This document shows, one piece after another, positions 1 to 64,000 of a stretch of DNA of 64,000 nucleotides. Positions within the stretch are counted from its first letter, which is position 1, and the number at the start of each line of letters is the position of its first letter. The stretch spans positions 64,001 to 128,000 of the IMG/VR virus record IMGVR_UViG_3300017917_003388; one strand, given 5' to 3'. Origin of the DNA: a virus. The notes beneath the pieces were generated by a model that saw nothing but the letters and a program-made list of their open reading frames with translations, was not told where the DNA came from and did no database searches. Made by a program: the position numbers and the translations under genes.

Positions 1-71
1 TAATCAAATTTATCTATACCAAATTTAGATTCTATTCGTTTTATGAAATCGTCTTGAGTTAACTTATGCAT
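1..71 (-). CDS. 5' fragment of a probable homing-endonuclease-type gene (runs off window)
   Basis: ATG at 71 gives MHKLTQDDFIKRIESKFGIDKFD, resembling N-terminal repeats of phage HEG-associated proteins; preceded by the ATATTTATAATAA motif and a start-sequestering hairpin. Confidence 0.55.
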   Translation of the reverse strand, partial: MHKLTQDDFIKRIESKFGIDKFD

Positions 72-106
72 ATATTTTTATTATAAATATATGGAATAAA
101 ACTCTT

Positions 107-1012
107 TTATACGTTAATTACACGATCCCAAGCTGAGATATGTAATCTTGTTAATCCTCTAAACATATATTTCTTACTCATTTCTAATACAAATTGAGTA
201 CGTTCATGGAAGTCAGTTTGACTATCTAAACCTGGCATACAAACAATGTTTTTAAGTGGTATTTTAAATGGTTCAATAAAATCACGGAATATTTCCTTAA
301 CATCATCTTCAGTTGAAATAACAAACTTAAATTGATAGTTATGGTGTTCCATAATACGTTGAATAGCTGCAGGAACTATTCTTTGTTTCTCAGTCATACC
401 TGAGTTGGATAGCTTAGGTGAACAGTTGATTTGGTCTAGTAGACTAAATAGTGGATGGTCAATTATGATTGTACCATTAGTTTCTATTTCGTAATAAGGT
501 CCGTTTTTAACATAGATAAAATTATTATAATCTTTTTTATGACCATGTAATGACGGATAATCTTCATATCCTACTATGTCAATCCCTTGATTGTCAATCC
601 AATATTTAGTAAAATTAACAATGGCTTCTTGATGTCCTTTAATTGTAGGTTCTCCACCTGTCCAAATGATATGGATAGTACCATTTCTAATCTGTTCATA
701 GATACCCTGCTCTTTCCATTGATCAATTAGGTATTGGAAATCTTTTTCTTCACCTCTCCATAACCATTGAGAAGTACTATCACAAGTCCAAGTTGCTTTA
801 CCTTCTAACTCTAAATCGCCTTTGAATATTTCGCCATCTTCTAATGATTTTTCTTTAGCTAATTGGTTAGTAAACTTACGAGACATACCGCAAGTTAAGT
901 TACAAATACCTAAACGAATGAAATATGATGGTATACCTGTTGAAAAACCTTCCCCTTGGACTGAAAAAAAATCACTTGATATGAGTAACTTGTTTGGATC
1001 TATTTTTGACAT
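107..1012 (-). CDS. queE: 7-carboxy-7-deazaguanine synthase (radical SAM, QueE-like)
   Basis: FFSVQGEG, FIRLGICNLTC...CDS, TGGEP, EIETNG, CSPKL and C-terminal RLHI motifs; adjacent to queD. Confidence 0.9.
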   Translation of the reverse strand: MSKIDPNKLLISSDFFSVQGEGFSTGIPSYFIRLGICNLTCGMSRKFTNQLAKEKSLEDGEIFKGDLELEGKATWTCDSTSQWLWRGEEKDFQYLIDQWKEQGIYEQIRNGTIHIIWTGGEPTIKGHQEAIVNFTKYWIDNQGIDIVGYEDYPSLHGHKKDYNNFIYVKNGPYYEIETNGTIIIDHPLFSLLDQINCSPKLSNSGMTEKQRIVPAAIQRIMEHHNYQFKFVISTEDDVKEIFRDFIEPFKIPLKNIVCMPGLDSQTDFHERTQFVLEMSKKYMFRGLTRLHISAWDRVINV

Positions 1013-1039
1013 ATTTATTTTAATTTATTATTTATAAAA

Positions 1040-1630
1040 TCATCCTTTTTTGGATATATTTTGTTTTCTATCATCATACTCTATAATTCCTTTATTTAAT
1101 GCATATTGTGATATTTCATATCTTCTTTCTAAATTAAAAGCATTCCACTCTTTAGTCGAAATACTTTCTGCTAAACATTCAGTCCAACAATTTGGAGTTT
1201 CATAAATTGTTACTTTATGAATTTTTAAACCAGTTAAAGCGTCTTTATATAAAGTATTAGATAATATTTCCATTGCTAAAAATACTTCTTTAGCAATATT
1301 TTCTACTGATGGATTACAATATTCTCCTGCTCCATTTAAACTCATTAACCATAATTTAGTACCATATTCTTTTGTAGTCTCAATCAACTTATAATCATGT
1401 GGGTTTAAAATCATTCCATGATCTAAAATATCATCAATCCATTGGCAAAATACTCTTTTTATTTCTTTAAAATCAATAGCATACCCTATTTCTTCCATGT
1501 TTTCAAAACTAAAAGTTAATTCATATAAATAAGTATGCCCATGAATATTATAACATTTCATAAATTCATTCATAACTCTATGACCTGAATCAAAATTGCC
1601 TTTTCGACTTATGTATTGTATTTTTTTCAT
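1040..1630 (-). CDS. queD: 6-carboxy-5,6,7,8-tetrahydropterin synthase (QueD/PTPS)
   Basis: FDSGHRV...CYNIHGHTY, IDFKEIK, LDH, PSVENIA, YETPN motifs. Confidence 0.9.
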   Translation of the reverse strand: MKKIQYISRKGNFDSGHRVMNEFMKCYNIHGHTYLYELTFSFENMEEIGYAIDFKEIKRVFCQWIDDILDHGMILNPHDYKLIETTKEYGTKLWLMSLNGAGEYCNPSVENIAKEVFLAMEILSNTLYKDALTGLKIHKVTIYETPNCWTECLAESISTKEWNAFNLERRYEISQYALNKGIIEYDDRKQNISKKG

Positions 1631-1646
1631 AAATTAAATATGTTGA

Positions 1647-2306
1647 TTAATTTTTATATTTCCAAATATAACCATATGCTGTTTTTTGGATTCCTCTACA
1701 ACAAAAACATAAACCACTATTGTGGAAACCCAAATTTTTTGTAATATCTTTAAAAGATTCCCATTCTTTAATAAAGATTCCATCTAAACTATATTGAAGG
1801 ATAGGTAAACATCTTTTCCCTTTCATATTAATTTTTTTATCTTCAGGGAATTTTTTTCCTTTTTTAGATAATGATATTTTTAATTTTATTTCATCAGAAT
1901 ATTTTCTTCCTATAGCTTTAGAAGACATTTTTTGTTTAGTTTCTTCACTATGTTTTCTTCCTTTATTTCCTATCCCTATTTTCTTTCTATGTTCTTTAGA
2001 TTTTGGCCCTCCACCAACATCATATAAATTACAAAATAAAACTCTTTTCCAATTCCCCTTAGATTGATTAAGATAGTATTGTTTCCAATATATTTCTCGT
2101 TCATTTAATTGTTCATTAGAACATTCTTCAACTATTTCAAAAATATGATTTTCAGGGCCATATTTTTTAAGTGAATTATAAAGTTTGGGTTGTTGTTTAC
2201 AAGTTAAATTTTTATAACTATATTTCCATCTAATTTCTATATCTTTAGCTTGACCAATATATATTTTTCCTTTTGGATTTGTGATTTTATAAATTCCTAT
2301 ACTCAT
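1647..2306 (-). CDS. GIY-YIG homing endonuclease with NUMOD3 repeats and C-terminal NUMOD1/IENR1 domain
   Basis: GIYKITN...IYIGQA, HSEETKQKMS repeats, PILQYSLDGIFIKEWES...CCRG..KTAYGYIWKY. Confidence 0.9.
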   Translation of the reverse strand: MSIGIYKITNPKGKIYIGQAKDIEIRWKYSYKNLTCKQQPKLYNSLKKYGPENHIFEIVEECSNEQLNEREIYWKQYYLNQSKGNWKRVLFCNLYDVGGGPKSKEHRKKIGIGNKGRKHSEETKQKMSSKAIGRKYSDEIKLKISLSKKGKKFPEDKKINMKGKRCLPILQYSLDGIFIKEWESFKDITKNLGFHNSGLCFCCRGIQKTAYGYIWKYKN

Positions 2307-2367
2307 AATTGTTATTTTATTATAAATATATAAAATCCAAAATCTACTACCCAGTTACAAAATATAT

Positions 2368-2616
2368 TTATCCATTAATTAAATTATTTAATTGTGATGA
2401 ATTTAATGCTCCAACATAACGACGTACTTCATTACCATTTTCTAAAATAATAGTTGTTGGAATACTTTTAACATTAAATTTACTAGTATATACAGCATCA
2501 TAATCTACATCTATTTTATTTATTTGGGTTCCGGATGTTGATGCTTGTTCTATAACTGGATTTGTTTTTTGGCAGGATGGACACCACCCTGCCGTAAAAT
2601 ATAATACTTGTTTCAT
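2368..2616 (-). CDS. thioredoxin-like redoxin
   Basis: FTAGWCPSC active site and cis-Pro motif SIPT. Confidence 0.9.
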   Translation of the reverse strand: MKQVLYFTAGWCPSCQKTNPVIEQASTSGTQINKIDVDYDAVYTSKFNVKSIPTTIILENGNEVRRYVGALNSSQLNNLING

Positions 2617-2619
2617 TTT

Positions 2620-2934
2620 TTAAGATTTTGAATTCATTAATTGTTCTTTTTCTTTTTTTAATTGAGCTGCCTTCTCATAATCTTCAGATTTAACTGCAAT
2701 TTTAATTTGTTTATCAAGCTCAATTAATTTTTGTTTTGTTTCATCTATGATTGGGAAAGATTCAGAACTAGTAATTTTAGTTGTTCCATCACTAGATACA
2801 AATGTTCTTGTGATAGTTTTAAATCCATCTTTTTCTTCGGTAGATTCGGTTACAGTTCCTTGTTTTTTAAGAGCTTCCCAATCGTGTTCTGTGTTAAAAT
2901 TAAATGTACTGTTACTAAAAAAATCGAAAATCAT
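2620..2934 (-). CDS. small protein with C-terminal UvrB/UvrC (UVR) coiled-coil motif
   Basis: C-terminal LDKQIKIAVKSEDYEKAAQLKKE matches the UVR motif. Confidence 0.75.
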   Translation of the reverse strand: MIFDFFSNSTFNFNTEHDWEALKKQGTVTESTEEKDGFKTITRTFVSSDGTTKITSSESFPIIDETKQKLIELDKQIKIAVKSEDYEKAAQLKKEKEQLMNSKS

Positions 2935-2997
2935 AATTTTTAATTTTTATGGGTTAATAATATTTGTTTTAAATATAAATAATATTTTAATGTAGTC

Positions 2998-3699
2998 TTA
3001 GTTTTTGAATTTCCAAATGTATTTATATGCTGTTTTTCTTTTTTCATTACAACATTCACTTATGGCAGAACTAGTTTTATTTAATGATTTTCCAGCTTCT
3101 GTAGCACTAATCCATTCTTTAATAAAATTTCCTTTTTTATCATATTGTAGAACAGGTTTAGTTTTAACCCAATCTACTTTTCTTCCTTCTAATTTAGATG
3201 ATATTTTCTTATTTCTTATAGACTCTTTTTTATAATGTTCCAAATTAGAAGTTTTTATTTTTTCTCCTCTTTTAGGATTTTTATAACATTCATGTTCTAT
3301 TTTAGAATTTTTTATTTTATCTTTAGTATTTTGTGATAGATTTTTTCCTTTAAATCTTTTACTAACATCAGGGCGTTTTATTCCTTTTAATTTTTTAGAA
3401 GTTTCAGGTCTTAAAGTATTTTTCATCTTATGTTTAGATTCTTCTGTGTGAAAGGATAACCCACCACCTCCATCATTTTTATTTAATAAAATAAAACCCC
3501 AACTTTTATAAAGTGATACATAATGTTTTTCCCAAAACTTCCAATCTTTTTCATTTATGTAGTCTAACTCAAATATGTTTAAATCTTTATTTAATCTACT
3601 TTTATGTTGGGATTCTCTTATTTTTAAACTATTTTTAGTTTTTCCTATATAAAAAGGAATATCTTTGTTATTTAATAAACAATAAATGTAAATTTTCAT
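2998..3699 (-). CDS. GIY-YIG homing endonuclease with NUMOD1/IENR1 C-terminus
   Basis: IYIYCL...FYIGKT, LLNKNDGG, PVLQYDKKGNFIKEW...CCNEKRKTAYKYIWKF. Confidence 0.88.
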   Translation of the reverse strand: MKIYIYCLLNNKDIPFYIGKTKNSLKIRESQHKSRLNKDLNIFELDYINEKDWKFWEKHYVSLYKSWGFILLNKNDGGGGLSFHTEESKHKMKNTLRPETSKKLKGIKRPDVSKRFKGKNLSQNTKDKIKNSKIEHECYKNPKRGEKIKTSNLEHYKKESIRNKKISSKLEGRKVDWVKTKPVLQYDKKGNFIKEWISATEAGKSLNKTSSAISECCNEKRKTAYKYIWKFKN

Positions 3700-3732
3700 A
3701 ATATATCAGTCTATGCGGTACGACTATAAATA

Positions 3733-4677
3733 TCATGATTTCTCACTTCTTTCCCATTCATCACAAATTTTTTCAACATATTCTTTAACAAATTCCCAAG
3801 ATACTAAAGTACCATCTTCTTCAGCATATTGAACTGGGTCTTCTAATCCTAATTTGATAAAAGATTCACAACGTTCAATACTAGAGCCTGATTTATAGTC
3901 TGAGTACCATATTTCTCTTTCTCCAGATTCTATTTCTTCATTAGGGAATGTTGATTTTAAACTTGGAAGAATTACTCTGATAGGAGCATAACTAGTATTA
4001 GTACGTTTATAAATTTCTTTATAATCTAGACCTAATTTTTCACAGCATTCAACCCCATCTTTTAATACTCCTGTTTTATCAGTAACATTATACGGAGCAT
4101 AATAATCTACTTTATCAGAATCCCAATTTCCTATTTTAAAAGCATGTTCAATAGCTTGTCTGAATTCTTCAGAGCAATCAGGATAAATTCCGCTTTGTTT
4201 TTTATTATTGAAATCACCCATATGGGTTCCTAAAGCTATATTACATGGTTCTCCTGTTTTTTTTACTATAGATAAAGCAACAGCATATGTAATGGCTGAA
4301 AATATCGCATTACGATTTGGAACTACAGTTGTAAGAGCATTTTCATGAGCATAATGTCCTGTTTTCATTTCCATAGAATTATTATCTACTAACCCACTTA
4401 CTAGTAAATTTGATAAACCATCTAATTTAATAATTTGATGTTTAACACAATGATAAGGAGGAGTATTTTGATCAATCCACTTAAATCCTCTTTCTCGTCC
4501 TTCATTAATATATTGTACTAACTCAGTAGCGCGTTCCAATTCAACTTTATGTTTTTGACCATAATCAAATGATAGTGCTGTTACTTCATAACCATTTGCT
4601 AATAGATGAAGTAACAATGTACTACTATCCATTCCTCCACTTAATGACAGTACAGCATATTTTTGTTTATTTTTCAT
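3733..4677 (-). CDS. queC: 7-cyano-7-deazaguanine (preQ0) synthase, variant lacking the Zn-binding cysteines
   Basis: SLSGGMDS PP-loop, FDYGQKH, VPNRNAIF, YPDC motifs. Confidence 0.92.
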   Translation of the reverse strand: MKNKQKYAVLSLSGGMDSSTLLLHLLANGYEVTALSFDYGQKHKVELERATELVQYINEGRERGFKWIDQNTPPYHCVKHQIIKLDGLSNLLVSGLVDNNSMEMKTGHYAHENALTTVVPNRNAIFSAITYAVALSIVKKTGEPCNIALGTHMGDFNNKKQSGIYPDCSEEFRQAIEHAFKIGNWDSDKVDYYAPYNVTDKTGVLKDGVECCEKLGLDYKEIYKRTNTSYAPIRVILPSLKSTFPNEEIESGEREIWYSDYKSGSSIERCESFIKLGLEDPVQYAEEDGTLVSWEFVKEYVEKICDEWERSEKS

Positions 4678-4921
4678 TTTTAATTAGATTTTTTATTTTA
4701 TTATTTGAAAATGCTTCTACCAAAAATTTATAAGGATATATTAAAATTCGTTTATTTTCATGATTACTCCAAGGAACTTGTTTTGATGAAATTTTTATTT
4801 TGTTTTTTTTAGATAATTTATATATTTCATATCCTAAATTTTTATCTATAGAACCTGCACTAGTTCCTCCTAAAAAATCATAAATTGATATAAACCCGTT
4901 ATTTTCAGTATTTTCATTCAT
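4667..4921 (-). CDS. hypothetical protein
   Basis: 84-aa ORF overlapping the queC start, preceded by a host-type promoter. Confidence 0.7.
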   Translation of the reverse strand: MNENTENNGFISIYDFLGGTSAGSIDKNLGYEIYKLSKKNKIKISSKQVPWSNHENKRILIYPYKFLVEAFSNNKIKNLIKNEK

Positions 4922-4952
4922 TTTATATAACTTTTAAATAATTTTATATTTT

Positions 4953-4984
4953 GTAATATAAGTTCAATTTGTATGAAATCCAAA
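4953..4984 (-). promoter_or_regulatory. Bacteroidota-type sigma70 promoter (TTTG-N20-TATATTAC)
   Basis: matches the -33 TTTG / -7 TAnnTTTG architecture with a 20-nt spacer. Confidence 0.55.
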
Positions 4985-5042
4985 TCTTTATCAAAAAATT
5001 CTTCAATTTTTTCTTCTCTTCATCTCAATCTTTAGCTAACAT

Positions 5043-5188
5043 TTAAATTTTGTATTTCCATATAAATCCATAAGCTTTTTTTTGTTGTCCTCTACAACAA
5101 GCTACTATTCCTGTTCTTTTTTCTTCAATATTGAATAATTCAATTGCTGCTTTTTAATGGATTCCCATTCTTTAATAAAATTTCCTTA
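5043..5188 (-). pseudogene. frameshifted remnant of a NUMOD1/IENR1 homing-endonuclease C-terminal domain
   Basis: GNFIKEWESIKK / (frameshift) AAIELFNIEEKRTGIVACCRGQQKKAYGFIWKYKI*, closely similar to the C-termini of the HEGs at 1647 and 2998; no start codon or nuclease domain. Confidence 0.8.
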
Positions 5189-5196
5189 AGGGAATA

Positions 5197-5991
5197 TTAT
5201 TTGGGAAGGATTTTTTTAAATTCTTTTATATTAAATTCGATACATTCTAATTGTCTATTATTTGTTTTTTTATTAAACCAAACTTCTATTTTTTCTTCAG
5301 GTTTATTCCAACAATTATCAAATGTATATTTTAATTCTTTTAAACCAAAAATAATTGGATTACTAGTATCTATAGTTTTAATAAATGAATATTGTGGGTT
5401 TTGGTATGCTCTGAATTCTAAAAAATTTGAAGTACCCAACATATGATGATGTATGTGGTTTTGGATTATATTATTTTTTTTTAATTGATTTATAAAATAT
5501 ATTCTTCCCATCATTTTAGATACTGATAGATTTTCATGTGGGAAAAAATCTTGATATGCTGTTGAACTATGATTAAATGCAATAGCTTCAACTCCTAAAT
5601 CAACATATCGTTTATATAATGAAGAGCCTATTTCATAATCAGTACATTGGATCACAGCCATTAATTTAGTTGTTTCTGGGAGTGAATTTTTTATATTTAC
5701 CCAATGTTTAGCATTTTCTAAACTTAATAAAGCATCGTTCCATACATCTGGAATAACAAATATATCTGGTTGGAGTTCATTAATAAATTCAATTAATTGT
5801 TGTTCGGTAAATGAATCTCCTTCAAATAATCCATTATCTGCAATTATAAATCTACCATCTTTTTTAGCATTTTTATAATATTCCTTATATGGTTCAGATT
5901 TAAACCAATAGGTGGGTAGGCAAAATTCATAATCATTCCATTCCTTGCTTTTGTCCAAAAGACATAGAGGTAATTCGTGTGATACTTTCAT
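5197..5991 (-). CDS. TGT/DpdA-like TIM-barrel transglycosylase, candidate DNA 7-deazaguanine-inserting enzyme
   Basis: IADNGLFE, IPDV, AVIQ, HMLG, TIDTS motifs follow the TGT/DpdA catalytic pattern; sits at the head of the queC-queD-queE cluster; no tRNA-TGT Zn site. Confidence 0.7.
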   Translation of the reverse strand: MKVSHELPLCLLDKSKEWNDYEFCLPTYWFKSEPYKEYYKNAKKDGRFIIADNGLFEGDSFTEQQLIEFINELQPDIFVIPDVWNDALLSLENAKHWVNIKNSLPETTKLMAVIQCTDYEIGSSLYKRYVDLGVEAIAFNHSSTAYQDFFPHENLSVSKMMGRIYFINQLKKNNIIQNHIHHHMLGTSNFLEFRAYQNPQYSFIKTIDTSNPIIFGLKELKYTFDNCWNKPEEKIEVWFNKKTNNRQLECIEFNIKEFKKILPK

Positions 5992-6015
5992 AATAACTTT
6001 AATTTTTTAAATTTT

Positions 6016-6642
6016 TTAATCAAATATAACCTTTATTGTTGTATTTGATACAACTCTTGGTCCTAGATCATTATTAAATGTAGTCTGAATATATAAATAA
6101 GCTGTATCTCCCACCATTTGTTCGTCAAAAAAGAAATTTTGTTTAGGTTCATAATTATATTTACTATGAGTACCTATTAATGTTGGGGTATAAGGACAAT
6201 CTAAACACATATGTGGAGTAAGTTGATAACCAGCTATATTTAATGGTGGGTGAACTTCAGCTATATTTTGTAAGGTATAAGTTTGATTACCTATAGATAT
6301 GGGATTATTAAATTGTTTATCAGTATACCAACTAAGATATGAATACATAGCTGTTTGATATTGAAAGGTATCTAATAAAATCCAATAATTAGAATCAAAA
6401 TCTGTTTGAATTAAAGGAACACCATTTACTTCATAATAAGGATCTAATTTTGATAATTTACCCTTAACTGTAAAATAACCTAACCCATTGAATTTCACAT
6501 GTTTAAATCCGTTATTATCTAAAGAATCTCCAATAATTTCGAAATGTGAATAACAACCATCTGGGCATACTTTATCAGGATATGGGTTATCATCATCACA
6601 ACTGATTAAAAACAAACTTAATATAATTAATATATATCTCAT
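6016..6642 (-). CDS. putative lipoprotein
   Basis: MRYILIILSLFLIS-C-DDD: type II signal peptide followed by an acidic stretch like the Bacteroidota lipoprotein export signal. Confidence 0.65.
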   Translation of the reverse strand: MRYILIILSLFLISCDDDNPYPDKVCPDGCYSHFEIIGDSLDNNGFKHVKFNGLGYFTVKGKLSKLDPYYEVNGVPLIQTDFDSNYWILLDTFQYQTAMYSYLSWYTDKQFNNPISIGNQTYTLQNIAEVHPPLNIAGYQLTPHMCLDCPYTPTLIGTHSKYNYEPKQNFFFDEQMVGDTAYLYIQTTFNNDLGPRVVSNTTIKVIFD

Positions 6643-6669
6643 AATTTTTTAATAAAGATTAAAGATCGC

Positions 6670-8394
6670 CTAGCTTTCACATGCGACGCAATCAGCTAAG
6701 CGTTGTAGATTATCTCCTCTTAAAACAGATTCTGTTCTTAAATAATATAACGTTTTAATTCCTAATTTGTGGGCTTCTTTATGTACTTGAGAAATCCATT
6801 TGGGTGAATCATTAGGGTCAAAGCATAAATTTAATGAAATTGCTTGATCAACATATTTTTGGCGAATAGCATTTTGACGAACAATTTCTAATTGGTTGAT
6901 TTCTTTAAATGTTAGAAATATTTCTTTTTCTTCATCAGTCAAAATATAATCAGGTAAACCTAATACTGAACCTTGATCTTTTAAAATCTGTTCCCAAACA
7001 CTATCAATATTATATCCTTTTTTATCTAATAAATCTTCTAATATTTCATTACGCTTAATAAATACTCCTTTAGCTGTTTTCAAATTATAAACATTAGCTG
7101 GAATAGGTTCAATTGAAGGTGAAACACCCCCTGAAATATGGGCATTGGAAACTGTTGGAGCTATAGCAATATGATGAGTATGTCTTAAACCTGTACCTTT
7201 ACACCATTCTGGTTCTCCATAAAGTTCAGCTTGTTCTTTACTTGCTTTTATAGCTTCATTATATATAAATTCTGAAATAATTCTAGTTAAAGAATTGGAT
7301 TGAATACCAACAAATGGTAAATTTTTTGATTGGAGCAAAGTATGCCATCCTAAAACACCAATTCCTATAGCTCTACCTTTAACAGCTGAACGAACTGTGT
7401 TTTCCATGAATTTCATATTTTTAGCTCTATCAATAAATTCTTGTAATACACCTTCTAAAAACCAACATGTAAGTTCAGGTAATGTCATTCCATTTTCAAA
7501 TTTATAATCTTTCCATTCATCCCAACGGGCTAAATTTAATGATGATAGACAACAAATGAATGAATGTAATTCATCACTATATAAAGTTATTTCAGAACAT
7601 ATATTTGTAAATTCTACTTTCAGATTATTATTTTTATATGCTTGAGGAGTTTGATTATTTACATTATCACCAAACATTATATATGGTTCTCCTGTTTCTA
7701 AACGAGTTTTTAAAATTTCACCCCATAATTTTTTAGTTCTTACATCTCCATTTTCTAATCTTTGCATAAATTCATCATCAATTATTACACATTGATGTAA
7801 ATTTAAACATTGGCGATTAATATCACCTTTAGGTCTGCGAATTTGTAAAAATTCATCAATATCAGTATGATCCACATTTAAATTAACAGAAGCGGCTCCT
7901 CTACGAACTGAACCTTGATTAGTTGCTAAAATTGTTGAATCATATATCTTAGCCCAAGGTATTACTCCTTCAGATACACCATTATCTTTAATTTGTTTTC
8001 CTCTACCTCTAATACGAGATAAACCCATACCAACTCCTCCTCCTTGAGATGATAATCTCATCAATTCAGAATTAGCATCAGCTATTCCTTCAATTGAATC
8101 ACCTACATTAATACCAAAACATGAAATAGGCATTCCACGTTCTGTTCCCATATTTGATAATACAGGTGATGCTAAACATAACCAATTTTTAACCATCGCT
8201 TCATAAAAGTATGGTTGTAAATCTTTGCGTTTTAAACGTTTTGCTGCGGCTTTTGAAACACGTTTAAACGCTCCTAAAACATCTTCATCTGGTAATAAAT
8301 ATCCTTTGGATATCATCGATAATCCAATTTCTGTAAACCACATTGGGTAATTTTTTCCTTTAATCCAATTTGTTGTATCTACTTGTATACTCAT
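6670..8394 (-). CDS. nrdA: class I ribonucleotide reductase alpha subunit (short, no ATP cone)
   Basis: PISCF, GGGVG, RRGA, TNICSEI, IAPT, TLYY, C-terminal CVAC. Confidence 0.95.
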   Translation of the reverse strand: MSIQVDTTNWIKGKNYPMWFTEIGLSMISKGYLLPDEDVLGAFKRVSKAAAKRLKRKDLQPYFYEAMVKNWLCLASPVLSNMGTERGMPISCFGINVGDSIEGIADANSELMRLSSQGGGVGMGLSRIRGRGKQIKDNGVSEGVIPWAKIYDSTILATNQGSVRRGAASVNLNVDHTDIDEFLQIRRPKGDINRQCLNLHQCVIIDDEFMQRLENGDVRTKKLWGEILKTRLETGEPYIMFGDNVNNQTPQAYKNNNLKVEFTNICSEITLYSDELHSFICCLSSLNLARWDEWKDYKFENGMTLPELTCWFLEGVLQEFIDRAKNMKFMENTVRSAVKGRAIGIGVLGWHTLLQSKNLPFVGIQSNSLTRIISEFIYNEAIKASKEQAELYGEPEWCKGTGLRHTHHIAIAPTVSNAHISGGVSPSIEPIPANVYNLKTAKGVFIKRNEILEDLLDKKGYNIDSVWEQILKDQGSVLGLPDYILTDEEKEIFLTFKEINQLEIVRQNAIRQKYVDQAISLNLCFDPNDSPKWISQVHKEAHKLGIKTLYYLRTESVLRGDNLQRLADCVACES

Positions 8395-8528
8395 AATTTA
8401 TTTTTTATTAATTCAATTAAGTCATCAAATGTGACTATATTTTCTACTTCTTCGTCCTTTATCTCAATATTATATTTAGATTCAATAAGTTGAAGAATTT
8501 CTATCTTATATATTATATTTTCTCCCAT
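8391..8528 (-). pseudogene. truncated acyl-carrier-protein-like ORF (45 aa) lacking the phosphopantetheine Ser
   Basis: MGENIIYKIEILQLIESKYNIEIKDEEVENIVTFDDLIELIKNKL* matches ACP helices II-IV; the DSL motif and helix I are absent; stop overlaps the nrdA ATG. Confidence 0.65.
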
Positions 8529-8708
8529 ATGAATATATCTGAATCTGTTGCTTCAGCTTTATTTGTATTTTTAAAATCTGGAAAGTGTTTTTTTTAAATA
8601 ATAATTGTAAAGTTTAATTCTAACATTACCATCTGCTCCATTAGAATCTAATTCTTCAGGAGAATATATATCTATTATTTCTTTCAATAGATTTGTTAAT
8701 TTAATCAT
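8514..8708 (-). pseudogene. degenerate small gene beginning MIKLTNLLKE
   Basis: ATG at 8708 gives MIKLTNLLKEIIDIYSPEEL..., ends early; plausible continuation (KHFPDFKNT...IFIWEKI*) in another frame across an A-run. Confidence 0.45.
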
Positions 8709-8715
8709 TAGTGTA

Positions 8716-8838
8716 TTATTTATTTAAAAGATTTACAACAATTATTATTTGGATAATAAGAACTATTATCCCTATAATGGTTCTAATCAATTCCATTCGA
8801 TTTTTATATTTAGATAATTTTTGTTCTAAATTTTTCAT
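8716..8838 (-). CDS. 40-aa membrane peptide (not in ORF track)
   Basis: MKNLEQKLSKYKNRMELIRTIIGIIVLIIQIIIVVNLLNK*; ATGA overlap with the nrdB stop; one TM helix. Confidence 0.6.
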   Translation of the reverse strand: MKNLEQKLSKYKNRMELIRTIIGIIVLIIQIIIVVNLLNK

Positions 8839-9788
8839 AAATCATCCCAATCTCCAATAGATTTTGAATAATTTGTTACACGTGAAGCAAAAAAATCAGT
8901 ATGACTATGTCCGCTTGTTAAGTGACCAAACCACTCCATTTGTTTTAATAAATTAGGATCAATATCATTATATATTGCTTTATAACCTAATTCAATCATC
9001 TTTTCATTAGCTCGAGCTTTAATAAAATTTTTCAATTGATCTTTAGTTAAATTTTCTATATCACCCATTTCAAATGCTTTATCTATAAAATCAAATTCTA
9101 ATTTCACAGATAAATGGCAAGCTTCTGTAACTAATACTCTTAATTCATCTGTATTTAATTCAGATTGTTCTTCTAATAATGTTCTAAATAACCAACATCC
9201 TGCTTTTGAATGTAGTGATTCATCTCTAACACTCCATTCAACAATTTGAGCTGTACCTTTCATCATGTTACGAAGTTGAAATGACATCAATATTGCAAAT
9301 GATGAAAATAAATTAACACCTTCAGTAAACGCTGAGAATATAGCTAATGATAAAGCTTTTTCTTCTAATGTTTCGCCTGGTACTTCAATTAAACGATCAA
9401 TTTTGGCTTTTGCTTCTTCATCTTCTAAAAATGCTTTAAAATCATCTAAACCTAATTCTTCATTCAATCTAGAATATGCTTCAGCATGAATACTTTCAAA
9501 ATCAGCAAACACACGAGCCATAGCTTGAATTTCGGGTTTTGGAAACCAAACTGATACTTTTGTCGACCAATAGTCATTTACATGTACTTCAGTTTGTGCA
9601 AATGATTTTAATATGTTTCCTATTAAATTTTTTTCAGATTTTGTTAATTTTAATTTCCAATCGTTTAAATCAGAAGCAAGTGGTACTTCATCTGCTATCC
9701 AATGCGCTCTATGTTGATCTTTATAAAAATCAAAAGCTGTTTGATATTCAAATGGTTTATAATAAATTCTAGGTTCTAATATGTTCAT
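8835..9788 (-). CDS. nrdB: class I ribonucleotide reductase beta subunit
   Basis: KPFEY, HW, ESIHAEAY, EGVNLFSSF, RDESLH, DFF motifs. Confidence 0.95.
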   Translation of the reverse strand: MNILEPRIYYKPFEYQTAFDFYKDQHRAHWIADEVPLASDLNDWKLKLTKSEKNLIGNILKSFAQTEVHVNDYWSTKVSVWFPKPEIQAMARVFADFESIHAEAYSRLNEELGLDDFKAFLEDEEAKAKIDRLIEVPGETLEEKALSLAIFSAFTEGVNLFSSFAILMSFQLRNMMKGTAQIVEWSVRDESLHSKAGCWLFRTLLEEQSELNTDELRVLVTEACHLSVKLEFDFIDKAFEMGDIENLTKDQLKNFIKARANEKMIELGYKAIYNDIDPNLLKQMEWFGHLTSGHSHTDFFASRVTNYSKSIGDWDDL

Positions 9789-9816
9789 AGATAAAATTTT
9801 GATATGATAATAAATA

Positions 9817-11199
9817 TTATAAATCCATTTTTACAAATTGATTTCTAAGAAATTCTTTTTCATCATCAAAAACGCCTATACTATCAGGTTTAGATGATGA
9901 TTTTTCATATATATCCAAATCTAACTCATCTTCATCTATCTCTATATGTCCTGTTTTAGTATCTATAGTTGAACTATATGTTACTCCATCTACTCCATAT
10001 CTATTTCCCATAATATGCCATCTTCCTGTTCCATTTAATCTATCTTTTCTTCCTCTAGCTAAAGATATAATTATATCACCGATCATTATCTTATCAAAAC
10101 TTCCAGCAATGTGGCTACTTTCTAATATATCTTTTTCTGCTCCTGATCTATTAGCTTGAGATGGGGATATTATAGGAATATCTAATTCTTTGGCTAATCC
10201 TTTAGCATCCGTATATACATCATCTATATCGTCTTTTCTTTCTTTTCTAGAATTTCTATTTTTCAATAAATCTAAATAGTCAATAAATACAGCATCTATA
10301 TTAAATGTTGAATCTTCATTTCTTTCTTGTTCTAATACTTGATTTATATGAGTTTCGATTGTTGATAATGAAGCTCGTTTTGGTGAATATCCCTTTATTA
10401 TTAATTTACCAGGAATAGATGACATTATTTCATCTACTTTATCTCTATGTTTATCAATTTCGTCGACAGGTATGCCTGTAAAATAAGCATCAAATCTTTT
10501 CCCAACATATGATTCCCCCAATTCTAATGCATAATAAATAACATTATATCCCAATCTCATAGCTTCAGCAGCCATAGCTACTATAGACCATGATTTACCT
10601 CCTTTAGGATTACCAAATATTAAAACCAAATCCCCCTTACCATACCCACCCTGGGTTATCTTATTGAAAGTATTCCAAGGAAATGGAATAGGAGAACGTT
10701 CTTCATCTCTATACCTAGTTTCAACATCTTTATTATATTCATGTCCTATATTTCTATCTTGTCCTGATTTCAAAGCATTATTAACAACACGTCTAATTGA
10801 GTCATAGTCTCCTTCTTTTAATAAGTCAACTGAATTTAATAATGCATTTTTTAATTGTTGGTTTTTACAAAAATTAGTAAATTCAGTTTTAATATATGGT
10901 AAGTCGTTACCTTCAGATAAAGAATAAGCTTCTTTAAGTTGTTCTTTTATTGATATCTGAAGGATATCATTTTCAACTCTTTTCAGTTCGGTTTTTAACA
11001 CATCCATTGTTGGATTACAATGGTATTTATTATAATATTTGATAGATTCATTAACTATCCATTTTTGAGCTGAATTTGAGAAATAATCTTCATTTAATAT
11101 ATCATTAACATTTTGTAAAAATGATTTATCTGTTAATAATGCAGATATAACCTTTGTTTGGAATGAAATTCCATAATTTTCTAAACTATTTAAAGTCAC
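9817..11199 (-). CDS. DnaB/gp41-like replicative helicase
   Basis: Walker A GNPKGGKS, FIDYLDLL, SQANR; GTG start. Confidence 0.9.
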   Translation of the reverse strand: MTLNSLENYGISFQTKVISALLTDKSFLQNVNDILNEDYFSNSAQKWIVNESIKYYNKYHCNPTMDVLKTELKRVENDILQISIKEQLKEAYSLSEGNDLPYIKTEFTNFCKNQQLKNALLNSVDLLKEGDYDSIRRVVNNALKSGQDRNIGHEYNKDVETRYRDEERSPIPFPWNTFNKITQGGYGKGDLVLIFGNPKGGKSWSIVAMAAEAMRLGYNVIYYALELGESYVGKRFDAYFTGIPVDEIDKHRDKVDEIMSSIPGKLIIKGYSPKRASLSTIETHINQVLEQERNEDSTFNIDAVFIDYLDLLKNRNSRKERKDDIDDVYTDAKGLAKELDIPIISPSQANRSGAEKDILESSHIAGSFDKIMIGDIIISLARGRKDRLNGTGRWHIMGNRYGVDGVTYSSTIDTKTGHIEIDEDELDLDIYEKSSSKPDSIGVFDDEKEFLRNQFVKMDL

Positions 11200-11216
11200 A
11201 ACTTTTTATTTTTTAA

Positions 11217-12260
11217 TTAATTAATTTTTAATTTATTATATCTATGTAGTTTTATCCAAGTATTTCTAAGCCAAAATTCTACATTTTTCAAAATGTGTCC
11301 TAATCCATCGCTGTTATATAAGCTAATAAATTTAGGAATATCTAATGTAGGATTTACAAAGTTAGATAAAATTAATATTTCTTTTTTTTCATCTTCATCA
11401 ATCATTGGGTTATCTAAACTCATTATTTTCCTATTTATTTTCAATTGTTCATAATTAAAAATTATTTTTGAATATAATATATGATCTTTATATTTGGATT
11501 CACAAATTTTAAATATATCTTCTAATGATATTTTATCACAACCAAAAATCTCAGGAAATAATTTTTCTATCTTTTTTTTACCTAATCCCTTAATACCTTC
11601 TATTTTATCTGAAGTATCACCAGTTAGTGTTCTATATGTTAGAAAATTATAAGGATAAACACCGAATCTATTTTTTAAATCAGCAGAATAATAAAATTTT
11701 TTTTCCATAGAAGCATACACAGTGATATTATCATCTATTAATTGAAAAAAATCTTTATCTGATGAAACTACATATACCTTATCTCCATTTTTTGATAATT
11801 CCTTACTCATAAAAGCTATAACATCATCTGCTTCAACTTTATCTAAAGAAATTATATTAACAGGAAGACATTTTAAATAATGAATTAATCTAGATATTTG
11901 ATTTAATTTGGATTCATCTTCATCTTCAATGTTATCAAAAACATATTTATTTACTCGAGTTGTATTTCGTCCTGATTTATATTCGGGGAGTAGGTTCTTT
12001 CTATTAATAGTAGAACCTACTCCATCAAATATAATTTGTACAGATGTTGGGTTAATCTGATTAACTAATGAACCTAAAGATCTAAGAAAACCCCCTAACC
12101 CACCAATATGAATACCATTTGTATTAACATAATTTAAAACAGCAAAATTTCTATAAAATAGATTTAAACCATCAATAATCAAAATACGTTGAGTATCATT
12201 TGGTGATAGACTGTCGTCTTTGATGTTTTCTAAAATTTTTAATAAATCTTTATGTTCCAT
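11217..12260 (-). CDS. 5'-3' exonuclease / T4 RNase H-like flap endonuclease
   Basis: IIDGLN, FDG, YKSGR, EADDVI, SSDKDF, GDTSDKIEGIKGLG. Confidence 0.92.
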   Translation of the reverse strand: MEHKDLLKILENIKDDSLSPNDTQRILIIDGLNLFYRNFAVLNYVNTNGIHIGGLGGFLRSLGSLVNQINPTSVQIIFDGVGSTINRKNLLPEYKSGRNTTRVNKYVFDNIEDEDESKLNQISRLIHYLKCLPVNIISLDKVEADDVIAFMSKELSKNGDKVYVVSSDKDFFQLIDDNITVYASMEKKFYYSADLKNRFGVYPYNFLTYRTLTGDTSDKIEGIKGLGKKKIEKLFPEIFGCDKISLEDIFKICESKYKDHILYSKIIFNYEQLKINRKIMSLDNPMIDEDEKKEILILSNFVNPTLDIPKFISLYNSDGLGHILKNVEFWLRNTWIKLHRYNKLKIN

Positions 12261-12272
12261 ATAGTTATTTTT

Positions 12273-13346
12273 TTATTCCTCTTCTATTAAAGGAATAGAA
12301 TCTTTACTTTCTTCCCATTCTGAAGTATCTTCTATTAAGTCTACATCCACGCTACCTAATATACTAACCCATTCATTTGCATATTTTTTCTTATATGATG
12401 CTATATCTTGTTCATTGATAAAACCATGAATTGTAGCTATTACTGTACTTTTTGTTTGGAGTCCAGTAACGTGGTTTTTATCACAAGCCACTTTAGTACG
12501 AACAGCAAATTCAACTTCTTTTCCATTTTTAGTAGCTTTAATTTTACTAGTACCACTATTAGTAATATTACCAAATGTAAGCACAATCGAAGCATCTAAA
12601 AACATTGTCTCACCATTTTTCATTTTCATTTTGGGTTGAGCCATGATATTTTCAGCAGGAGCAACCCATATTTTATTAATAGCTACTAATGAATTTGTAT
12701 ATGGAGAGTTTTCTTTTCTTGATAAAGGAAAACGTTGATTAATAAAATTACCAAATTGCTGAGACATAGCTCCAGCATTCCACATTGGATTATTTTTGTT
12801 TGCTTCTACACTCATTTTACAAGGAATAGAACCTATTGAATCCCAAAAGAAACATAAATCATAAGGTAAATTACCTTTACGTTGTTCATCTAGTAAATCA
12901 GCTATAAATTCAGCTACATCTTCAATTGTATTTAAAGAACTTCTATCAGCATATATAAAAAATCCTTTATAATCTGTAACTTCTCCTGTATTTTCATCAA
13001 TTACATCTTCAATTTGGAATCCCATCTGTTTAGCATGTTCCCAAGACCATTTCATTTCAGTAATTATAAATACTGGTAATATTCCCATTTTCTGAGCACT
13101 AATTGCTAATTCAAGTAAAGCTGTAGTTTTACCTGTATTACTATGTCCTCTTAACAATGTAATATGACCTAATGGAGCACCAGGGATAGAAATAGAATCT
13201 TGTAATGCTTTTGAAAATTGAATCCATTTTTGCTCTTTAAACTTAACAGTTGAATTTAATGATTTTTTTTCTTTAAACTTATCAAGATTAAAGTCCGATT
13301 TCAGTTCAGCACTAACTGCTGCTGAAAGTGATGATTTTTTAGCCAT
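12273..13346 (-). CDS. uvsX: UvsX/RecA-like recombinase
   Basis: Walker A GHSNTGKT, Walker B FFWDSIG; located between SSB and exonuclease. Confidence 0.8.
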   Translation of the reverse strand: MAKKSSLSAAVSAELKSDFNLDKFKEKKSLNSTVKFKEQKWIQFSKALQDSISIPGAPLGHITLLRGHSNTGKTTALLELAISAQKMGILPVFIITEMKWSWEHAKQMGFQIEDVIDENTGEVTDYKGFFIYADRSSLNTIEDVAEFIADLLDEQRKGNLPYDLCFFWDSIGSIPCKMSVEANKNNPMWNAGAMSQQFGNFINQRFPLSRKENSPYTNSLVAINKIWVAPAENIMAQPKMKMKNGETMFLDASIVLTFGNITNSGTSKIKATKNGKEVEFAVRTKVACDKNHVTGLQTKSTVIATIHGFINEQDIASYKKKYANEWVSILGSVDVDLIEDTSEWEESKDSIPLIEEE

Positions 13347-13356
13347 AAAATTTTAA

Positions 13357-14190
13357 TTAATCTTTTTCGTCAAATAATTCTTCAAATTTTTTAGACGATG
13401 ATTTTTTACCAGAAGGTGGGGTTATTTTTTGTTGAGGATTTTCATTTATAAATGGAGACTCAGTTTCATCTGAAGTTTCATCATTTTCGGTTTCATCTGA
13501 GGTTTCATCTTCAGGATTTAACCAATTTTGTAAAATTCCTTTCATTTGATCAAAACTCATTTTAAATGTACTTTGAAAATCAAGAATATTAGTTTGTTCT
13601 TCTAACCATTTTTCAACTTCTGATTTATCTGTACTTAATGGGGAAGTTTTAGGTTTAATACGAATAGTCGATTTTAATCCTTTTTTTCCACCAATATCAC
13701 CAATAACTGCTTCAAGAGTAAAATCTCTACCATCTGTGATACTAGTATAATCACCATAATCTTCATCATCAGCAATTCCTAATAATTGCATGTATATCTC
13801 CTTCCCAAATTCCCAAAGACGTACTCCTTTATCTTCTTCACCTCTAACTATAACTGGAGCGAATACTCTCATTTTTGGTTCTAATTTTCTAGCTAAGGAC
13901 CAACTTTCTTTATCGTTAGTTGATTTAAGTTGTTTACAAAATTCTACAATAGGATCTTTTTCTCCCCAGTTTGTTAAAGCATATAATGGAAATTTAGCAA
14001 ACCCGTAATGAACAAACACTTCAGTAAATGGGTTGTTTTTGTCAAATTTTGAAGGAACAATACGAATTTGATATTTACCTTCTTGTTTTGGTTTCCATAG
14101 ATATTTACTATAATCTATTTTTTCTTTGTCTTTTTTCTGCCCTTGCGATTGAAGAGCACTTAATTTACTTTTTATTGATTTTAAATCCAT
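13357..14190 (-). CDS. gp32-like single-stranded DNA-binding protein
   Basis: LWKP..G..QIRIVP, DPIVE, LWEFGK, GRDF, acidic C-terminal tail. Confidence 0.88.
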   Translation of the reverse strand: MDLKSIKSKLSALQSQGQKKDKEKIDYSKYLWKPKQEGKYQIRIVPSKFDKNNPFTEVFVHYGFAKFPLYALTNWGEKDPIVEFCKQLKSTNDKESWSLARKLEPKMRVFAPVIVRGEEDKGVRLWEFGKEIYMQLLGIADDEDYGDYTSITDGRDFTLEAVIGDIGGKKGLKSTIRIKPKTSPLSTDKSEVEKWLEEQTNILDFQSTFKMSFDQMKGILQNWLNPEDETSDETENDETSDETESPFINENPQQKITPPSGKKSSSKKFEELFDEKD

Positions 14191-14217
14191 AATTATTTGG
14201 TTTTTAAGTTACTTATT

Positions 14218-14249
14218 TAAATATATTACTTTTTATTTGAATGGCCAAA
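14218..14249 (-). promoter_or_regulatory. Bacteroidota-type promoter for the ssb-uvsX-exonuclease-helicase operon (TTTG-N20-TATATTTA)
   Basis: TTTG and TATATTTA spaced by exactly 20 nt. Confidence 0.6.
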
Positions 14250-14325
14250 TTTGAAAATTATAAAATTTTATACGACGAGCCTTATTATATGTAATGTATG
14301 TTCGAGTTAATGTTAATTTATCCTA

Positions 14326-14775
14326 TTATAGATTAATTATTTTATATAATGTAGTATTTAATTGTTTGAAATTTCCATGTTGGGTTAATAATATACTATT
14401 TCTATAGTTACCCCAATTTATAGGATATGAGACATCTAAATATCCATCATTTAATGTTTTGATTAATTCATTTAAAGCATTTATTGAATATAAAACATTA
14501 TATTCTTTTTTGCGGTGAACTAATATTGTGTTAGAAAGTATATTACTTATATTACCTTGTTCTACATTGTATGTAACAACATATTCGTTTGTATCTTTAA
14601 CAAATAAAATAAATAACTTATTATACATAATTTCATATTTAGAAATTAGGTGATCTAATAATTTATCTAAATTATCATTAGAAGTAAAGGTTGCAAATAA
14701 TCTGTTATTCATATTGTTATAATCGATATATAAATCATATTGATTATAAATATTATATTCTTCACATAAAGTCAT
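14326..14775 (-). CDS. hypothetical protein of the replication module
   Basis: intact ORF directly after the polymerase; NTILVHRKKEYNVLYSINALN motif; true start may be a downstream Met. Confidence 0.7.
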   Translation of the reverse strand: MTLCEEYNIYNQYDLYIDYNNMNNRLFATFTSNDNLDKLLDHLISKYEIMYNKLFILFVKDTNEYVVTYNVEQGNISNILSNTILVHRKKEYNVLYSINALNELIKTLNDGYLDVSYPINWGNYRNSILLTQHGNFKQLNTTLYKIINL

Positions 14776-14776
14776 A

Positions 14777-16060
14777 TTAATTCAAAATCATAGAATTATA
14801 ATTAATCCCATTAGTTATTTTAATATCTAAGTTAAATTTTTTAAATATATCTAATATTTGTGATAAAATATCTTCATCTTGTTTACAAAAATCCAATAAA
14901 ATAGAATCATAAGTATATAATACTATTTTACTATTTCTATCGATTAATAGTTTCAAAATATCCCACATTATTAATATATTTGTTGATGTTTCTAAATTCT
15001 GCAATACATAATTAAATAACTTTTGTGGGGATAAATTTAAATTTTTATCAAAAATATCACCTGATATATCACATTTTATATAACCTTGTTTATTATATGT
15101 TTCCCACAATTCATTAATATAATTATGGGTTAAATTAAAAAATGGAATATCTTTATACTCATGGTTTATTCCTCCATATAATTGTTTAAACATTAGAATT
15201 TTAGCATCATTTACATCTATATTTGCTATTTCAGATAAATAAACATATGGATTTTTATTTTGAAAATCAAATTTTACCAATTGGGATACTAATGTTGGAT
15301 GATATGCTTTGATATCTATTTCTATAAATTTATCATTACTTGGGATAAATGATTCTCTACATCCATTATCTTTATTTAAGGCAGCAAAATTAATATTGTT
15401 AAATCGATTAGATGGTCTTCCGGTTGTGTTATACAAATTATACTGAGTGTATATAAAATCATCATTAATAGAAAAATGTGGGTTGTCTAATTTAAAATAA
15501 GTATTGAATATACTTGGATTTATTTTTATACCACTTTGTTCTATTAAATAGAAAACATTTATTCTTTTATTATTAAAAGATTTATTATTAACATAACAAT
15601 ATTTTTTTATTTTATCAAATATGTTTTCACATACTTCAAAATGTTTAACTAATGGGATTATTTTATTTATAGAAGGAACATATCCATATCTTTGAAAGAA
15701 TTTATATATTTGATAATTTTCTTCCATAATATCATCACCAACCATATTAAATGATATATCTATTATATTATTTAAACAAAAATGATATTTAAATGTTTTA
15801 GCATTTCTAACATATATATATTTAAAATTCTTAAATAAATTCTCTATATAATTTATATCAACAGAAAATGATTCAGAATGATCTACACATATTATGTAAC
15901 CTTTACTATCAACATTTATTGGTTTTAAATATAATAAGGATATACCATTAAATAATGGATGTAGGTTATTATCTAAATATATAGGTTCAATAAAAACTTC
16001 ACTATAATTTAAATCACAAAATTCATCTAATTGTTTACTATTTTCTATAATATAAAACAT
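14777..16060 (-). CDS. compact family A DNA polymerase
   Basis: TTGRPS, motif A EIDIKAYHP, motif B AKILMFKQLYG, FNYVLQ, motif C YTYDSILLD; likely start ATG at 16060 (MFYIIE) rather than 16102. Confidence 0.85.
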   Translation of the reverse strand: MFYIIENSKQLDEFCDLNYSEVFIEPIYLDNNLHPLFNGISLLYLKPINVDSKGYIICVDHSESFSVDINYIENLFKNFKYIYVRNAKTFKYHFCLNNIIDISFNMVGDDIMEENYQIYKFFQRYGYVPSINKIIPLVKHFEVCENIFDKIKKYCYVNNKSFNNKRINVFYLIEQSGIKINPSIFNTYFKLDNPHFSINDDFIYTQYNLYNTTGRPSNRFNNINFAALNKDNGCRESFIPSNDKFIEIDIKAYHPTLVSQLVKFDFQNKNPYVYLSEIANIDVNDAKILMFKQLYGGINHEYKDIPFFNLTHNYINELWETYNKQGYIKCDISGDIFDKNLNLSPQKLFNYVLQNLETSTNILIMWDILKLLIDRNSKIVLYTYDSILLDFCKQDEDILSQILDIFKKFNLDIKITNGINYNSMILN

Positions 16061-16107
16061 AACTTTTTTCTTAAAGATAAATACAATAATTTTGTAAATC
16101 AATTTAT

Positions 16108-16182
16108 AAAAAAAAAAACACTCAAGGTAGCGAACAATGAGTGTTTTTACGTAGCCTAAACTACAACGGGTCCTAAGTCCGT
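16108..16182 (-). ncRNA. candidate structured RNA: two small hairpins plus a terminator-like stem with U-tract upstream of the polymerase
   Basis: GC-enriched island: ACGG-ACUUAGGAC-CCGU, GUAGU-UUAG-GCUAC, AAAAACACUCA-loop-UGAGUGUUUUU followed by more U. Confidence 0.45.
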
Positions 16183-16188
16183 ATATTT

Positions 16189-16800
16189 TTATGATTTATA
16201 ATATTTTACAAAATCACCAATATATTCTGATAATTTAGGGAGTTTTGATTGATATGATATTAATTCTGTCATATTTTTATTAGTTTTATATACTTGTTCT
16301 TTAATACCTGTTAATTTCCAAGGAATTAAAAATGGGGAATATAATTGATATAATATTTGTGAATTTTTAGATTTCAATTTATCATATGTTTCTAAATTTA
16401 TTTCTATATATATTAATTCATTATTTTTTTTACAAAAATATCTATTAAATTCTCCATTATTATAATCTTCAGCATTAGGTATATTAGGTATATATAAAGG
16501 TACCAATGGTGGTGGTGGTGGAGAAGTTAAAGTTATGTATATGTTAGTAGAAGTATTAAAGTTGTTATAATATGAATAATTATTATCTGTTGATATATAA
16601 TTTGTTGTATCCTCTTGATTTTCAATGTATTTAATAATTTCCTCATTCGGTAAACTTTGTGGAGTTTTACCAGTAAAAAATTTACCATCAGATGTTTTCC
16701 AATAATATCCAGAATATGGGGTATTATTAGATAGAAACACAAATTCCCCCCCATTAGTAAATAAATTACACGTTACTTGAGATAATGGATAATATGTCAT
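16189..16800 (-). CDS. hypothetical protein at the end of the baseplate operon
   Basis: intact 203-aa ORF overlapping the stop of the upstream gene. Confidence 0.7.
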   Translation of the reverse strand: MTYYPLSQVTCNLFTNGGEFVFLSNNTPYSGYYWKTSDGKFFTGKTPQSLPNEEIIKYIENQEDTTNYISTDNNYSYYNNFNTSTNIYITLTSPPPPPLVPLYIPNIPNAEDYNNGEFNRYFCKKNNELIYIEINLETYDKLKSKNSQILYQLYSPFLIPWKLTGIKEQVYKTNKNMTELISYQSKLPKLSEYIGDFVKYYKS

Positions 16801-18776
16801 GATATTAATTGAGGTATATTTTTAGGTGGAGGTAAAGCTGCTAATTTTCCTTTATCATATAATTGAGATTTCCCTGAATAATTCCAGAAAAATGTATTAC
16901 TAACATCTACTAATTTATTTTCATATAATATTTTGTCTCTTTTTATTTCACCAACAGCGTTTTTATTTTTAGGTGAATATGCTAAAAATTCAGTTCTTGA
17001 ACCTACAAATTGTTTAGAATTTAATTTTAAATTAGGGTTGGTTATAGCATTATACCCTATATCTATGTGTTGAGATGCAATTTCTTTTGAAATTTTTTTA
17101 GCATTTTGATATGCTATGATAGCGGTTTCCCTATCAACTATATTAGTCCAATCTTTATAATTTCTAAACACTGGTTCATATTGACCTGGACTTAATATTA
17201 TATCTTTTAATGTTTTTCCATAAGTCCCAGCATTTAATCTATTATATATAGATTGAGCTACATCTGATATTCCCTGTGGATAATATATATAATTTTCAGC
17301 TACACAAATTGCTATTAATGTCCATAAATCTTCATCAGGAGTAGATGAATAAAATGATTTTAATTGATCTATGGATGTGTTAGTTTTTTGATTTTTAGAT
17401 AAATTTAATGGATTGTTGTATATTTCATCACCTTTAGATATAGCTATAGATTCTATAGTTACTAACCATTCATTATTTTCGATCTTATGTATTATATTTT
17501 TTATTAAAAATTCAACATTATCTGAGTAATTAACAGGTAAAAATTCAGTATCAACTGAAAATTTATTGTATATTTTCATACCTGATAACCCATCCATTGT
17601 TAAAGATAAATTAAAAGGTATAAATCCAGTTGATGGGGAGAATATATTTGTATTTTTACCTTGTTTATTCAAATATGCTTGTTGCCATTGTTGTCTATAA
17701 TCTAATATGTTAGTTAATACATCTTTATATGTTTCTGCTTCTCCTAAAGTAAATTGACCTGGATTATTTGATAATTTACCTATGTATTTCAAATAACTAA
17801 GATAAGTCCCAGCATATTTATTTTTTATAGCATTATATTCTGCTTCTTTTAGAGTTTCACCAAATTTATATTTATTATTACCTATAGTAATAGTATTAGT
17901 TAATTCAGATATCCCGTTACTTTCTGTTTCTGATTTACCTTGAGTAATGTTTTCTTTAAATCTATCTACTAAACCTATATTAAATTTGGAAAAAGCTGTT
18001 GAATTTTCTCCTACTACTTCACTATTTGCAGTTGCACCTACTGTTAACATAGTGGATAATTCAGGAGTAATTTCAGTAGTTAATGAAAAATTCTTAATAA
18101 AAGATGCACTTCCAGTACCATTTATATTATTATAACCGTAAAGGTCAAATAATGCTATTTGGCTTGGGATGTTATATCCTTCACTATTTAATATTTTAAT
18201 AACTTGTTCTAAATGAGGTATAGGATTAGAATCTCTAACTATTATAGTATTAGTTATTTCATCTATAGTAGCTTCTAATTTAACATTTCCCCCTAATGCG
18301 CTATTAATATTAGATAATAATGAATTTAATAAATCTACAAGTACTACCTTATTAGTAGATGCATTTTTTAATTCATCTAATTTAGTTAATACCCATGACA
18401 TACTTATATATATGTTCATTATTCTACCATATACTGTATTAGGTATGGTTGATAATAATTGACTATCAAATAATTCACCTTTACCATGAGTTATACTACG
18501 ATTTACTTGAGAAAAATTTGAGTCTAAACAATTTATATTTCTATTTAAAACACATATAGTAGGATCAAGACTAGTTTGATCAGCATTTATATACATTATA
18601 TTAGATTCAATATCGTAATTAAATTTCAATAAAGGAGTAGAAATATTTTGAGTTTCAACTTGGTACATTATATCTGTTTCTAAAAACTCTAGAAATGCTC
18701 CTAATCGAACATAAAATATTTCTTGTTCGCCCCCATTATTATTTCTAAATGTTAGTGATATTGAATCTATTGCCAT
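16797..18776 (-). CDS. baseplate hub-like protein with C-terminal SleB/Hydrolase_2-like cell-wall hydrolase domain
   Basis: C-terminal LIAICVAEN...VAQSIYNR...TLKDIILSPGQYEP; FIPFNLSLTMDGLSGMKIY hub-like segment; baseplate context. Confidence 0.65.
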   Translation of the reverse strand: MAIDSISLTFRNNNGGEQEIFYVRLGAFLEFLETDIMYQVETQNISTPLLKFNYDIESNIMYINADQTSLDPTICVLNRNINCLDSNFSQVNRSITHGKGELFDSQLLSTIPNTVYGRIMNIYISMSWVLTKLDELKNASTNKVVLVDLLNSLLSNINSALGGNVKLEATIDEITNTIIVRDSNPIPHLEQVIKILNSEGYNIPSQIALFDLYGYNNINGTGSASFIKNFSLTTEITPELSTMLTVGATANSEVVGENSTAFSKFNIGLVDRFKENITQGKSETESNGISELTNTITIGNNKYKFGETLKEAEYNAIKNKYAGTYLSYLKYIGKLSNNPGQFTLGEAETYKDVLTNILDYRQQWQQAYLNKQGKNTNIFSPSTGFIPFNLSLTMDGLSGMKIYNKFSVDTEFLPVNYSDNVEFLIKNIIHKIENNEWLVTIESIAISKGDEIYNNPLNLSKNQKTNTSIDQLKSFYSSTPDEDLWTLIAICVAENYIYYPQGISDVAQSIYNRLNAGTYGKTLKDIILSPGQYEPVFRNYKDWTNIVDRETAIIAYQNAKKISKEIASQHIDIGYNAITNPNLKLNSKQFVGSRTEFLAYSPKNKNAVGEIKRDKILYENKLVDVSNTFFWNYSGKSQLYDKGKLAALPPPKNIPQLIS

Positions 18777-18819
18777 TTTCTAATACTTTATATTTAATTT
18801 TGGGTTACTTATGATTCAA

Positions 18820-19851
18820 TTATTTATAATTATAAGATGCCTTTTTACCTATATTGATTACCTCATCTTGTTTTCTATTTTGTAAAGCTATATATTCTGA
18901 GGTTGATGTTATTTCTGATTTTAATTTGTAAAAATATTGACCTATTGTATTTTTATTTGCGTAAAGATCTATTATTTCAATGGGGGTTAGGTTTGTATCT
19001 TCATTATTTACTAAATTCGATGGATTATTTATACCATTTATTAAAGCGTTTACTTTAAATGATTCTACCACATCTCCTATACTTACTAAATTTAAAGTAA
19101 TATCATAACTACCATCAGGTAAAAATGACCATTGAAAATTAGATACTTTAGCAAACATAGCATCATAATTTCCATTACTTTTAATTCTTTGTTCTTGGAT
19201 TAAATCCAAAAATTTATCATAAGTTAAATATACAAAAGGACCTGGTTTTTTCCCCTCTAAAAAATAATCTGCTAAACTATTGTTAATATCTGAACCTCTA
19301 TTTAGAGTTCCAGTATTATCATAATACATTGAATGACCCCATTCTAATAACACATTGAATCCTAATCTTAAATATAGAATATCTATAATATCAAATTGAA
19401 TTTTATTAAATGCTTTAATTTTTACAATTGCTCTACGTATTGAACCTCTATTTTCATGTTTTACTTCAACAGATTGTATACCCATCATTGGTACTAATCC
19501 ATATTCATTTCCCCCTATTCCATATACTGCGTTTTCACCTAATATTGAATTATTCAATGATAAACCATGTCTTTGATTAGAAGGAGACTCATTAGTACCA
19601 TTAAATAATACAAATTGTTTAGCTAAACTATTTTTTCTGTCTATTTTTAATTTATTTAAAGATGTATTAATTAAATTAGAAGTAGAAACAACATCTACAG
19701 ATGATACTAGTTTACACCATGATGTATTACTATTTAAATACGATATTTCATCAAGATTTCTTCTTTCTATATATCCTGAACCATATATTTTTTGTCGTTG
19801 TTTTATTTGTTCTATAATGGTTTCATTAAATCCTTCACCTACTATATTCAT
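18820..19851 (-). CDS. putative baseplate hub protein (N-terminal part)
   Basis: position after the LysM/gp53-like gene; YLRLGFNVLLEWG and NFQWSF..DGSYDITL motifs. Confidence 0.55.
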   Translation of the reverse strand: MNIVGEGFNETIIEQIKQRQKIYGSGYIERRNLDEISYLNSNTSWCKLVSSVDVVSTSNLINTSLNKLKIDRKNSLAKQFVLFNGTNESPSNQRHGLSLNNSILGENAVYGIGGNEYGLVPMMGIQSVEVKHENRGSIRRAIVKIKAFNKIQFDIIDILYLRLGFNVLLEWGHSMYYDNTGTLNRGSDINNSLADYFLEGKKPGPFVYLTYDKFLDLIQEQRIKSNGNYDAMFAKVSNFQWSFLPDGSYDITLNLVSIGDVVESFKVNALINGINNPSNLVNNEDTNLTPIEIIDLYANKNTIGQYFYKLKSEITSTSEYIALQNRKQDEVINIGKKASYNYK

Positions 19852-19861
19852 AACTTTATTT

Positions 19862-20188
19862 TTATGCGTTATTTATTCTTCTAAATTCAGATACAACATT
19901 TGGGTAATTAGCTGGGATTCTAATCTGACATGCTTCTGGGATTATGAGTGAATCTTGGGGAAAATCAGATGGTAATGAAGTACCAGCTATCGCTGTATTA
20001 GCAATAGATATAACCCACCATAATGATTGATCTTTATAATATTGTAAAGATAAAGTATCAAATCTATCTCCTTGAGATGAATATACATATTCATCATTTT
20101 CTGAAAGTGGAACCTCAGGATAACGAGATGTTTGATATATTAATTTATTATCTATTTTTATAAGGGGTATTGATTGATATCTATTCAT
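19862..20188 (-). CDS. LysM-like baseplate wedge protein (gp53 / P2 gpX-like)
   Basis: GDRFDTLSLQYYKDQSLWWVISIAN...IRIP. Confidence 0.75.
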   Translation of the reverse strand: MNRYQSIPLIKIDNKLIYQTSRYPEVPLSENDEYVYSSQGDRFDTLSLQYYKDQSLWWVISIANTAIAGTSLPSDFPQDSLIIPEACQIRIPANYPNVVSEFRRINNA

Positions 20189-20197
20189 ATAAAAAAT

Positions 20198-22201
20198 TTA
20201 TTTAAAAGGAACAGGCCATGGATCATTATAATTATTATTTATTGCTTGTAATGATATATATTTTTCATTTACATTAACATCACCATTTCCTATAACTTTT
20301 CTAGGTACAAATTGATGAATAGGGATAAAGTTAAAACCTTTTACTCTAACAATATGTGGTAATTCTTTAACCGAATCATCTGATATTCCTTCTTCATTTA
20401 TACCTATTTCCCAAGTGTCATTTTCATCATTCATTTCATATGTAAATCCAGTAATTATCCCTGGTTGTTCATATAAATACCCCCCTATAGTTAACGTTAT
20501 TATATTTCCTCTCATATATCCATTAGCACTGTAATCTGGGGCACAAACTGAAGCTAGATAATTTAATTTTTTATACATAGGTATAAGCTCAATTTTAGAT
20601 TGAGCCGCTACTGTCCAAGATAATGAAATTTTTCTATCAAACAACTTATATTTATATAAATTTTCTCCTCTTCCAATATATTGATTAGTATTATATTCTG
20701 ATATATATTGATCTGAAATTTGGTCTAGAAATGCTCTAAAATGAATATATTTTTTACTCTGAGCATCTATATCATATACTCCGATTCTAAATTTAACTAA
20801 GTCATTTCCTATATTATCTGGATTTACTCCTTCTACTTGACTATCATATATTCTAATTGTGTTTATTTTGTCAAAAGAATTAAATGAAGCTGCTCCTGAA
20901 AATCCTCCACTAACATAAGAATCTAGGTTTTTACCAGATTTATATCCTGGATCACCTAATTTTACTCTTTGTTCTATATTTTTAAAATTATAGTCAGGAG
21001 CGTTAGATAAATTACCTATTTCTTTGGATAGATTTTTTTGATATTGAGTTAGATCAATATTATTTCTAATTATTTTTCTAAAATCTGAGGGTAATATAGG
21101 ACCTTGACTGTATAATTCTTCACTTCTAACACTACCTATTAAATTTTGATCATATGTTATAATTCCTTTTTCATAAGTTAAATTGGAAATTACATTTTTA
21201 TCCACAAAATCAGATAATGTAGAATCAGGAATGTTTAATTGTCCTACATTTCGAATATTACTATCTATCTCTCCTTCATTTGTAAATCCATTAGATTTAG
21301 AAGTAATAGGTATTACTGATGGAAAGTAATTATTATATTTATTACTTAATCCTAGTAATTTATTACCATTTATATATACTAATGGACGTTTAAATACAGA
21401 GTAATCTAAACTATATGTAACACTATCTACATTTTGAGGACCAAATTCACCATCATTATTCAATGAATATGATGTTTTAAAAAATCCTGAATTTTTTAGG
21501 TTTAAATTATTTAGACCTGTTCTTTGATCAGCAAATCTGATATTTGTTTTTCCTATACCCAGTTCAGAATCTGGTCCTCCAGGATATGACAATAATATAT
21601 TTTCATCAGGTGATATATTACTAATTTTAGCAAAATTATTACCTATAGAATCATATGAACCTGATATTTTAGATTGTTGTAATGCTACTAATCTATTTTT
21701 TAATATACCATCAGGAGAATTAGAAGCATCTTCATTATAAAGACGCATTCTAACAGCATATAAATTATCATTATTAGAATAAGGACCTGTTTCTTCAAAT
21801 GGATTTATTCCTTGTTTATTCAAATGAAGTCCAAATGCACTTACTCCTATTTGTGCTAAAGTATTTAATGGTGTGTATATACCTTCATTTAAAATTCCAC
21901 TAGTCTGTGTTTTAACTGCTGTTCTAGAAAGTAAATTTTGTTTTGCAGTAAATAAAAGACCACTTGGGTTTTTAAAATCTGTAAAATATTTTGTTAACCT
22001 TGCTATGTCATTTATTGTAGCTAAAGGAGCACCAACTGGTCCTCCACGTAAAATAAAATCATTCCCTAAAAAATCATAAACTGAAGGAAGGTCGAGATCT
22101 AATGGCTTTTGAATATAAGGCTGATTAGAAGACCCACCTCCAGGTTGATCTTTTCCAAATTTAAGAGATGTAAGGTTTGATTTTAAATTAATTAATGGCA
22201 T
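20198..22201 (-). CDS. putative baseplate/tail-tube initiator protein
   Basis: C-terminal FRAFLD...YIGRGE..Y.Y..FDRKISLSW...TIGGYL..QPGII tube-initiator-like domain; after the tape measure gene. Confidence 0.55.
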   Translation of the reverse strand: MPLINLKSNLTSLKFGKDQPGGGSSNQPYIQKPLDLDLPSVYDFLGNDFILRGGPVGAPLATINDIARLTKYFTDFKNPSGLLFTAKQNLLSRTAVKTQTSGILNEGIYTPLNTLAQIGVSAFGLHLNKQGINPFEETGPYSNNDNLYAVRMRLYNEDASNSPDGILKNRLVALQQSKISGSYDSIGNNFAKISNISPDENILLSYPGGPDSELGIGKTNIRFADQRTGLNNLNLKNSGFFKTSYSLNNDGEFGPQNVDSVTYSLDYSVFKRPLVYINGNKLLGLSNKYNNYFPSVIPITSKSNGFTNEGEIDSNIRNVGQLNIPDSTLSDFVDKNVISNLTYEKGIITYDQNLIGSVRSEELYSQGPILPSDFRKIIRNNIDLTQYQKNLSKEIGNLSNAPDYNFKNIEQRVKLGDPGYKSGKNLDSYVSGGFSGAASFNSFDKINTIRIYDSQVEGVNPDNIGNDLVKFRIGVYDIDAQSKKYIHFRAFLDQISDQYISEYNTNQYIGRGENLYKYKLFDRKISLSWTVAAQSKIELIPMYKKLNYLASVCAPDYSANGYMRGNIITLTIGGYLYEQPGIITGFTYEMNDENDTWEIGINEEGISDDSVKELPHIVRVKGFNFIPIHQFVPRKVIGNGDVNVNEKYISLQAINNNYNDPWPVPFK

Positions 22202-22527
22202 TAACCTGGAAAGTTATTTAGGTATTGTCCTTGTGAAAAACTATCATTTATTGAAGGAATATTAGGGTCACTTAATGGACCTAATGGAACATCACCATTT
22301 ATATCTAACAATGATGGTTGAGGTAAAAAATTACCATATCCATCATTATATGATTGATATGCATCATTTACTTCTCCAAATTCAGAACCATCTAATGAAT
22401 ACCCAGGAGCATTCCCATTGGCATGTAATTTAGATTGAGCAGTAGCACCAGGATTTATAGAAGGAGTTTCTCCATTACCATATGAAAATGGTGATCCTTG
22501 ATTAATTAATTTGTTTAAAAGTCCCAT
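22201..22527 (-). CDS. hypothetical virion protein
   Basis: intact ORF with its own ATATTTATA motif in the tail module. Confidence 0.6.
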   Translation of the reverse strand: MGLLNKLINQGSPFSYGNGETPSINPGATAQSKLHANGNAPGYSLDGSEFGEVNDAYQSYNDGYGNFLPQPSLLDINGDVPLGPLSDPNIPSINDSFSQGQYLNNFPG

Positions 22528-22557
22528 GTTTGAATTTTTTATTATAAATATCTGATA

Positions 22558-24876
22558 TTATTGAATTTTATAAGTATTCATGGCAATAGATGTACCAAAT
22601 CTAGTACCATCAACTGAATTTTCAATTGTTATTGGTTTATTAATGTATCTAGATTGTTCTTGTCTTAATAATTTTATTTCATCTAATAATGGATTCATAT
22701 CTATATTAACTACGGGAGATGGTTTATTGTTTTTCCCCAAATTAGTTCCTGCAATTATTGTGTCTTCATTATTTAATGATATAGATCCTTTAGGAGTAAG
22801 TAAAGTTCTATTTCCATATCCCCCTTCAGATACCATATCATCTGCTTTTATTTGGTTTTGACTAGATACAATCATAGCCATCATTCCTGCTGTTGCAGCT
22901 GCTGCTATGCCTAATCCTACTGGGCCAAGAATAGCGCTACCAAAGAATATACTAGAAATAGCGGTTGCTATACTTTTTACAGCTAAACCGGTAATTACTG
23001 TTTGTAATGCTAATAAACCAACTTTAGTTTCAAGTATTTTAGATACTATAGATGAAAATGCATTTATTATAGGTAATATAGGTTGAATTAAACCAACAAA
23101 TGCTTCTTTTAATTTATCTACAGTCATCAACATTTTTTCTTGAATTGATTGTTGTTTTAATTGAGTAGCATATTGTTCATCTCCTAGCATTGTAACTGCT
23201 TTATCATATCCATATTTATCTACTAATATATCAAATTGTTTTTTAGCAGATTCAGCATCTTTAACTCCTATCTTAGATAATGCTTCTCTTTCAATTAATG
23301 AAGCAGCTAATTCTTCTCGACTCATACCTACAGCTTTAGCTAATGCTTCTTGTTGAATACGATTCATTTTAGTAAATTCAGATGAACCCTTTACTTGTTT
23401 CAAAATTTCAGCACTTGCTCCAGCTATATCACCATTTATTGCTAATAATCTAGCTCTTTCTAAATTCAAATTTTTACCAGTGATTAATTCAGCTGATAAT
23501 TCATTAGTTATTGATGATTCAAAATTTAATAAATTTTCTGCTATTTTATCAGCTTGATCTAAATTAATACCAAATTGTTTTGCTTGAAAAGCAGATTCAG
23601 CTAATCCTTTAGTTGTTCCACCAACTGATAATTTAATAGCAGCAGAAGTATTGGCTACTTCTTTTAACAATTGTTTTTCATTTATTGTTAATTTATTCTG
23701 CGCATTTAAAGCTGCTACTGTACCTAAAAATTGTTTAGTATTATCTTTTAAATTACCACCAGTTGATAGTGTTAATTTTTGTATACCAATTAATTCTTCA
23801 TTGGTATAACCAGCCATTTCTCTTAATTCAGTAAATGTTTCTAAATCTGCCCTATTTAAAACAGCATTAGACCCTAATGATTTACCTACAGCAACTAATG
23901 TTTCTTGTAAAGTTTTACTATTTAATGCTATATTGTTAGAATCAATACTAGATTTAGATAATTCATTTCTTAAATTAGAAGCTTGATTATATGTTAAATT
24001 AAAATCTTTAGCTAAATCCCCAGTAAGTTTATCTATTCCTATAAGAATATTTAAACCTTCTTTTAATAATGTTAAAGGACCAAAAGCTTTAATCAATAAT
24101 GGTCCTAATTCTTTAAGTCCAGCCATTATTGGGTTCATAGATTTTTCAGCGGCTGATGTAATACCTAAAGTTCTTGCCCTTGCAGCTGCTGCTGCTCCCA
24201 TTAATGTATTACCATTTCTATCTACTAAACCAAGTTGTTTAGCAAATTCTGCTGTTAATCCTCTCCCTGTTTTTAAACTTTGTAATTGAGCTTTAGTTAT
24301 ACCATTAGCATTCCCAAATGTTATCTGATTTTGAGTTGCCATTTTTTCAGCTGCTTGAGCTGCATCTTTAAATACACTTGAAAATCTATTTAAACCTGGA
24401 AGTTTAGAAGTTATATCTGATATTGCACCGAATATTTTGGTTCCTATATTTTCACTTATAGGTTTTAATTCATCTGATAATCTTCGAGTATTACTTATTA
24501 ATTCTTCTGAATTAAATATTAGATCATTATATGAATCTATTATTGATAATAAGGCTAATTTTTCAGCTCTAGTAGCTAATGGTAGTCTTTGTAGTAAAAT
24601 ATCTCTTTGACGAGTTAAACCTACTAATTCTTTTTGGACCTGATTTAGTTGAGTTTCTAATTTTAATCTATCTTTATAATTAGATAATGATTGTTTATTA
24701 GTTTTGGATAATTCTTCAGTTAATTTTTTAGTTTTAGAAATAGAAGGATCAAACCCCTTAGCAGCATCACCAGTAAGTTGTGCTAATAACTTAGCGTTAT
24801 TTTTAATTTGTTCTTGTAATGTTTCAAATGCTGATTTCAGTTCAGCAGCTGACTGACCTAAATTATCTAAATCCAT
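22558..24876 (-). CDS. tape measure protein
   Basis: long Ala/Leu-rich helical protein with hydrophobic segments, directly after the tail chaperone genes. Confidence 0.8.
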   Translation of the reverse strand: MDLDNLGQSAAELKSAFETLQEQIKNNAKLLAQLTGDAAKGFDPSISKTKKLTEELSKTNKQSLSNYKDRLKLETQLNQVQKELVGLTRQRDILLQRLPLATRAEKLALLSIIDSYNDLIFNSEELISNTRRLSDELKPISENIGTKIFGAISDITSKLPGLNRFSSVFKDAAQAAEKMATQNQITFGNANGITKAQLQSLKTGRGLTAEFAKQLGLVDRNGNTLMGAAAAARARTLGITSAAEKSMNPIMAGLKELGPLLIKAFGPLTLLKEGLNILIGIDKLTGDLAKDFNLTYNQASNLRNELSKSSIDSNNIALNSKTLQETLVAVGKSLGSNAVLNRADLETFTELREMAGYTNEELIGIQKLTLSTGGNLKDNTKQFLGTVAALNAQNKLTINEKQLLKEVANTSAAIKLSVGGTTKGLAESAFQAKQFGINLDQADKIAENLLNFESSITNELSAELITGKNLNLERARLLAINGDIAGASAEILKQVKGSSEFTKMNRIQQEALAKAVGMSREELAASLIEREALSKIGVKDAESAKKQFDILVDKYGYDKAVTMLGDEQYATQLKQQSIQEKMLMTVDKLKEAFVGLIQPILPIINAFSSIVSKILETKVGLLALQTVITGLAVKSIATAISSIFFGSAILGPVGLGIAAAATAGMMAMIVSSQNQIKADDMVSEGGYGNRTLLTPKGSISLNNEDTIIAGTNLGKNNKPSPVVNIDMNPLLDEIKLLRQEQSRYINKPITIENSVDGTRFGTSIAMNTYKIQ

Positions 24877-24900
24877 TATTTATATTTAATTATAAATATT

Positions 24901-25194
24901 CTAATATTTAACCTTTTTTGATTTTGATAATTCACTCCAAGCTTGATGATTTATTTCCCCAGATGATTCCATAAGGATTGATTTAGATTTATTAGATTTA
25001 GAATTCAAATTTTCAATTTGTTCTGCTTCTTTTCTATAAAAATCATTTATTTTACTAAAAGTAAATTGACGTAACCATCTAGGCATGTTATATACCGTTT
25101 CCCAATCATATCCTCCTTTTCCATGAAAACAAATTTCATGAATTTGAGTAAATAGATTTGCTCTTACTACATCAACGTTTTTAGAATTCAGGCC
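24901..25194 (-). CDS. tail-assembly chaperone extension (GT-like), probably reached by +1 frameshift
   Basis: open frame +1 to the upstream chaperone across AGA TTT TTT TGG; NLFTQIHEICFHGKGGYDWETVYNMP.WLR; no convincing independent start. Confidence 0.65.
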   Translation of the reverse strand, partial: GLNSKNVDVVRANLFTQIHEICFHGKGGYDWETVYNMPRWLRQFTFSKINDFYRKEAEQIENLNSKSNKSKSILMESSGEINHQAWSELSKSKKVKY

Positions 25195-25900
25195 AAAAAA
25201 ATCTAATCCCAATTGGGATATCGACTCTATTTTCATAACCATCGGGAAAAAAAGTAAGATCAACATCTGGTTGAACTTCTTTTATATATTTTCTTAATTC
25301 TTTAGAATCTCGAGCTAATAAATGATTATCTACAAATTCTCGAATTGTTTTTGTTTCTCGATCTCCATTAACTGAAGTAATCATATATTTCAGACGAGTG
25401 GATAATTCAGGAGATAATGTCTTATTAATTTTTTTTAACCCATCTAATTCTGCTTGAATTTTTTTTTCATCACCATGAGTTAAAATTTTAAAAGTAATTT
25501 CAGTTCCTGTTGATGGTAAAGTATATCTAAATTCATTTGAACCTTTATTATGATATTCAAACGGTTTGTTATTTATCTGACTTAAATCTACAGTATATTC
25601 TTGTCCATCATATTCAAATGAATAATCTTTACCATACCCTAAAATACGCGCAGCAACCATTATTGCATTTTTATCTCCTATAATTAAATCATCATAATTT
25701 ATTTTAGAAACAATAAGAGATTGTAATAATTTATCTAAAACTGTACCATTTTCAATATATGACTTATTTGTAAGTATATCTTCATGCTTAGCAGTCATGT
25801 ATCTCATTTCTATAACTCCTTTAGATAAAGGATTATCTAATGAATATAATAAACCTTTTGATGGTAATTCTATTTCTTCAGTTGCAAATTCTTTTTCCAT
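25181..25900 (-). CDS. gp26-like baseplate hub assembly / tail assembly chaperone
   Basis: IELPSKG..Y, MTAKHEDIL, DLIIGDKNAIMVAARILGYG, C-terminal FFWP. Confidence 0.8.
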   Translation of the reverse strand: MEKEFATEEIELPSKGLLYSLDNPLSKGVIEMRYMTAKHEDILTNKSYIENGTVLDKLLQSLIVSKINYDDLIIGDKNAIMVAARILGYGKDYSFEYDGQEYTVDLSQINNKPFEYHNKGSNEFRYTLPSTGTEITFKILTHGDEKKIQAELDGLKKINKTLSPELSTRLKYMITSVNGDRETKTIREFVDNHLLARDSKELRKYIKEVQPDVDLTFFPDGYENRVDIPIGIRFFWPEF

Positions 25901-25940
25901 AAATTTTATTTAATGTAACTTATTTTATTATAAATATAAT

Positions 25941-25975
25941 AAAAAAAAGAAACTCATCAAGTTTAAATGAGTTCT
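25941..25975 (-). terminator. intrinsic terminator after the HEG, overlapping a CTTG-N19-TATATTTA promoter
   Basis: GAACUCAU...AUGAGUUUC stem followed by U8. Confidence 0.55.
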
Positions 25976-26799
25976 CGTTTAAGTATTTCTATAATTTGTT
26001 GAGGATTATTTTTTATATCATTTTCCCAAAATCTAAGTAATTTAAAATCATTATCTTGAGCCCATTGATTTTTTTGTTGATCACGTTTAAGATTTTTTTC
26101 TTGAGTTTTACATATTGGACCATCTGGATATTTTATGGGATTACAATGGTAAAAATCTCCATCTACTTCAATAATAGTATTATATTTAGGTAAATAAAAA
26201 TCATAGAATGCTTTAATTTGTTTAACATAATATGAACGTATATTTTCTATATTTAATTTATCTAAAAAATTTTTTTGAAACTTATATTCTAATTTGGAAA
26301 TGTGTAATTTATCTTCTTTTACAATTCGGTTTATAGCCGAGTTGCTCATTTTTTCTTTGGTCTTTTTTGAGTGTTTTCTTCCTATACCAAATCCTTCAGG
26401 TTTGGGTTTAGGTATTCCTTTAGCTCCTTTAGATATATTTTTTCCTAAAGTTGGTTGTTTTCTATTTTCTTTAACAGCATTTCTGATATAATCATATTCA
26501 CCTGATTCGAATTTAGCTTTACGAGTTGATTTAATTTTATTTACTCTATCTGGATTGTTCCAATCACCCCAATGTCCTTCTTTTCTTGAATTATGACCTA
26601 CTATAAATTCAAAAAAATCCCCGTTTTTAGGATTATAATTTGTGAAAGACTTACAACCACATTCACATAACGGATTTTTCCCGTTATATTTAGTTTGGAT
26701 AAGATATTCTGGAAATTTTAGTTTATGGATAAAAGAAGTATGTTTACTTAACTTTTGTTGTTTATCGGTTTCGTAATCACATAGTTGACATTTAAGCAT
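25963..26799 (-). CDS. homing endonuclease, Vsr/DUF559-like PD-(D/E)xK with Zn-finger and NUMOD3
   Basis: CQLC...H...H, CECGC, HSKKTKEKMS, YDFYLP...IEVDGDFYH...RDQQKN...LLRFWE. Confidence 0.85.
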   Translation of the reverse strand: MLKCQLCDYETDKQQKLSKHTSFIHKLKFPEYLIQTKYNGKNPLCECGCKSFTNYNPKNGDFFEFIVGHNSRKEGHWGDWNNPDRVNKIKSTRKAKFESGEYDYIRNAVKENRKQPTLGKNISKGAKGIPKPKPEGFGIGRKHSKKTKEKMSNSAINRIVKEDKLHISKLEYKFQKNFLDKLNIENIRSYYVKQIKAFYDFYLPKYNTIIEVDGDFYHCNPIKYPDGPICKTQEKNLKRDQQKNQWAQDNDFKLLRFWENDIKNNPQQIIEILKRELI

Positions 26800-26802
26800 A
26801 AA

Positions 26803-26841
26803 GAATTCCTTTCGTTTATTATAAATATTCGAAAGGAATTC
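26803..26841 (-). promoter_or_regulatory. 12-bp hairpin occluding the HEG start region, with the promoter motif in its loop
   Basis: perfect inverted repeat GAATTCCTTTCG/CGAAAGGAATTC flanking ATATTTATAATAA, ending 3 nt before the ATG. Confidence 0.75.
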
Positions 26842-26870
26842 AAAATCGACTTGGACTGTTGTTTTTTTAA

Positions 26871-27359
26871 CTAAAAGTTCAAAATTGCGTAATCTAGTCC
26901 CAAGTTAACTGTGATTTCTTGTGCTGCTGCTTCATCATCCCAACTATAATCACCAAATTTAGCAGATTTAATAAATGCACCTTTGATAATCCATTCTGAA
27001 ATGATATCTCCTACAGGTCCCAAGATGTTAATAGTTACATCTTTTTTATAAAAATCTGAATAACCATCACGGCCTGTAACAGATTCGTGATGTAAACGTA
27101 CCCATTCCATTACAGCCTGAGCACCTGATGGTGTGATAGGATCAAATAGTGTCATTTCAATATCATCCCATAATGCTTTACCCTTGATTTTACGATAAAC
27201 ATTGATATGATTTAATTTTATTTCATCCATAGTAACCCCAACAGGGCTTACTTTTTTAATTGTATATGAAGGAATACCATCTACATACATAATAAAACGA
27301 TTTTTAACTTTCGGTTCAAATGCAGTAAAAAATATTTCATTCGGTGATAAAATTGCCAT
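26871..27359 (-). CDS. tail tube protein (gp19-like)
   Basis: FEPKVKNRF, WDDIEMTLFDPITPSGAQAVMEW, GPVGD..SEW..KGAF; follows the sheath gene. Confidence 0.9.
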   Translation of the reverse strand: MAILSPNEIFFTAFEPKVKNRFIMYVDGIPSYTIKKVSPVGVTMDEIKLNHINVYRKIKGKALWDDIEMTLFDPITPSGAQAVMEWVRLHHESVTGRDGYSDFYKKDVTINILGPVGDIISEWIIKGAFIKSAKFGDYSWDDEAAAQEITVNLGLDYAILNF

Positions 27360-27377
27360 TTTCTTTTAATTTTTATT

Positions 27378-27390
27378 TTATTATAAATAT
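27378..27390 (-). promoter_or_regulatory. recurrent late-promoter-like motif ATATTTATAATAA (representative copy, tail tube gene)
   Basis: same or near-same motif at about 78, 2317, 3721, 9805, 22539, 24887, 25925, 26816, 29575, 32400, 36933, 38337, 41218, 45108, 50172, 52747, 57802, 58511 and 61218, each in the 5' region of a minus-strand gene. Confidence 0.75.
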
Positions 27391-27400
27391 GTAATGTTTT

Positions 27401-27435
27401 AAAAAATCTTCCCCCCATTTTCATAGGGAGAAGAT
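27401..27435 (-). terminator. intrinsic terminator after the sheath gene
   Basis: AUCUUCUCCC...GGGGGAAGAU stem followed by a U-run. Confidence 0.65.
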
Positions 27436-27449
27436 ATTTTCATTTTTAT

Positions 27450-29549
27450 TTAAACTGGAAATGTTGCACCTGTTGGTGTAATATTAAAATCTAAATAAAC
27501 GAATTCAGCTGTTTTAGTAGGTTGTAAATATATTTGACCTACTAATTCTTGTCTATCTATTAAATCAGGAGTATTATTTGTATCATTCATTATTACTTTA
27601 AAAGCATATAATCCTTGACGTTGTTGAATACTAGTTAAATACGGATTTACTTGACTTAAGAAACTATTTCTTGTAGCTGTTGTATTTTGTTCAAATGTCA
27701 AATTAAGAGCAATTTGAGAAATATATGATTTAAGATCAATTAATAAACGACGAACATTTACTCTATCTAAAGCAGATGCTTTCAATTGTAGTGTTTTCTG
27801 ACCATAAACTACTATACCAGTTCCTGGAAATGTTGCTATTGGGTTTACTTTAGCAGAATATAGATCATTACGATTACCTTGGGATAATTTTTTTTCTGCT
27901 CTAATTACACCTGATAAACCACCTCTATTAATACCAGCAGGAGCAAACCAAGGTTCAGCTACATTATCGTTATATGCATAAACTCCACCAATCATTGTTG
28001 AAGCTGGAACCCAAACATATTCTCCAGTTGATGGTTCAACTACTTGTAACCAAGGCCAGTACATAGCAGCATATGATGTATCTTTTGTCCCAGCCTCAGT
28101 ACTTACTTGAGATATATTTGAATTAAATGCAACTGGATCAGGAATATATATAAAATCTCCTCTATCTTGAGCTACAGTAACTAAACTATTTATAGGACTA
28201 GAATAATCAGTATTATATAAACCTGGTGTTAATAATACTTTAAATTTATAATCATCAGTATTTGACAATAAATTAATCATATTAGTATAATCAGATCCTA
28301 CTAATCCCTGAGTATTTGTTGAGTTAATGTTTTGGTAAAAATTCACACCTCCTGGGATACTACCTATAGCTCCACCAAATGTTCCAGATGCATTTACTGG
28401 AATTGAAGCTGTGTATTGAGGTTTAAAATTTCCTGCATTATCAAAGAAGTTAGGTGTAGTATAATTAACTTGTTTAATTCTAACATAATTCGAACGATTA
28501 GGGAAAGAACCAGTATATATTAGTTGATTATTTAATGAATCATATTGTTCTTTAAAATCACCTATTACTCTAGAAATATAATTAGGACTATTAGGGTCTA
28601 ATGTTAAATTAGTCCATGTTTCTAATACAACGGGTTGGTTTGTATTATCATTTCCTCTTCTAATTAACAAATCAAATGTTCCTGATGATGATCTAGCATT
28701 TATTATTTGCCATCTCAAATTATCAGCTGAACCACTTGCTAAGCTTCCTCCTGCAGATTCAACACTTGTGCTGTTCATAATTATACCTTCAGAAAATGTT
28801 TCTAAAACAAATGCTTCTGAACCTATATTTGATGTTGCTCCACCAAAAGTAGCAACTAAAGTTCCACTATCTCCTACATAATCTATAGTATTAAGAGTAG
28901 CACCATTCACTGTTAAATCTCCAGCTGAACCAGATAATATTAATTTACTACCGCTATAACTAGCACTTACATATTGAGATAATTCAGACCAACCATTAAT
29001 AGCTTGAGAAGCTGATGCTACCCAATTTGAACCAGTATTAAAATATCCATAATCAAAAGCATCAGCATAAAATGTGGTCCCACCATATCCATTTAAGTAC
29101 CATGTATTGGTTCCAATGGTAAGAGAGAATCCTTTAAATGCTGAGCCCGTATCTGAAGCTGTGAAAGTATATGAAGCTGTAGCTGGATTCCCATTTATTG
29201 AAGATATATCATTATTTATAGCTGAACTAGATGCTGGACTATACGATGTTCCTGAACCTGAGACTACTCGAGTTACTAGTAAAGATTTACCTCCATTTGA
29301 AAAATAATTAAAAGCAGCTATAGATGTAAAATATGTATAATTTTTTTTATCGTTTGTGCTTCCACTTTCCAATGTTGTACCAAATATATTTTGGTATTGA
29401 TTCCATGTTGTTACTATTGTTGGAATTTCAACTGGACCCTTAACTGTGGGACCTATAATTGCAGTTCCAACAACAACTGGTCTTTTTTGAACAAAAGATG
29501 AATCATTTTCTCTTGCTAAGACTCCTGGTGAAATAAGTACTTCTGCCAT
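27450..29549 (-). CDS. tail sheath protein (gp18-like)
   Basis: SPGVLARE, YWPW, PWFAPAG.NRG, VNPI, GQKTLQ...DRVNVRRLL. Confidence 0.95.
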   Translation of the reverse strand: MAEVLISPGVLARENDSSFVQKRPVVVGTAIIGPTVKGPVEIPTIVTTWNQYQNIFGTTLESGSTNDKKNYTYFTSIAAFNYFSNGGKSLLVTRVVSGSGTSYSPASSSAINNDISSINGNPATASYTFTASDTGSAFKGFSLTIGTNTWYLNGYGGTTFYADAFDYGYFNTGSNWVASASQAINGWSELSQYVSASYSGSKLILSGSAGDLTVNGATLNTIDYVGDSGTLVATFGGATSNIGSEAFVLETFSEGIIMNSTSVESAGGSLASGSADNLRWQIINARSSSGTFDLLIRRGNDNTNQPVVLETWTNLTLDPNSPNYISRVIGDFKEQYDSLNNQLIYTGSFPNRSNYVRIKQVNYTTPNFFDNAGNFKPQYTASIPVNASGTFGGAIGSIPGGVNFYQNINSTNTQGLVGSDYTNMINLLSNTDDYKFKVLLTPGLYNTDYSSPINSLVTVAQDRGDFIYIPDPVAFNSNISQVSTEAGTKDTSYAAMYWPWLQVVEPSTGEYVWVPASTMIGGVYAYNDNVAEPWFAPAGINRGGLSGVIRAEKKLSQGNRNDLYSAKVNPIATFPGTGIVVYGQKTLQLKASALDRVNVRRLLIDLKSYISQIALNLTFEQNTTATRNSFLSQVNPYLTSIQQRQGLYAFKVIMNDTNNTPDLIDRQELVGQIYLQPTKTAEFVYLDFNITPTGATFPV

Positions 29550-29605
29550 ATTTATTTTTTATAATTGATTAATTTTATTATAAATATGAAAGAATTATTC
29601 AAAAT

Positions 29606-29857
29606 TTATTGCTTAATGAATTCTCCCTTTTCGATATTTATGGTTCCATCTCCATATTTTTGTTGAAGTTGAGAAGCTACATTATTTTCATATGTATTGA
29701 ATTCATCTAATTTAGATATTAAATAATTTTTTTGCTTATTTAATTCTTGAAGTTTAAATTCTATTATACCAAATTGTTCAATTAATTGTAATCTGGTTTC
29801 TTGAATTGTTTTTAATGATGATATTTCATCTTCAGTTAAAGAAATAACTTGTTGCAT
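29606..29857 (-). CDS. small coiled-coil hypothetical protein
   Basis: 83 aa; C-terminal LQQKYGDGTINIEKGEF. Confidence 0.7.
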   Translation of the reverse strand: MQQVISLTEDEISSLKTIQETRLQLIEQFGIIEFKLQELNKQKNYLISKLDEFNTYENNVASQLQQKYGDGTINIEKGEFIKQ

Positions 29858-29877
29858 AATTTTATTTGTTTTATTAT

Positions 29878-30720
29878 TTATTGTTCAGATATTGATATTC
29901 TAGATATTCCTGGAATTTGGTGAGGTATTGTGATATCACGTTGGATGATATCTGGTATAATATATCCATTTAATTTTATAGAAAATGTACTACTTACTAC
30001 ACGTTCTTCATTATCTGATAATTCATTTTTTATAGCAAACGAATCTATCATTGCTCTAAATTGAAATCGAGATGGATCTCCCCAATATGAATCAGAAGCA
30101 TATTCTATTGCTTCTATTATTTTATTCATTTGATCCATATAATATGTGTTTATTGAACAACTATATGTTAATGTTATGTAATCAGGGATAACAACTATGT
30201 AATTTTGAAATTGAGGTTTTATATTGTTAAGCACATCAAAATTATCATATGTATTTTTTATACTATATTTTTGTTGATATAAAGCTATATTATTTGGATT
30301 ATTTGCATCTAATTTATTAGCTATAGTTCTTACTTTTTCTATATTATCTCTTTTAAACATAATGATCGGCATCATTATTCTTCCTTGAGCATCTCGTATA
30401 TAACCATATTTTTGAAATGAAGCCCATTTTTCTGGGGAACCATATATTACTGGTACATTTATTATATCTCCATTTTGGTTTATAGTAGGTTTTATAACAT
30501 TAATGAAATAATACATTATTGACTCATCAATATCTTGAATTCCTATATGAAATGGTTTAGTAGAATCATTTTTTGATGAAATTTGATCTGCTCTATTATT
30601 AGTTTCTAAGTTGTTAGGATTACCAACAGGTTGAAAACCAGGTCCATTTTGATCATATGGTAATTGTCTTGATATACTTATATCTCTTTGAGATTTAGGT
30701 GTTGGTTTTTTATTAGGCAT
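29878..30720 (-). CDS. tail terminator / sheath stabiliser (gp15-like)
   Basis: VPVIYGSPEKW, PDYITLTY; position between neck and sheath genes. Confidence 0.7.
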   Translation of the reverse strand: MPNKKPTPKSQRDISISRQLPYDQNGPGFQPVGNPNNLETNNRADQISSKNDSTKPFHIGIQDIDESIMYYFINVIKPTINQNGDIINVPVIYGSPEKWASFQKYGYIRDAQGRIMMPIIMFKRDNIEKVRTIANKLDANNPNNIALYQQKYSIKNTYDNFDVLNNIKPQFQNYIVVIPDYITLTYSCSINTYYMDQMNKIIEAIEYASDSYWGDPSRFQFRAMIDSFAIKNELSDNEERVVSSTFSIKLNGYIIPDIIQRDITIPHQIPGISRISISEQ

Positions 30721-30734
30721 GATTTTTGATATAA

Positions 30735-31250
30735 TTAAATAAGACGAGTAGGTTGTAAGTTAATACGATCACCAGGAACATAATGACATTCACATATTAT
30801 AGAAACATTATATCCAAACTTTTCTAATCCAGGATTAAGAGGATTTACATTATAAGGATAATCTGGGTCTTTACCAGCAAAAAATTGAGTTGAATTAGTA
30901 TTATCTACTTCCCAATATCCTTCTTGATATAATATAATATCTCCTATTTCAGGATGCAAATTAGCTTCAACTAAATCATCTCTTAAAAAAGCAAAAGTTA
31001 CAGGCCAATCAAAATTAACTCCAATATCACTAGTAGGACTAGTATTATCTCCAACTGTAATCAAAGCATTTAATATAACTGGGGGGTCAAAAGTGCGATT
31101 TTTAGATGCTTCCCCATACATATTAATTTTGGTTTCTTTTAAATTATATTTATAATATACACATTGTTGGGATATTATATTTCCCATCAATTCACGATTT
31201 AGTTTTCTTATAAAAGAAACATCTCTATTAGATCCAAATAAAGCACACAT
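30735..31250 (-). CDS. neck protein (gp14-like head closure)
   Basis: NMYGE, PEIGDII; follows the gp13-like gene. Confidence 0.7.
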   Translation of the reverse strand: MCALFGSNRDVSFIRKLNRELMGNIISQQCVYYKYNLKETKINMYGEASKNRTFDPPVILNALITVGDNTSPTSDIGVNFDWPVTFAFLRDDLVEANLHPEIGDIILYQEGYWEVDNTNSTQFFAGKDPDYPYNVNPLNPGLEKFGYNVSIICECHYVPGDRINLQPTRLI

Positions 31251-31253
31251 TTT

Positions 31254-32390
31254 TTATCCTATATATATTACTAGTGGAGTTTTATTTAATTCCTGCATTG
31301 ATGCATCACTTTCAGCTTTTTTTCTTTCTAATAAAGATTGACGAGATGTATCGTCTAAATATGTTCTTAATCTTTCAATTAATTTATTTTTATCATCAGT
31401 TGCTGATGTTATCAGATCATTTGAATTTAATGATATCTCTCTATTAGGAATAGGAATTGTATTTTGATATTTCCCTCGTATGTATCCTAACATTTCTTTA
31501 CATAAAGCTAAAGTATATTCAAATATCCATTGTCTTCCTATAGAATTTATTTGAGAGTATACAGGATTGGTAAAATTAACATTAGATGGATTAGTTACAG
31601 ATCCGGGAGTTTGAATTATGCTATCTCTAAATCTTTCTTCTAGTGATATATATTGAAACCATATATTGTGGTTATCTTCGGTTGGTATTGGGAATATTCT
31701 TAATTTATTATTTATTAATTCAAATGAATACCCAGATAATGCTACTTGTTCTTGCATTTCTATAGCTTGAGCTGTTTGCATTATTAAACTAGTTGGGTAC
31801 ATTAAAAAACCAGACGCACCAAATAAGCCATATGTTCCTACAGATGGTACCCCACCTAATCCAGAAAACATATTAACATTATATACTTGATTAACAGCAG
31901 GTACGGGTTCATAAAATACTCTTTTAATTTCTATACCCCCTGTTATATTATTATCTAAAGCCCATTGGTTTAAATCATAATCTTGAATAGAAGCTGTAGT
32001 TGGAATTGAACCACTATACCATGTAATATTCCCTCCTACTCCTGCCTCCGAACCGTATTGTTGGGATATTCTAATTATATTAGCCATAGATGGAATAGTA
32101 ATGGCATGATTTAAATTAGATGAAGTTGGAGATCCTATTACATTTAATAAGTTATCTCTAACTTGAAAAGCATATAATTCATTACCATAGGTAGTTACAG
32201 CCATTTCAAATGCAGAATAAAAATTTACATCTTGTAATTCAACATCCATTATGGGGTAACCCAATCTATATGCACAAAACTTAGTTACTCTATCTGCATC
32301 TATTTGGAATTGATAATCATTATCATAAAATCCAAATGGGGTATTACCTGGAAAAAATGATGAACTACCTGGATAATATTCTATATTCAT
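31254..32390 (-). CDS. neck protein (gp13-like head-tail adaptor)
   Basis: RLGYPIMDVEL, WIFEYTLALCKEMLG..RGKY. Confidence 0.85.
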   Translation of the reverse strand: MNIEYYPGSSSFFPGNTPFGFYDNDYQFQIDADRVTKFCAYRLGYPIMDVELQDVNFYSAFEMAVTTYGNELYAFQVRDNLLNVIGSPTSSNLNHAITIPSMANIIRISQQYGSEAGVGGNITWYSGSIPTTASIQDYDLNQWALDNNITGGIEIKRVFYEPVPAVNQVYNVNMFSGLGGVPSVGTYGLFGASGFLMYPTSLIMQTAQAIEMQEQVALSGYSFELINNKLRIFPIPTEDNHNIWFQYISLEERFRDSIIQTPGSVTNPSNVNFTNPVYSQINSIGRQWIFEYTLALCKEMLGYIRGKYQNTIPIPNREISLNSNDLITSATDDKNKLIERLRTYLDDTSRQSLLERKKAESDASMQELNKTPLVIYIG

Positions 32391-32413
32391 TGTGTGTTTT
32401 ATTTATAAATATT

Positions 32414-32584
32414 TCAATTCTGAGTATTTTTGGGTTTAAAATTATTTATATCAAATACACCTGGTGTTTCTGGTATATAATCATAAATTTCTGGGGAGTA
32501 ATCATTTGGTGCATCAAAAGTATTATTACCAAAAACAGCTATACCCCAAGCAACTACAATATCATCTATAATTTGAACTCTCAT
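32414..32584 (-). CDS. 56-aa protein downstream of the fibre, possible fibre chaperone (not in ORF track)
   Basis: MRVQIIDDIVVAWGIAVFGNNTFDAPNDYSPEIYDYIPETPGVFDINNFKPKNTQN*. Confidence 0.6.
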   Translation of the reverse strand: MRVQIIDDIVVAWGIAVFGNNTFDAPNDYSPEIYDYIPETPGVFDINNFKPKNTQN

Positions 32585-32609
32585 AATAATTATTTTGATT
32601 TAAAAAAAA

Positions 32610-35600
32610 TTAACTATACTTAATTCTAATAGCTTGCCCAATAGTACCAGCCGAAAAACCAACTACATATATTTCTTTATTTATAACATCAATAGATAAA
32701 GCACCAGCTACCGAACTACCACCACCAACTAATCCTGTTAAGCTAGTAATAAGTGGTACTACAGAACCTAATTGATAAATTTTAACACCAACTGGTCCAC
32801 TACCAGCAGAAGCATTAGTAATAATACAAGAAAATAAATACCTATTAATCTCATCTATACCAATGCTTATAACGTTATAAGCTTGGTATATTATACTATC
32901 AAGTGAAAATGTTGTTGATGAAGCGATAGATAAACATACTATAGAATTATTACTTTGAGATGCTATATAATATTTATCTAGAATTTGACTATATAAACAT
33001 ATTGCACCTGTATTTATTGCACTAGATGGATTTACTATAGTTGTAGTTACTGAATCAGTTGTTGGATCAACAATAAAAACACCAGCATTTGCTGATACTA
33101 TTATTCTACCATTTTGTAAACTAGAAGAATTTTGATTCCAAGCCATCCCATGTGGGAATGAAGGAATGTTTGTTGTTATATTTCCAGTTACTGTTCCGTT
33201 ACTAGGATTAATTATCATAATTCTACCAGATCCAGCATTGATAGTTATATATATTTTTGTTGAACTAAGTTCTAAAATATCAACCCCATTTGCTGTTACT
33301 CCAACTGTTATTGATGAATTTAAACTATTTGATGAATTTATTCTAAAAATAGAAGCTGTTGACGTACTTGTTACATAAACTTCATTAGTAGAAACAATAT
33401 ATTTCATTTTATTTGCACCAGCAATAGAAACAGTAGCTAATAATTGCCCTGTTGATATATCGATAACAGACACAGTATTAGCTGCATTATTAGCAATATA
33501 TAATTTACCTGTTGAAGGAACGTATTCAATATTTCTTGTACCAGTACTACCAAGATAACTTTCTTTAATAAATGTAGTAACAGGTATAATATTATTACTT
33601 ATTGCTGATGAAGCAGTATAAGCAAATGTTCCAGATGATGTATTATATGTTACAACATGTCCTGTTCCTCCATTTTGAGTAAAACCAGAACCAGATACAG
33701 TTAACGAACCTGTTATTATTTGATTACCGTTAAATCTATTAGATCCAGTTGTTGCTAATGATGATGATCTTGATGTAAATATAGGATCTACTTCATTATA
33801 AAATGATGCAGTTTGGGTAAAACTTGAACTTAAAGCATATGATGAACTTAAGGTATATGAACTTGATAAAGCATAACTTGAAGATAAAGAATATGAACTA
33901 CTTAATGATTGAGAAGCATAACTTGCACTTAATATACTATTTGAACCAAATGGTCCATAAACATTAGATGCTGTTATATATGAAGCAGTTGCAGCATTAG
34001 TTGCCCAAGAAGCAGTACCAATTAATTCTCCGGTAAATGAACCAGTAAAAGAACCAGTATTACTTAGAAATTGATCTATTCTATTTACTGTTAAAATAAT
34101 TGATGGTATTCCGGGATGTTGGGGTGAGATTGATTCAGCTAGTAATCTTAAACTAGTATCATTAGAACGCCATATTATTTGATAATAATCATTAGCTGCT
34201 GAATTTACAAACCAATTCCAAGCTGCTACTACTTTTGAATTATTTGTTGGTAAAGTTAAAGTAGTAGCTGTATTATCTAAATCAATTCCATTTTTTCTTA
34301 ACCAAATAACAACATCATCTGATCCACCATCAGTTTTATCTATTTGTGCTGAAAATTGTATGTTATATATTCCAGCATTTTGGATTTTTATATATGTGTT
34401 AAAAGGGGATGTTGATCCTGATATTGATACCCCATTTGTAATATATGTCGTATTAAAAGACATGGAATTTGGTATATTACTTACAGGATTGGTTTGTGTA
34501 GTTGTATCATAAAAACTACCATATGAACCAGTAGCTGTATTAAATCCACCTTCTCCTCCGGTCGAACTAATTGTTACTTGACCTAAACCATTTATTGGTG
34601 ATAATAATATATTAGGACCAGCTAATATTTGAGTTACCCCACCATTTAAAGCGTATGAAGATGTATTTGAAAAGGAACTACTTAAAGCATAACTACTACT
34701 TAAACTATAACTTGAGCTTTCTACATATGATGATGATACAGCATATGAAGAACTAACGGTATAAGAACTAGTCAATGATTGAAAAGCCCAAGAAGATGTT
34801 CCTATTAATTCACCAATAAACGAACCTGTAAAACTACCGGTATTATATGATGAGGTAAATGAATTAAATGAAGATGTAGTTACAAATGAACCAGTGTCTA
34901 TTATACTTCCACTCCCAGAAATTGTTAAATTTATACTAAATTGACTTCCATCTCCTTTTAAAAATGTAATTTGGTTTTGATTGGATGATGCTGTTACTAA
35001 AGCATTTGGATTATATGATGAACTTAAAGCATAACTACTTGACTCAACAAATGAAGCAGTTAATGAATTATTAGCCCAAGAAGCAGTACCAAATAAATCC
35101 CCATTAAAACTACCAGTGAATGAACCAGTATTATAAGATGCAGTAAATAAATTAAATGAAGATGTTATTAAATTTAATGATTCTGATAGATTATTTATAC
35201 TAGCTGTTATAACGTTTAATTCGGATTTACTAGCATATATATTGCTTAATGATGAACTAAAATTTTCATATGAACCAGTAAATGAATTAAATGAAGATGT
35301 AGTTACAAATGAACCTGTATCAAATGTAGAACCAGTATCTACTGTTATACTAAATTGACTTCCATCACCTTTTGTAAAGAGTATATTATTTTGATTTGAA
35401 GATGCAGTTACTAATAAACTACCAGTATCAAATGATGAACCACTTGAACTAGCACTTATGATTAAATCAAATGTCGAACCATCTCCCTTTACAAATGTTA
35501 TTATATTAGATAAAATAGATCCTGTTATTATAGCATTCGGTGTATATGAAGCTGTATCTGCAATACCTAATAAACTACCACTAAAACTACCAGTGAATGA

Positions 35601-35852
35601 ACCAGTATTATACGATGCAGTAAATGAATTAAAAGAAGATGTAGTTACAAATGAACCAGTGTCTATTATAGTACCTTCCCCTCGTGGACCTATAGGTCCT
35701 GTTAAAATTTGAACTACAGAAGTTAATGGTTGGGTAACATCAACAGTAGTACAACATTTATTATCAATAATAGTAATAGTTTTATTTACATCTACTAATA
35801 TTACTTGATTATTATCAGGAATAATCTGAGTTGGGCCTATACAATTTGACAT
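32610..35852 (-). CDS. Ser/Thr-rich fibre/adhesin with repeat shaft and C-terminal YVTN-like beta-propeller
   Basis: repeats TGSFVTTSSFNSFT, TGSFTGSF, SSSYAL; central BclA-C-like segment (AGIYNIQFSAQ); LYIANNAANTVSVID blades. Confidence 0.7.
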   Translation of the reverse strand: MSNCIGPTQIIPDNNQVILVDVNKTITIIDNKCCTTVDVTQPLTSVVQILTGPIGPRGEGTIIDTGSFVTTSSFNSFTASYNTGSFTGSFSGSLLGIADTASYTPNAIITGSILSNIITFVKGDGSTFDLIISASSSGSSFDTGSLLVTASSNQNNILFTKGDGSQFSITVDTGSTFDTGSFVTTSSFNSFTGSYENFSSSLSNIYASKSELNVITASINNLSESLNLITSSFNLFTASYNTGSFTGSFNGDLFGTASWANNSLTASFVESSSYALSSSYNPNALVTASSNQNQITFLKGDGSQFSINLTISGSGSIIDTGSFVTTSSFNSFTSSYNTGSFTGSFIGELIGTSSWAFQSLTSSYTVSSSYAVSSSYVESSSYSLSSSYALSSSFSNTSSYALNGGVTQILAGPNILLSPINGLGQVTISSTGGEGGFNTATGSYGSFYDTTTQTNPVSNIPNSMSFNTTYITNGVSISGSTSPFNTYIKIQNAGIYNIQFSAQIDKTDGGSDDVVIWLRKNGIDLDNTATTLTLPTNNSKVVAAWNWFVNSAANDYYQIIWRSNDTSLRLLAESISPQHPGIPSIILTVNRIDQFLSNTGSFTGSFTGELIGTASWATNAATASYITASNVYGPFGSNSILSASYASQSLSSSYSLSSSYALSSSYTLSSSYALSSSFTQTASFYNEVDPIFTSRSSSLATTGSNRFNGNQIITGSLTVSGSGFTQNGGTGHVVTYNTSSGTFAYTASSAISNNIIPVTTFIKESYLGSTGTRNIEYVPSTGKLYIANNAANTVSVIDISTGQLLATVSIAGANKMKYIVSTNEVYVTSTSTASIFRINSSNSLNSSITVGVTANGVDILELSSTKIYITINAGSGRIMIINPSNGTVTGNITTNIPSFPHGMAWNQNSSSLQNGRIIVSANAGVFIVDPTTDSVTTTIVNPSSAINTGAICLYSQILDKYYIASQSNNSIVCLSIASSTTFSLDSIIYQAYNVISIGIDEINRYLFSCIITNASAGSGPVGVKIYQLGSVVPLITSLTGLVGGGSSVAGALSIDVINKEIYVVGFSAGTIGQAIRIKYS
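33780..35665 (-). repeat. imperfect intragenic repeats of the fibre shaft
   Basis: three copies of DTGSFVTTSSFNSFT with near-identical DNA (about 34850, 35280, 35620), repeated F.KGDGS.F units and 18-nt SSSYAL tandem arrays. Confidence 0.8.
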
Positions 35853-36232
35853 TATAATGTGACATTAGGGGATAATTTAACTTGACCTTCTAAAATTCTA
35901 GACACAAAACTACCAGATGAAATTTCTAAATCATATACTCCTGTATCAAAATCTAAAGCAGAAGAAGATACAGCTGATATATATATTCCTATTGAACCCG
36001 AAGTAGGTGGGGTAGTTCCATTTGAACCACTAAAATTAATTCCCGTTCCATCACTATCTAATGAACTACTCAAAGTAATATATACATCAGGAGAACCTAC
36101 GGATGGTCTAATTTGCATTTTACCACTATATCCTGTTAAATCTATAGGATTTGAATTTGAATCTTTATATTGGAGTTCTAAATTAAATGTTGCTCCTTGT
36201 TCTATAACAAATGAATATCTACCTGCTGACAT
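35852..36232 (-). CDS. virion structural protein (Ig-like fibre-attachment type)
   Basis: IEQGATF..., PIDLTGYSGKMQIR, GVYDLEI...RILEGQV. Confidence 0.6.
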   Translation of the reverse strand: MSAGRYSFVIEQGATFNLELQYKDSNSNPIDLTGYSGKMQIRPSVGSPDVYITLSSSLDSDGTGINFSGSNGTTPPTSGSIGIYISAVSSSALDFDTGVYDLEISSGSFVSRILEGQVKLSPNVTL

Positions 36233-36236
36233 ATTT

Positions 36237-36920
36237 TTAGTCTCTAAATTCTTCGTATGTTTTTAAAATTTCTTCTACTATTTCATGACGATGGTTTTTC
36301 TTTAATGTAATTATTCTTACACCTTTGATTCTTTCTTCAAGACGAGGAAAAAATCCAATACCACTATCTTTTTTACCTTTGGGTAAATCTACTTGTGACA
36401 TATCTCCACAAAATACTATTTTACCACCTTTCCCTAAACGACCTAACATCATTTCAGTTTGACTATGGGTAATATTTTGACATTCATCAACTATAACAAA
36501 AGCATTAGGAAATGTTCTACCACGCATAAATGCAAATGGTACTATTTCAATTTGATTTTCCAACACCATTTTATCTATTTTTTCTTTATCATATAACATA
36601 TATAAATTAGCATATATGGGTGCTAACCAAGGATCCATTTTTTCTTTCAAATCACCAGGTAAAAATCCAATTTCTTCTTTAGATACAGTTGGACGTGTGA
36701 TTATTATTTTATCCATCTCTTTTTTAAATACTAAATCTAAAGCAATTTGACATGCAAGTAAAGTTTTTCCACTACCAGCCATTCCTTTAACTAAAGTTAC
36801 TGGATTGTCTAATATTATTTGCTTTGCATCTTTTTGCTCATCATTAAGAGATAATTTGAATTTAATGTCACCTTTGGGCTTTCTCTTTTCTTTAAAAATA
36901 TCTTCGTTATTAATAGACAT
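36237..36920 (-). CDS. phoH: PhoH-like ATPase
   Basis: GMAGSGKT, ITRP, GFLPG, FMRGRTF, DECQN, GDMSQVD. Confidence 0.95.
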   Translation of the reverse strand: MSINNEDIFKEKRKPKGDIKFKLSLNDEQKDAKQIILDNPVTLVKGMAGSGKTLLACQIALDLVFKKEMDKIIITRPTVSKEEIGFLPGDLKEKMDPWLAPIYANLYMLYDKEKIDKMVLENQIEIVPFAFMRGRTFPNAFVIVDECQNITHSQTEMMLGRLGKGGKIVFCGDMSQVDLPKGKKDSGIGFFPRLEERIKGVRIITLKKNHRHEIVEEILKTYEEFRD

Positions 36921-36966
36921 AGTTGAATTGTTTTATTATAAATATTATAAATAAAAGGAAAATATT

Positions 36967-38310
36967 TTATTTATTCCATTCAAATTTTAAATTACCAGTA
37001 TTCCAAACTCTATAATACCCTTTATTTAACATTATTTCATATTCAGTTAATAATTTGTTTTCTCCTTGACTGACTAATATATCTTTTCTAAAATTAAATC
37101 TATTATATTTTATTTTAGATTTAAACCAATTATATCCTGGTGGAGTGGGTTTTAATTGAGTCATATTTAATTGATTATATAATTTACCATCACTCCAATC
37201 CCTATTAGCAAATGAAATTATTTTGTATGGGTTATATTTATTTATAAAATGTTTAAATAATTTAGATGCACCACCAATAACATTTGTATTTAATTTATTA
37301 CAAAATCTAATTAATTCATAATGTCCTTCTATATGAGTTTGTTTTAAATTTTTTCTAAGTTTACCAAAAGTCATAACTGATACTAATTCATCATCATAAT
37401 ATAACCCTAAACTATATTTACATATAGCATTACCCTGAAGATGATTTGTTTTTAAAAATAATACACTTTCTTTTTTGGTTATCTCTTTAATATTACATTT
37501 TCTGGCATATATTTTGTTTGGAGTTTTACTTAATTGGTTTATTAATATGGATTTAATAATATCATTATTGTATATCCAATCACTATCCCATATGTGAATT
37601 AATTTAATACCTAAATCATTACATTCTTTAGTTTTATTTAAATGATAATTTTTATCCTTATATAAATCTGAATGATAATATGTACCATTAAATTCTATAG
37701 CTATTTTTACATCTGGTAAATATATATCTAATTCTTTACCAGATAATATAATATTATCATTTAGAATAATGGTTTTTTTATATATATTTTTAATAAATTC
37801 TACTAGTTCTTGTTCTAGTTTAGAAACTCCTTTAAATAATCCCTTTTCGTTTTCTATTCGTTTTATAGCACTTATTCTCATTTGTTTCTTAGTTGTTTCA
37901 GAATGTATTAAATGTCCAGGTTTTACCCAATCCCAATGTCCTTTAATATATTCATTATGATATTGATTATTTTTTCCATTAGGAAGAATTTTTACATTTT
38001 CTCCACATCCACATTTACAAGTAGGAGCAACCCCATTAAGAAAATATTTTATTATATATTCTTCTTTAGATATATTTTTATGATTTTTAGTTATATGATA
38101 CATTAATTGTCTATTATTTATCATTTTTTGATTACATATTTTACATTCAAAATTAGAGTCTTGTTTTAAATAATCTTCATTTATTTTTTTAGACCTAAAT
38201 TCTCCATGTTTTTTGATATAATCTTTTGTCTTTAAACCATCATGTTTCCATTTAAAATGCATTGCTGCTTTTCTTGGAGTAATTTCTTCATTACATATTT
38301 TACATTTCAT
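36967..38310 (-). CDS. Hef-like homing endonuclease (Zn fingers, Vsr-like nuclease, C-terminal GNAT-like domain)
   Basis: CKIC repeats, CKCGC, ELDIYLP..IAIEFNGTYYHS, IYARKC...NHLQG...YELIRFC...GGASKLF. Confidence 0.75.
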   Translation of the reverse strand: MKCKICNEEITPRKAAMHFKWKHDGLKTKDYIKKHGEFRSKKINEDYLKQDSNFECKICNQKMINNRQLMYHITKNHKNISKEEYIIKYFLNGVAPTCKCGCGENVKILPNGKNNQYHNEYIKGHWDWVKPGHLIHSETTKKQMRISAIKRIENEKGLFKGVSKLEQELVEFIKNIYKKTIILNDNIILSGKELDIYLPDVKIAIEFNGTYYHSDLYKDKNYHLNKTKECNDLGIKLIHIWDSDWIYNNDIIKSILINQLSKTPNKIYARKCNIKEITKKESVLFLKTNHLQGNAICKYSLGLYYDDELVSVMTFGKLRKNLKQTHIEGHYELIRFCNKLNTNVIGGASKLFKHFINKYNPYKIISFANRDWSDGKLYNQLNMTQLKPTPPGYNWFKSKIKYNRFNFRKDILVSQGENKLLTEYEIMLNKGYYRVWNTGNLKFEWNK

Positions 38311-38349
38311 GCTAAAAATATTTTACGACCTAAATTTTATGATAAATAT

Positions 38350-38386
38350 AAAAAAAAAATGGAGAAAACCAAAGTTTTCTCCATTT
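38350..38386 (-). terminator. major capsid gene terminator with embedded TTTG-N19-TATATTTA promoter
   Basis: AUGGAGAAAAC-UUUG-GUUUUCUCCAU stem plus U10. Confidence 0.75.
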
Positions 38387-38404
38387 CAAAATTAGAAATT
38401 TATA

Positions 38405-40057
38405 TTATAGAGTATTTAAACCACTAACATAAATTTTTCCATAAAATTCTGGTCTTAACATTTTCTTAGCATAACGAGTCATCAGACCTTTACGTGGAGT
38501 AAATGTATCTGGATCATATACTAAAGGAGTCATGATAAGTGGAACATATGGAGCAAACACAGCACCTGATTCAAGGAATTGTTTTCCACGGAATCCCATT
38601 AATATAACATTTTCAGTCATATATGGATTTTTATAAACTGTGTAACGGTTATTGATAGCTCCTACTTTTTGAACACCCATCGCAAACTCAGCATTTGCAG
38701 CATCCCCATTTGTATTTGCAGCAAATCCAGGAATAGATTCTAATACTGTTGCTACTGTTGGAGAACATACTAAGAAGTTAGCACCACCACGTAAAGTTAA
38801 TTGGTGAATCTTATTAGATACTTTCTGCATTTTAGTACCAAGAGTTTGGAACCATTGTCCTTGTGAATTGTAGAAACCTAAACTAGCTGTGAAATCAGTA
38901 CCACCGGCATTTAATGTAGTATTGTTAACTACTGACCAGTATTCTGTAGCAGCTGCTGCATCTTCAATTAACATGTCAAGAACTTCAAGATCAATTTCCA
39001 TTGAAATATATTCACTCATAATATTTGTCAATTCTTGTTCTGCATCAATATTTTGATATGCATTTAAGTCTTGAGCAAATTCAGGAGTCCATACTGCTTT
39101 TAATTTTTTAGTTTTAGCAGTAATAGCTTGAGATTGCATTTTGATATTAATTTCAGGAATTGAAATTGAAGTAGCACTTGCAGCGTTTGGAACTGAGAAT
39201 GAAGGTGCACTTGTAGCTTCAAAATCACCACGATTATTATCAGCTGTAATTTTATTATATTCTACTAACCATGATCCTGAAGCTGCTACTTCAGCTGATG
39301 ATGCAGTAACATAGAATGTAATAGTTCCAGATGTATAATTGTATGAGTTAAATGCTGATAAGTTATCAGCTACAGCTACTGAACCTGAAGAAATGATGAA
39401 TGCTCTAACACCATCAGGATCAAATGCAGTTAATGATGATGTAGAAACAGTAATTGCTTTTACTTCATTTCTTGCTACAGATGCTGATAGATCTGAATCA
39501 AATCCTAAGTTAGCCCAAGATGCTGATGCGTGTGTACCAGCTACAGATGCTGAGAATTGGTTAGTTGAGTAAGCAAATCTTCCAGGTCCATATAAACCAC
39601 CAGTTGTTCCTGTTGTTTGGTATGGGAATCTTCCACTAGCATCACGAGAACCATATAATGAAGTTCCGCTAGTAAATGGATTTTTAGTATTTCCATATTG
39701 GAAATCTAAGAAGAATACTAGTCCTGAAGGTAAATTCATTGGTTGAACGCTAACAAATTCTTTTGCAGCTATTGAACCAAATACTTTACGTACTAAAGGA
39801 AGAGCGATTCCTGCCCAGTTTTCAGATTGACCTACAGTAAATGTACCTGCGCTAGTTCCAGCACCTGTTGAGTTTGCTTCTATAACTAATTGTTTAGCTT
39901 GGTTTTCAAGAATAAGAGCCATATTATTTCTCTCAACGTCTGAACCTAGCTTTTCAAGTAAACCAGTTTTAGCCCACTTTGTTGCTAATCTAGAGGCATC
40001 ACTCTGAAGTGATTTCCAGGGATTAGCAGATTCTAATAATGATTGAATTGTATCCAT
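38405..40057 (-). CDS. major capsid protein (gp23-like)
   Basis: PLVRKVF, VSVQPMNLPSGLVFFLDF, KLKAVWTPEFAQDL, FAPYVPL, FTPRKGLMTRY. Confidence 0.97.
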   Translation of the reverse strand: MDTIQSLLESANPWKSLQSDASRLATKWAKTGLLEKLGSDVERNNMALILENQAKQLVIEANSTGAGTSAGTFTVGQSENWAGIALPLVRKVFGSIAAKEFVSVQPMNLPSGLVFFLDFQYGNTKNPFTSGTSLYGSRDASGRFPYQTTGTTGGLYGPGRFAYSTNQFSASVAGTHASASWANLGFDSDLSASVARNEVKAITVSTSSLTAFDPDGVRAFIISSGSVAVADNLSAFNSYNYTSGTITFYVTASSAEVAASGSWLVEYNKITADNNRGDFEATSAPSFSVPNAASATSISIPEINIKMQSQAITAKTKKLKAVWTPEFAQDLNAYQNIDAEQELTNIMSEYISMEIDLEVLDMLIEDAAAATEYWSVVNNTTLNAGGTDFTASLGFYNSQGQWFQTLGTKMQKVSNKIHQLTLRGGANFLVCSPTVATVLESIPGFAANTNGDAANAEFAMGVQKVGAINNRYTVYKNPYMTENVILMGFRGKQFLESGAVFAPYVPLIMTPLVYDPDTFTPRKGLMTRYAKKMLRPEFYGKIYVSGLNTL

Positions 40058-40083
40058 GTTTTTAAGTTTGTTTGTTTTTTAAA

Positions 40084-41115
40084 TTATTTTTTTCCAAATG
40101 CTAATTCACGCATACGAGCGAAAGCATCTTCATTAATAATTGTTTTAGTTGAATTTGTATTTGTTATTACTTTTGAAGCTATACCAGTTATAGATTCTTT
40201 AATTTGTGATTTATTAGGTTTTATACTCACGCTTAAAGTCTCATAAATTAATTTAGCTTCATCTTTAGTTTTAGCTTTATCAAATGCTTCTAGCACTTTA
40301 ACTTTTTGAGATTCAGTTAATGAAGTGTTGCGGAAAATTTTATTAGTATAAAGCAATTTAGCATTTAACAAATTAGTATTATTTATTTCCTCATTAAGAG
40401 TTTTAATTAATTCTAATGCTTCTTTTAATTCATCAGATTTATCTTCTTTTTTAGCTTCAGAAAGATCTTCATCTGTTGATTCAGATTCTTCTAATTCTTT
40501 TAAAAGTTCATCTAATGATATTTCTTCATCTAATTCTTCTTCGTCTATATTAACTTCAGACATCATATCTTCATCTTCAATTTCAATATCTTCAGATTCT
40601 TCTTCGTCTTCAGTTTCTTCAGCGTCCATATTAGGTACTTCATCTTCCATTCCTTCATGTCCACCTTCCAATTCACCAGATGCTATCATATCTTTGATTA
40701 CACTTTCAATAAAACCAGTTAAATCTTCACTAGACATATCTTCGATTGAAATTTCTTCTTCATCTTCGTCTTTGTCTTTGTCTTCATCTTTATCTTCTTT
40801 CTTATCTTCATCTTTCGATTTAGCTTCAGAAAGATCTTCATCTGTTGATTCAGATTCTTCTAATTCTTTTAAAAGTTCATCTAATGATATTTCTTCATCT
40901 AATTCCATATCATCTACTTCATTTGTTGAATCTTCATTTACTTTTTCTTTAATTTCATCTTCTTGCTCCATTTCATTTATTTTAGCAGAAAATTTTTCTT
41001 TTAAGAATGGGGTAAATGATTCTTCAAGTGATGCTTTAGCATTTGCAATAGCCATTTCTTTGATAGCTTTCGCATCAGCAATTGCTTCCATAAGCAATTC
41101 TCTATTTTTACTCAT
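40084..41115 (-). CDS. prohead core scaffolding protein (gp22-like)
   Basis: highly acidic with many LxE sites; NLLNAKLLYTNK; between protease and capsid genes. Confidence 0.85.
   Translation of the reverse strand: MSKNRELLMEAIADAKAIKEMAIANAKASLEESFTPFLKEKFSAKINEMEQEDEIKEKVNEDSTNEVDDMELDEEISLDELLKELEESESTDEDLSEAKSKDEDKKEDKDEDKDKDEDEEEISIEDMSSEDLTGFIESVIKDMIASGELEGGHEGMEDEVPNMDAEETEDEEESEDIEIEDEDMMSEVNIDEEELDEEISLDELLKELEESESTDEDLSEAKKEDKSDELKEALELIKTLNEEINNTNLLNAKLLYTNKIFRNTSLTESQKVKVLEAFDKAKTKDEAKLIYETLSVSIKPNKSQIKESITGIASKVITNTNSTKTIINEDAFARMRELAFGKK
40450..40905. repeat. 87-nt perfect direct repeat in the scaffold gene (40450-40536 and 40819-40905)
   Basis: both copies encode ELDEEISLDELLKELEESESTDEDLSEAK with identical DNA. 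Confidence 0.9.
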
Positions 41116-41260
41116 TGTTCCTTAATTTTTTAATTGGAAATACGCTTAATATATAATAGGGAGAAGCGTAATAAATATATTAATTACCTTTGATACCTCA
41201 TATTGATTGGGTATAATCAAATATAAATATATTAAAAACTATTAAAGTCGCATTTAAAAC

Positions 41261-41295
41261 AAAAAAAGGCATTCCTCTTTATAGAGAAATGCCTT
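41261..41295 (-). terminator. intrinsic terminator after the prohead protease gene
   Basis: AAGGCAUUUCUCU...AGAGGAAUGCCUU stem plus U-run. Confidence 0.7.
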
Positions 41296-41332
41296 CTTTA
41301 ATATATAATAATATTTTTAACTATTCTATATT

Positions 41333-41929
41333 CTAAAATATAGGACAAGTACCATTAGAACATAATATTTCAGTAATTATGTTGTTTACACTATGATATG
41401 GATTAATATTTGAATATGATTTATTTTCATTAATAGGCATCATATATGAACCTGGGTTTGATGGATTTGAAACAAAATCAAAACATACTAATTCAAAATC
41501 ATCTTGTACTTCTAAAAGTTCACCCATTTGTTTTAATGAACCTAATCCCCTAGATGACACACCTAGTTTTATTTTATTTTCAATTAATGCTTTCAAAATA
41601 TTTCCAGATGGAGTAGGTAGTATTTCTATAATACCCATTATTTTATCTCCATCCCACCATATTTTAGTTATATTATGAGATACATTTTTGAGATTTATAA
41701 TTTGAGAATCTGGATGGTCTAGTTCACCTATAGCTCTATTTTCGGCTACTAAATCTAAATATTTTTTTATTTCTCTTTCCCATAATTCTCTTTTATAATA
41801 TCGACCATTCCCATTTTTTACTTCACATGTAGCTAGAATACCTTCTACTAAAGGATTCCCACGCATACTTTTATTTTCAGTAATTAAAAATGAAGATGGG
41901 GTAAAAGTTTCTACAAGTAATGATTTCAT
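41333..41929 (-). CDS. prohead protease (gp21-like)
   Basis: NGNGRYY, GELDHP, VSH, GVSSRGLGS, FDFVSNPS. Confidence 0.93.
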   Translation of the reverse strand: MKSLLVETFTPSSFLITENKSMRGNPLVEGILATCEVKNGNGRYYKRELWEREIKKYLDLVAENRAIGELDHPDSQIINLKNVSHNITKIWWDGDKIMGIIEILPTPSGNILKALIENKIKLGVSSRGLGSLKQMGELLEVQDDFELVCFDFVSNPSNPGSYMMPINENKSYSNINPYHSVNNIITEILCSNGTCPIF

Positions 41930-41932
41930 TTT

Positions 41933-43567
41933 TTAATATTTTCCTTTTTCATTAATTACTTCAATTATAACTTCTTGAATTAATTTACGTAATTTATGTT
42001 CTGTTACTAAAGACTCAAAATCTCCAGATAATAATATCCAATATCCAGGTCTATTTTTAGATGGTTTTATATTTAAATTAACAAAATGCATCTTAACATT
42101 TGGGTCTAATTTAGGATTAATTTCTTTTTTTATTTTTCCTCTAATTAATGATGATAATTTATCAGATAATACATCAGCTAATGGGGTTTGTTTTCTTAAT
42201 TTATCTCTAGTTGTTCTTCCTCTACCTAGTTCATCTAATGCATTTTTAACATAATCTGAAACATACATATATATTTGATCTGGGTTTTTGGATATTAATT
42301 TAATACTATTTGGTTGTACTTTATTTATAGCATCTATATTATCCTTATCTAAAAATAATGCTCTTGGTGGTTTACGTTCACCATCTCCTTTAACTGTTTT
42401 ACCTATAGATACTGGAGTTTGGTATATTGCTTCATCTAATCCAGTTTCTAGGGTTTTAATTTTGGCTTCAATTTCAGCTTTACGTTCAGGATCAGTTTCA
42501 GACATTAATTCGTCTTGAAGATCTTCAAGTTGTTGATATAAGTTTTCATTTTCATCTAATGCTTCTTTAATGATATTATGAATTAAAGAGCGAAGTTTTT
42601 GTTCATCTTTATTTTCTAAAATATTGGTATTTTCTTGTAGTCCAGTTATATTAAATAAACTCATTCGAACGGATGGTCCTTTTCTATCTCCATCAATAAC
42701 CGAATATAATACTTTCCCATCATAATAATATAAATCATTTTGATCTTCAGTATTTTTGTAAAGAGCTAGCCCTTTTTTATCTTTTTTATCAACTAGTTTT
42801 AATGATAATTTTCTTTTTTCTTTATTTTCTTGCAATTTCATTTTCTTTTCTGCTCCGGGCATAGGCATTCTTTTAACACCAGAGGCACCTTTTGGGGTTA
42901 CTTCCATTTCTTTTACTTTTGAAGGATTTGTTGTTTTAGCTTCTTTATCGCTTAATGAATCTTGAACATTAGATTTTACTTTTTCAATTTTAATATCAGC
43001 ATCTAAATCACCATAACCTGATGATTTATATTTACCTTTTGGTTCTTTAGATTTACCTAAACCAGGAGCTTCATCAGTATACCCAACACCTTTTTCACCA
43101 AACATTCCATCTTTAGTATAAAATAAAGGATCTTTAGCTAAGTTTTTAACAACCATAGCTTTAATTTCATCACCTGTTTTATCAGTATTTTTTCCATCTT
43201 TTAACTCAGCATAAAAACCTTTCATAATTTCGTTAAAGTTAACATTATCAGCGTTTTTCATGTCTGTGTTATCGTAGGCATGCGCTTGTTTATCTTTAAC
43301 TTCTTTAGATGTTTCTTTTTCTTCTGCTTTAACTTCTTCAGCTAGGATTTTTTTCCAATCATAAATGTCAAATCCTTTAGAAACAACACCACCTGTTACC
43401 TCACTAATAATTTGTTTAGATTTTAACACAGATATTGCTGTATCGAAATTTGTGTATTGATTAAAATATTCAGGAAACAACGATCTGGCTTGTTTTAGAA
43501 ATTGAGGTTTTAACTCATCATTTCCTGATTTTATATTATTATATTGTTCTTGAAGTGTATTTTTCAT
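41933..43567 (-). CDS. putative internal head protein
   Basis: head-module position; many LxE sites; two KLRxLIxxxIxE helices. Confidence 0.55.
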   Translation of the reverse strand: MKNTLQEQYNNIKSGNDELKPQFLKQARSLFPEYFNQYTNFDTAISVLKSKQIISEVTGGVVSKGFDIYDWKKILAEEVKAEEKETSKEVKDKQAHAYDNTDMKNADNVNFNEIMKGFYAELKDGKNTDKTGDEIKAMVVKNLAKDPLFYTKDGMFGEKGVGYTDEAPGLGKSKEPKGKYKSSGYGDLDADIKIEKVKSNVQDSLSDKEAKTTNPSKVKEMEVTPKGASGVKRMPMPGAEKKMKLQENKEKRKLSLKLVDKKDKKGLALYKNTEDQNDLYYYDGKVLYSVIDGDRKGPSVRMSLFNITGLQENTNILENKDEQKLRSLIHNIIKEALDENENLYQQLEDLQDELMSETDPERKAEIEAKIKTLETGLDEAIYQTPVSIGKTVKGDGERKPPRALFLDKDNIDAINKVQPNSIKLISKNPDQIYMYVSDYVKNALDELGRGRTTRDKLRKQTPLADVLSDKLSSLIRGKIKKEINPKLDPNVKMHFVNLNIKPSKNRPGYWILLSGDFESLVTEHKLRKLIQEVIIEVINEKGKY

Positions 43568-44238
43568 TTTTTATTGAATAGAGTTATTAAATCATCTATA
43601 TAGTCAGATGCCAAATCTGTACTGTATTGTATTTTAAAATCTGGATTATTTTTGTAATAATCCATAGTTTCGGTTTTGGCTTTTTTTAATAAAGGTATTA
43701 ATATATTTAGTTTATCTTCTATTTTATCAAAATCTGTGATTTTATCTTCAATAAATTGTTTCAATTGTGGATCACCAATATTGATTGAATTTAAATATGA
43801 ATCTGATGATTCATCTTCATATATATGTTTATATTTAGTTGATAATGGGGTATCATATTGTTCACCACTCCCTGGTGTAAAACTCCCACCATTTCCTGTT
43901 GAACTTAACTCATTTAATTTATTAAAAATTAGTTCTTTTATTAAAATTTCCTTTAATGCTAATTGTGCTAATTTATATTCTTTAGGATAATTGTTTCTAA
44001 GATGTGATCTAAATTGATTATAGACATAATTAAATCCTGAATTTATTTCTTTGAATTTTGGATCTTTTTTAACATCATCAAATGTCATAAATTCTTTAAA
44101 TTCTTTACCTAATAAATTAAATTGTTGTAATAATTTGTTATAATTGGCCTTATATGTAATATCCCATGAAACTGTTCCTGTTTCTGGATTAGTTTCTCTT
44201 TCAGTCTTACTAAATCCGCTTGGTTGATTATTTTCCAT
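43564..44238 (-). CDS. hypothetical head-module protein
   Basis: intact ORF between portal and protease; LNE followed by a Gly-rich segment ending in Y.TP. Confidence 0.55.
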   Translation of the reverse strand: MENNQPSGFSKTERETNPETGTVSWDITYKANYNKLLQQFNLLGKEFKEFMTFDDVKKDPKFKEINSGFNYVYNQFRSHLRNNYPKEYKLAQLALKEILIKELIFNKLNELSSTGNGGSFTPGSGEQYDTPLSTKYKHIYEDESSDSYLNSINIGDPQLKQFIEDKITDFDKIEDKLNILIPLLKKAKTETMDYYKNNPDFKIQYSTDLASDYIDDLITLFNKK

Positions 44239-45094
44239 TGGTTTTTTTAAGTTCAGAAATTAAATCACAATATTGAAGTAAATTAACCATATGTTCGTTA
44301 GTTACTTTATCTTGTTTATTTAAAGGAATTAATAATTTTGATATCTCATCTATTTTAATCTTAGTTGTAATATCATTTGTATTTTCATTTAAATTCAAAA
44401 TATTAGTTTTTATTTCATCTATTTTAGTATTATAAAAATTTTTTAACTTAGGAGTATTATCTATACTATATATAAACTCTTGTAATATCTGTTTTTGATC
44501 ATCCCCAAAATTTGAATATTTTTTATTAAATTTTTCTAATATAAGTTTATAAGATAATATTCTTATATCTTTATCATAATTTATAAATTCATCTATTATA
44601 GAATTGTTTTTATTCTCTTCTAATAATGATTTTGAAGATGAAGTTAAATGTTCTAAAATAGATATTTTATTATTAATAATTTGTTCTAATGATAAATCAT
44701 TACCTTTAAATGTAGATTCTATCAATGTGTATATAGAAGCTTGAATCTTATAATTAGGTAATTTAGTTTTAAAAAATACATCTAAATCATAATGTTCTTT
44801 TATTTCTTTAATTAAATTATATTTTTGTCTTTTTAAAACTGAGCGATTTAAGTTTTTAGCATTTTCTAAAACTGTACTAATTATGATCTCAGCTTTACCT
44901 TCAGTTAAATTAGTATGTTTTAATAAACTATCGTATAACTTATATTCGCGACCTAACTCTGTTTTACCAAAATATTTTTTTAAAATATCAACAGCTTCGG
45001 AATTTTTCCCAGATAAAGTATCAGTAGTTATTTGTCTAACTAATAATTCAAATAAGATACCTGTATTTTTTAGTTTAGAATGTTTTATTAACAT
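44228..45094 (-). CDS. conserved-looking hypothetical head-module protein
   Basis: IKHSKLKNTGILFELLVRQIT; own ATATTTATA motif; follows the portal gene. Confidence 0.6.
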   Translation of the reverse strand: MLIKHSKLKNTGILFELLVRQITTDTLSGKNSEAVDILKKYFGKTELGREYKLYDSLLKHTNLTEGKAEIIISTVLENAKNLNRSVLKRQKYNLIKEIKEHYDLDVFFKTKLPNYKIQASIYTLIESTFKGNDLSLEQIINNKISILEHLTSSSKSLLEENKNNSIIDEFINYDKDIRILSYKLILEKFNKKYSNFGDDQKQILQEFIYSIDNTPKLKNFYNTKIDEIKTNILNLNENTNDITTKIKIDEISKLLIPLNKQDKVTNEHMVNLLQYCDLISELKKTNGK

Positions 45095-45131
45095 TTAATT
45101 TATTTTTTAATTATAAATATATTAAAAATTA

Positions 45132-46988
45132 TTAATTTCGCAATTGAGATTCATCTAATAATGATTCTTTAGATTTATCAATATCAAATACCAATTTTTT
45201 TTTAATTTCATTGATGAAATCTTTATTTTTTAAATAAGTATTTTCAGATATGCTAACCATATTTGGTTGATCATCTATCTTCATAGATTTCACACCCAAT
45301 CTATCTTTTCCAAATGCATTATCTTGCTTATTTATGTTGGTTACTTTCTCTATTGGTCTTCCTAATTCTATACCATCTTCATATCCTACAGGTATATTAT
45401 TAGGATTAGACATTAATCTTCCCTTACCATATAGTGCTGCTAAATCATGTGGAGTACCATATGATTTTCCTGTTTCTAAAGGATCATTTCCTTCTTCTGT
45501 AACTTGAGCTAATCTGAATTTACGTTTTGCATCTTGAAGTATTAGATCTCTATATTCATCGAATTGATCTTCACTAAAATGAAATATATGATGATATATC
45601 CAATCAGTTGGTAATAATTGAGATTCTATAATTGATTTGGCTAAGTCTACTTTTTCTTTCATTAAAGCAACACGTTCTTGATCATATATGATAGATGGAG
45701 TTGTTAATGATAAATCAAAATTAGTTAATGTTTCTCCTCTATATCCCTGAGAATATAAATGTACTAATGCTATTTTATATAATTCTGAAAGAACTATTCT
45801 TTGTATGCGATCTATAGTACGAGCAAATCTAATATCTTCAGCAGCCAGTGTTGCTTTTCCTGTTAAGTCTTTTTCATAACCCATAAATGCTTTGGGTACT
45901 TTAAGAGCTGCAAATAATTTTTCTCTTAAATATATTACATCTTCTATTCCATTATATTCTAATCCTTTAGTAGTATCAATTCTTGTAGTTGAATCATTTC
46001 CTCTAACTGGAATATAGAAGTCTTCTAACATGTTTTGCATGTTGTATTTTAAATTATATTCTCCTGTTCTTTCATCTCTAAATGGAGTTTTCTTCATCGT
46101 AGAAATTGTTTTTTGCATGAATGCTTCAACTTCATTAGGAGCAATATTACCTACATTTATATAAAAAATTCGTTTTTCAGGAGCACGTGATATTCTATGT
46201 AATAACATAGCATCTTCCATTAATACATATTGTTTATATAATTTACGAGCTGGTTCTATATATGAACGCCCATATGGTAAATAATTAACATCAGTTAATA
46301 ATCTAAAATGAGCCATCTCATAATTTTCAAAATATATTCCTATAGAATCAGAATTTAAAGTATTAGATACAGGATACATCCCTCCAGATGATGAATTACC
46401 ATCAGGTGAGTACATGAATCTTACAGATGATGGGTTATCTTTATCATATCCTTCTTGACGATATATATGATATGCTGTATATGGTAATACATTATATACT
46501 CCTAATTTATCTGCTATTTCTAGTTTAAGGAAAAAATCACCATATTTATTCATTTGTCTAATCCATGACCATAAATTAAATTCAATATTTAATACATCAT
46601 AGAATAAATTATATAATATCTTTTGTATATCTTCATCTGAAGAACGAATTTGGAGTACTTCACCCATTTCATTTTTCAATGTACATTCATCTGATATAAT
46701 ATCTAAAGCTGAAGCAATTATTGCATCAGTATCCATCATATCATAATCTGAATATAAGAATGGTCTTAAATATTGGTAATTTATATTAAGTTGTTGACCC
46801 CATAATGAAGTAGCATTAGAATAAACTCCATTATATTTATTCATTATTGAGTTAGTTTCTAATCCACTTTGTTGTATAGTATTTATATCTATAATTTTAA
46901 TTTGGTTACCATTTTCATTTCTGATCATAATATCAGTAGAAAATAACCTTCTTAGTCTACCAAATAAATTATTATTTTCATTTGCCAT
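45132..46988 (-). CDS. portal protein (gp20-like)
   Basis: ALDIISDE, LMEDAMLLHRISRAPEKRIFYI.VGN, EDFYIPVRG, ALKVPK, EDIRFARTI. Confidence 0.95.
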   Translation of the reverse strand: MANENNNLFGRLRRLFSTDIMIRNENGNQIKIIDINTIQQSGLETNSIMNKYNGVYSNATSLWGQQLNINYQYLRPFLYSDYDMMDTDAIIASALDIISDECTLKNEMGEVLQIRSSDEDIQKILYNLFYDVLNIEFNLWSWIRQMNKYGDFFLKLEIADKLGVYNVLPYTAYHIYRQEGYDKDNPSSVRFMYSPDGNSSSGGMYPVSNTLNSDSIGIYFENYEMAHFRLLTDVNYLPYGRSYIEPARKLYKQYVLMEDAMLLHRISRAPEKRIFYINVGNIAPNEVEAFMQKTISTMKKTPFRDERTGEYNLKYNMQNMLEDFYIPVRGNDSTTRIDTTKGLEYNGIEDVIYLREKLFAALKVPKAFMGYEKDLTGKATLAAEDIRFARTIDRIQRIVLSELYKIALVHLYSQGYRGETLTNFDLSLTTPSIIYDQERVALMKEKVDLAKSIIESQLLPTDWIYHHIFHFSEDQFDEYRDLILQDAKRKFRLAQVTEEGNDPLETGKSYGTPHDLAALYGKGRLMSNPNNIPVGYEDGIELGRPIEKVTNINKQDNAFGKDRLGVKSMKIDDQPNMVSISENTYLKNKDFINEIKKKLVFDIDKSKESLLDESQLRN

Positions 46989-47009
46989 ATTTTTTATTTT
47001 TATATATTT

Positions 47010-48593
47010 TTAAAATAACCAACGAATATCTTCACTTTCTCCATTTTGGGTTTTTATACTATACGGATTTACATTATATCCAGAATAATAAGCCCCCAAA
47101 TGTTGAGTATTTTGAGAATACGGATTACGCATTATATTATTAAGTGCCATTCTTGACATTTCTAAATTTTGAGCTTTATTTTTCAATGATGTATCTCTTA
47201 AATACATTGCTATACTATAAGCCATCACTAAGTCATCATTATAACCAGATTGTGCTTCAGCTCTACCATTTTTCCATATAAACACTTTCATCTCTTCTAA
47301 TAATCGTTTAGAACGAATTATAACACTTCTTTCTCCTATATATTCTATTCCTTTATTTACAACCAAAGGTCTAGTTTTTAAAGATGTATTAAACCCAGGT
47401 ATTGTATCTGAATATTCATTATATCTGTGAAGATATGAATCAAGGATTATGTTCTCACCTTTAGATGAAAAAAATAAATTTCTATATCCTCTTTCTAATA
47501 TAGCATCTAAAGTAGACCACCCAACATTTGAATTTTCAACTACTAATAAAGCTTCATTATATTCAGTTGCAATACCACATAAGAAATACCCGTAATCTTT
47601 TGGGGGAAGTTGACCTTTATATTCTGCTACTTGGGCATTAGTTTCAATATCAAAAATATGAAATGCAGAATAATCTTTTCCATCTCCTCTAGCTACGTCT
47701 GCTACTAAAATATAACTACGAGTGTAATCTGGGGGTTCCCATATCCATAAATTACCATCTAATCCTCTTCGTTCTATAGGATCACTAACATATGTAGTTT
47801 TATAATAATTCAAATATTCTTCATAGTAAACTACATCCCCGGATGTATTAAAGTCACAATCACATTCTTGGGCTGCTAATCTAGGATCACCTAATAATTC
47901 ATCTTGTCGTTTTCTCCAATTTTCATCTCGTTCGGGATGAACATACCATGGTAGTTTAATTGGTAAAAAATCATTAGTATTTTCTTCAGCTTTAACCCAT
48001 GTTTGATGAAACCAATTTCCGGTACCATATGGAGTAGATAATACTATAGCTCCTCCTCCTGTAGCCAATGTTTGTTGAGCTGATGCCCATATTTTATCTA
48101 TATCTTCAATAAATGCCGCTTCATCAATTAATAATAAAGATACAGCTTCAGATCGTCCAGCATCACTAGCTGCTGATACTGCTTTTATTTGAGAACCATT
48201 TGTTAATCTAATTGTTAATTTATTATTTTCTTCAGCAGCTACTTTCAACCAGGAAGGTAAATTTTCATACATAAACTTTACCTTAGTAACCATATTTTTA
48301 GCAGTATCCTGTTTAGTAGCAATACATAATATGTTTTTATCTTTATGAAATGTCATTAACCATAAAGAATATCCCGCAGCTAAAGTAGATATACCTAACT
48401 GACGGGATTTTAGTACTATAGAATATGGATTATCTTTCCATAAATTAAGTACTTTAGATTGAAATGGGTATAAATTAAATATTACACGACCTCTTTGAGG
48501 ATGTTGAATATTACAATATTTTCTCATAAAATGTGCAGGATCTTTAGCACATTTTATATACTCTTCTTTTATAATTTGTTTTATATCATACAT
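47010..48593 (-). CDS. terminase large subunit (gp17-like)
   Basis: LKSRQLGIST, LLIDEAAF, STPYG, ADVARGDGKDYS, NDDLVMA. Confidence 0.95.
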   Translation of the reverse strand: MYDIKQIIKEEYIKCAKDPAHFMRKYCNIQHPQRGRVIFNLYPFQSKVLNLWKDNPYSIVLKSRQLGISTLAAGYSLWLMTFHKDKNILCIATKQDTAKNMVTKVKFMYENLPSWLKVAAEENNKLTIRLTNGSQIKAVSAASDAGRSEAVSLLLIDEAAFIEDIDKIWASAQQTLATGGGAIVLSTPYGTGNWFHQTWVKAEENTNDFLPIKLPWYVHPERDENWRKRQDELLGDPRLAAQECDCDFNTSGDVVYYEEYLNYYKTTYVSDPIERRGLDGNLWIWEPPDYTRSYILVADVARGDGKDYSAFHIFDIETNAQVAEYKGQLPPKDYGYFLCGIATEYNEALLVVENSNVGWSTLDAILERGYRNLFFSSKGENIILDSYLHRYNEYSDTIPGFNTSLKTRPLVVNKGIEYIGERSVIIRSKRLLEEMKVFIWKNGRAEAQSGYNDDLVMAYSIAMYLRDTSLKNKAQNLEMSRMALNNIMRNPYSQNTQHLGAYYSGYNVNPYSIKTQNGESEDIRWLF

Positions 48594-48611
48594 AAAATAA
48601 CATTTTGTAAT

Positions 48612-49022
48612 TTATAATACGGTAATATATATACTATAAATTACAGATGTTACTCCCAAAATACTAACTAATGTTGTTTTAATCTTTTGTTTTTTGATTT
48701 CTTCTTTATAATTTTTTATTTCTTTATTTTTTACATCAACAATATCTGTTAATATTTTTTCACTTTGTTTTTGTAATGAAATTATATCATTTTGATCATT
48801 AATTATAATATTATTTTCATCAATTATGTTATTTAATGTAGATACAGAATCACGAATGATTTGCATTTGATTTTGCAAATATTCGTGATCAGCTTTTAAT
48901 AAAAGAGCATTACGTAGAGTATAACATGGTACACTACATAAACTATCTTGTGTTGAAAGTTTCTGTGAATTTAAGTGTAAGTTCCCTATTAGAAATAGAG
49001 TTAATAGTATTAATTTTTTCAT
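48612..49022 (-). CDS. signal-peptide/coiled-coil protein with C-terminal TM, possible spanin component
   Basis: N-terminal signal, heptad core, hydrophobic C-terminus; overlaps the upstream gene by 80 nt. Confidence 0.45.
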   Translation of the reverse strand: MKKLILLTLFLIGNLHLNSQKLSTQDSLCSVPCYTLRNALLLKADHEYLQNQMQIIRDSVSTLNNIIDENNIIINDQNDIISLQKQSEKILTDIVDVKNKEIKNYKEEIKKQKIKTTLVSILGVTSVIYSIYITVL

Positions 49023-49305
49023 TGTATTTATTTTTATTATATTTAGATACTAAATATAAACTATCTAATTCATTTCTATATCTCATAACTGCAATTTTAG
49101 ATGAATCTATTCTTAATGTTAATCTATTTATAATTAATTCATTATTGATTAAATTTTTAACTAAACGGTCATTTTTATCATCTAATAATTCTATTTCATT
49201 ACTATATTTAGAATAATTGATTTGAGAGATAGTAATATTATATATCAATGCTCCTAATAAAATTAATATTAAGCTAATATATAATTTATTCTTATTTAAT
49301 TTCAT
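48943..49305 (-). CDS. i-spanin-like membrane coiled-coil protein
   Basis: N-terminal TM (YISLILILLGALIY) followed by coiled coil. Confidence 0.45.
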   Translation of the reverse strand: MKLNKNKLYISLILILLGALIYNITISQINYSKYSNEIELLDDKNDRLVKNLINNELIINRLTLRIDSSKIAVMRYRNELDSLYLVSKYNKNKYNEKINTINSISNRELTLKFTETFNTR

Positions 49306-49309
49306 ATTT

Positions 49310-50158
49310 TTAATCTATTATATCTGAAACTAAAGCATTTAGGTTAACTCCTTTAGCTTTAAATAATTTTTTTACATCATCTCGTTTGATTAATGTTTTT
49401 AACACTGACATGTCACTGGATGATGATCTTTTATTTTTAGGTAAAGCAGCAATTTTAGCTACTTTAGTTTCTATACCTGTTTTAATACGGTTATATCTAT
49501 CTTCATCTTCAGGAGATAATTCTTTTGCATATCCTTTACCTCCTGTGATTTTAGATGCAGCTTTTTCTGATGATTTAATATCGCTAGTTGATGGATCTTT
49601 TTCATCAGTTTCATCTTTATCATCAGCTGATGTATCCCATTCATCTTTTTCAGCAGCTATATCCCATTCATCTTTTTCAGTATCGTCAGATTTAGATTCA
49701 GGTTCAGATGTTGGAGTAGTATCTTTAATTTTAGTAAATGCAAATGCTCCCACTTTAATAAATTCATTAACAGCAGGATTAATAGCAGGTTGACTAGATT
49801 TACCCACAGCTAAAGCTAAATCTAATTGTGATATTCCATCTTCTCCTGCTTTTTCAACTACATCTAACATGTTTCCTTTCCATGTTCCACCATATAGTTT
49901 TTTTACTAATTCTACCTTAGAAGGATCACCAAGTTTTATTTTATTTGGAGTACGAGCCATTTCTTCTAATTCATTTTTTTCTTCTAAAGATTGAATATTA
50001 TTTTTAGACATTTCTGCTTTTTTTTTCTGCAATGATATTATTTTTTTATCAATAGCATTTTTTTGAGCATCAAATGCTGCTTTATCTGCATTCAAATCTT
50101 CAGATAATTCATTAATTATTTCTTCTTTAATATAATTATATAATTCTTTACGTTTCAT
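49310..50158 (-). CDS. putative packaged winged-helix DNA-binding protein
   Basis: N-terminal tag, LEE-MAR, GISQLDLALAVGKSSQPAINPAVNEF HTH; paralog of 51714. Confidence 0.55.
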   Translation of the reverse strand: MKRKELYNYIKEEIINELSEDLNADKAAFDAQKNAIDKKIISLQKKKAEMSKNNIQSLEEKNELEEMARTPNKIKLGDPSKVELVKKLYGGTWKGNMLDVVEKAGEDGISQLDLALAVGKSSQPAINPAVNEFIKVGAFAFTKIKDTTPTSEPESKSDDTEKDEWDIAAEKDEWDTSADDKDETDEKDPSTSDIKSSEKAASKITGGKGYAKELSPEDEDRYNRIKTGIETKVAKIAALPKNKRSSSSDMSVLKTLIKRDDVKKLFKAKGVNLNALVSDIID

Positions 50159-50183
50159 TAGTAATATTATTTTTATATAAATA

Positions 50184-50717
50184 TTACAAATTTAAGTAAG
50201 ATTTTATTTGTTGTATTCGATCATTATTAGAACCAGATATAATTGCAAAATTTTTTATTTTACATAAATATTTTGAACAAAAATGTTTAATAGATAAATC
50301 TATTACTTCTCTATATTTTTCATCAGTAGTACGTACACTGTTATCTTCTATAGGTACACCTGATGGACTAACGTAAAATATCCAATCATATTCATCAATA
50401 AATGTTGATGCATATTCTTCAAATTTAATTTTATCATGTAAACTAATTGAATTAGCACATGTTGTAAAAGATATAACATCTATTATTGTTCTATCTGTTA
50501 TAATATTATCATGTATTAATTCACTACATCTTTCTGCTAAAAATATAGTTTGTCCTTTTAATGTACTATCAGTATTTAAAGGGATACCTAAATCTCTTAA
50601 ATATTTAGATCTTTCAACACTGAAGTTATAGTTGTTAAATTCTGGTAGTTCTTTTAATGAATTAACAAGTGTAGTTTTACCAACTGATACTGTTCCTGTG
50701 AAGCCAATACGAGCCAT
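50184..50717 (-). CDS. AAA_28/NadR-like P-loop nucleotide kinase
   Basis: GFTGTVSVGKTT, ITDRTIID, EDNSVR. Confidence 0.75.
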   Translation of the reverse strand: MARIGFTGTVSVGKTTLVNSLKELPEFNNYNFSVERSKYLRDLGIPLNTDSTLKGQTIFLAERCSELIHDNIITDRTIIDVISFTTCANSISLHDKIKFEEYASTFIDEYDWIFYVSPSGVPIEDNSVRTTDEKYREVIDLSIKHFCSKYLCKIKNFAIISGSNNDRIQQIKSYLNL

Positions 50718-50723
50718 ATTTAT

Positions 50724-51308
50724 TTATAATTTAGTAAAACATTCGTTTTTTCCTCCGAATTCGATTTGGGGGATATATTTGAATTGCGATAATTCTTCAT
50801 GTATTTGTTTTTCTTGGTAATATCCATCATATAAATTAGTATTAATTAGTTCTATTATTTCTATATTGTAAGGAATCTGTCTAAATCTATTATTAATGGT
50901 AGTTGTAGTAATACCAATTTTATAAAAGCATTCATTATCATTGAATAATTTAATTTTATATAAAATACATTTTTTATTTATATTTTCCAACCTATTTTTC
51001 TCAATATTTTTTATATTATATATCCCAGGAGAGGAATTAGGTGAAAAATATCCAAACATTAATGAGGTAGGTGTTGAAACGTGTTTTTCACCATTTATAA
51101 TAAATTCAATATAATTATTAGTCCCTTTAAATTCTGATGTAAATTGTATATTTTGGTTAGTATATTGGGGTTGATGATATGAGAGATAATTATAAAGATA
51201 TTTGGTTTTATCAATAGCACTTCTTATGTCAAATCCTCCTCCCCTTAATATACTATCAGGAGTAATTTCTACATCTCCATATATAGTAGTTATTTGGATT
51301 TTATTCAT
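50724..51308 (-). CDS. GIY-YIG-like (T5orf172-type) endonuclease, probably N-terminally truncated
   Basis: LYKIK..FYKIGIT...RF...E..IH...FGGKNECF; the frame stays open about 30 codons upstream without a start. Confidence 0.6.
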   Translation of the reverse strand: MNKIQITTIYGDVEITPDSILRGGGFDIRSAIDKTKYLYNYLSYHQPQYTNQNIQFTSEFKGTNNYIEFIINGEKHVSTPTSLMFGYFSPNSSPGIYNIKNIEKNRLENINKKCILYKIKLFNDNECFYKIGITTTTINNRFRQIPYNIEIIELINTNLYDGYYQEKQIHEELSQFKYIPQIEFGGKNECFTKL

Positions 51309-51400
51309 AACTCCATTATATTTTCCGGTAATTTTTAGGATTTTTTTGAATATGATAGGGTTATTAAGTTTTAAAAAATTATATAGATAATTTAAAGGAT

Positions 51401-51634
51401 TTAATGTCTCATTTTACCACTTGATGATTTGTAAAAAGGTAATCCTTCACCTTCTTTTTTACGTTTTTTATAATCATCTTTAGAATATTTAAAACCGTTT
51501 ATGTAATATTCTTCTTTACCATCGGGATATATAACTGCTGGTCCTTCTGTGTTGTGTAATTTATTATCTTTAATATAACGAATAATTCCATCTGTGGATT
51601 TAAAACATTTTACTTCAACTTTTTTATTACTCAT
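51401..51634 (-). CDS. small protein with an LHxxxGPA (MORN-like) repeat
   Basis: KLHNTEGPAVIYPDGKEEYYING. Confidence 0.7.
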   Translation of the reverse strand: MSNKKVEVKCFKSTDGIIRYIKDNKLHNTEGPAVIYPDGKEEYYINGFKYSKDDYKKRKKEGEGLPFYKSSSGKMRH

Positions 51635-51650
51635 ATGGTTTTATTTTTAA

Positions 51651-51688
51651 TAAATATAAAAAAGAAGGCTTGGAAATCCAAGCCTTTT
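51651..51688 (-). terminator. terminator hairpin with embedded CTTG-N20-TATATTTA promoter
   Basis: AAGGCUUGGA-UU-UCCAAGCCUU inverted repeat plus U-run. Confidence 0.7.
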
Positions 51689-51713
51689 TATTTTTTCAAA
51701 AAATTTATATTTT

Positions 51714-52730
51714 TCAATTTAATTGTCGAATTATATTTCTATAAGCAGATTCCATTTTGTTATATAATGGGGTAAAATCTTCATCATTAAGTCCTGTACT
51801 ATCTTGAATATCAAAATCATAAAATCCAGATAATGATGATCCACTAGATGTTGGTGATACCATATTTGCATTTGCATCTATATCATTTACATAATCATAA
51901 AATCCATCTTGAAAATTCACACATATTAATTTAATGATTTCTTTCAATTCATCTGAGGATATTTTTTTCTTATAAAAATCAACCCAAGCTTGTTGGATTT
52001 TAGGATTAGTCATTAAATCTACTTCTCTCGACCATCTAGATAAATTCTCATTTTCCGTTATTAGTTTTTTTTTTAAATCACTTTCGGTAATTAAACCAGC
52101 TCGTTTTTGCATACGAAGAAATGATTCATTAACAACAACAGTTTCAGCAACATCTGAAATATCTTCATCATCATCCATTTCTATATCAGCATTTTTCATA
52201 GCTGACTTCACACCACCTGATAGTGATGATTGACCAGGTTTGCGTCCACGTTTTAATAATCCTTTAGCTCTTAATTTAAGTTTTTGTATAAATTCTGGAC
52301 CTAATATTGAGATTTCTTCTTCACTAGGTTCATAATCTGGATTTTGTTCTAGTTTAGAATTTATATCTAAGGCCAGTTTTGTTTTATCAGATACTGGTCT
52401 ACCTTTAACTCCTGTGGATTGAGGTTTTTCTTGTTTAGGAGTAGATAAATCACCTTTAACAAATATACCAGCATCCATAAAATCGCGAACTTTAGGATTT
52501 ATAGCTTGCATACCTGATTTTCCTAATATTCTAGCTAGTTCAGGTTGAGGAATACCAACATCCCCTGCTTTTTCAACAGCGTCTATCATATCTCCATACC
52601 ATGTTCCCGCATATAATTCTTTAGCAGCTGATGCTTTTTCTGGGTCTCCAAGTTTTATGTTAGTAGAAATACGAGCCATTTCATCAAGTTCGGATTCTAC
52701 CATTTCTCTAATAAGTTGTCTTAATTTCAT
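51714..52730 (-). CDS. putative packaged winged-helix/AT-hook DNA-binding protein
   Basis: MKLRQLIRE tag, LDE-MAR, GIPQPELARILGKSGMQAINPKV HTH, KGRP and KRGRKP, internal RMQKRAGL. Confidence 0.6.
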   Translation of the reverse strand: MKLRQLIREMVESELDEMARISTNIKLGDPEKASAAKELYAGTWYGDMIDAVEKAGDVGIPQPELARILGKSGMQAINPKVRDFMDAGIFVKGDLSTPKQEKPQSTGVKGRPVSDKTKLALDINSKLEQNPDYEPSEEEISILGPEFIQKLKLRAKGLLKRGRKPGQSSLSGGVKSAMKNADIEMDDDEDISDVAETVVVNESFLRMQKRAGLITESDLKKKLITENENLSRWSREVDLMTNPKIQQAWVDFYKKKISSDELKEIIKLICVNFQDGFYDYVNDIDANANMVSPTSSGSSLSGFYDFDIQDSTGLNDEDFTPLYNKMESAYRNIIRQLN

Positions 52731-52777
52731 TGTTTAATAAATTATTTTATTATAAATATATTAAATTATTCGAGGAA

Positions 52778-54097
52778 TTACAGTGTTAGTGTTCTTAAAA
52801 TACTTTCAGCTACATATAGACCTTGGCTTCCAGCTACAGTAATACCGCGAGCACTTAATGCATCACCTACAAAATGTATATTTGGATATTCAATTAATGA
52901 TAGATCATCATAATTTACTAGCGGTTCAGGACTTAAATATTTTACTTCAGGAATATATATACCCCAATCATCTCCGAATTCAAATACTTCATTCATTTGG
53001 TCAATAAAATCTTCAATATAGTTAAAATATTTCCCCATAGCTGATCTTACAGGAAATAAATCTATAATTTGAGTAGCTGATACTTCATTACCTTCAGAAG
53101 TTGTTGATACTTTTCTAGATGGTGAGTAATATAATCCTTTACCGTTTATTTGACACTTTTGAACAACTTCTCTTGACCATTCAAACGGATTTTCAATACC
53201 TTTAATTTCCATTAAAATACCAAAGTTAGTCATATCATTGCGATATTCTTCACCTTTTTTAGCATGACCATTGTAACTAATATCACCATAAGTCTCTTCA
53301 ACAGCCACATAAGCTGCATTATTGTTAGTACAGAATGAACGTAGAGATACGTTGTCAAATTTTTGATACAATTTAAAATCGTATGATACATCAATTAATT
53401 TCTGAAAATATTTTTGTGGTGCTTCAAAACGAACACCTATTTGTACTGATTTAGGTTCGGTTGGTAGTTTATAATCATCTGCTAATTGTTTACCAAAGTC
53501 AATTCCACTTTTACCAACTGCAAATATAATAGTATCTCCAAAGATTGTATTATACCATTCTTTATTATCTTCATTATAAGAATAAGTTAAATAATTAGTT
53601 TCAAAATTTATATTTTTTACTTCTGTTTCCCATAAAAAATTCACACCCTTACTTACAAGATAGTCATACCAACGTTTTCCTATTTCGTGTAAATAATCGG
53701 TACCAATGTGGTATACTGGAAATAAACGAAGACCGAAGTGAGGTTTAATAAAGTCAGGTTCGGATTGGGGATCTGATTTCATAATTTGGGAGGGATCTGG
53801 ATGGAATCTAGTTACCATTTGAATAACTTGGTCCATTAACTCCATTGCTTTTTCTTCACCACAATATTTACTTAATACACCCCCAATTGCTGTGTGGTAT
53901 GTAAGTTTACCATCGCTCCACAGACCACAACCCATAAATCCTGTCATTACTTCTTCAGGTTTACGAACGTATGGATCACTACCTTTATCAATAACCGTAA
54001 TTAATTCTCCAGGGTAACCATTATCTATTAATTTGGTAGCAGCATTGATACCTGCAACACCTGCTCCTACTATTACTATTTTTTTATTATCTTTCAT
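52778..54097 (-). CDS. FAD-dependent oxidoreductase (COG2509-like)
   Basis: IVGAGVAG Rossmann motif, GLWSDGKL, HIGTD, GVRFE, SFCTN, FVGD...RGI. Confidence 0.85.
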   Translation of the reverse strand: MKDNKKIVIVGAGVAGINAATKLIDNGYPGELITVIDKGSDPYVRKPEEVMTGFMGCGLWSDGKLTYHTAIGGVLSKYCGEEKAMELMDQVIQMVTRFHPDPSQIMKSDPQSEPDFIKPHFGLRLFPVYHIGTDYLHEIGKRWYDYLVSKGVNFLWETEVKNINFETNYLTYSYNEDNKEWYNTIFGDTIIFAVGKSGIDFGKQLADDYKLPTEPKSVQIGVRFEAPQKYFQKLIDVSYDFKLYQKFDNVSLRSFCTNNNAAYVAVEETYGDISYNGHAKKGEEYRNDMTNFGILMEIKGIENPFEWSREVVQKCQINGKGLYYSPSRKVSTTSEGNEVSATQIIDLFPVRSAMGKYFNYIEDFIDQMNEVFEFGDDWGIYIPEVKYLSPEPLVNYDDLSLIEYPNIHFVGDALSARGITVAGSQGLYVAESILRTLTL

Positions 54098-54117
54098 TTG
54101 ATTATTTAAATTTATAT

Positions 54118-54336
54118 CTAAAAGTTATTTACTGAATCCTGAAGTATAGTGATAATTTCTTCACGATTAACTAATCCACCTTCACCATCTATTATAATCA
54201 TATCTTCCATACCTTCATCTTTGATATGACGCATTAAATCATAATCAGACATTAAATTAGAATTATTATTTTTGTTTTTTTCTAATTGAGATTCAGATTT
54301 AGGAAATATTTTATCGATTTTTTTATTATTTTTCAT
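54118..54336 (-). CDS. hypothetical protein
   Basis: short ORF overlapping the end of the SLOG gene. Confidence 0.5.
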   Translation of the reverse strand: MKNNKKIDKIFPKSESQLEKNKNNNSNLMSDYDLMRHIKDEGMEDMIIIDGEGGLVNREEIITILQDSVNNF

Positions 54337-54688
54337 TTATATAATTAATTATTTTATATGGTTTATTTAATTGTTCACATAAAGAAAGAGCATGTTGTGT
54401 TCCCTTAGAAATACCATCCCAAAATGCAATAGCACAATCACAATTATTTATTATATCTTTATTTCGAATAATTCCTGCTTTTTTCCCATATTGTTCCCAA
54501 TCTGGAAGAAATATTAGTGTTTTAATGTTATTTTTAAGTGCCCATCTTTCTCCTAAAGAATCAGCACCTTTTGCAGCACCTGATATAACTAAAGATATTT
54601 TAGATTTATATGGTTCTAAAGATTTCTCCAATAAATCATAATTTGTAAAACTTCTACTACCAATTATTGCTAATTTTAATTTACCCAT
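54326..54688 (-). CDS. YspA-like SLOG family protein
   Basis: IIGSRSF, ISGAAKGAD, PDWEQYGKKAGIIRN, AFWDG.SKGT. Confidence 0.88.
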   Translation of the reverse strand: MGKLKLAIIGSRSFTNYDLLEKSLEPYKSKISLVISGAAKGADSLGERWALKNNIKTLIFLPDWEQYGKKAGIIRNKDIINNCDCAIAFWDGISKGTQHALSLCEQLNKPYKIINYINEK

Positions 54689-55146
54689 TTTGGTTTGTTA
54701 TTTAGCTTTTTCCAATTTAATCCTTTAATTTTTACTTTATCATTAATATAAAAGTTTTTATAAGCCTCTATAGTATTTTGTTTCTTAAACTCTTCAGGCA
54801 TACATTGTGGAGGTTCTATAAACTCACTATTAGGCAAATTAGGTTCATTGTCTTTACACCACAATAATATTTGTTTAGTAGCATGTACTTTACCATAACG
54901 TTTTTCAAATTCATTACATATTTCTAATCCATGTTTTACAAGCCATCTGTAATGGTGTATAGATTGTCTAGTCCAAATAGTAGATGGGTGATTTTTGTGA
55001 GCACGTTTATATGGTGCTTCATTTCCTGTTTCCCAATGTGCTGTACAACACATTTGTGCACTTTCAATTTGCATCTTTCTAATATGATTATCTGCTAACT
55101 CACGAGCTGCTATAATCGGATCTTCATTAATATAAAATATATTCAT
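54676..55146 (-). CDS. pyrimidine-dimer DNA glycosylase/DenV-like protein
   Basis: MNIF...DP...A...D.H..KM..E.AQM, HKNHPSTIW, PPQCMP. Confidence 0.75.
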   Translation of the reverse strand: MNIFYINEDPIIAARELADNHIRKMQIESAQMCCTAHWETGNEAPYKRAHKNHPSTIWTRQSIHHYRWLVKHGLEICNEFEKRYGKVHATKQILLWCKDNEPNLPNSEFIEPPQCMPEEFKKQNTIEAYKNFYINDKVKIKGLNWKKLNNKPKWVN

Positions 55147-55169
55147 AGATTTTATTTAGCAATAAAAAT

Positions 55170-55192
55170 AAAAAAGACCTCTATGGAGGCCT
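55170..55192 (-). terminator. intrinsic terminator
   Basis: AGGCCUC-CAUA-GAGGUCU plus U-run. Confidence 0.6.
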
Positions 55193-55217
55193 AATTTTTT
55201 ATTTAAAGATAAAAAGC

Positions 55218-55505
55218 TTATAATCCAGCTAATTTCTGCATACGTGTAAATTCTTCATTTATCTGTTTTTTATTCATAGTTAATAAATTAATAACGTCAT
55301 CATTACTAATTATTCTACCATTTATTTTTTCCAAATTTTTAGTATGTTTGTTAAATACAGATGAATGATGATTTATTTTACAAAATATAGAGTATCCATT
55401 TGGATTAAATCTTTCAAAATAATAAGTATTAGGATCACCTTTGAATTTCAATGTAGCTCCTTTACCTATATTGTATTTGTAAATTGTTTTATTAAACGGA
55501 TGCAT
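55218..55505 (-). CDS. small protein ending in INEEFTRMQKLAGL
   Basis: C-terminal motif shared with the scaffold and with 55515/51714. Confidence 0.6.
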   Translation of the reverse strand: MHPFNKTIYKYNIGKGATLKFKGDPNTYYFERFNPNGYSIFCKINHHSSVFNKHTKNLEKINGRIISNDDVINLLTMNKKQINEEFTRMQKLAGL

Positions 55506-55514
55506 TTATCTAAT

Positions 55515-55958
55515 TTATAATAAACCAGCTCGTTTTTGCATACGAACAAATGATTCATTAATTTGCTCTTTAGTCTTTTTAGTTTCGGTTTCATTTATAT
55601 CTATATCAGAAGCTTCTGGAAGGATTTCATCTATTGTTTCTTGGGTTTCTTCTTTTTTAGATTCTGGTTTTGATGATTTTTTTGATTGCATTTTTTTCAA
55701 TTGCTTATCATATTTATCAGCGCTTTTTTTAAGCAATTTAATTTCAGATTCTAATTCTTTCATTTTTCCTTTATCAAGCATATCATGATATGCTTCATCA
55801 ATCCCTTCCATATTCATTTTTCGTTCACGTAATTCAATAGCTTCTTGAGTTTTAGCTATTTTAGCTTCTAAAGCAGCAATACTTCCTGCTTCATCAATTT
55901 CACGAATATATTCTTGAATTGATTCTTTAATAAGTTGTTTTAATTCAGTTGATTTCAT
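55515..55958 (-). CDS. coiled-coil putative internal head protein with N-terminal tag and RMQKRAGLL tail
   Basis: MKSTELKQLIKESI...INESFVRMQKRAGLL. Confidence 0.65.
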   Translation of the reverse strand: MKSTELKQLIKESIQEYIREIDEAGSIAALEAKIAKTQEAIELRERKMNMEGIDEAYHDMLDKGKMKELESEIKLLKKSADKYDKQLKKMQSKKSSKPESKKEETQETIDEILPEASDIDINETETKKTKEQINESFVRMQKRAGLL

Positions 55959-56218
55959 TCTTCTATTTTTATTTTTAATGTATCTATTCCTTTTATGACT
56001 CTATGCCATATTTTTTCGGATATAAATATGTTAGTTCCCTTTTTAAGTTCAATAGGTAATTCATTATCTTTTTGAAAATACCATCCATTACCTTCTAATA
56101 CAGTTATTTTACGAGATTTAAGATCTCGATGCCACATTAATTCAATAGGATTTACATTTTCATCAAATTCACGAATAATATATCTATCTGTAATTTCTAT
56201 GTCTGTATATGGTTTCAT
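55955..56218 (-). CDS. cupin-fold protein
   Basis: ELMWHRD...ITVLEG...WHRVIKG. Confidence 0.65.
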   Translation of the reverse strand: MKPYTDIEITDRYIIREFDENVNPIELMWHRDLKSRKITVLEGNGWYFQKDNELPIELKKGTNIFISEKIWHRVIKGIDTLKIKIEE

Positions 56219-56774
56219 TTAATGATGATTTTAAAGCATTGACTGTATCAGTATACAATCTTTTATTTTCAGAAGCCCAATTTGGAAAACGATCTTCATA
56301 TTTTTCATAAAAATTTTTGAATTTTTGAAGTTTAATTGGTCCTTCATATTCAAATATTTCATTTTGATCTAGAGTAAAATTGATTTTATCTTTATTTGAT
56401 CTAATTAATTTAGAAAAAATATCCTTATATATAGGATCATCAGACATAGAATTAACAAATTTCAAATAATCTATTAATCCCATTCTTTCTTTTCGTAGAT
56501 CATTCATTACTAAAGTATGCTCTTCTCTATTTAAAGAATTTAAATCTGGAGCAAATGAATAAGGAACATAGTTAAAAAATTTGATTCCTAGTTTTTCTAA
56601 TTCATTATCTTCTTTCAAATTCTTCCAAATATCACCCTGACGACATCTAACAATTTGACCTGATCTATATGCTGATGACTTTTTGTTTTTGCGTCTAGCA
56701 ATACGAAGACAACGATCTGCTTTTTTCTTTTCTTCTAAAAGAATATTTTTTAATAATCCAATTAAACTAATCAT
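56184..56774 (-). CDS. hypothetical protein with a basic Cys-containing N-terminal module
   Basis: LLKNILLE followed by ADRCLRIARRK...SAYRSGQIVRCRQG. Confidence 0.55.
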   Translation of the reverse strand: MISLIGLLKNILLEEKKKADRCLRIARRKNKKSSAYRSGQIVRCRQGDIWKNLKEDNELEKLGIKFFNYVPYSFAPDLNSLNREEHTLVMNDLRKERMGLIDYLKFVNSMSDDPIYKDIFSKLIRSNKDKINFTLDQNEIFEYEGPIKLQKFKNFYEKYEDRFPNWASENKRLYTDTVNALKSSLNETIYRHRNYR

Positions 56775-57148
56775 ATTCCAATATTAATTAATTGGGGGTT
56801 ATCAACTTTGAATTTAATTATACCTTTGATTGAATTAATCGAGTTTACAATTTTATTTAAAGTTTCAATTGTAAATTGTTCTCCATCTTTAATATAAGGA
56901 TAAGGATCAATTTTTACAGTTAATATATCATATTCACGTCCTTTTTTAGGTAAACGAGGAGTATATTCTCTAGTATCTACGGTTGTTATACCTGGGATTG
57001 ACCTTATATCAGATAGAATTTGAGATTGGGTTTTTTTATCAGTATCGGTAATTAAATGTCCTTCCAATTTATATAATTTAGAAGCAGAATCTTCACGTAT
57101 TAAACGTAATTCTTCTTGAATAAGTTGTTTAAGGTCTGAAATTTTCAT
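56771..57148 (-). CDS. hypothetical protein with N-terminal tag
   Basis: MKISDLKQLIQEEL; ILSDIRSIPGITTV. Confidence 0.65.
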   Translation of the reverse strand: MKISDLKQLIQEELRLIREDSASKLYKLEGHLITDTDKKTQSQILSDIRSIPGITTVDTREYTPRLPKKGREYDILTVKIDPYPYIKDGEQFTIETLNKIVNSINSIKGIIKFKVDNPQLINIGI

Positions 57149-57163
57149 ATTACCACATTGCTA

Positions 57164-57793
57164 TTATACATATTGCGCTTTATATTGCTTATTCTTAATA
57201 GTTTGAGCTTTTCCAATAAGTTGACATCTTACTGTTTCTGGATTTATTTGGAGATCAATAGCTAGGTCATAGTAATTAGAATAAGTTTTAATATATTCTC
57301 CAGATATTGTATATAAAGCTACTTGTTTTCCATTTCCCTTATTGGGACTTATCCTACCCTTATGGGCTTCTGAGACTCCTGGTTTTAAGATTCCTTTCCC
57401 TCCTCCTTTAGGATTTGGGATTCCTTTTCTTTCTTTACTCCATTTATGTTTTTGTTCAAATGAATGTTTAGCAACACCTGTTAATTTTTCACTAATTATT
57501 TTTTTGGTTTCTTCTTTATGAAGATTATTTCCTTTAGCATCATTAGTTAAATTATAAAATAATGGATTTGTTGAAGCATGAAAGTATTCTAACCATTGAG
57601 ATTCTATATCACGGGCATCTCCTTCACCTTGCCAAAGTATATCTCTTGTAAAATTGTTTTTACCGTATTTTTTTAGAGCATCTTTTATTACTTTACCACT
57701 ACCATAATAATTTTCGTCAATTTGAGATTTTCGAGAGGAACCAATATACTTTTTTCCATTAATTTTATTGGTTATAATATAAACATATGTCAT
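57164..57793 (-). CDS. Seg-like GIY-YIG homing endonuclease
   Basis: YVYIITNKINGKKYIG...YYGSG...KYGKNNF..FYN; likely start ATG at 57793 after the promoter motif. Confidence 0.88.
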   Translation of the reverse strand: MTYVYIITNKINGKKYIGSSRKSQIDENYYGSGKVIKDALKKYGKNNFTRDILWQGEGDARDIESQWLEYFHASTNPLFYNLTNDAKGNNLHKEETKKIISEKLTGVAKHSFEQKHKWSKERKGIPNPKGGGKGILKPGVSEAHKGRISPNKGNGKQVALYTISGEYIKTYSNYYDLAIDLQINPETVRCQLIGKAQTIKNKQYKAQYV

Positions 57794-57830
57794 ATTTTGT
57801 TTTATTATAAATATTGGTAGGGCCGTCCCT

Positions 57831-58511
57831 TTACCAAAAACCACTATAAGAACTTTTTAATCCTAAAAGTTTGGAAAAGCGAGGAAGTCTACATGACCAA
57901 TATCGCGCACTAGTTTTAGATTCTCCAGTACCACATCTATGTCGTTTAGCAAAAGCTCGCCTAGCTTTAGGATCATTAATTTTTACAGATAAACCAGTTG
58001 TATCTCCAAAACTAACTTTTTTAATTTTTTTAGTTTTTGGATCACGAACATATACATAAAATTTTTTAGAACCACCACGTTTTGGTTTTCCAATTGGTGG
58101 GTTTTTCTTTTTATCTTTAGATTCTTCTAATTCCTCTTCCTCCAACATAGGTAAGTCTAAAGGTACTTTTTTACCTTCATACATTCCATACTCACCTAAA
58201 TTAGTTTCGAATAATATTTCTTTATCTAGATCATTTACATAAATAGCATTACGAGAATATAAATAACGAGCTTCAGCCCATAAATCTAAAAATGCATCTG
58301 AGCCGTATCTAAATGTATTTTCTGTAAGAGCTACTTTGTTATCAATATGATATTTCATATTTTCAGACATTATAATTCTTGATGATATATTTTCATTAAG
58401 AATTGGACCAGGATTTCCTACATTTTCACATGTATTACATCCACAACTACATTTATGTTGTGTAGTTTGTTTTATTAATATTTCTCTTATTATTTTTCTT
58501 ATATTTTCCAT
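57831..58511 (-). CDS. hypothetical protein with a very basic C-terminal domain
   Basis: LEE followed by KPKRGGSKKFYVYV...KVSFGD...AFAKRHRC...ARYWSC. Confidence 0.7.
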   Translation of the reverse strand: MENIRKIIREILIKQTTQHKCSCGCNTCENVGNPGPILNENISSRIIMSENMKYHIDNKVALTENTFRYGSDAFLDLWAEARYLYSRNAIYVNDLDKEILFETNLGEYGMYEGKKVPLDLPMLEEEELEESKDKKKNPPIGKPKRGGSKKFYVYVRDPKTKKIKKVSFGDTTGLSVKINDPKARRAFAKRHRCGTGESKTSARYWSCRLPRFSKLLGLKSSYSGFW

Positions 58512-58522
58512 GAATATAAATA

Positions 58523-59521
58523 TTATTTAATTTTGATGAATTTATCTTTTTTCAATTCATATACATTGGAAGATTTATGAGCAGTAGATTTAGTCATAAC
58601 TATCGCTTCGTTATTTTTGATATTAAACATATTTCTGTCTGCTCTATAACCAGCAGTTAAATATGGGTAATACATATTTTTTGGGATAGATGGAGGAATA
58701 TAACTATGTTCAGCAGTTAATTTATATATGTTTTTATATATGTTGTGTAAATTTATATTACCTTGTAATATTATGTTTATATTATCTGGCCCATGATTTT
58801 CATTACCATATTCTGAACCATATATTAACTTATGAATTAAATTTATATTTTTTAATTTATAAATAAATCGAGTTTGGTTTGGAACCCCATCTAAACTATT
58901 TAAATATATAAAATCATTTAATCTATCATTAAAGTATAATACTTCAAGATCATTGTTATATCTAGTGTATCCACTCCATCTAATAAAATCATCGGGGGAA
59001 GGACCATGGATTCCTGCTTTTTTATGGGAAATAAATATAACAGGTTCATTTGATGTGTTTATTATATTAAAATCAGATTTTGGAGTACCAGATTGGGATA
59101 TAGCTTTATGTACATATTTGTATTTTTTATTTTTTATTAATACATCTATATACCCCCCATGTTTATTAATTAATTCATATAATTTTAAATTTAATAAATT
59201 CAAATTATAATCTTCAACTACTGTTCCTGAACCTGTACCTTTTCCACCAAAAGATTGATCTTTAGTTAGATCTGAAATGGAATATTGAGTTTGAATGTCT
59301 GTAAAAAATGGGAATTTATTAATAGGATGAAACATATGTTTACATGTTATTATTTTTTTATTTAGAAAAAGATCTAAATATTCATCTCTATCAAATTTTA
59401 ATATTTTATTCTCTCCATTAACTAAATTAAATGGAATCTCATTTATTATTTTATTCGATAAAATATCAAAACGATATCCTCCCCTTTTACTTAAATCATA
59501 AATGGTTAAAGGTTTAAACAT
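58523..59521 (-). CDS. putative PD-(D/E)xK restriction-endonuclease-like nuclease
   Basis: VEDYNL helix followed by TPKSDF...FISHKK pattern. Confidence 0.5.
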   Translation of the reverse strand: MFKPLTIYDLSKRGGYRFDILSNKIINEIPFNLVNGENKILKFDRDEYLDLFLNKKIITCKHMFHPINKFPFFTDIQTQYSISDLTKDQSFGGKGTGSGTVVEDYNLNLLNLKLYELINKHGGYIDVLIKNKKYKYVHKAISQSGTPKSDFNIINTSNEPVIFISHKKAGIHGPSPDDFIRWSGYTRYNNDLEVLYFNDRLNDFIYLNSLDGVPNQTRFIYKLKNINLIHKLIYGSEYGNENHGPDNINIILQGNINLHNIYKNIYKLTAEHSYIPPSIPKNMYYPYLTAGYRADRNMFNIKNNEAIVMTKSTAHKSSNVYELKKDKFIKIK

Positions 59522-59534
59522 TTTTATAACTAAT

Positions 59535-60065
59535 TTATTCGCTAATTTCTTCTTCTGATCCTAAATCATCTTTAGGTAATTCATTTTGATTAATATCTTC
59601 AGGAGAAGAAACAGGTTGTTCTTGTGATTGTGATGATGGTGTTATTTTTTCTTTATTGACTTCGGATTTGGCTCCATATGATAAAATTCGAGCAATAGAT
59701 TCAATACAATTTTGCTCTTCACTTAAATTTAATAAGTAATATTTTTTACCCTCAACTTTACCAATCCATGTTCTATCAGTGTATATTAAATAAAATGGTT
59801 GTTCATTAGCTAATACTATTCTAAAAGTAGTAGGTCTAGGAGCTACCCATTCTATATCTTTTATAAATAATTCATATTGTTCTGTTAACAATAATATAAT
59901 AACATCTTTAAGAGTAGGAAATTTGACTAATACTGGAAAGCGAGTTGTGTCTAAAGATATAGAAGTAGATGTATCTAAGTCTATATTTTTAGTTTTATTA
60001 TCAATAACATTGTTATATATTGATTTTATTTTTTCTTTTAATTCTCGTTTATTCATATTAATCAA
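59535..60065 (-). CDS. hypothetical protein
   Basis: IEWVAPRPTTFRI..N..F.L motif; acidic tail. Confidence 0.65.
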   Translation of the reverse strand: MINMNKRELKEKIKSIYNNVIDNKTKNIDLDTSTSISLDTTRFPVLVKFPTLKDVIILLLTEQYELFIKDIEWVAPRPTTFRIVLANEQPFYLIYTDRTWIGKVEGKKYYLLNLSEEQNCIESIARILSYGAKSEVNKEKITPSSQSQEQPVSSPEDINQNELPKDDLGSEEEISE

Positions 60066-60567
60066 GTTTTATATATGGTGATACTATACTTTCATAATCA
60101 CTCATATTTAAAATATCTTTGGATTTAGATAATTGTATGATATTTTCTAACACAAAATGTAAATCAAGATCATTATGTGCATCTTCTCTAGAATATTCCA
60201 TTATTCTTATTAATAAAGGAATAGATAAACTAATATATTCTTTGAATTGATTTTTTGATTCTTCATTTTCTTTTTTAAATATATCTAAAGAAGGTGATGA
60301 TATAATCGATCTTGATTTAATATAATCAACTGAATTTATATCATCATCTACTTCTTCTGATTTTTTTATGGGAGATGATAAAACTGTTTTTATAGTTTCT
60401 TTAATTTTTAGTTTATCTTGCTTATCTACCATATTTTTAGCTAAAGTAATAGCTCTCCCCATCATTACCTTTTCAGCATCAGCACCATATTTTGAAACAA
60501 AATCTCTTTTATTTTGTTTATATTGATTATATAACTGATTCTTAATTGATAATTCTCTGGGGTTCAT
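60058..60567 (-). CDS. hypothetical protein
   Basis: FVSKYG.DAEKVMMGRA and IPLLIRIMEYSREDA..DLDLH modules. Confidence 0.65.
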   Translation of the reverse strand: MNPRELSIKNQLYNQYKQNKRDFVSKYGADAEKVMMGRAITLAKNMVDKQDKLKIKETIKTVLSSPIKKSEEVDDDINSVDYIKSRSIISSPSLDIFKKENEESKNQFKEYISLSIPLLIRIMEYSREDAHNDLDLHFVLENIIQLSKSKDILNMSDYESIVSPYIKLD

Positions 60568-60584
60568 TTGGGGAGTTTTAAAAA

Positions 60585-60758
60585 TTATTTACTTTTACTT
60601 TCAGCTACTGATGCTTTGTTATAAGCTGAAATTAGTTTTTTTAATTCACTTAAAGCTTTACGAGTTTTAGCTTTATTAGTTTTAAATTTACCTTCATGGT
60701 TTTCTTTTGCGGTTTCATATAACCCACTAATTTGTTCAAATAGTTCTTGTGTGTTCAT
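60585..60758 (-). CDS. Hc1/histone-H1-like small basic protein (not in ORF track)
   Basis: MNTQELFEQISGLYETAKENHEGKFKTNKAKTRKALSELKKLISAYNKASVAESKSK*; resembles the KAA..RARKA..ELKKL...YRK.S Hc1 pattern. Confidence 0.65.
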   Translation of the reverse strand: MNTQELFEQISGLYETAKENHEGKFKTNKAKTRKALSELKKLISAYNKASVAESKSK

Positions 60759-60789
60759 AGATATTTAGTTTTTATTTGTTTATTATTTG

Positions 60790-61209
60790 TTATTCATTTA
60801 TGTTTTGTTGTTGTCCTACAACTTGTGTTCTAACAAGCATTGTGATGGTATTACCAATTTGGTTTATTAATTTTTCATCTCCTAATTGTTGAGCATTTGC
60901 CATAGCCTTATTTAGAGAATCTTGAATTGCTTTTATATTTGGGTTTATATCTACTTCAGATGGAGTATCATCTTGAGATACATCTTGGTTATCTACACTG
61001 TCATCAGTATTAGTAATGTCTTCAATATCTATATCTTCTTGAGGAGCTACATCTTTTTTTTTCTTTTTAGATTCACCTAAAGACTTATGAATTAAACCTT
61101 TAATTGTATCTTTAAGATTATTAGATTCATTTAATGTATCATAATGTTTTATTGCAGGAATAGTTTCTCCAAAAGCTAATTTCTGCATATGTTCAAATTG
61201 TTTCATCAT
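60790..61209 (-). CDS. putative internal head protein with N-terminal HMQKLAFG motif
   Basis: MMKQFEHMQKLAFG, LNE/LGE sites, own ATATTTAT motif. Confidence 0.6.
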   Translation of the reverse strand: MMKQFEHMQKLAFGETIPAIKHYDTLNESNNLKDTIKGLIHKSLGESKKKKKDVAPQEDIDIEDITNTDDSVDNQDVSQDDTPSEVDINPNIKAIQDSLNKAMANAQQLGDEKLINQIGNTITMLVRTQVVGQQQNINE

Positions 61210-61234
61210 TTAATTTATAATAATAAATATTGTA

Positions 61235-61852
61235 TTATCTTTTTCCGTGTAAATATTTAGTTAAAATAGCACCTATTACTCCTAATTTTTGTCTTATTAA
61301 CACCCATTCTTCGTAAGATAATTTATGTTCTTTATTATAATAAGATATAGTAAGAGTACCTATAAAATTATCATGGATGTCTTTTATAGCTAATAAATAA
61401 AATGATTTAGTTTTATATTTTTTACCTTTTACCTGGAATAACCCACAATCTAGATCATTATTTGAACATTCTGGTATGCTTATTTCTCCATTTTTATATA
61501 CTAATGAAAATGTCTTTGGATATAAAGATACAGGAATGTTTTGGAATATATTTTTTATAGATTGAACTTTAGATGAAATTCGTTCATAGAATATACTAAA
61601 TTTTTTTATTGAAGTTCCTGTGGGGAAAAAATGACCACCATTGTGAAATTGAGATAAACATATTCTATCACAACTAAGTTCTTCTTGTAATATTTCTAGC
61701 TGTTTATCTATTTTTTCGTCAGTATTTATTGATTCACCTAATATATCTTTATTACTACTAAATTTATTTTTAGCCCATTCTACTAATATTGGTCCAAATA
61801 CAGAAGTTATCAAAGCAATAGCTATAGTTAGGATAGCATTTATTTTGTCCAT
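61235..61852 (-). CDS. putative holin (N-terminal TM plus GAF-like domain, T4 gpT-like architecture)
   Basis: TM AILTIAIALITSVFGPILV; DRICLSQFHNG...FSIFYE...IGTLTISY GAF-like pattern. Confidence 0.5.
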   Translation of the reverse strand: MDKINAILTIAIALITSVFGPILVEWAKNKFSSNKDILGESINTDEKIDKQLEILQEELSCDRICLSQFHNGGHFFPTGTSIKKFSIFYERISSKVQSIKNIFQNIPVSLYPKTFSLVYKNGEISIPECSNNDLDCGLFQVKGKKYKTKSFYLLAIKDIHDNFIGTLTISYYNKEHKLSYEEWVLIRQKLGVIGAILTKYLHGKR

Positions 61853-61855
61853 AAT

Positions 61856-62425
61856 TTATTTTTTAAGAGATTGCAAATATTTTATTGTTTCATCTTTATT
61901 TTGTAACAATTTTTGTTTTGCAGAACCATTCCATATTTCTATATCACCATTTTCAGAAATAAATGAATCATTTGAAGTATTTATTAATTCATTTATCCAC
62001 ACATTGTAATCTTCTATAACATGATCTATATCTGAGTTTAGTATGTTTTTTTCATATTCTTCCCATAATCCTAATTTACGTAAATTTGTTTCAAAATCTA
62101 TTTGACAATTAAAACATCTTTTATATTGAATATAAAATAATTTATCATATTTGTGTTTCATTAAATTTTTACAACAAGAACAAAATATTGGAACATTTAT
62201 CAATTTTTTAGCAGAATCTAACTTTGTTATATTTTGTTTTATACCATTTTTTATAGTCCATTGTCTTCCATCTTCTTCCCAAATATCTCCTTCAATATAG
62301 AATTCTTTTTTCTTTTCATATCCTACACTTAAATTAGTTTTTTCAGTTTCGTTTCCTGTTATAAGATTACGAAGACGTCTAACATCTTGATGTTTAAAAT
62401 TTTTAGATAATATACTATTTGACAT
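61856..62425 (-). CDS. Zn-finger hypothetical protein
   Basis: EGDIWEEDGRQWTIKNGIKQN; CSCC...CFNC. Confidence 0.7.
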   Translation of the reverse strand: MSNSILSKNFKHQDVRRLRNLITGNETEKTNLSVGYEKKKEFYIEGDIWEEDGRQWTIKNGIKQNITKLDSAKKLINVPIFCSCCKNLMKHKYDKLFYIQYKRCFNCQIDFETNLRKLGLWEEYEKNILNSDIDHVIEDYNVWINELINTSNDSFISENGDIEIWNGSAKQKLLQNKDETIKYLQSLKK

Positions 62426-63024
62426 TATTTATCTGATATTTCTTGTTTTGTTAATTTATAATCAACTCCAGATTCTAAACCAGCATTATTTAATATTTTT
62501 TTAAGAATAGGACCATCAATTAATTGAAACTTTAATGTAAAATCATCTATCTTAACAGGTTTTAATGTTGATTTTTTAGCAGTTTCTCCGCTAATCTTAT
62601 TATAATATTTCTCTACTAATTCTTTATTATATAAAGTTTTTTTAGGAAATATAAATAACATTTTACCATCTTTATCTTTATGTGTTTCTACTCCCTTTTT
62701 ATCAAATTTTTCCCCAGTTAATTCTTCTATTTTTGAATATAAAGTTTTTCCGTTTTCGTTATAAATATTAACATTAGTTTTAATAGTTGAAGCTATTCCT
62801 GGTCTATCACCAAATACTTTATTTTCTAAATCTTTTAATCCTGATGCTTCTTTGCTGAATATTTGTTTTAGATTTTCAGGGTTATTTAATATTTTAATAA
62901 AATCATCAGCATTGTAATCTTTTAATAATTGTAATATTAATTCATTTTGGGTTTGAAATTTCTTCAATCCACTTTCTTCTTCAGAATTTTCTTTTATTGT
63001 TAATTTATATTTAAATTTATTCAT
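62425..63024 (-). CDS. hypothetical protein
   Basis: intact 199-aa ORF coupled to its neighbours. Confidence 0.6.
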   Translation of the reverse strand: MNKFKYKLTIKENSEEESGLKKFQTQNELILQLLKDYNADDFIKILNNPENLKQIFSKEASGLKDLENKVFGDRPGIASTIKTNVNIYNENGKTLYSKIEELTGEKFDKKGVETHKDKDGKMLFIFPKKTLYNKELVEKYYNKISGETAKKSTLKPVKIDDFTLKFQLIDGPILKKILNNAGLESGVDYKLTKQEISDK

Positions 63025-63545
63025 AGTCCTAAATTTTTTAATTGTTTAATAGTATCACTAGCTGATGTATGGAGTATACCAATTCCTCCTCTACTGTTCC
63101 ACTCAATAATCGTATCATCTCTATCATCAATTAATATTCTATTTTTTTTAGAATAATTTTGTTTTTTATTTCTATCTGATAGTATCAATTGGTAATTACC
63201 TAAATTTTCTTTAACCCATAATCTTTTACCGTATCTTGAAGATGAGTGTTTCGAAGGAGCTGACAGTAATTTGGGGTTATATGTTTTTATATAATCCCAC
63301 AATTGTTTTCCATCTTTCATCCAAGGCATTTTAGACCAAAATTCATATCCTATTTTATTAATTAAATTCCAAAAATTTTCAGCTCCATGTTTAATTTCAT
63401 AAGCTTTAGGAGATATATTTCCATATTGTTCAAATCTAAAATCAAAATCACATAATACTCCATCCATATCACAAAATATATTATATTTAGTAATATTTAA
63501 ATTTTCATTTTTGATCTGATTATATAGATCTGTTAATTTATACAT
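63021..63545 (-). CDS. HAD-family 5'(3')-deoxyribonucleotidase
   Basis: FCDMDGVLCDF, LLSAP, GKRLW, LIDD...W...GG.GILH. Confidence 0.88.
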   Translation of the reverse strand: MYKLTDLYNQIKNENLNITKYNIFCDMDGVLCDFDFRFEQYGNISPKAYEIKHGAENFWNLINKIGYEFWSKMPWMKDGKQLWDYIKTYNPKLLSAPSKHSSSRYGKRLWVKENLGNYQLILSDRNKKQNYSKKNRILIDDRDDTIIEWNSRGGIGILHTSASDTIKQLKNLGL

Positions 63546-63551
63546 AGAATT

Positions 63552-64000
63552 TTATTTAATTGAATTTTCCCAACTTCTAAATAACATATTACCCTTTTCA
63601 TATGCTTCTCGTTCAAGTTCTGCTAAATATTCATCTTCATTTATATTTTGAGTAGATATGTTGTTTAATCTATCTTCGGTATCTTGTTTAAAATGAATCA
63701 TTTCATGTGAAAATGACCTAGTTATATCTTTAGGATGTCTTCCTAAAGTGTATAAAACAATACATTTATTATTGGGATCATAATATGCTGTTTTACCTAA
63801 AGGTTTAGATGCATTATCCTCATCATTATTTATAAATTTAATTTTAGGTAATGATTGTAATTCCAATTCCTTTTTTATAAATTTAGTTAAAGAATATATA
63901 TTATCTTTAATAGTAGATATATCAGGCTGGTATAATTTGTTTTCATTGATTTTTTCTTTAACTTCTAATATTTCTTCTTCATCGTATTTAGAGTATTGTT
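63552..64000 (-). CDS. C-terminal part of a protein with an HExxH zincin-like domain (starts beyond the window)
   Basis: TAYYDP...RSFSHEMIH..Q...EREAY; frame open to the window edge. Confidence 0.7.
   Translation of the reverse strand, partial: QYSKYDEEEILEVKEKINENKLYQPDISTIKDNIYSLTKFIKKELELQSLPKIKFINNDEDNASKPLGKTAYYDPNNKCIVLYTLGRHPKDITRSFSHEMIHFKQDTEDRLNNISTQNINEDEYLAELEREAYEKGNMLFRSWENSIK

Follow-up and report, generated by a model that had tools for sequence, protein, structure and literature searches.

Small and otherwise unrelated proteins of an uncultured T4-like phage carry a short peptide that also forms the C-terminal tail of its head scaffolding protein. We favor a reading in which this peptide targets proteins to the capsid by imitating the scaffold tail and is then removed by the head protease, like the capsid targeting sequence (CTS) of T4 (probability roughly 0.6). 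The DNA analysed here, called the window below, is a 64,000-nucleotide stretch of this 174.7-kb phage, the closest cultured relative of which is Flavobacterium phage immuto. The phage has a T4-type head machinery, with a Gp23 capsid protein, an S77 prohead protease, a gp20 portal (Pfam Portal_T4, 219 bits) and a gp22-like core protein. The head features on which the argument rests are:

38405–40057, minus strand: major capsid protein of the Gp23 family (Pfam Gp23, 256 bits)
40084–41115, minus strand: gp22-like head scaffolding protein, 343 aa, acidic and helical, between the S77 protease and Gp23 capsid genes
40087–40137, minus strand: C-terminal tail in which the scaffold ends, IINEDAFARMRELAFGKK followed by the stop, the reference copy of the tag
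41333–41929, minus strand: T4 gp21-type prohead protease (Pfam Peptidase_S77 at 100.6 bits, cut-off 27; PHROG 207)

The scaffold was assigned by position, composition and fold, and a profile search gave no gp22 match for it. It holds 27 [LIVM]xE sites, a density of 0.079 per residue against a background of about 0.02. In the AF2 model, the protein is mostly helical and ends in a disordered linker of about 22 residues (304–325) and a terminal helix (329–340). The tag is the C-terminal helix of the gp22-like scaffold, which the model predicts to be held on a flexible tether. When scaffolds of relatives were located solely through the neighbouring capsid gene and not through the motif, the motif was found to end 77/77 and then 169/169 of them. 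The scaffolds of the cultured phages immuto and Mel-JY01 likewise end in it, and the scaffolds of most relatives carry PI[VIM]E four residues further upstream than the (I/V)NE site.

The original prediction had placed copies of the scaffold motif at the end of the scaffold, at 55218 and 55515, inside 51714 and at the N-terminus of 60790. A search of the six-frame translation of the window with the pattern [RH]M[QR][KE][LR]A[GF] recovered all five at these positions, in frame on the coding (minus) strand. Outside the scaffold, the carriers are:

51714–52730, minus strand: 338-aa protein consisting of a body (residues 1–198), an acidic linker, the tag at 52083–52136 (VNESFLRMQKRAGLITE; VVNESFLRMQKRAGLITE at residues 199–216) and a unique 122-aa extension
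55218–55505, minus strand: 95-aa cargo candidate, C-terminal tag at 55221–55262 (INEEFTRMQKLAGL, then stop); the ORF ends in QINEEFTRMQKLAGL
55515–55958, minus strand: 147-aa coiled-coil protein, C-terminal tag at 55518–55562 (INESFVRMQKRAGLL, then stop); the ORF ends in QINESFVRMQKRAGLL
60790–61209, minus strand: 139-aa protein, N-terminal tag of the LAFG subtype at 61165–61200 (QFEHMQKLAFGE); the ORF starts with MMKQFEHMQKLAFGE

A sixth motif-like site, outside the window (G000 5256–5273, LTERMKQLAGQEG), lacks the flanking consensus and is probably a chance match.

Comparison with relatives clarified how each carrier is built. In the 338-aa protein, the AF2 model places the tag in a helix (residues 193–210) behind a disordered segment (168–197). 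Among 46 homologues found by homology to the body, 40 carry the tag near the C-terminus and most stop 1–3 residues later; at least four unrelated extensions have been fused behind the tag in this family. Judged from these homologues, the "internal" copy is a C-terminal tag to which a lineage-specific extension has been added. The 95-aa protein has a sole [LIVM]xE site, which directly precedes its tag. The 147-aa protein has 11 such sites, a scaffold-like density of 0.075 per residue, and its homologues carry the tag either at the C-terminus or internally. It shows homology neither to the scaffold nor to the 544-aa head-module protein. It also begins with a leader, LKQLIKE, a second N-terminal sequence shared between proteins that also starts the large terminase, so that shared leaders in this clade need not signal capsid loading. 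Homologues of the 139-aa protein start either with M..QFE[HNK]MQKLAFGK..[LIV]xE or with the canonical MQK[LI]AG tag, and the MQKLAFG subtype is conserved in 38 related contigs.

How far does the tag spread? It was found in this phage and in hundreds of relatives, on dozens of unrelated small proteins, with the consensus [IL]-[NS]-E-x-F-x-[RKH]-[MWF]-Q-K-[LI]-A-G-[ILV]-[IL], a length of 15–20 residues and 1–5 copies per genome. The 133 distinct tagged proteins fall into at least 71 unrelated clusters; 87 carry the tag at the N-terminus, 32 at the C-terminus and 14 internally. Tags thus sit at either terminus, at both ends and at fusion junctions: one 914-aa protein is tagged at both ends, and its homologues at the N-terminus only. 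A motif search of 596 Gb of prokaryote genomes returned nothing beyond chance-like matches, and the string MQKLAG did not occur in the literature searched, some 8.4 million papers. Within the reach of these searches, the tag is restricted to the phage clade whose scaffold ends in it. Among cultured phages, immuto alone carries a cargo tag. These sequence comparisons support the notion, present in the original prediction, that unrelated proteins carry the scaffold's helix as a modular and portable peptide: at least 71 families bear it, at either end or both, and fusions have occurred at the tag repeatedly.

The flanks of the tag follow a position-dependent pattern. Among N-terminal or internal tags, 97/99 have an [LIVM]xE site 3–9 residues past the Gly, and in 76 of them the site lies at exactly +4 (background 0.022 per residue, p ~1e-105). 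All 32 C-terminal tags stop 1–3 residues past the Gly and have [LIVM]xE upstream instead. The (I/V)NE site that had been noted ahead of the tag is one case of a wider [LIVM]xE grammar, in which the site lies downstream of N-terminal and internal tags. The pattern supports the view that the cargo side of the tag is flanked by sites of the type cut by T4-type S77 proteases. The capsid protein has a predicted maturation site of its own (LVIE/A, after residue 60), and all 169 capsid protein homologues keep the E of LV[VT]E. Cargo bodies show no depletion of [LIVM]xE sites (0.019 against 0.020 per residue), which counts against a capsid-targeting role.

Most tagged genes of the window lie in units framed by late-type signals:

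57801–57814, minus strand: late-promoter-like box ATATTTATAATAAA, heading the unit that runs from 57793 to 55218 and contains both C-tagged genes
55175–55192, minus strand: terminator-like hairpin, closing the unit of the two C-tagged genes after 55218–55505
52746–52759, minus strand: late-promoter-like box, preceding 51714–52730
51665–51686, minus strand: terminator-like hairpin after 51714–52730

Of the four tagged genes, three (51714–52730, 55515–55958 and 55218–55505) lie between a late-type promoter and a terminator; 60790–61209 has a weak promoter match alone. The box occurs 16 times in the window against 2.6 expected and also precedes the genes for sheath, tube and hub as well as one head gene. 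The motif search proposed earlier, in which tagged genes would be enriched behind late promoters, bore this out among relatives, where the box lies at 25/129 tagged genes and 132/1427 other genes (odds ratio 2.4, p = 7e-4). Late-promoter enrichment is just about two-fold, and a value this low counts against the capsid-tag reading. Five relatives have a tagged gene placed between those for protease and scaffold.

What might the tail bind? The Gp23-family capsid protein is a candidate docking partner. With phylogeny controlled, the class of the tail (M, W or F) showed no significant covariation with capsid-protein columns, in 77 and then in 169 pairs. Capsid residue 4 (I/V/L) was the best column in 77 pairs and fell level with clade markers in 169. 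There was likewise no M/W covariation between a phage's own scaffold tail and its cargo tags, and both combinations occur: in immuto the scaffold residue is W and the cargo residue M, with the opposite arrangement in one contig. LAFG-type cargo tags co-occur with RMRELA(FG/GL) scaffold tails in 3/3 genomes and in the phage studied here, a lineage-level association whose cases are non-independent. Searches for cargo function gave no recognisable function for any cargo in PHROGs, Pfam, Foldseek or the ESM Atlas. In PHROGs and Pfam, nothing scored above the curated cut-offs, with weak sub-threshold coiled-coil matches for two carriers; Foldseek with the model of 51714–52730 returned weak winged-helix-like rows only (E > 0.3); and the ESM Atlas yielded nothing informative on the 95-aa protein.

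Could the recurrence of the motif have another origin? A chance likeness of short, low-complexity peptides has the shortness of the motif in its favor and nothing else. Its probability is negligible and the counts already refute it: the window holds 5 matches against about 0.0003 expected from composition and none in 200 shuffles, the reversed pattern gave 0 matches against 83 for the forward one, and there are more than 119 tag matches in viral contigs among those listed. Selection might instead act on DNA, the shared sequence being a recombination handle that marks the edges of cassettes and the peptide a by-product. The copies in 51714–52730 and 55515–55958 indeed share 41 nt with one mismatch, a near-identical pair that had been predicted and is real; fusions recur exactly at the tag; and two T4 CTS copies are likewise DNA-identical. 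However, the remaining three window copies differ at synonymous sites, and across 117 distinct DNA copies Arg is written as AGA, CGT or CGC, Leu with five codons, and Ala and Gly with all four, while the amino acids stay the same. With synonymous codons so free to vary, selection is on the peptide and not on the DNA. Moreover, the essential scaffold of every relative examined also ends in the motif. We therefore reject the DNA-level explanation, which we hold to be very improbable. The 41-nt identity arose recently inside this genome, and to that extent the earlier proposal that the tag moves as a cassette stands; across genomes, it gives way to a free DNA sequence and a conserved peptide. Recombination at the tag is real, as the route of spread and not as the reason for retention.

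Two further alternatives accept that the peptide itself is selected. The helix may bind a partner unrelated to loading (a chaperone, a membrane assembly site, a host factor or itself by oligomerisation) that the scaffold and the small proteins need independently. The failure to find covariation between the capsid protein and the tail class, or a recognisable function for any cargo, favors this possibility, but the confinement of the tag to phages whose scaffold ends in it, and its absence from cellular genomes beyond chance-like matches, do not. It would also leave both the position-dependent cleavage grammar and the late-type units unexplained, and the near-invariant R, Q, K, A and G disfavor a generic amphipathic membrane helix. 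We consider it unlikely. Alternatively, the helix could be a recruitment or processing signal (exosite) for the S77 protease, or a degradation mark, with no role in packaging, the scaffold and the tagged proteins both needing to be cut. In favor of such a signal, the tag always adjoins [LIVM]xE sites, and these are very dense in the scaffold and in the 147-aa carrier. Yet T4-type proteases work inside the prohead (PMC9958956), so a substrate must still gain entry; no such helix is found close to the invariant site of the capsid protein, their main substrate; and a terminal helix on a long flexible tether is the usual docking form of a scaffold. A processing signal is thus a rather improbable account of the tag.

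How would a capsid-targeting tag operate? Late in infection, a protein bearing the helix at either end would take the docking site of the scaffold tail in the assembling prohead and would thereby be enclosed. This site is probably on the Gp23-type capsid protein, at its inner face or propeptide, or possibly on another core protein. The S77 (gp21-type) protease would then cut at [LIVM]xE between tag and cargo. Scaffold-like carriers such as the 147-aa protein would be degraded, and compact carriers such as the 95-aa protein would remain inside the head and might leave together with the DNA on ejection, like the internal proteins of T4. Recombination at the tag, to which the 41-nt identity and the fusions point, would generate new cargo. 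Extended to the whole group, the proposal is more tentative: a Bacteroidota-associated T4-like clade may load an open-ended and fast-changing set of proteins (at least 71 families) by a copy of the scaffold helix, at the scaffold's site on the capsid protein and from either end, with the head protease freeing the cargo.

Since the tag is the scaffold's own tethered tail, whatever the scaffold tail binds becomes the candidate receptor. If the reading extended to the whole clade is true, it would identify the receptor to which cargo physically docks in a T4-type head, together with a bidirectional tag for packaging, about 17 residues long and different from the T4 CTS. If either end works, phage engineering would have a second packaging tag beside the T4 CTS. 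The tag would also mark, from sequence alone, candidate packaged or injected proteins of a large uncultured phage clade, which by analogy with T4 are likely anti-defence or takeover factors. A direct test is within reach in immuto, which is cultured and carries a cargo tag.

Several known systems resemble the one proposed. The cargo-loading peptides of encapsulins are short and terminal, occur on diverse cargo, dock inside an HK97-fold shell and are portable by fusion. Encapsulins are not known to have a scaffold, to remove the peptide by protease or to package DNA, and their peptides have no sequence similarity to the tag. In contrast, the shell here is a phage Gp23 shell with portal, terminase and tail genes, and cleavage sites flank the tag.

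A second protein that enters the procapsid with the scaffold's C-terminal capsid-binding tail is known from other HK97-fold capsids: from SaPI1 CpmB and the 80alpha scaffold, and from the herpesvirus protease UL26 and scaffold UL26.5, where the maturation protease removes the shared tail at the M site. These systems have one or two dedicated partners, from satellite or nested genes. The phage studied here shares with them a terminal scaffold helix, tethered in the AF2 model and conserved in 169/169 scaffolds, and the same tail on other proteins of the same virus. It differs in its open-ended set of at least 71 cargo families with N- or C-terminal tags, and in T4-like phages binding of the tail to the coat protein is putative.

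The closest parallel is the T4 CTS of IPII/IPIII, IPI and Alt; it brings a variety of internal proteins into the head and is cut off by gp21 (PMC9026906, PMC3012670). A 2023 review calls both the docking partner of the CTS and the mechanism by which T4-type cores select proteins "mysterious", and the core structure unresolved (PMC9958956). The likeness extends (i) to the machinery, with a Gp23 capsid, an S77 protease and a gp22-like core; (ii) to a short terminal peptide common to unrelated, fast-turning-over small proteins, with few carriers per genome; (iii) to a peptide that ends at an [LI]xE protease site; and (iv) to copies that can be DNA-identical within a genome (the T4 CTS pair, and here the 41-nt pair). 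T4 Alt has propeptides at both ends (PMC9026906), as the 914-aa carrier has tags at both. The sequences differ: the T4 CTS, as given in the T4 record, consists of 10 residues at the N-terminus, MKTYQEFIAE, and has no similarity to the tag. It resembles the N-terminus of gp22 (MLKEQLIAE) and not its C-terminus (...VYAKVASRF), whereas the tag described here is 15–20 residues long, is found at either end and reproduces the helix in which the scaffold ends.

The window, bases 64001-128000 of the 174.7 kb viral record (G+C 26%), carries nearly all its genes on the minus strand, and its head module follows the T4 gene order. The phage's closest cultured relative is Flavobacterium phage vB_FspM_immuto (Immutovirus); Microcystis phage Mel-JY01 is more distant. 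The head module and the tagged genes are:

47010-48593, large terminase
45132-46988, portal (Pfam Portal_T4)
between portal and prohead protease, three unannotated genes
41333-41929, prohead protease (Pfam Peptidase_S77, 100.6 bits against a cut-off of 27)
40084-41115, acidic 343-aa protein, taken as the scaffold
38405-40057, major capsid protein (Pfam Gp23)
51714-52730, 338-aa tagged protein
55218-55505, 95-aa protein, C-terminal tag
55515-55958, 147-aa protein, C-terminal tag
60790-61209, 139-aa protein, N-terminal tag of the LAFG subtype (MQKLAFG)

The original prediction placed an RMQKLAG-type tag at the scaffold end and on these four other proteins, with two copies sharing 41 nt of near-identical DNA. 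All five copies and the shared DNA were confirmed, and the remaining three copies diverge at synonymous positions. The core pattern matched five times in the six-frame translation of the window, where about 0.0003 matches would be expected; 200 shuffles produced no match. A motif-like LTERMKQLAGQEG elsewhere in the same record (G000 5256-5273, outside the window) lies within a larger ORF, is not flanked by the consensus and probably arose by chance.

Is the tag a general property of the scaffold? Scaffolds were sampled solely via the capsid gene next to them, which makes the sample independent of the motif. The ending was shared by 77 of 77, and later by 169 of 169, scaffolds (distinct capsid sequences), with the consensus PI[VIM]E-[SVN]-[ND]-x-[FV]-x-R-[MWF]-[QKR]-x-[LI]-A-G-[IL]-x(0-3)-stop; immuto ends in SRWQKLAGIIK and Mel-JY01 in ERMKKLAGIVK. 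Modelled with AlphaFold2 from 30 homologues, the scaffold is helical, with residues 304-325 disordered and the tag forming a short helix (329-340), a predicted arrangement typical of tethered docking helices. Tails with M, W or F number 70, 70 and 29 of the 169, and this class covaried with no capsid-protein column once phylogeny was controlled.

The tag is not confined to scaffolds. A degenerate DNA pattern for E-x-F-x-RMQK-x-AG, run on IMG/VR with about 2 chance matches expected, matched at least 119 stretches, and most of the matched loci that reach head or packaging genes hold genes closely homologous to the terminase, portal, protease and capsid genes of this phage. A profile made from these matches collected 133 different proteins with the tag, which sits at the N-terminus in 87 (typically MKKQILSEEFxRMQKLAGIITE...), at the C-terminus in 32 and inside the protein in 14. 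After masking of the tag, the set formed 71 clusters, mutually unrelated at BLAST E < 1e-5, and no cargo protein had a recognisable function. On a related contig, a 914-aa protein that matched no Pfam family (L098 2362-5106, minus strand) is tagged at both ends, and its homologues at two other viral loci (L031, L094) at the N-terminus only. Whole genomes hold one to five copies, always on the coding strand. Reversed-pattern controls gave no matches in whole genomes, and the reversed peptide pattern none against 83 forward; 596 Gb of prokaryote genomes yielded 21 matches in random contexts, near chance expectation. The string MQKLAG was not found in the literature searched.

Cargo tags did not match the variant of their own genome's scaffold: immuto has W in its scaffold tail and M in its cargo tag, a second contig shows the reverse, and this suggests that a putative docking site tolerates both residues. 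Genomes carrying the LAFG subtype (family of 60790-61209) have scaffolds ending in RMRELA(FG/GL), as in this phage, a lineage-level co-occurrence and not an independent test.

T4 gp21 cleaves after [LI]xE (PMC9026906). In this phage's capsid protein, LVIE|A stands where the T4 maturation site falls, its E invariant in 169 of 169 homologues. Among N-terminal or internal tags, 97 of 99 have [LIVM]xE (background 0.022 per residue) 3-9 residues past the Gly, exactly at +4 in 76. All 32 C-terminal tags instead reach a stop 1-3 residues past the Gly, never with that E; their site lies on the upstream side. Thus, a predicted protease site always separates tag and cargo, matching the prediction of a removable tag; some of these residues may double as part of the binding helix. 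With 27 [LIVM]xE sites, the scaffold reaches four times background, and a comparable richness is seen in the 147-aa carrier; in the 95-aa carrier the only such site immediately precedes its tag. Cargo bodies as a group showed no depletion of these sites.

Is the conserved unit the peptide or the DNA? A DNA-level handle fails as an explanation, as synonymous codons differ across 117 distinct DNA copies: conserved Arg is AGA (54), CGT (31) or CGC (20), Leu is TTA, CTT, TTG, CTA or rarely CTC, and for both Ala and Gly each of the four codons occurs. Even so, recombination does take place at the tag. In the 51714-52730 family, gathered by body homology alone, 40 of 46 members have the tag near the C-terminus, most of them ending ...MQKLAG-IIK-stop; members running past it switch to ...LAG-LITE and then to at least four unrelated extensions. 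The copy described as internal in 51714-52730 is thus present but is really a C-terminal tag with sequence fused behind it; residues 217-338 had no homologue among the related loci compared. The product of 49310-50158 (282 aa), with about 50% identity to the body of this protein over about 95 residues, represents a cargo-domain paralogue that lacks the tag.

Of the 16 sites in the window that carry the box ATATTTATAATAAA (2.6 expected), 14 are on the coding strand, and the majority of those fall shortly before a start codon. Genes with a box 10-25 nt upstream include those for sheath, tube and hub, a head gene, phoH and several homing endonucleases, and the box is probably the late promoter of this phage group. 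Examples are:

22538-22551, 27377-27390, 29574-29587, 45107-45120, 52746-52759 and 57801-57814, ATATTTATAATAAA boxes

One box precedes 51714-52730 and another heads the unit from 57793 to 55218, which includes both C-tagged genes; terminator-like hairpins end both units. Across relatives, this box was more frequent at tagged genes: 25 of 129 had it at a distance of 60 nt or less, compared with 132 of 1427 other genes (odds ratio 2.4, p = 7e-4).

Each of the four homing-endonuclease genes (GIY-YIG or HNH type) follows a late-type box; one lies between the capsid gene and phoH and another heads the operon of the two C-tagged genes:

57164-57793, 1647-2306, 25963-26799 and 36967-38310, homing-endonuclease genes

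The protease-scaffold interval (41116-41332) is a 217-nt non-coding gap in the window. This spot holds small tagged genes in relatives (five have one) and a bS21 ribosomal protein gene in Mel-JY01 (L201 3582-3809).

A second peptide, [LIM][RK]x[LIV][IVL][RKQ]E (MK.S.LKQLIKEE...), begins many unrelated small proteins in the clade; it occurs 78 times in related loci, 55 of them N-terminal. In the window it is found at:

57831-58511, 56771-57148, 55515-55958, 51714-52730 and terL (47010-48593), N-terminal
41933-43567, C-terminal and internal

It ends in [LI]xE and resembles the N-terminal T4 capsid targeting sequence (CTS) and gp22 leaders. Because the large terminase also starts with it, such a leader need not signal capsid loading.

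Of the original prediction, scaffold-tail identity, portability and adjoining protease-type sites stand, while packaging and binding we infer. On bioinformatic grounds, the scaffold-tail tag is well supported as a putative capsid cargo-loading signal.

How does it compare with known systems? By analogy, its closest functional counterpart would be the T4 CTS, a short propeptide common to diverse internal proteins that directs core loading and is then removed by gp21 (PMC3012670, PMC9026906). The T4 record (NC_000866) holds the CTS MKTYQEFIAE twice in identical DNA (65690-65718, 66387-66415), and its likeness in gp22 (L413, the T4 locus, 7118-7927) is the N-terminus, MLKEQLIAE, not the C-terminus. 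Thus, cargo leaders in T4 may likewise be copies of a scaffold terminus, the opposite one. The tag of this phage differs from the CTS in sequence, length and position, being found at either protein end. Because it copies the scaffold's C-terminal helix, its logic is nearer to that of SaPI1 CpmB, the herpesvirus protease-scaffold pair and encapsulin cargo peptides. Distinct from the T4 CTS, it would yet belong in kind with the known capsid-loading peptides.
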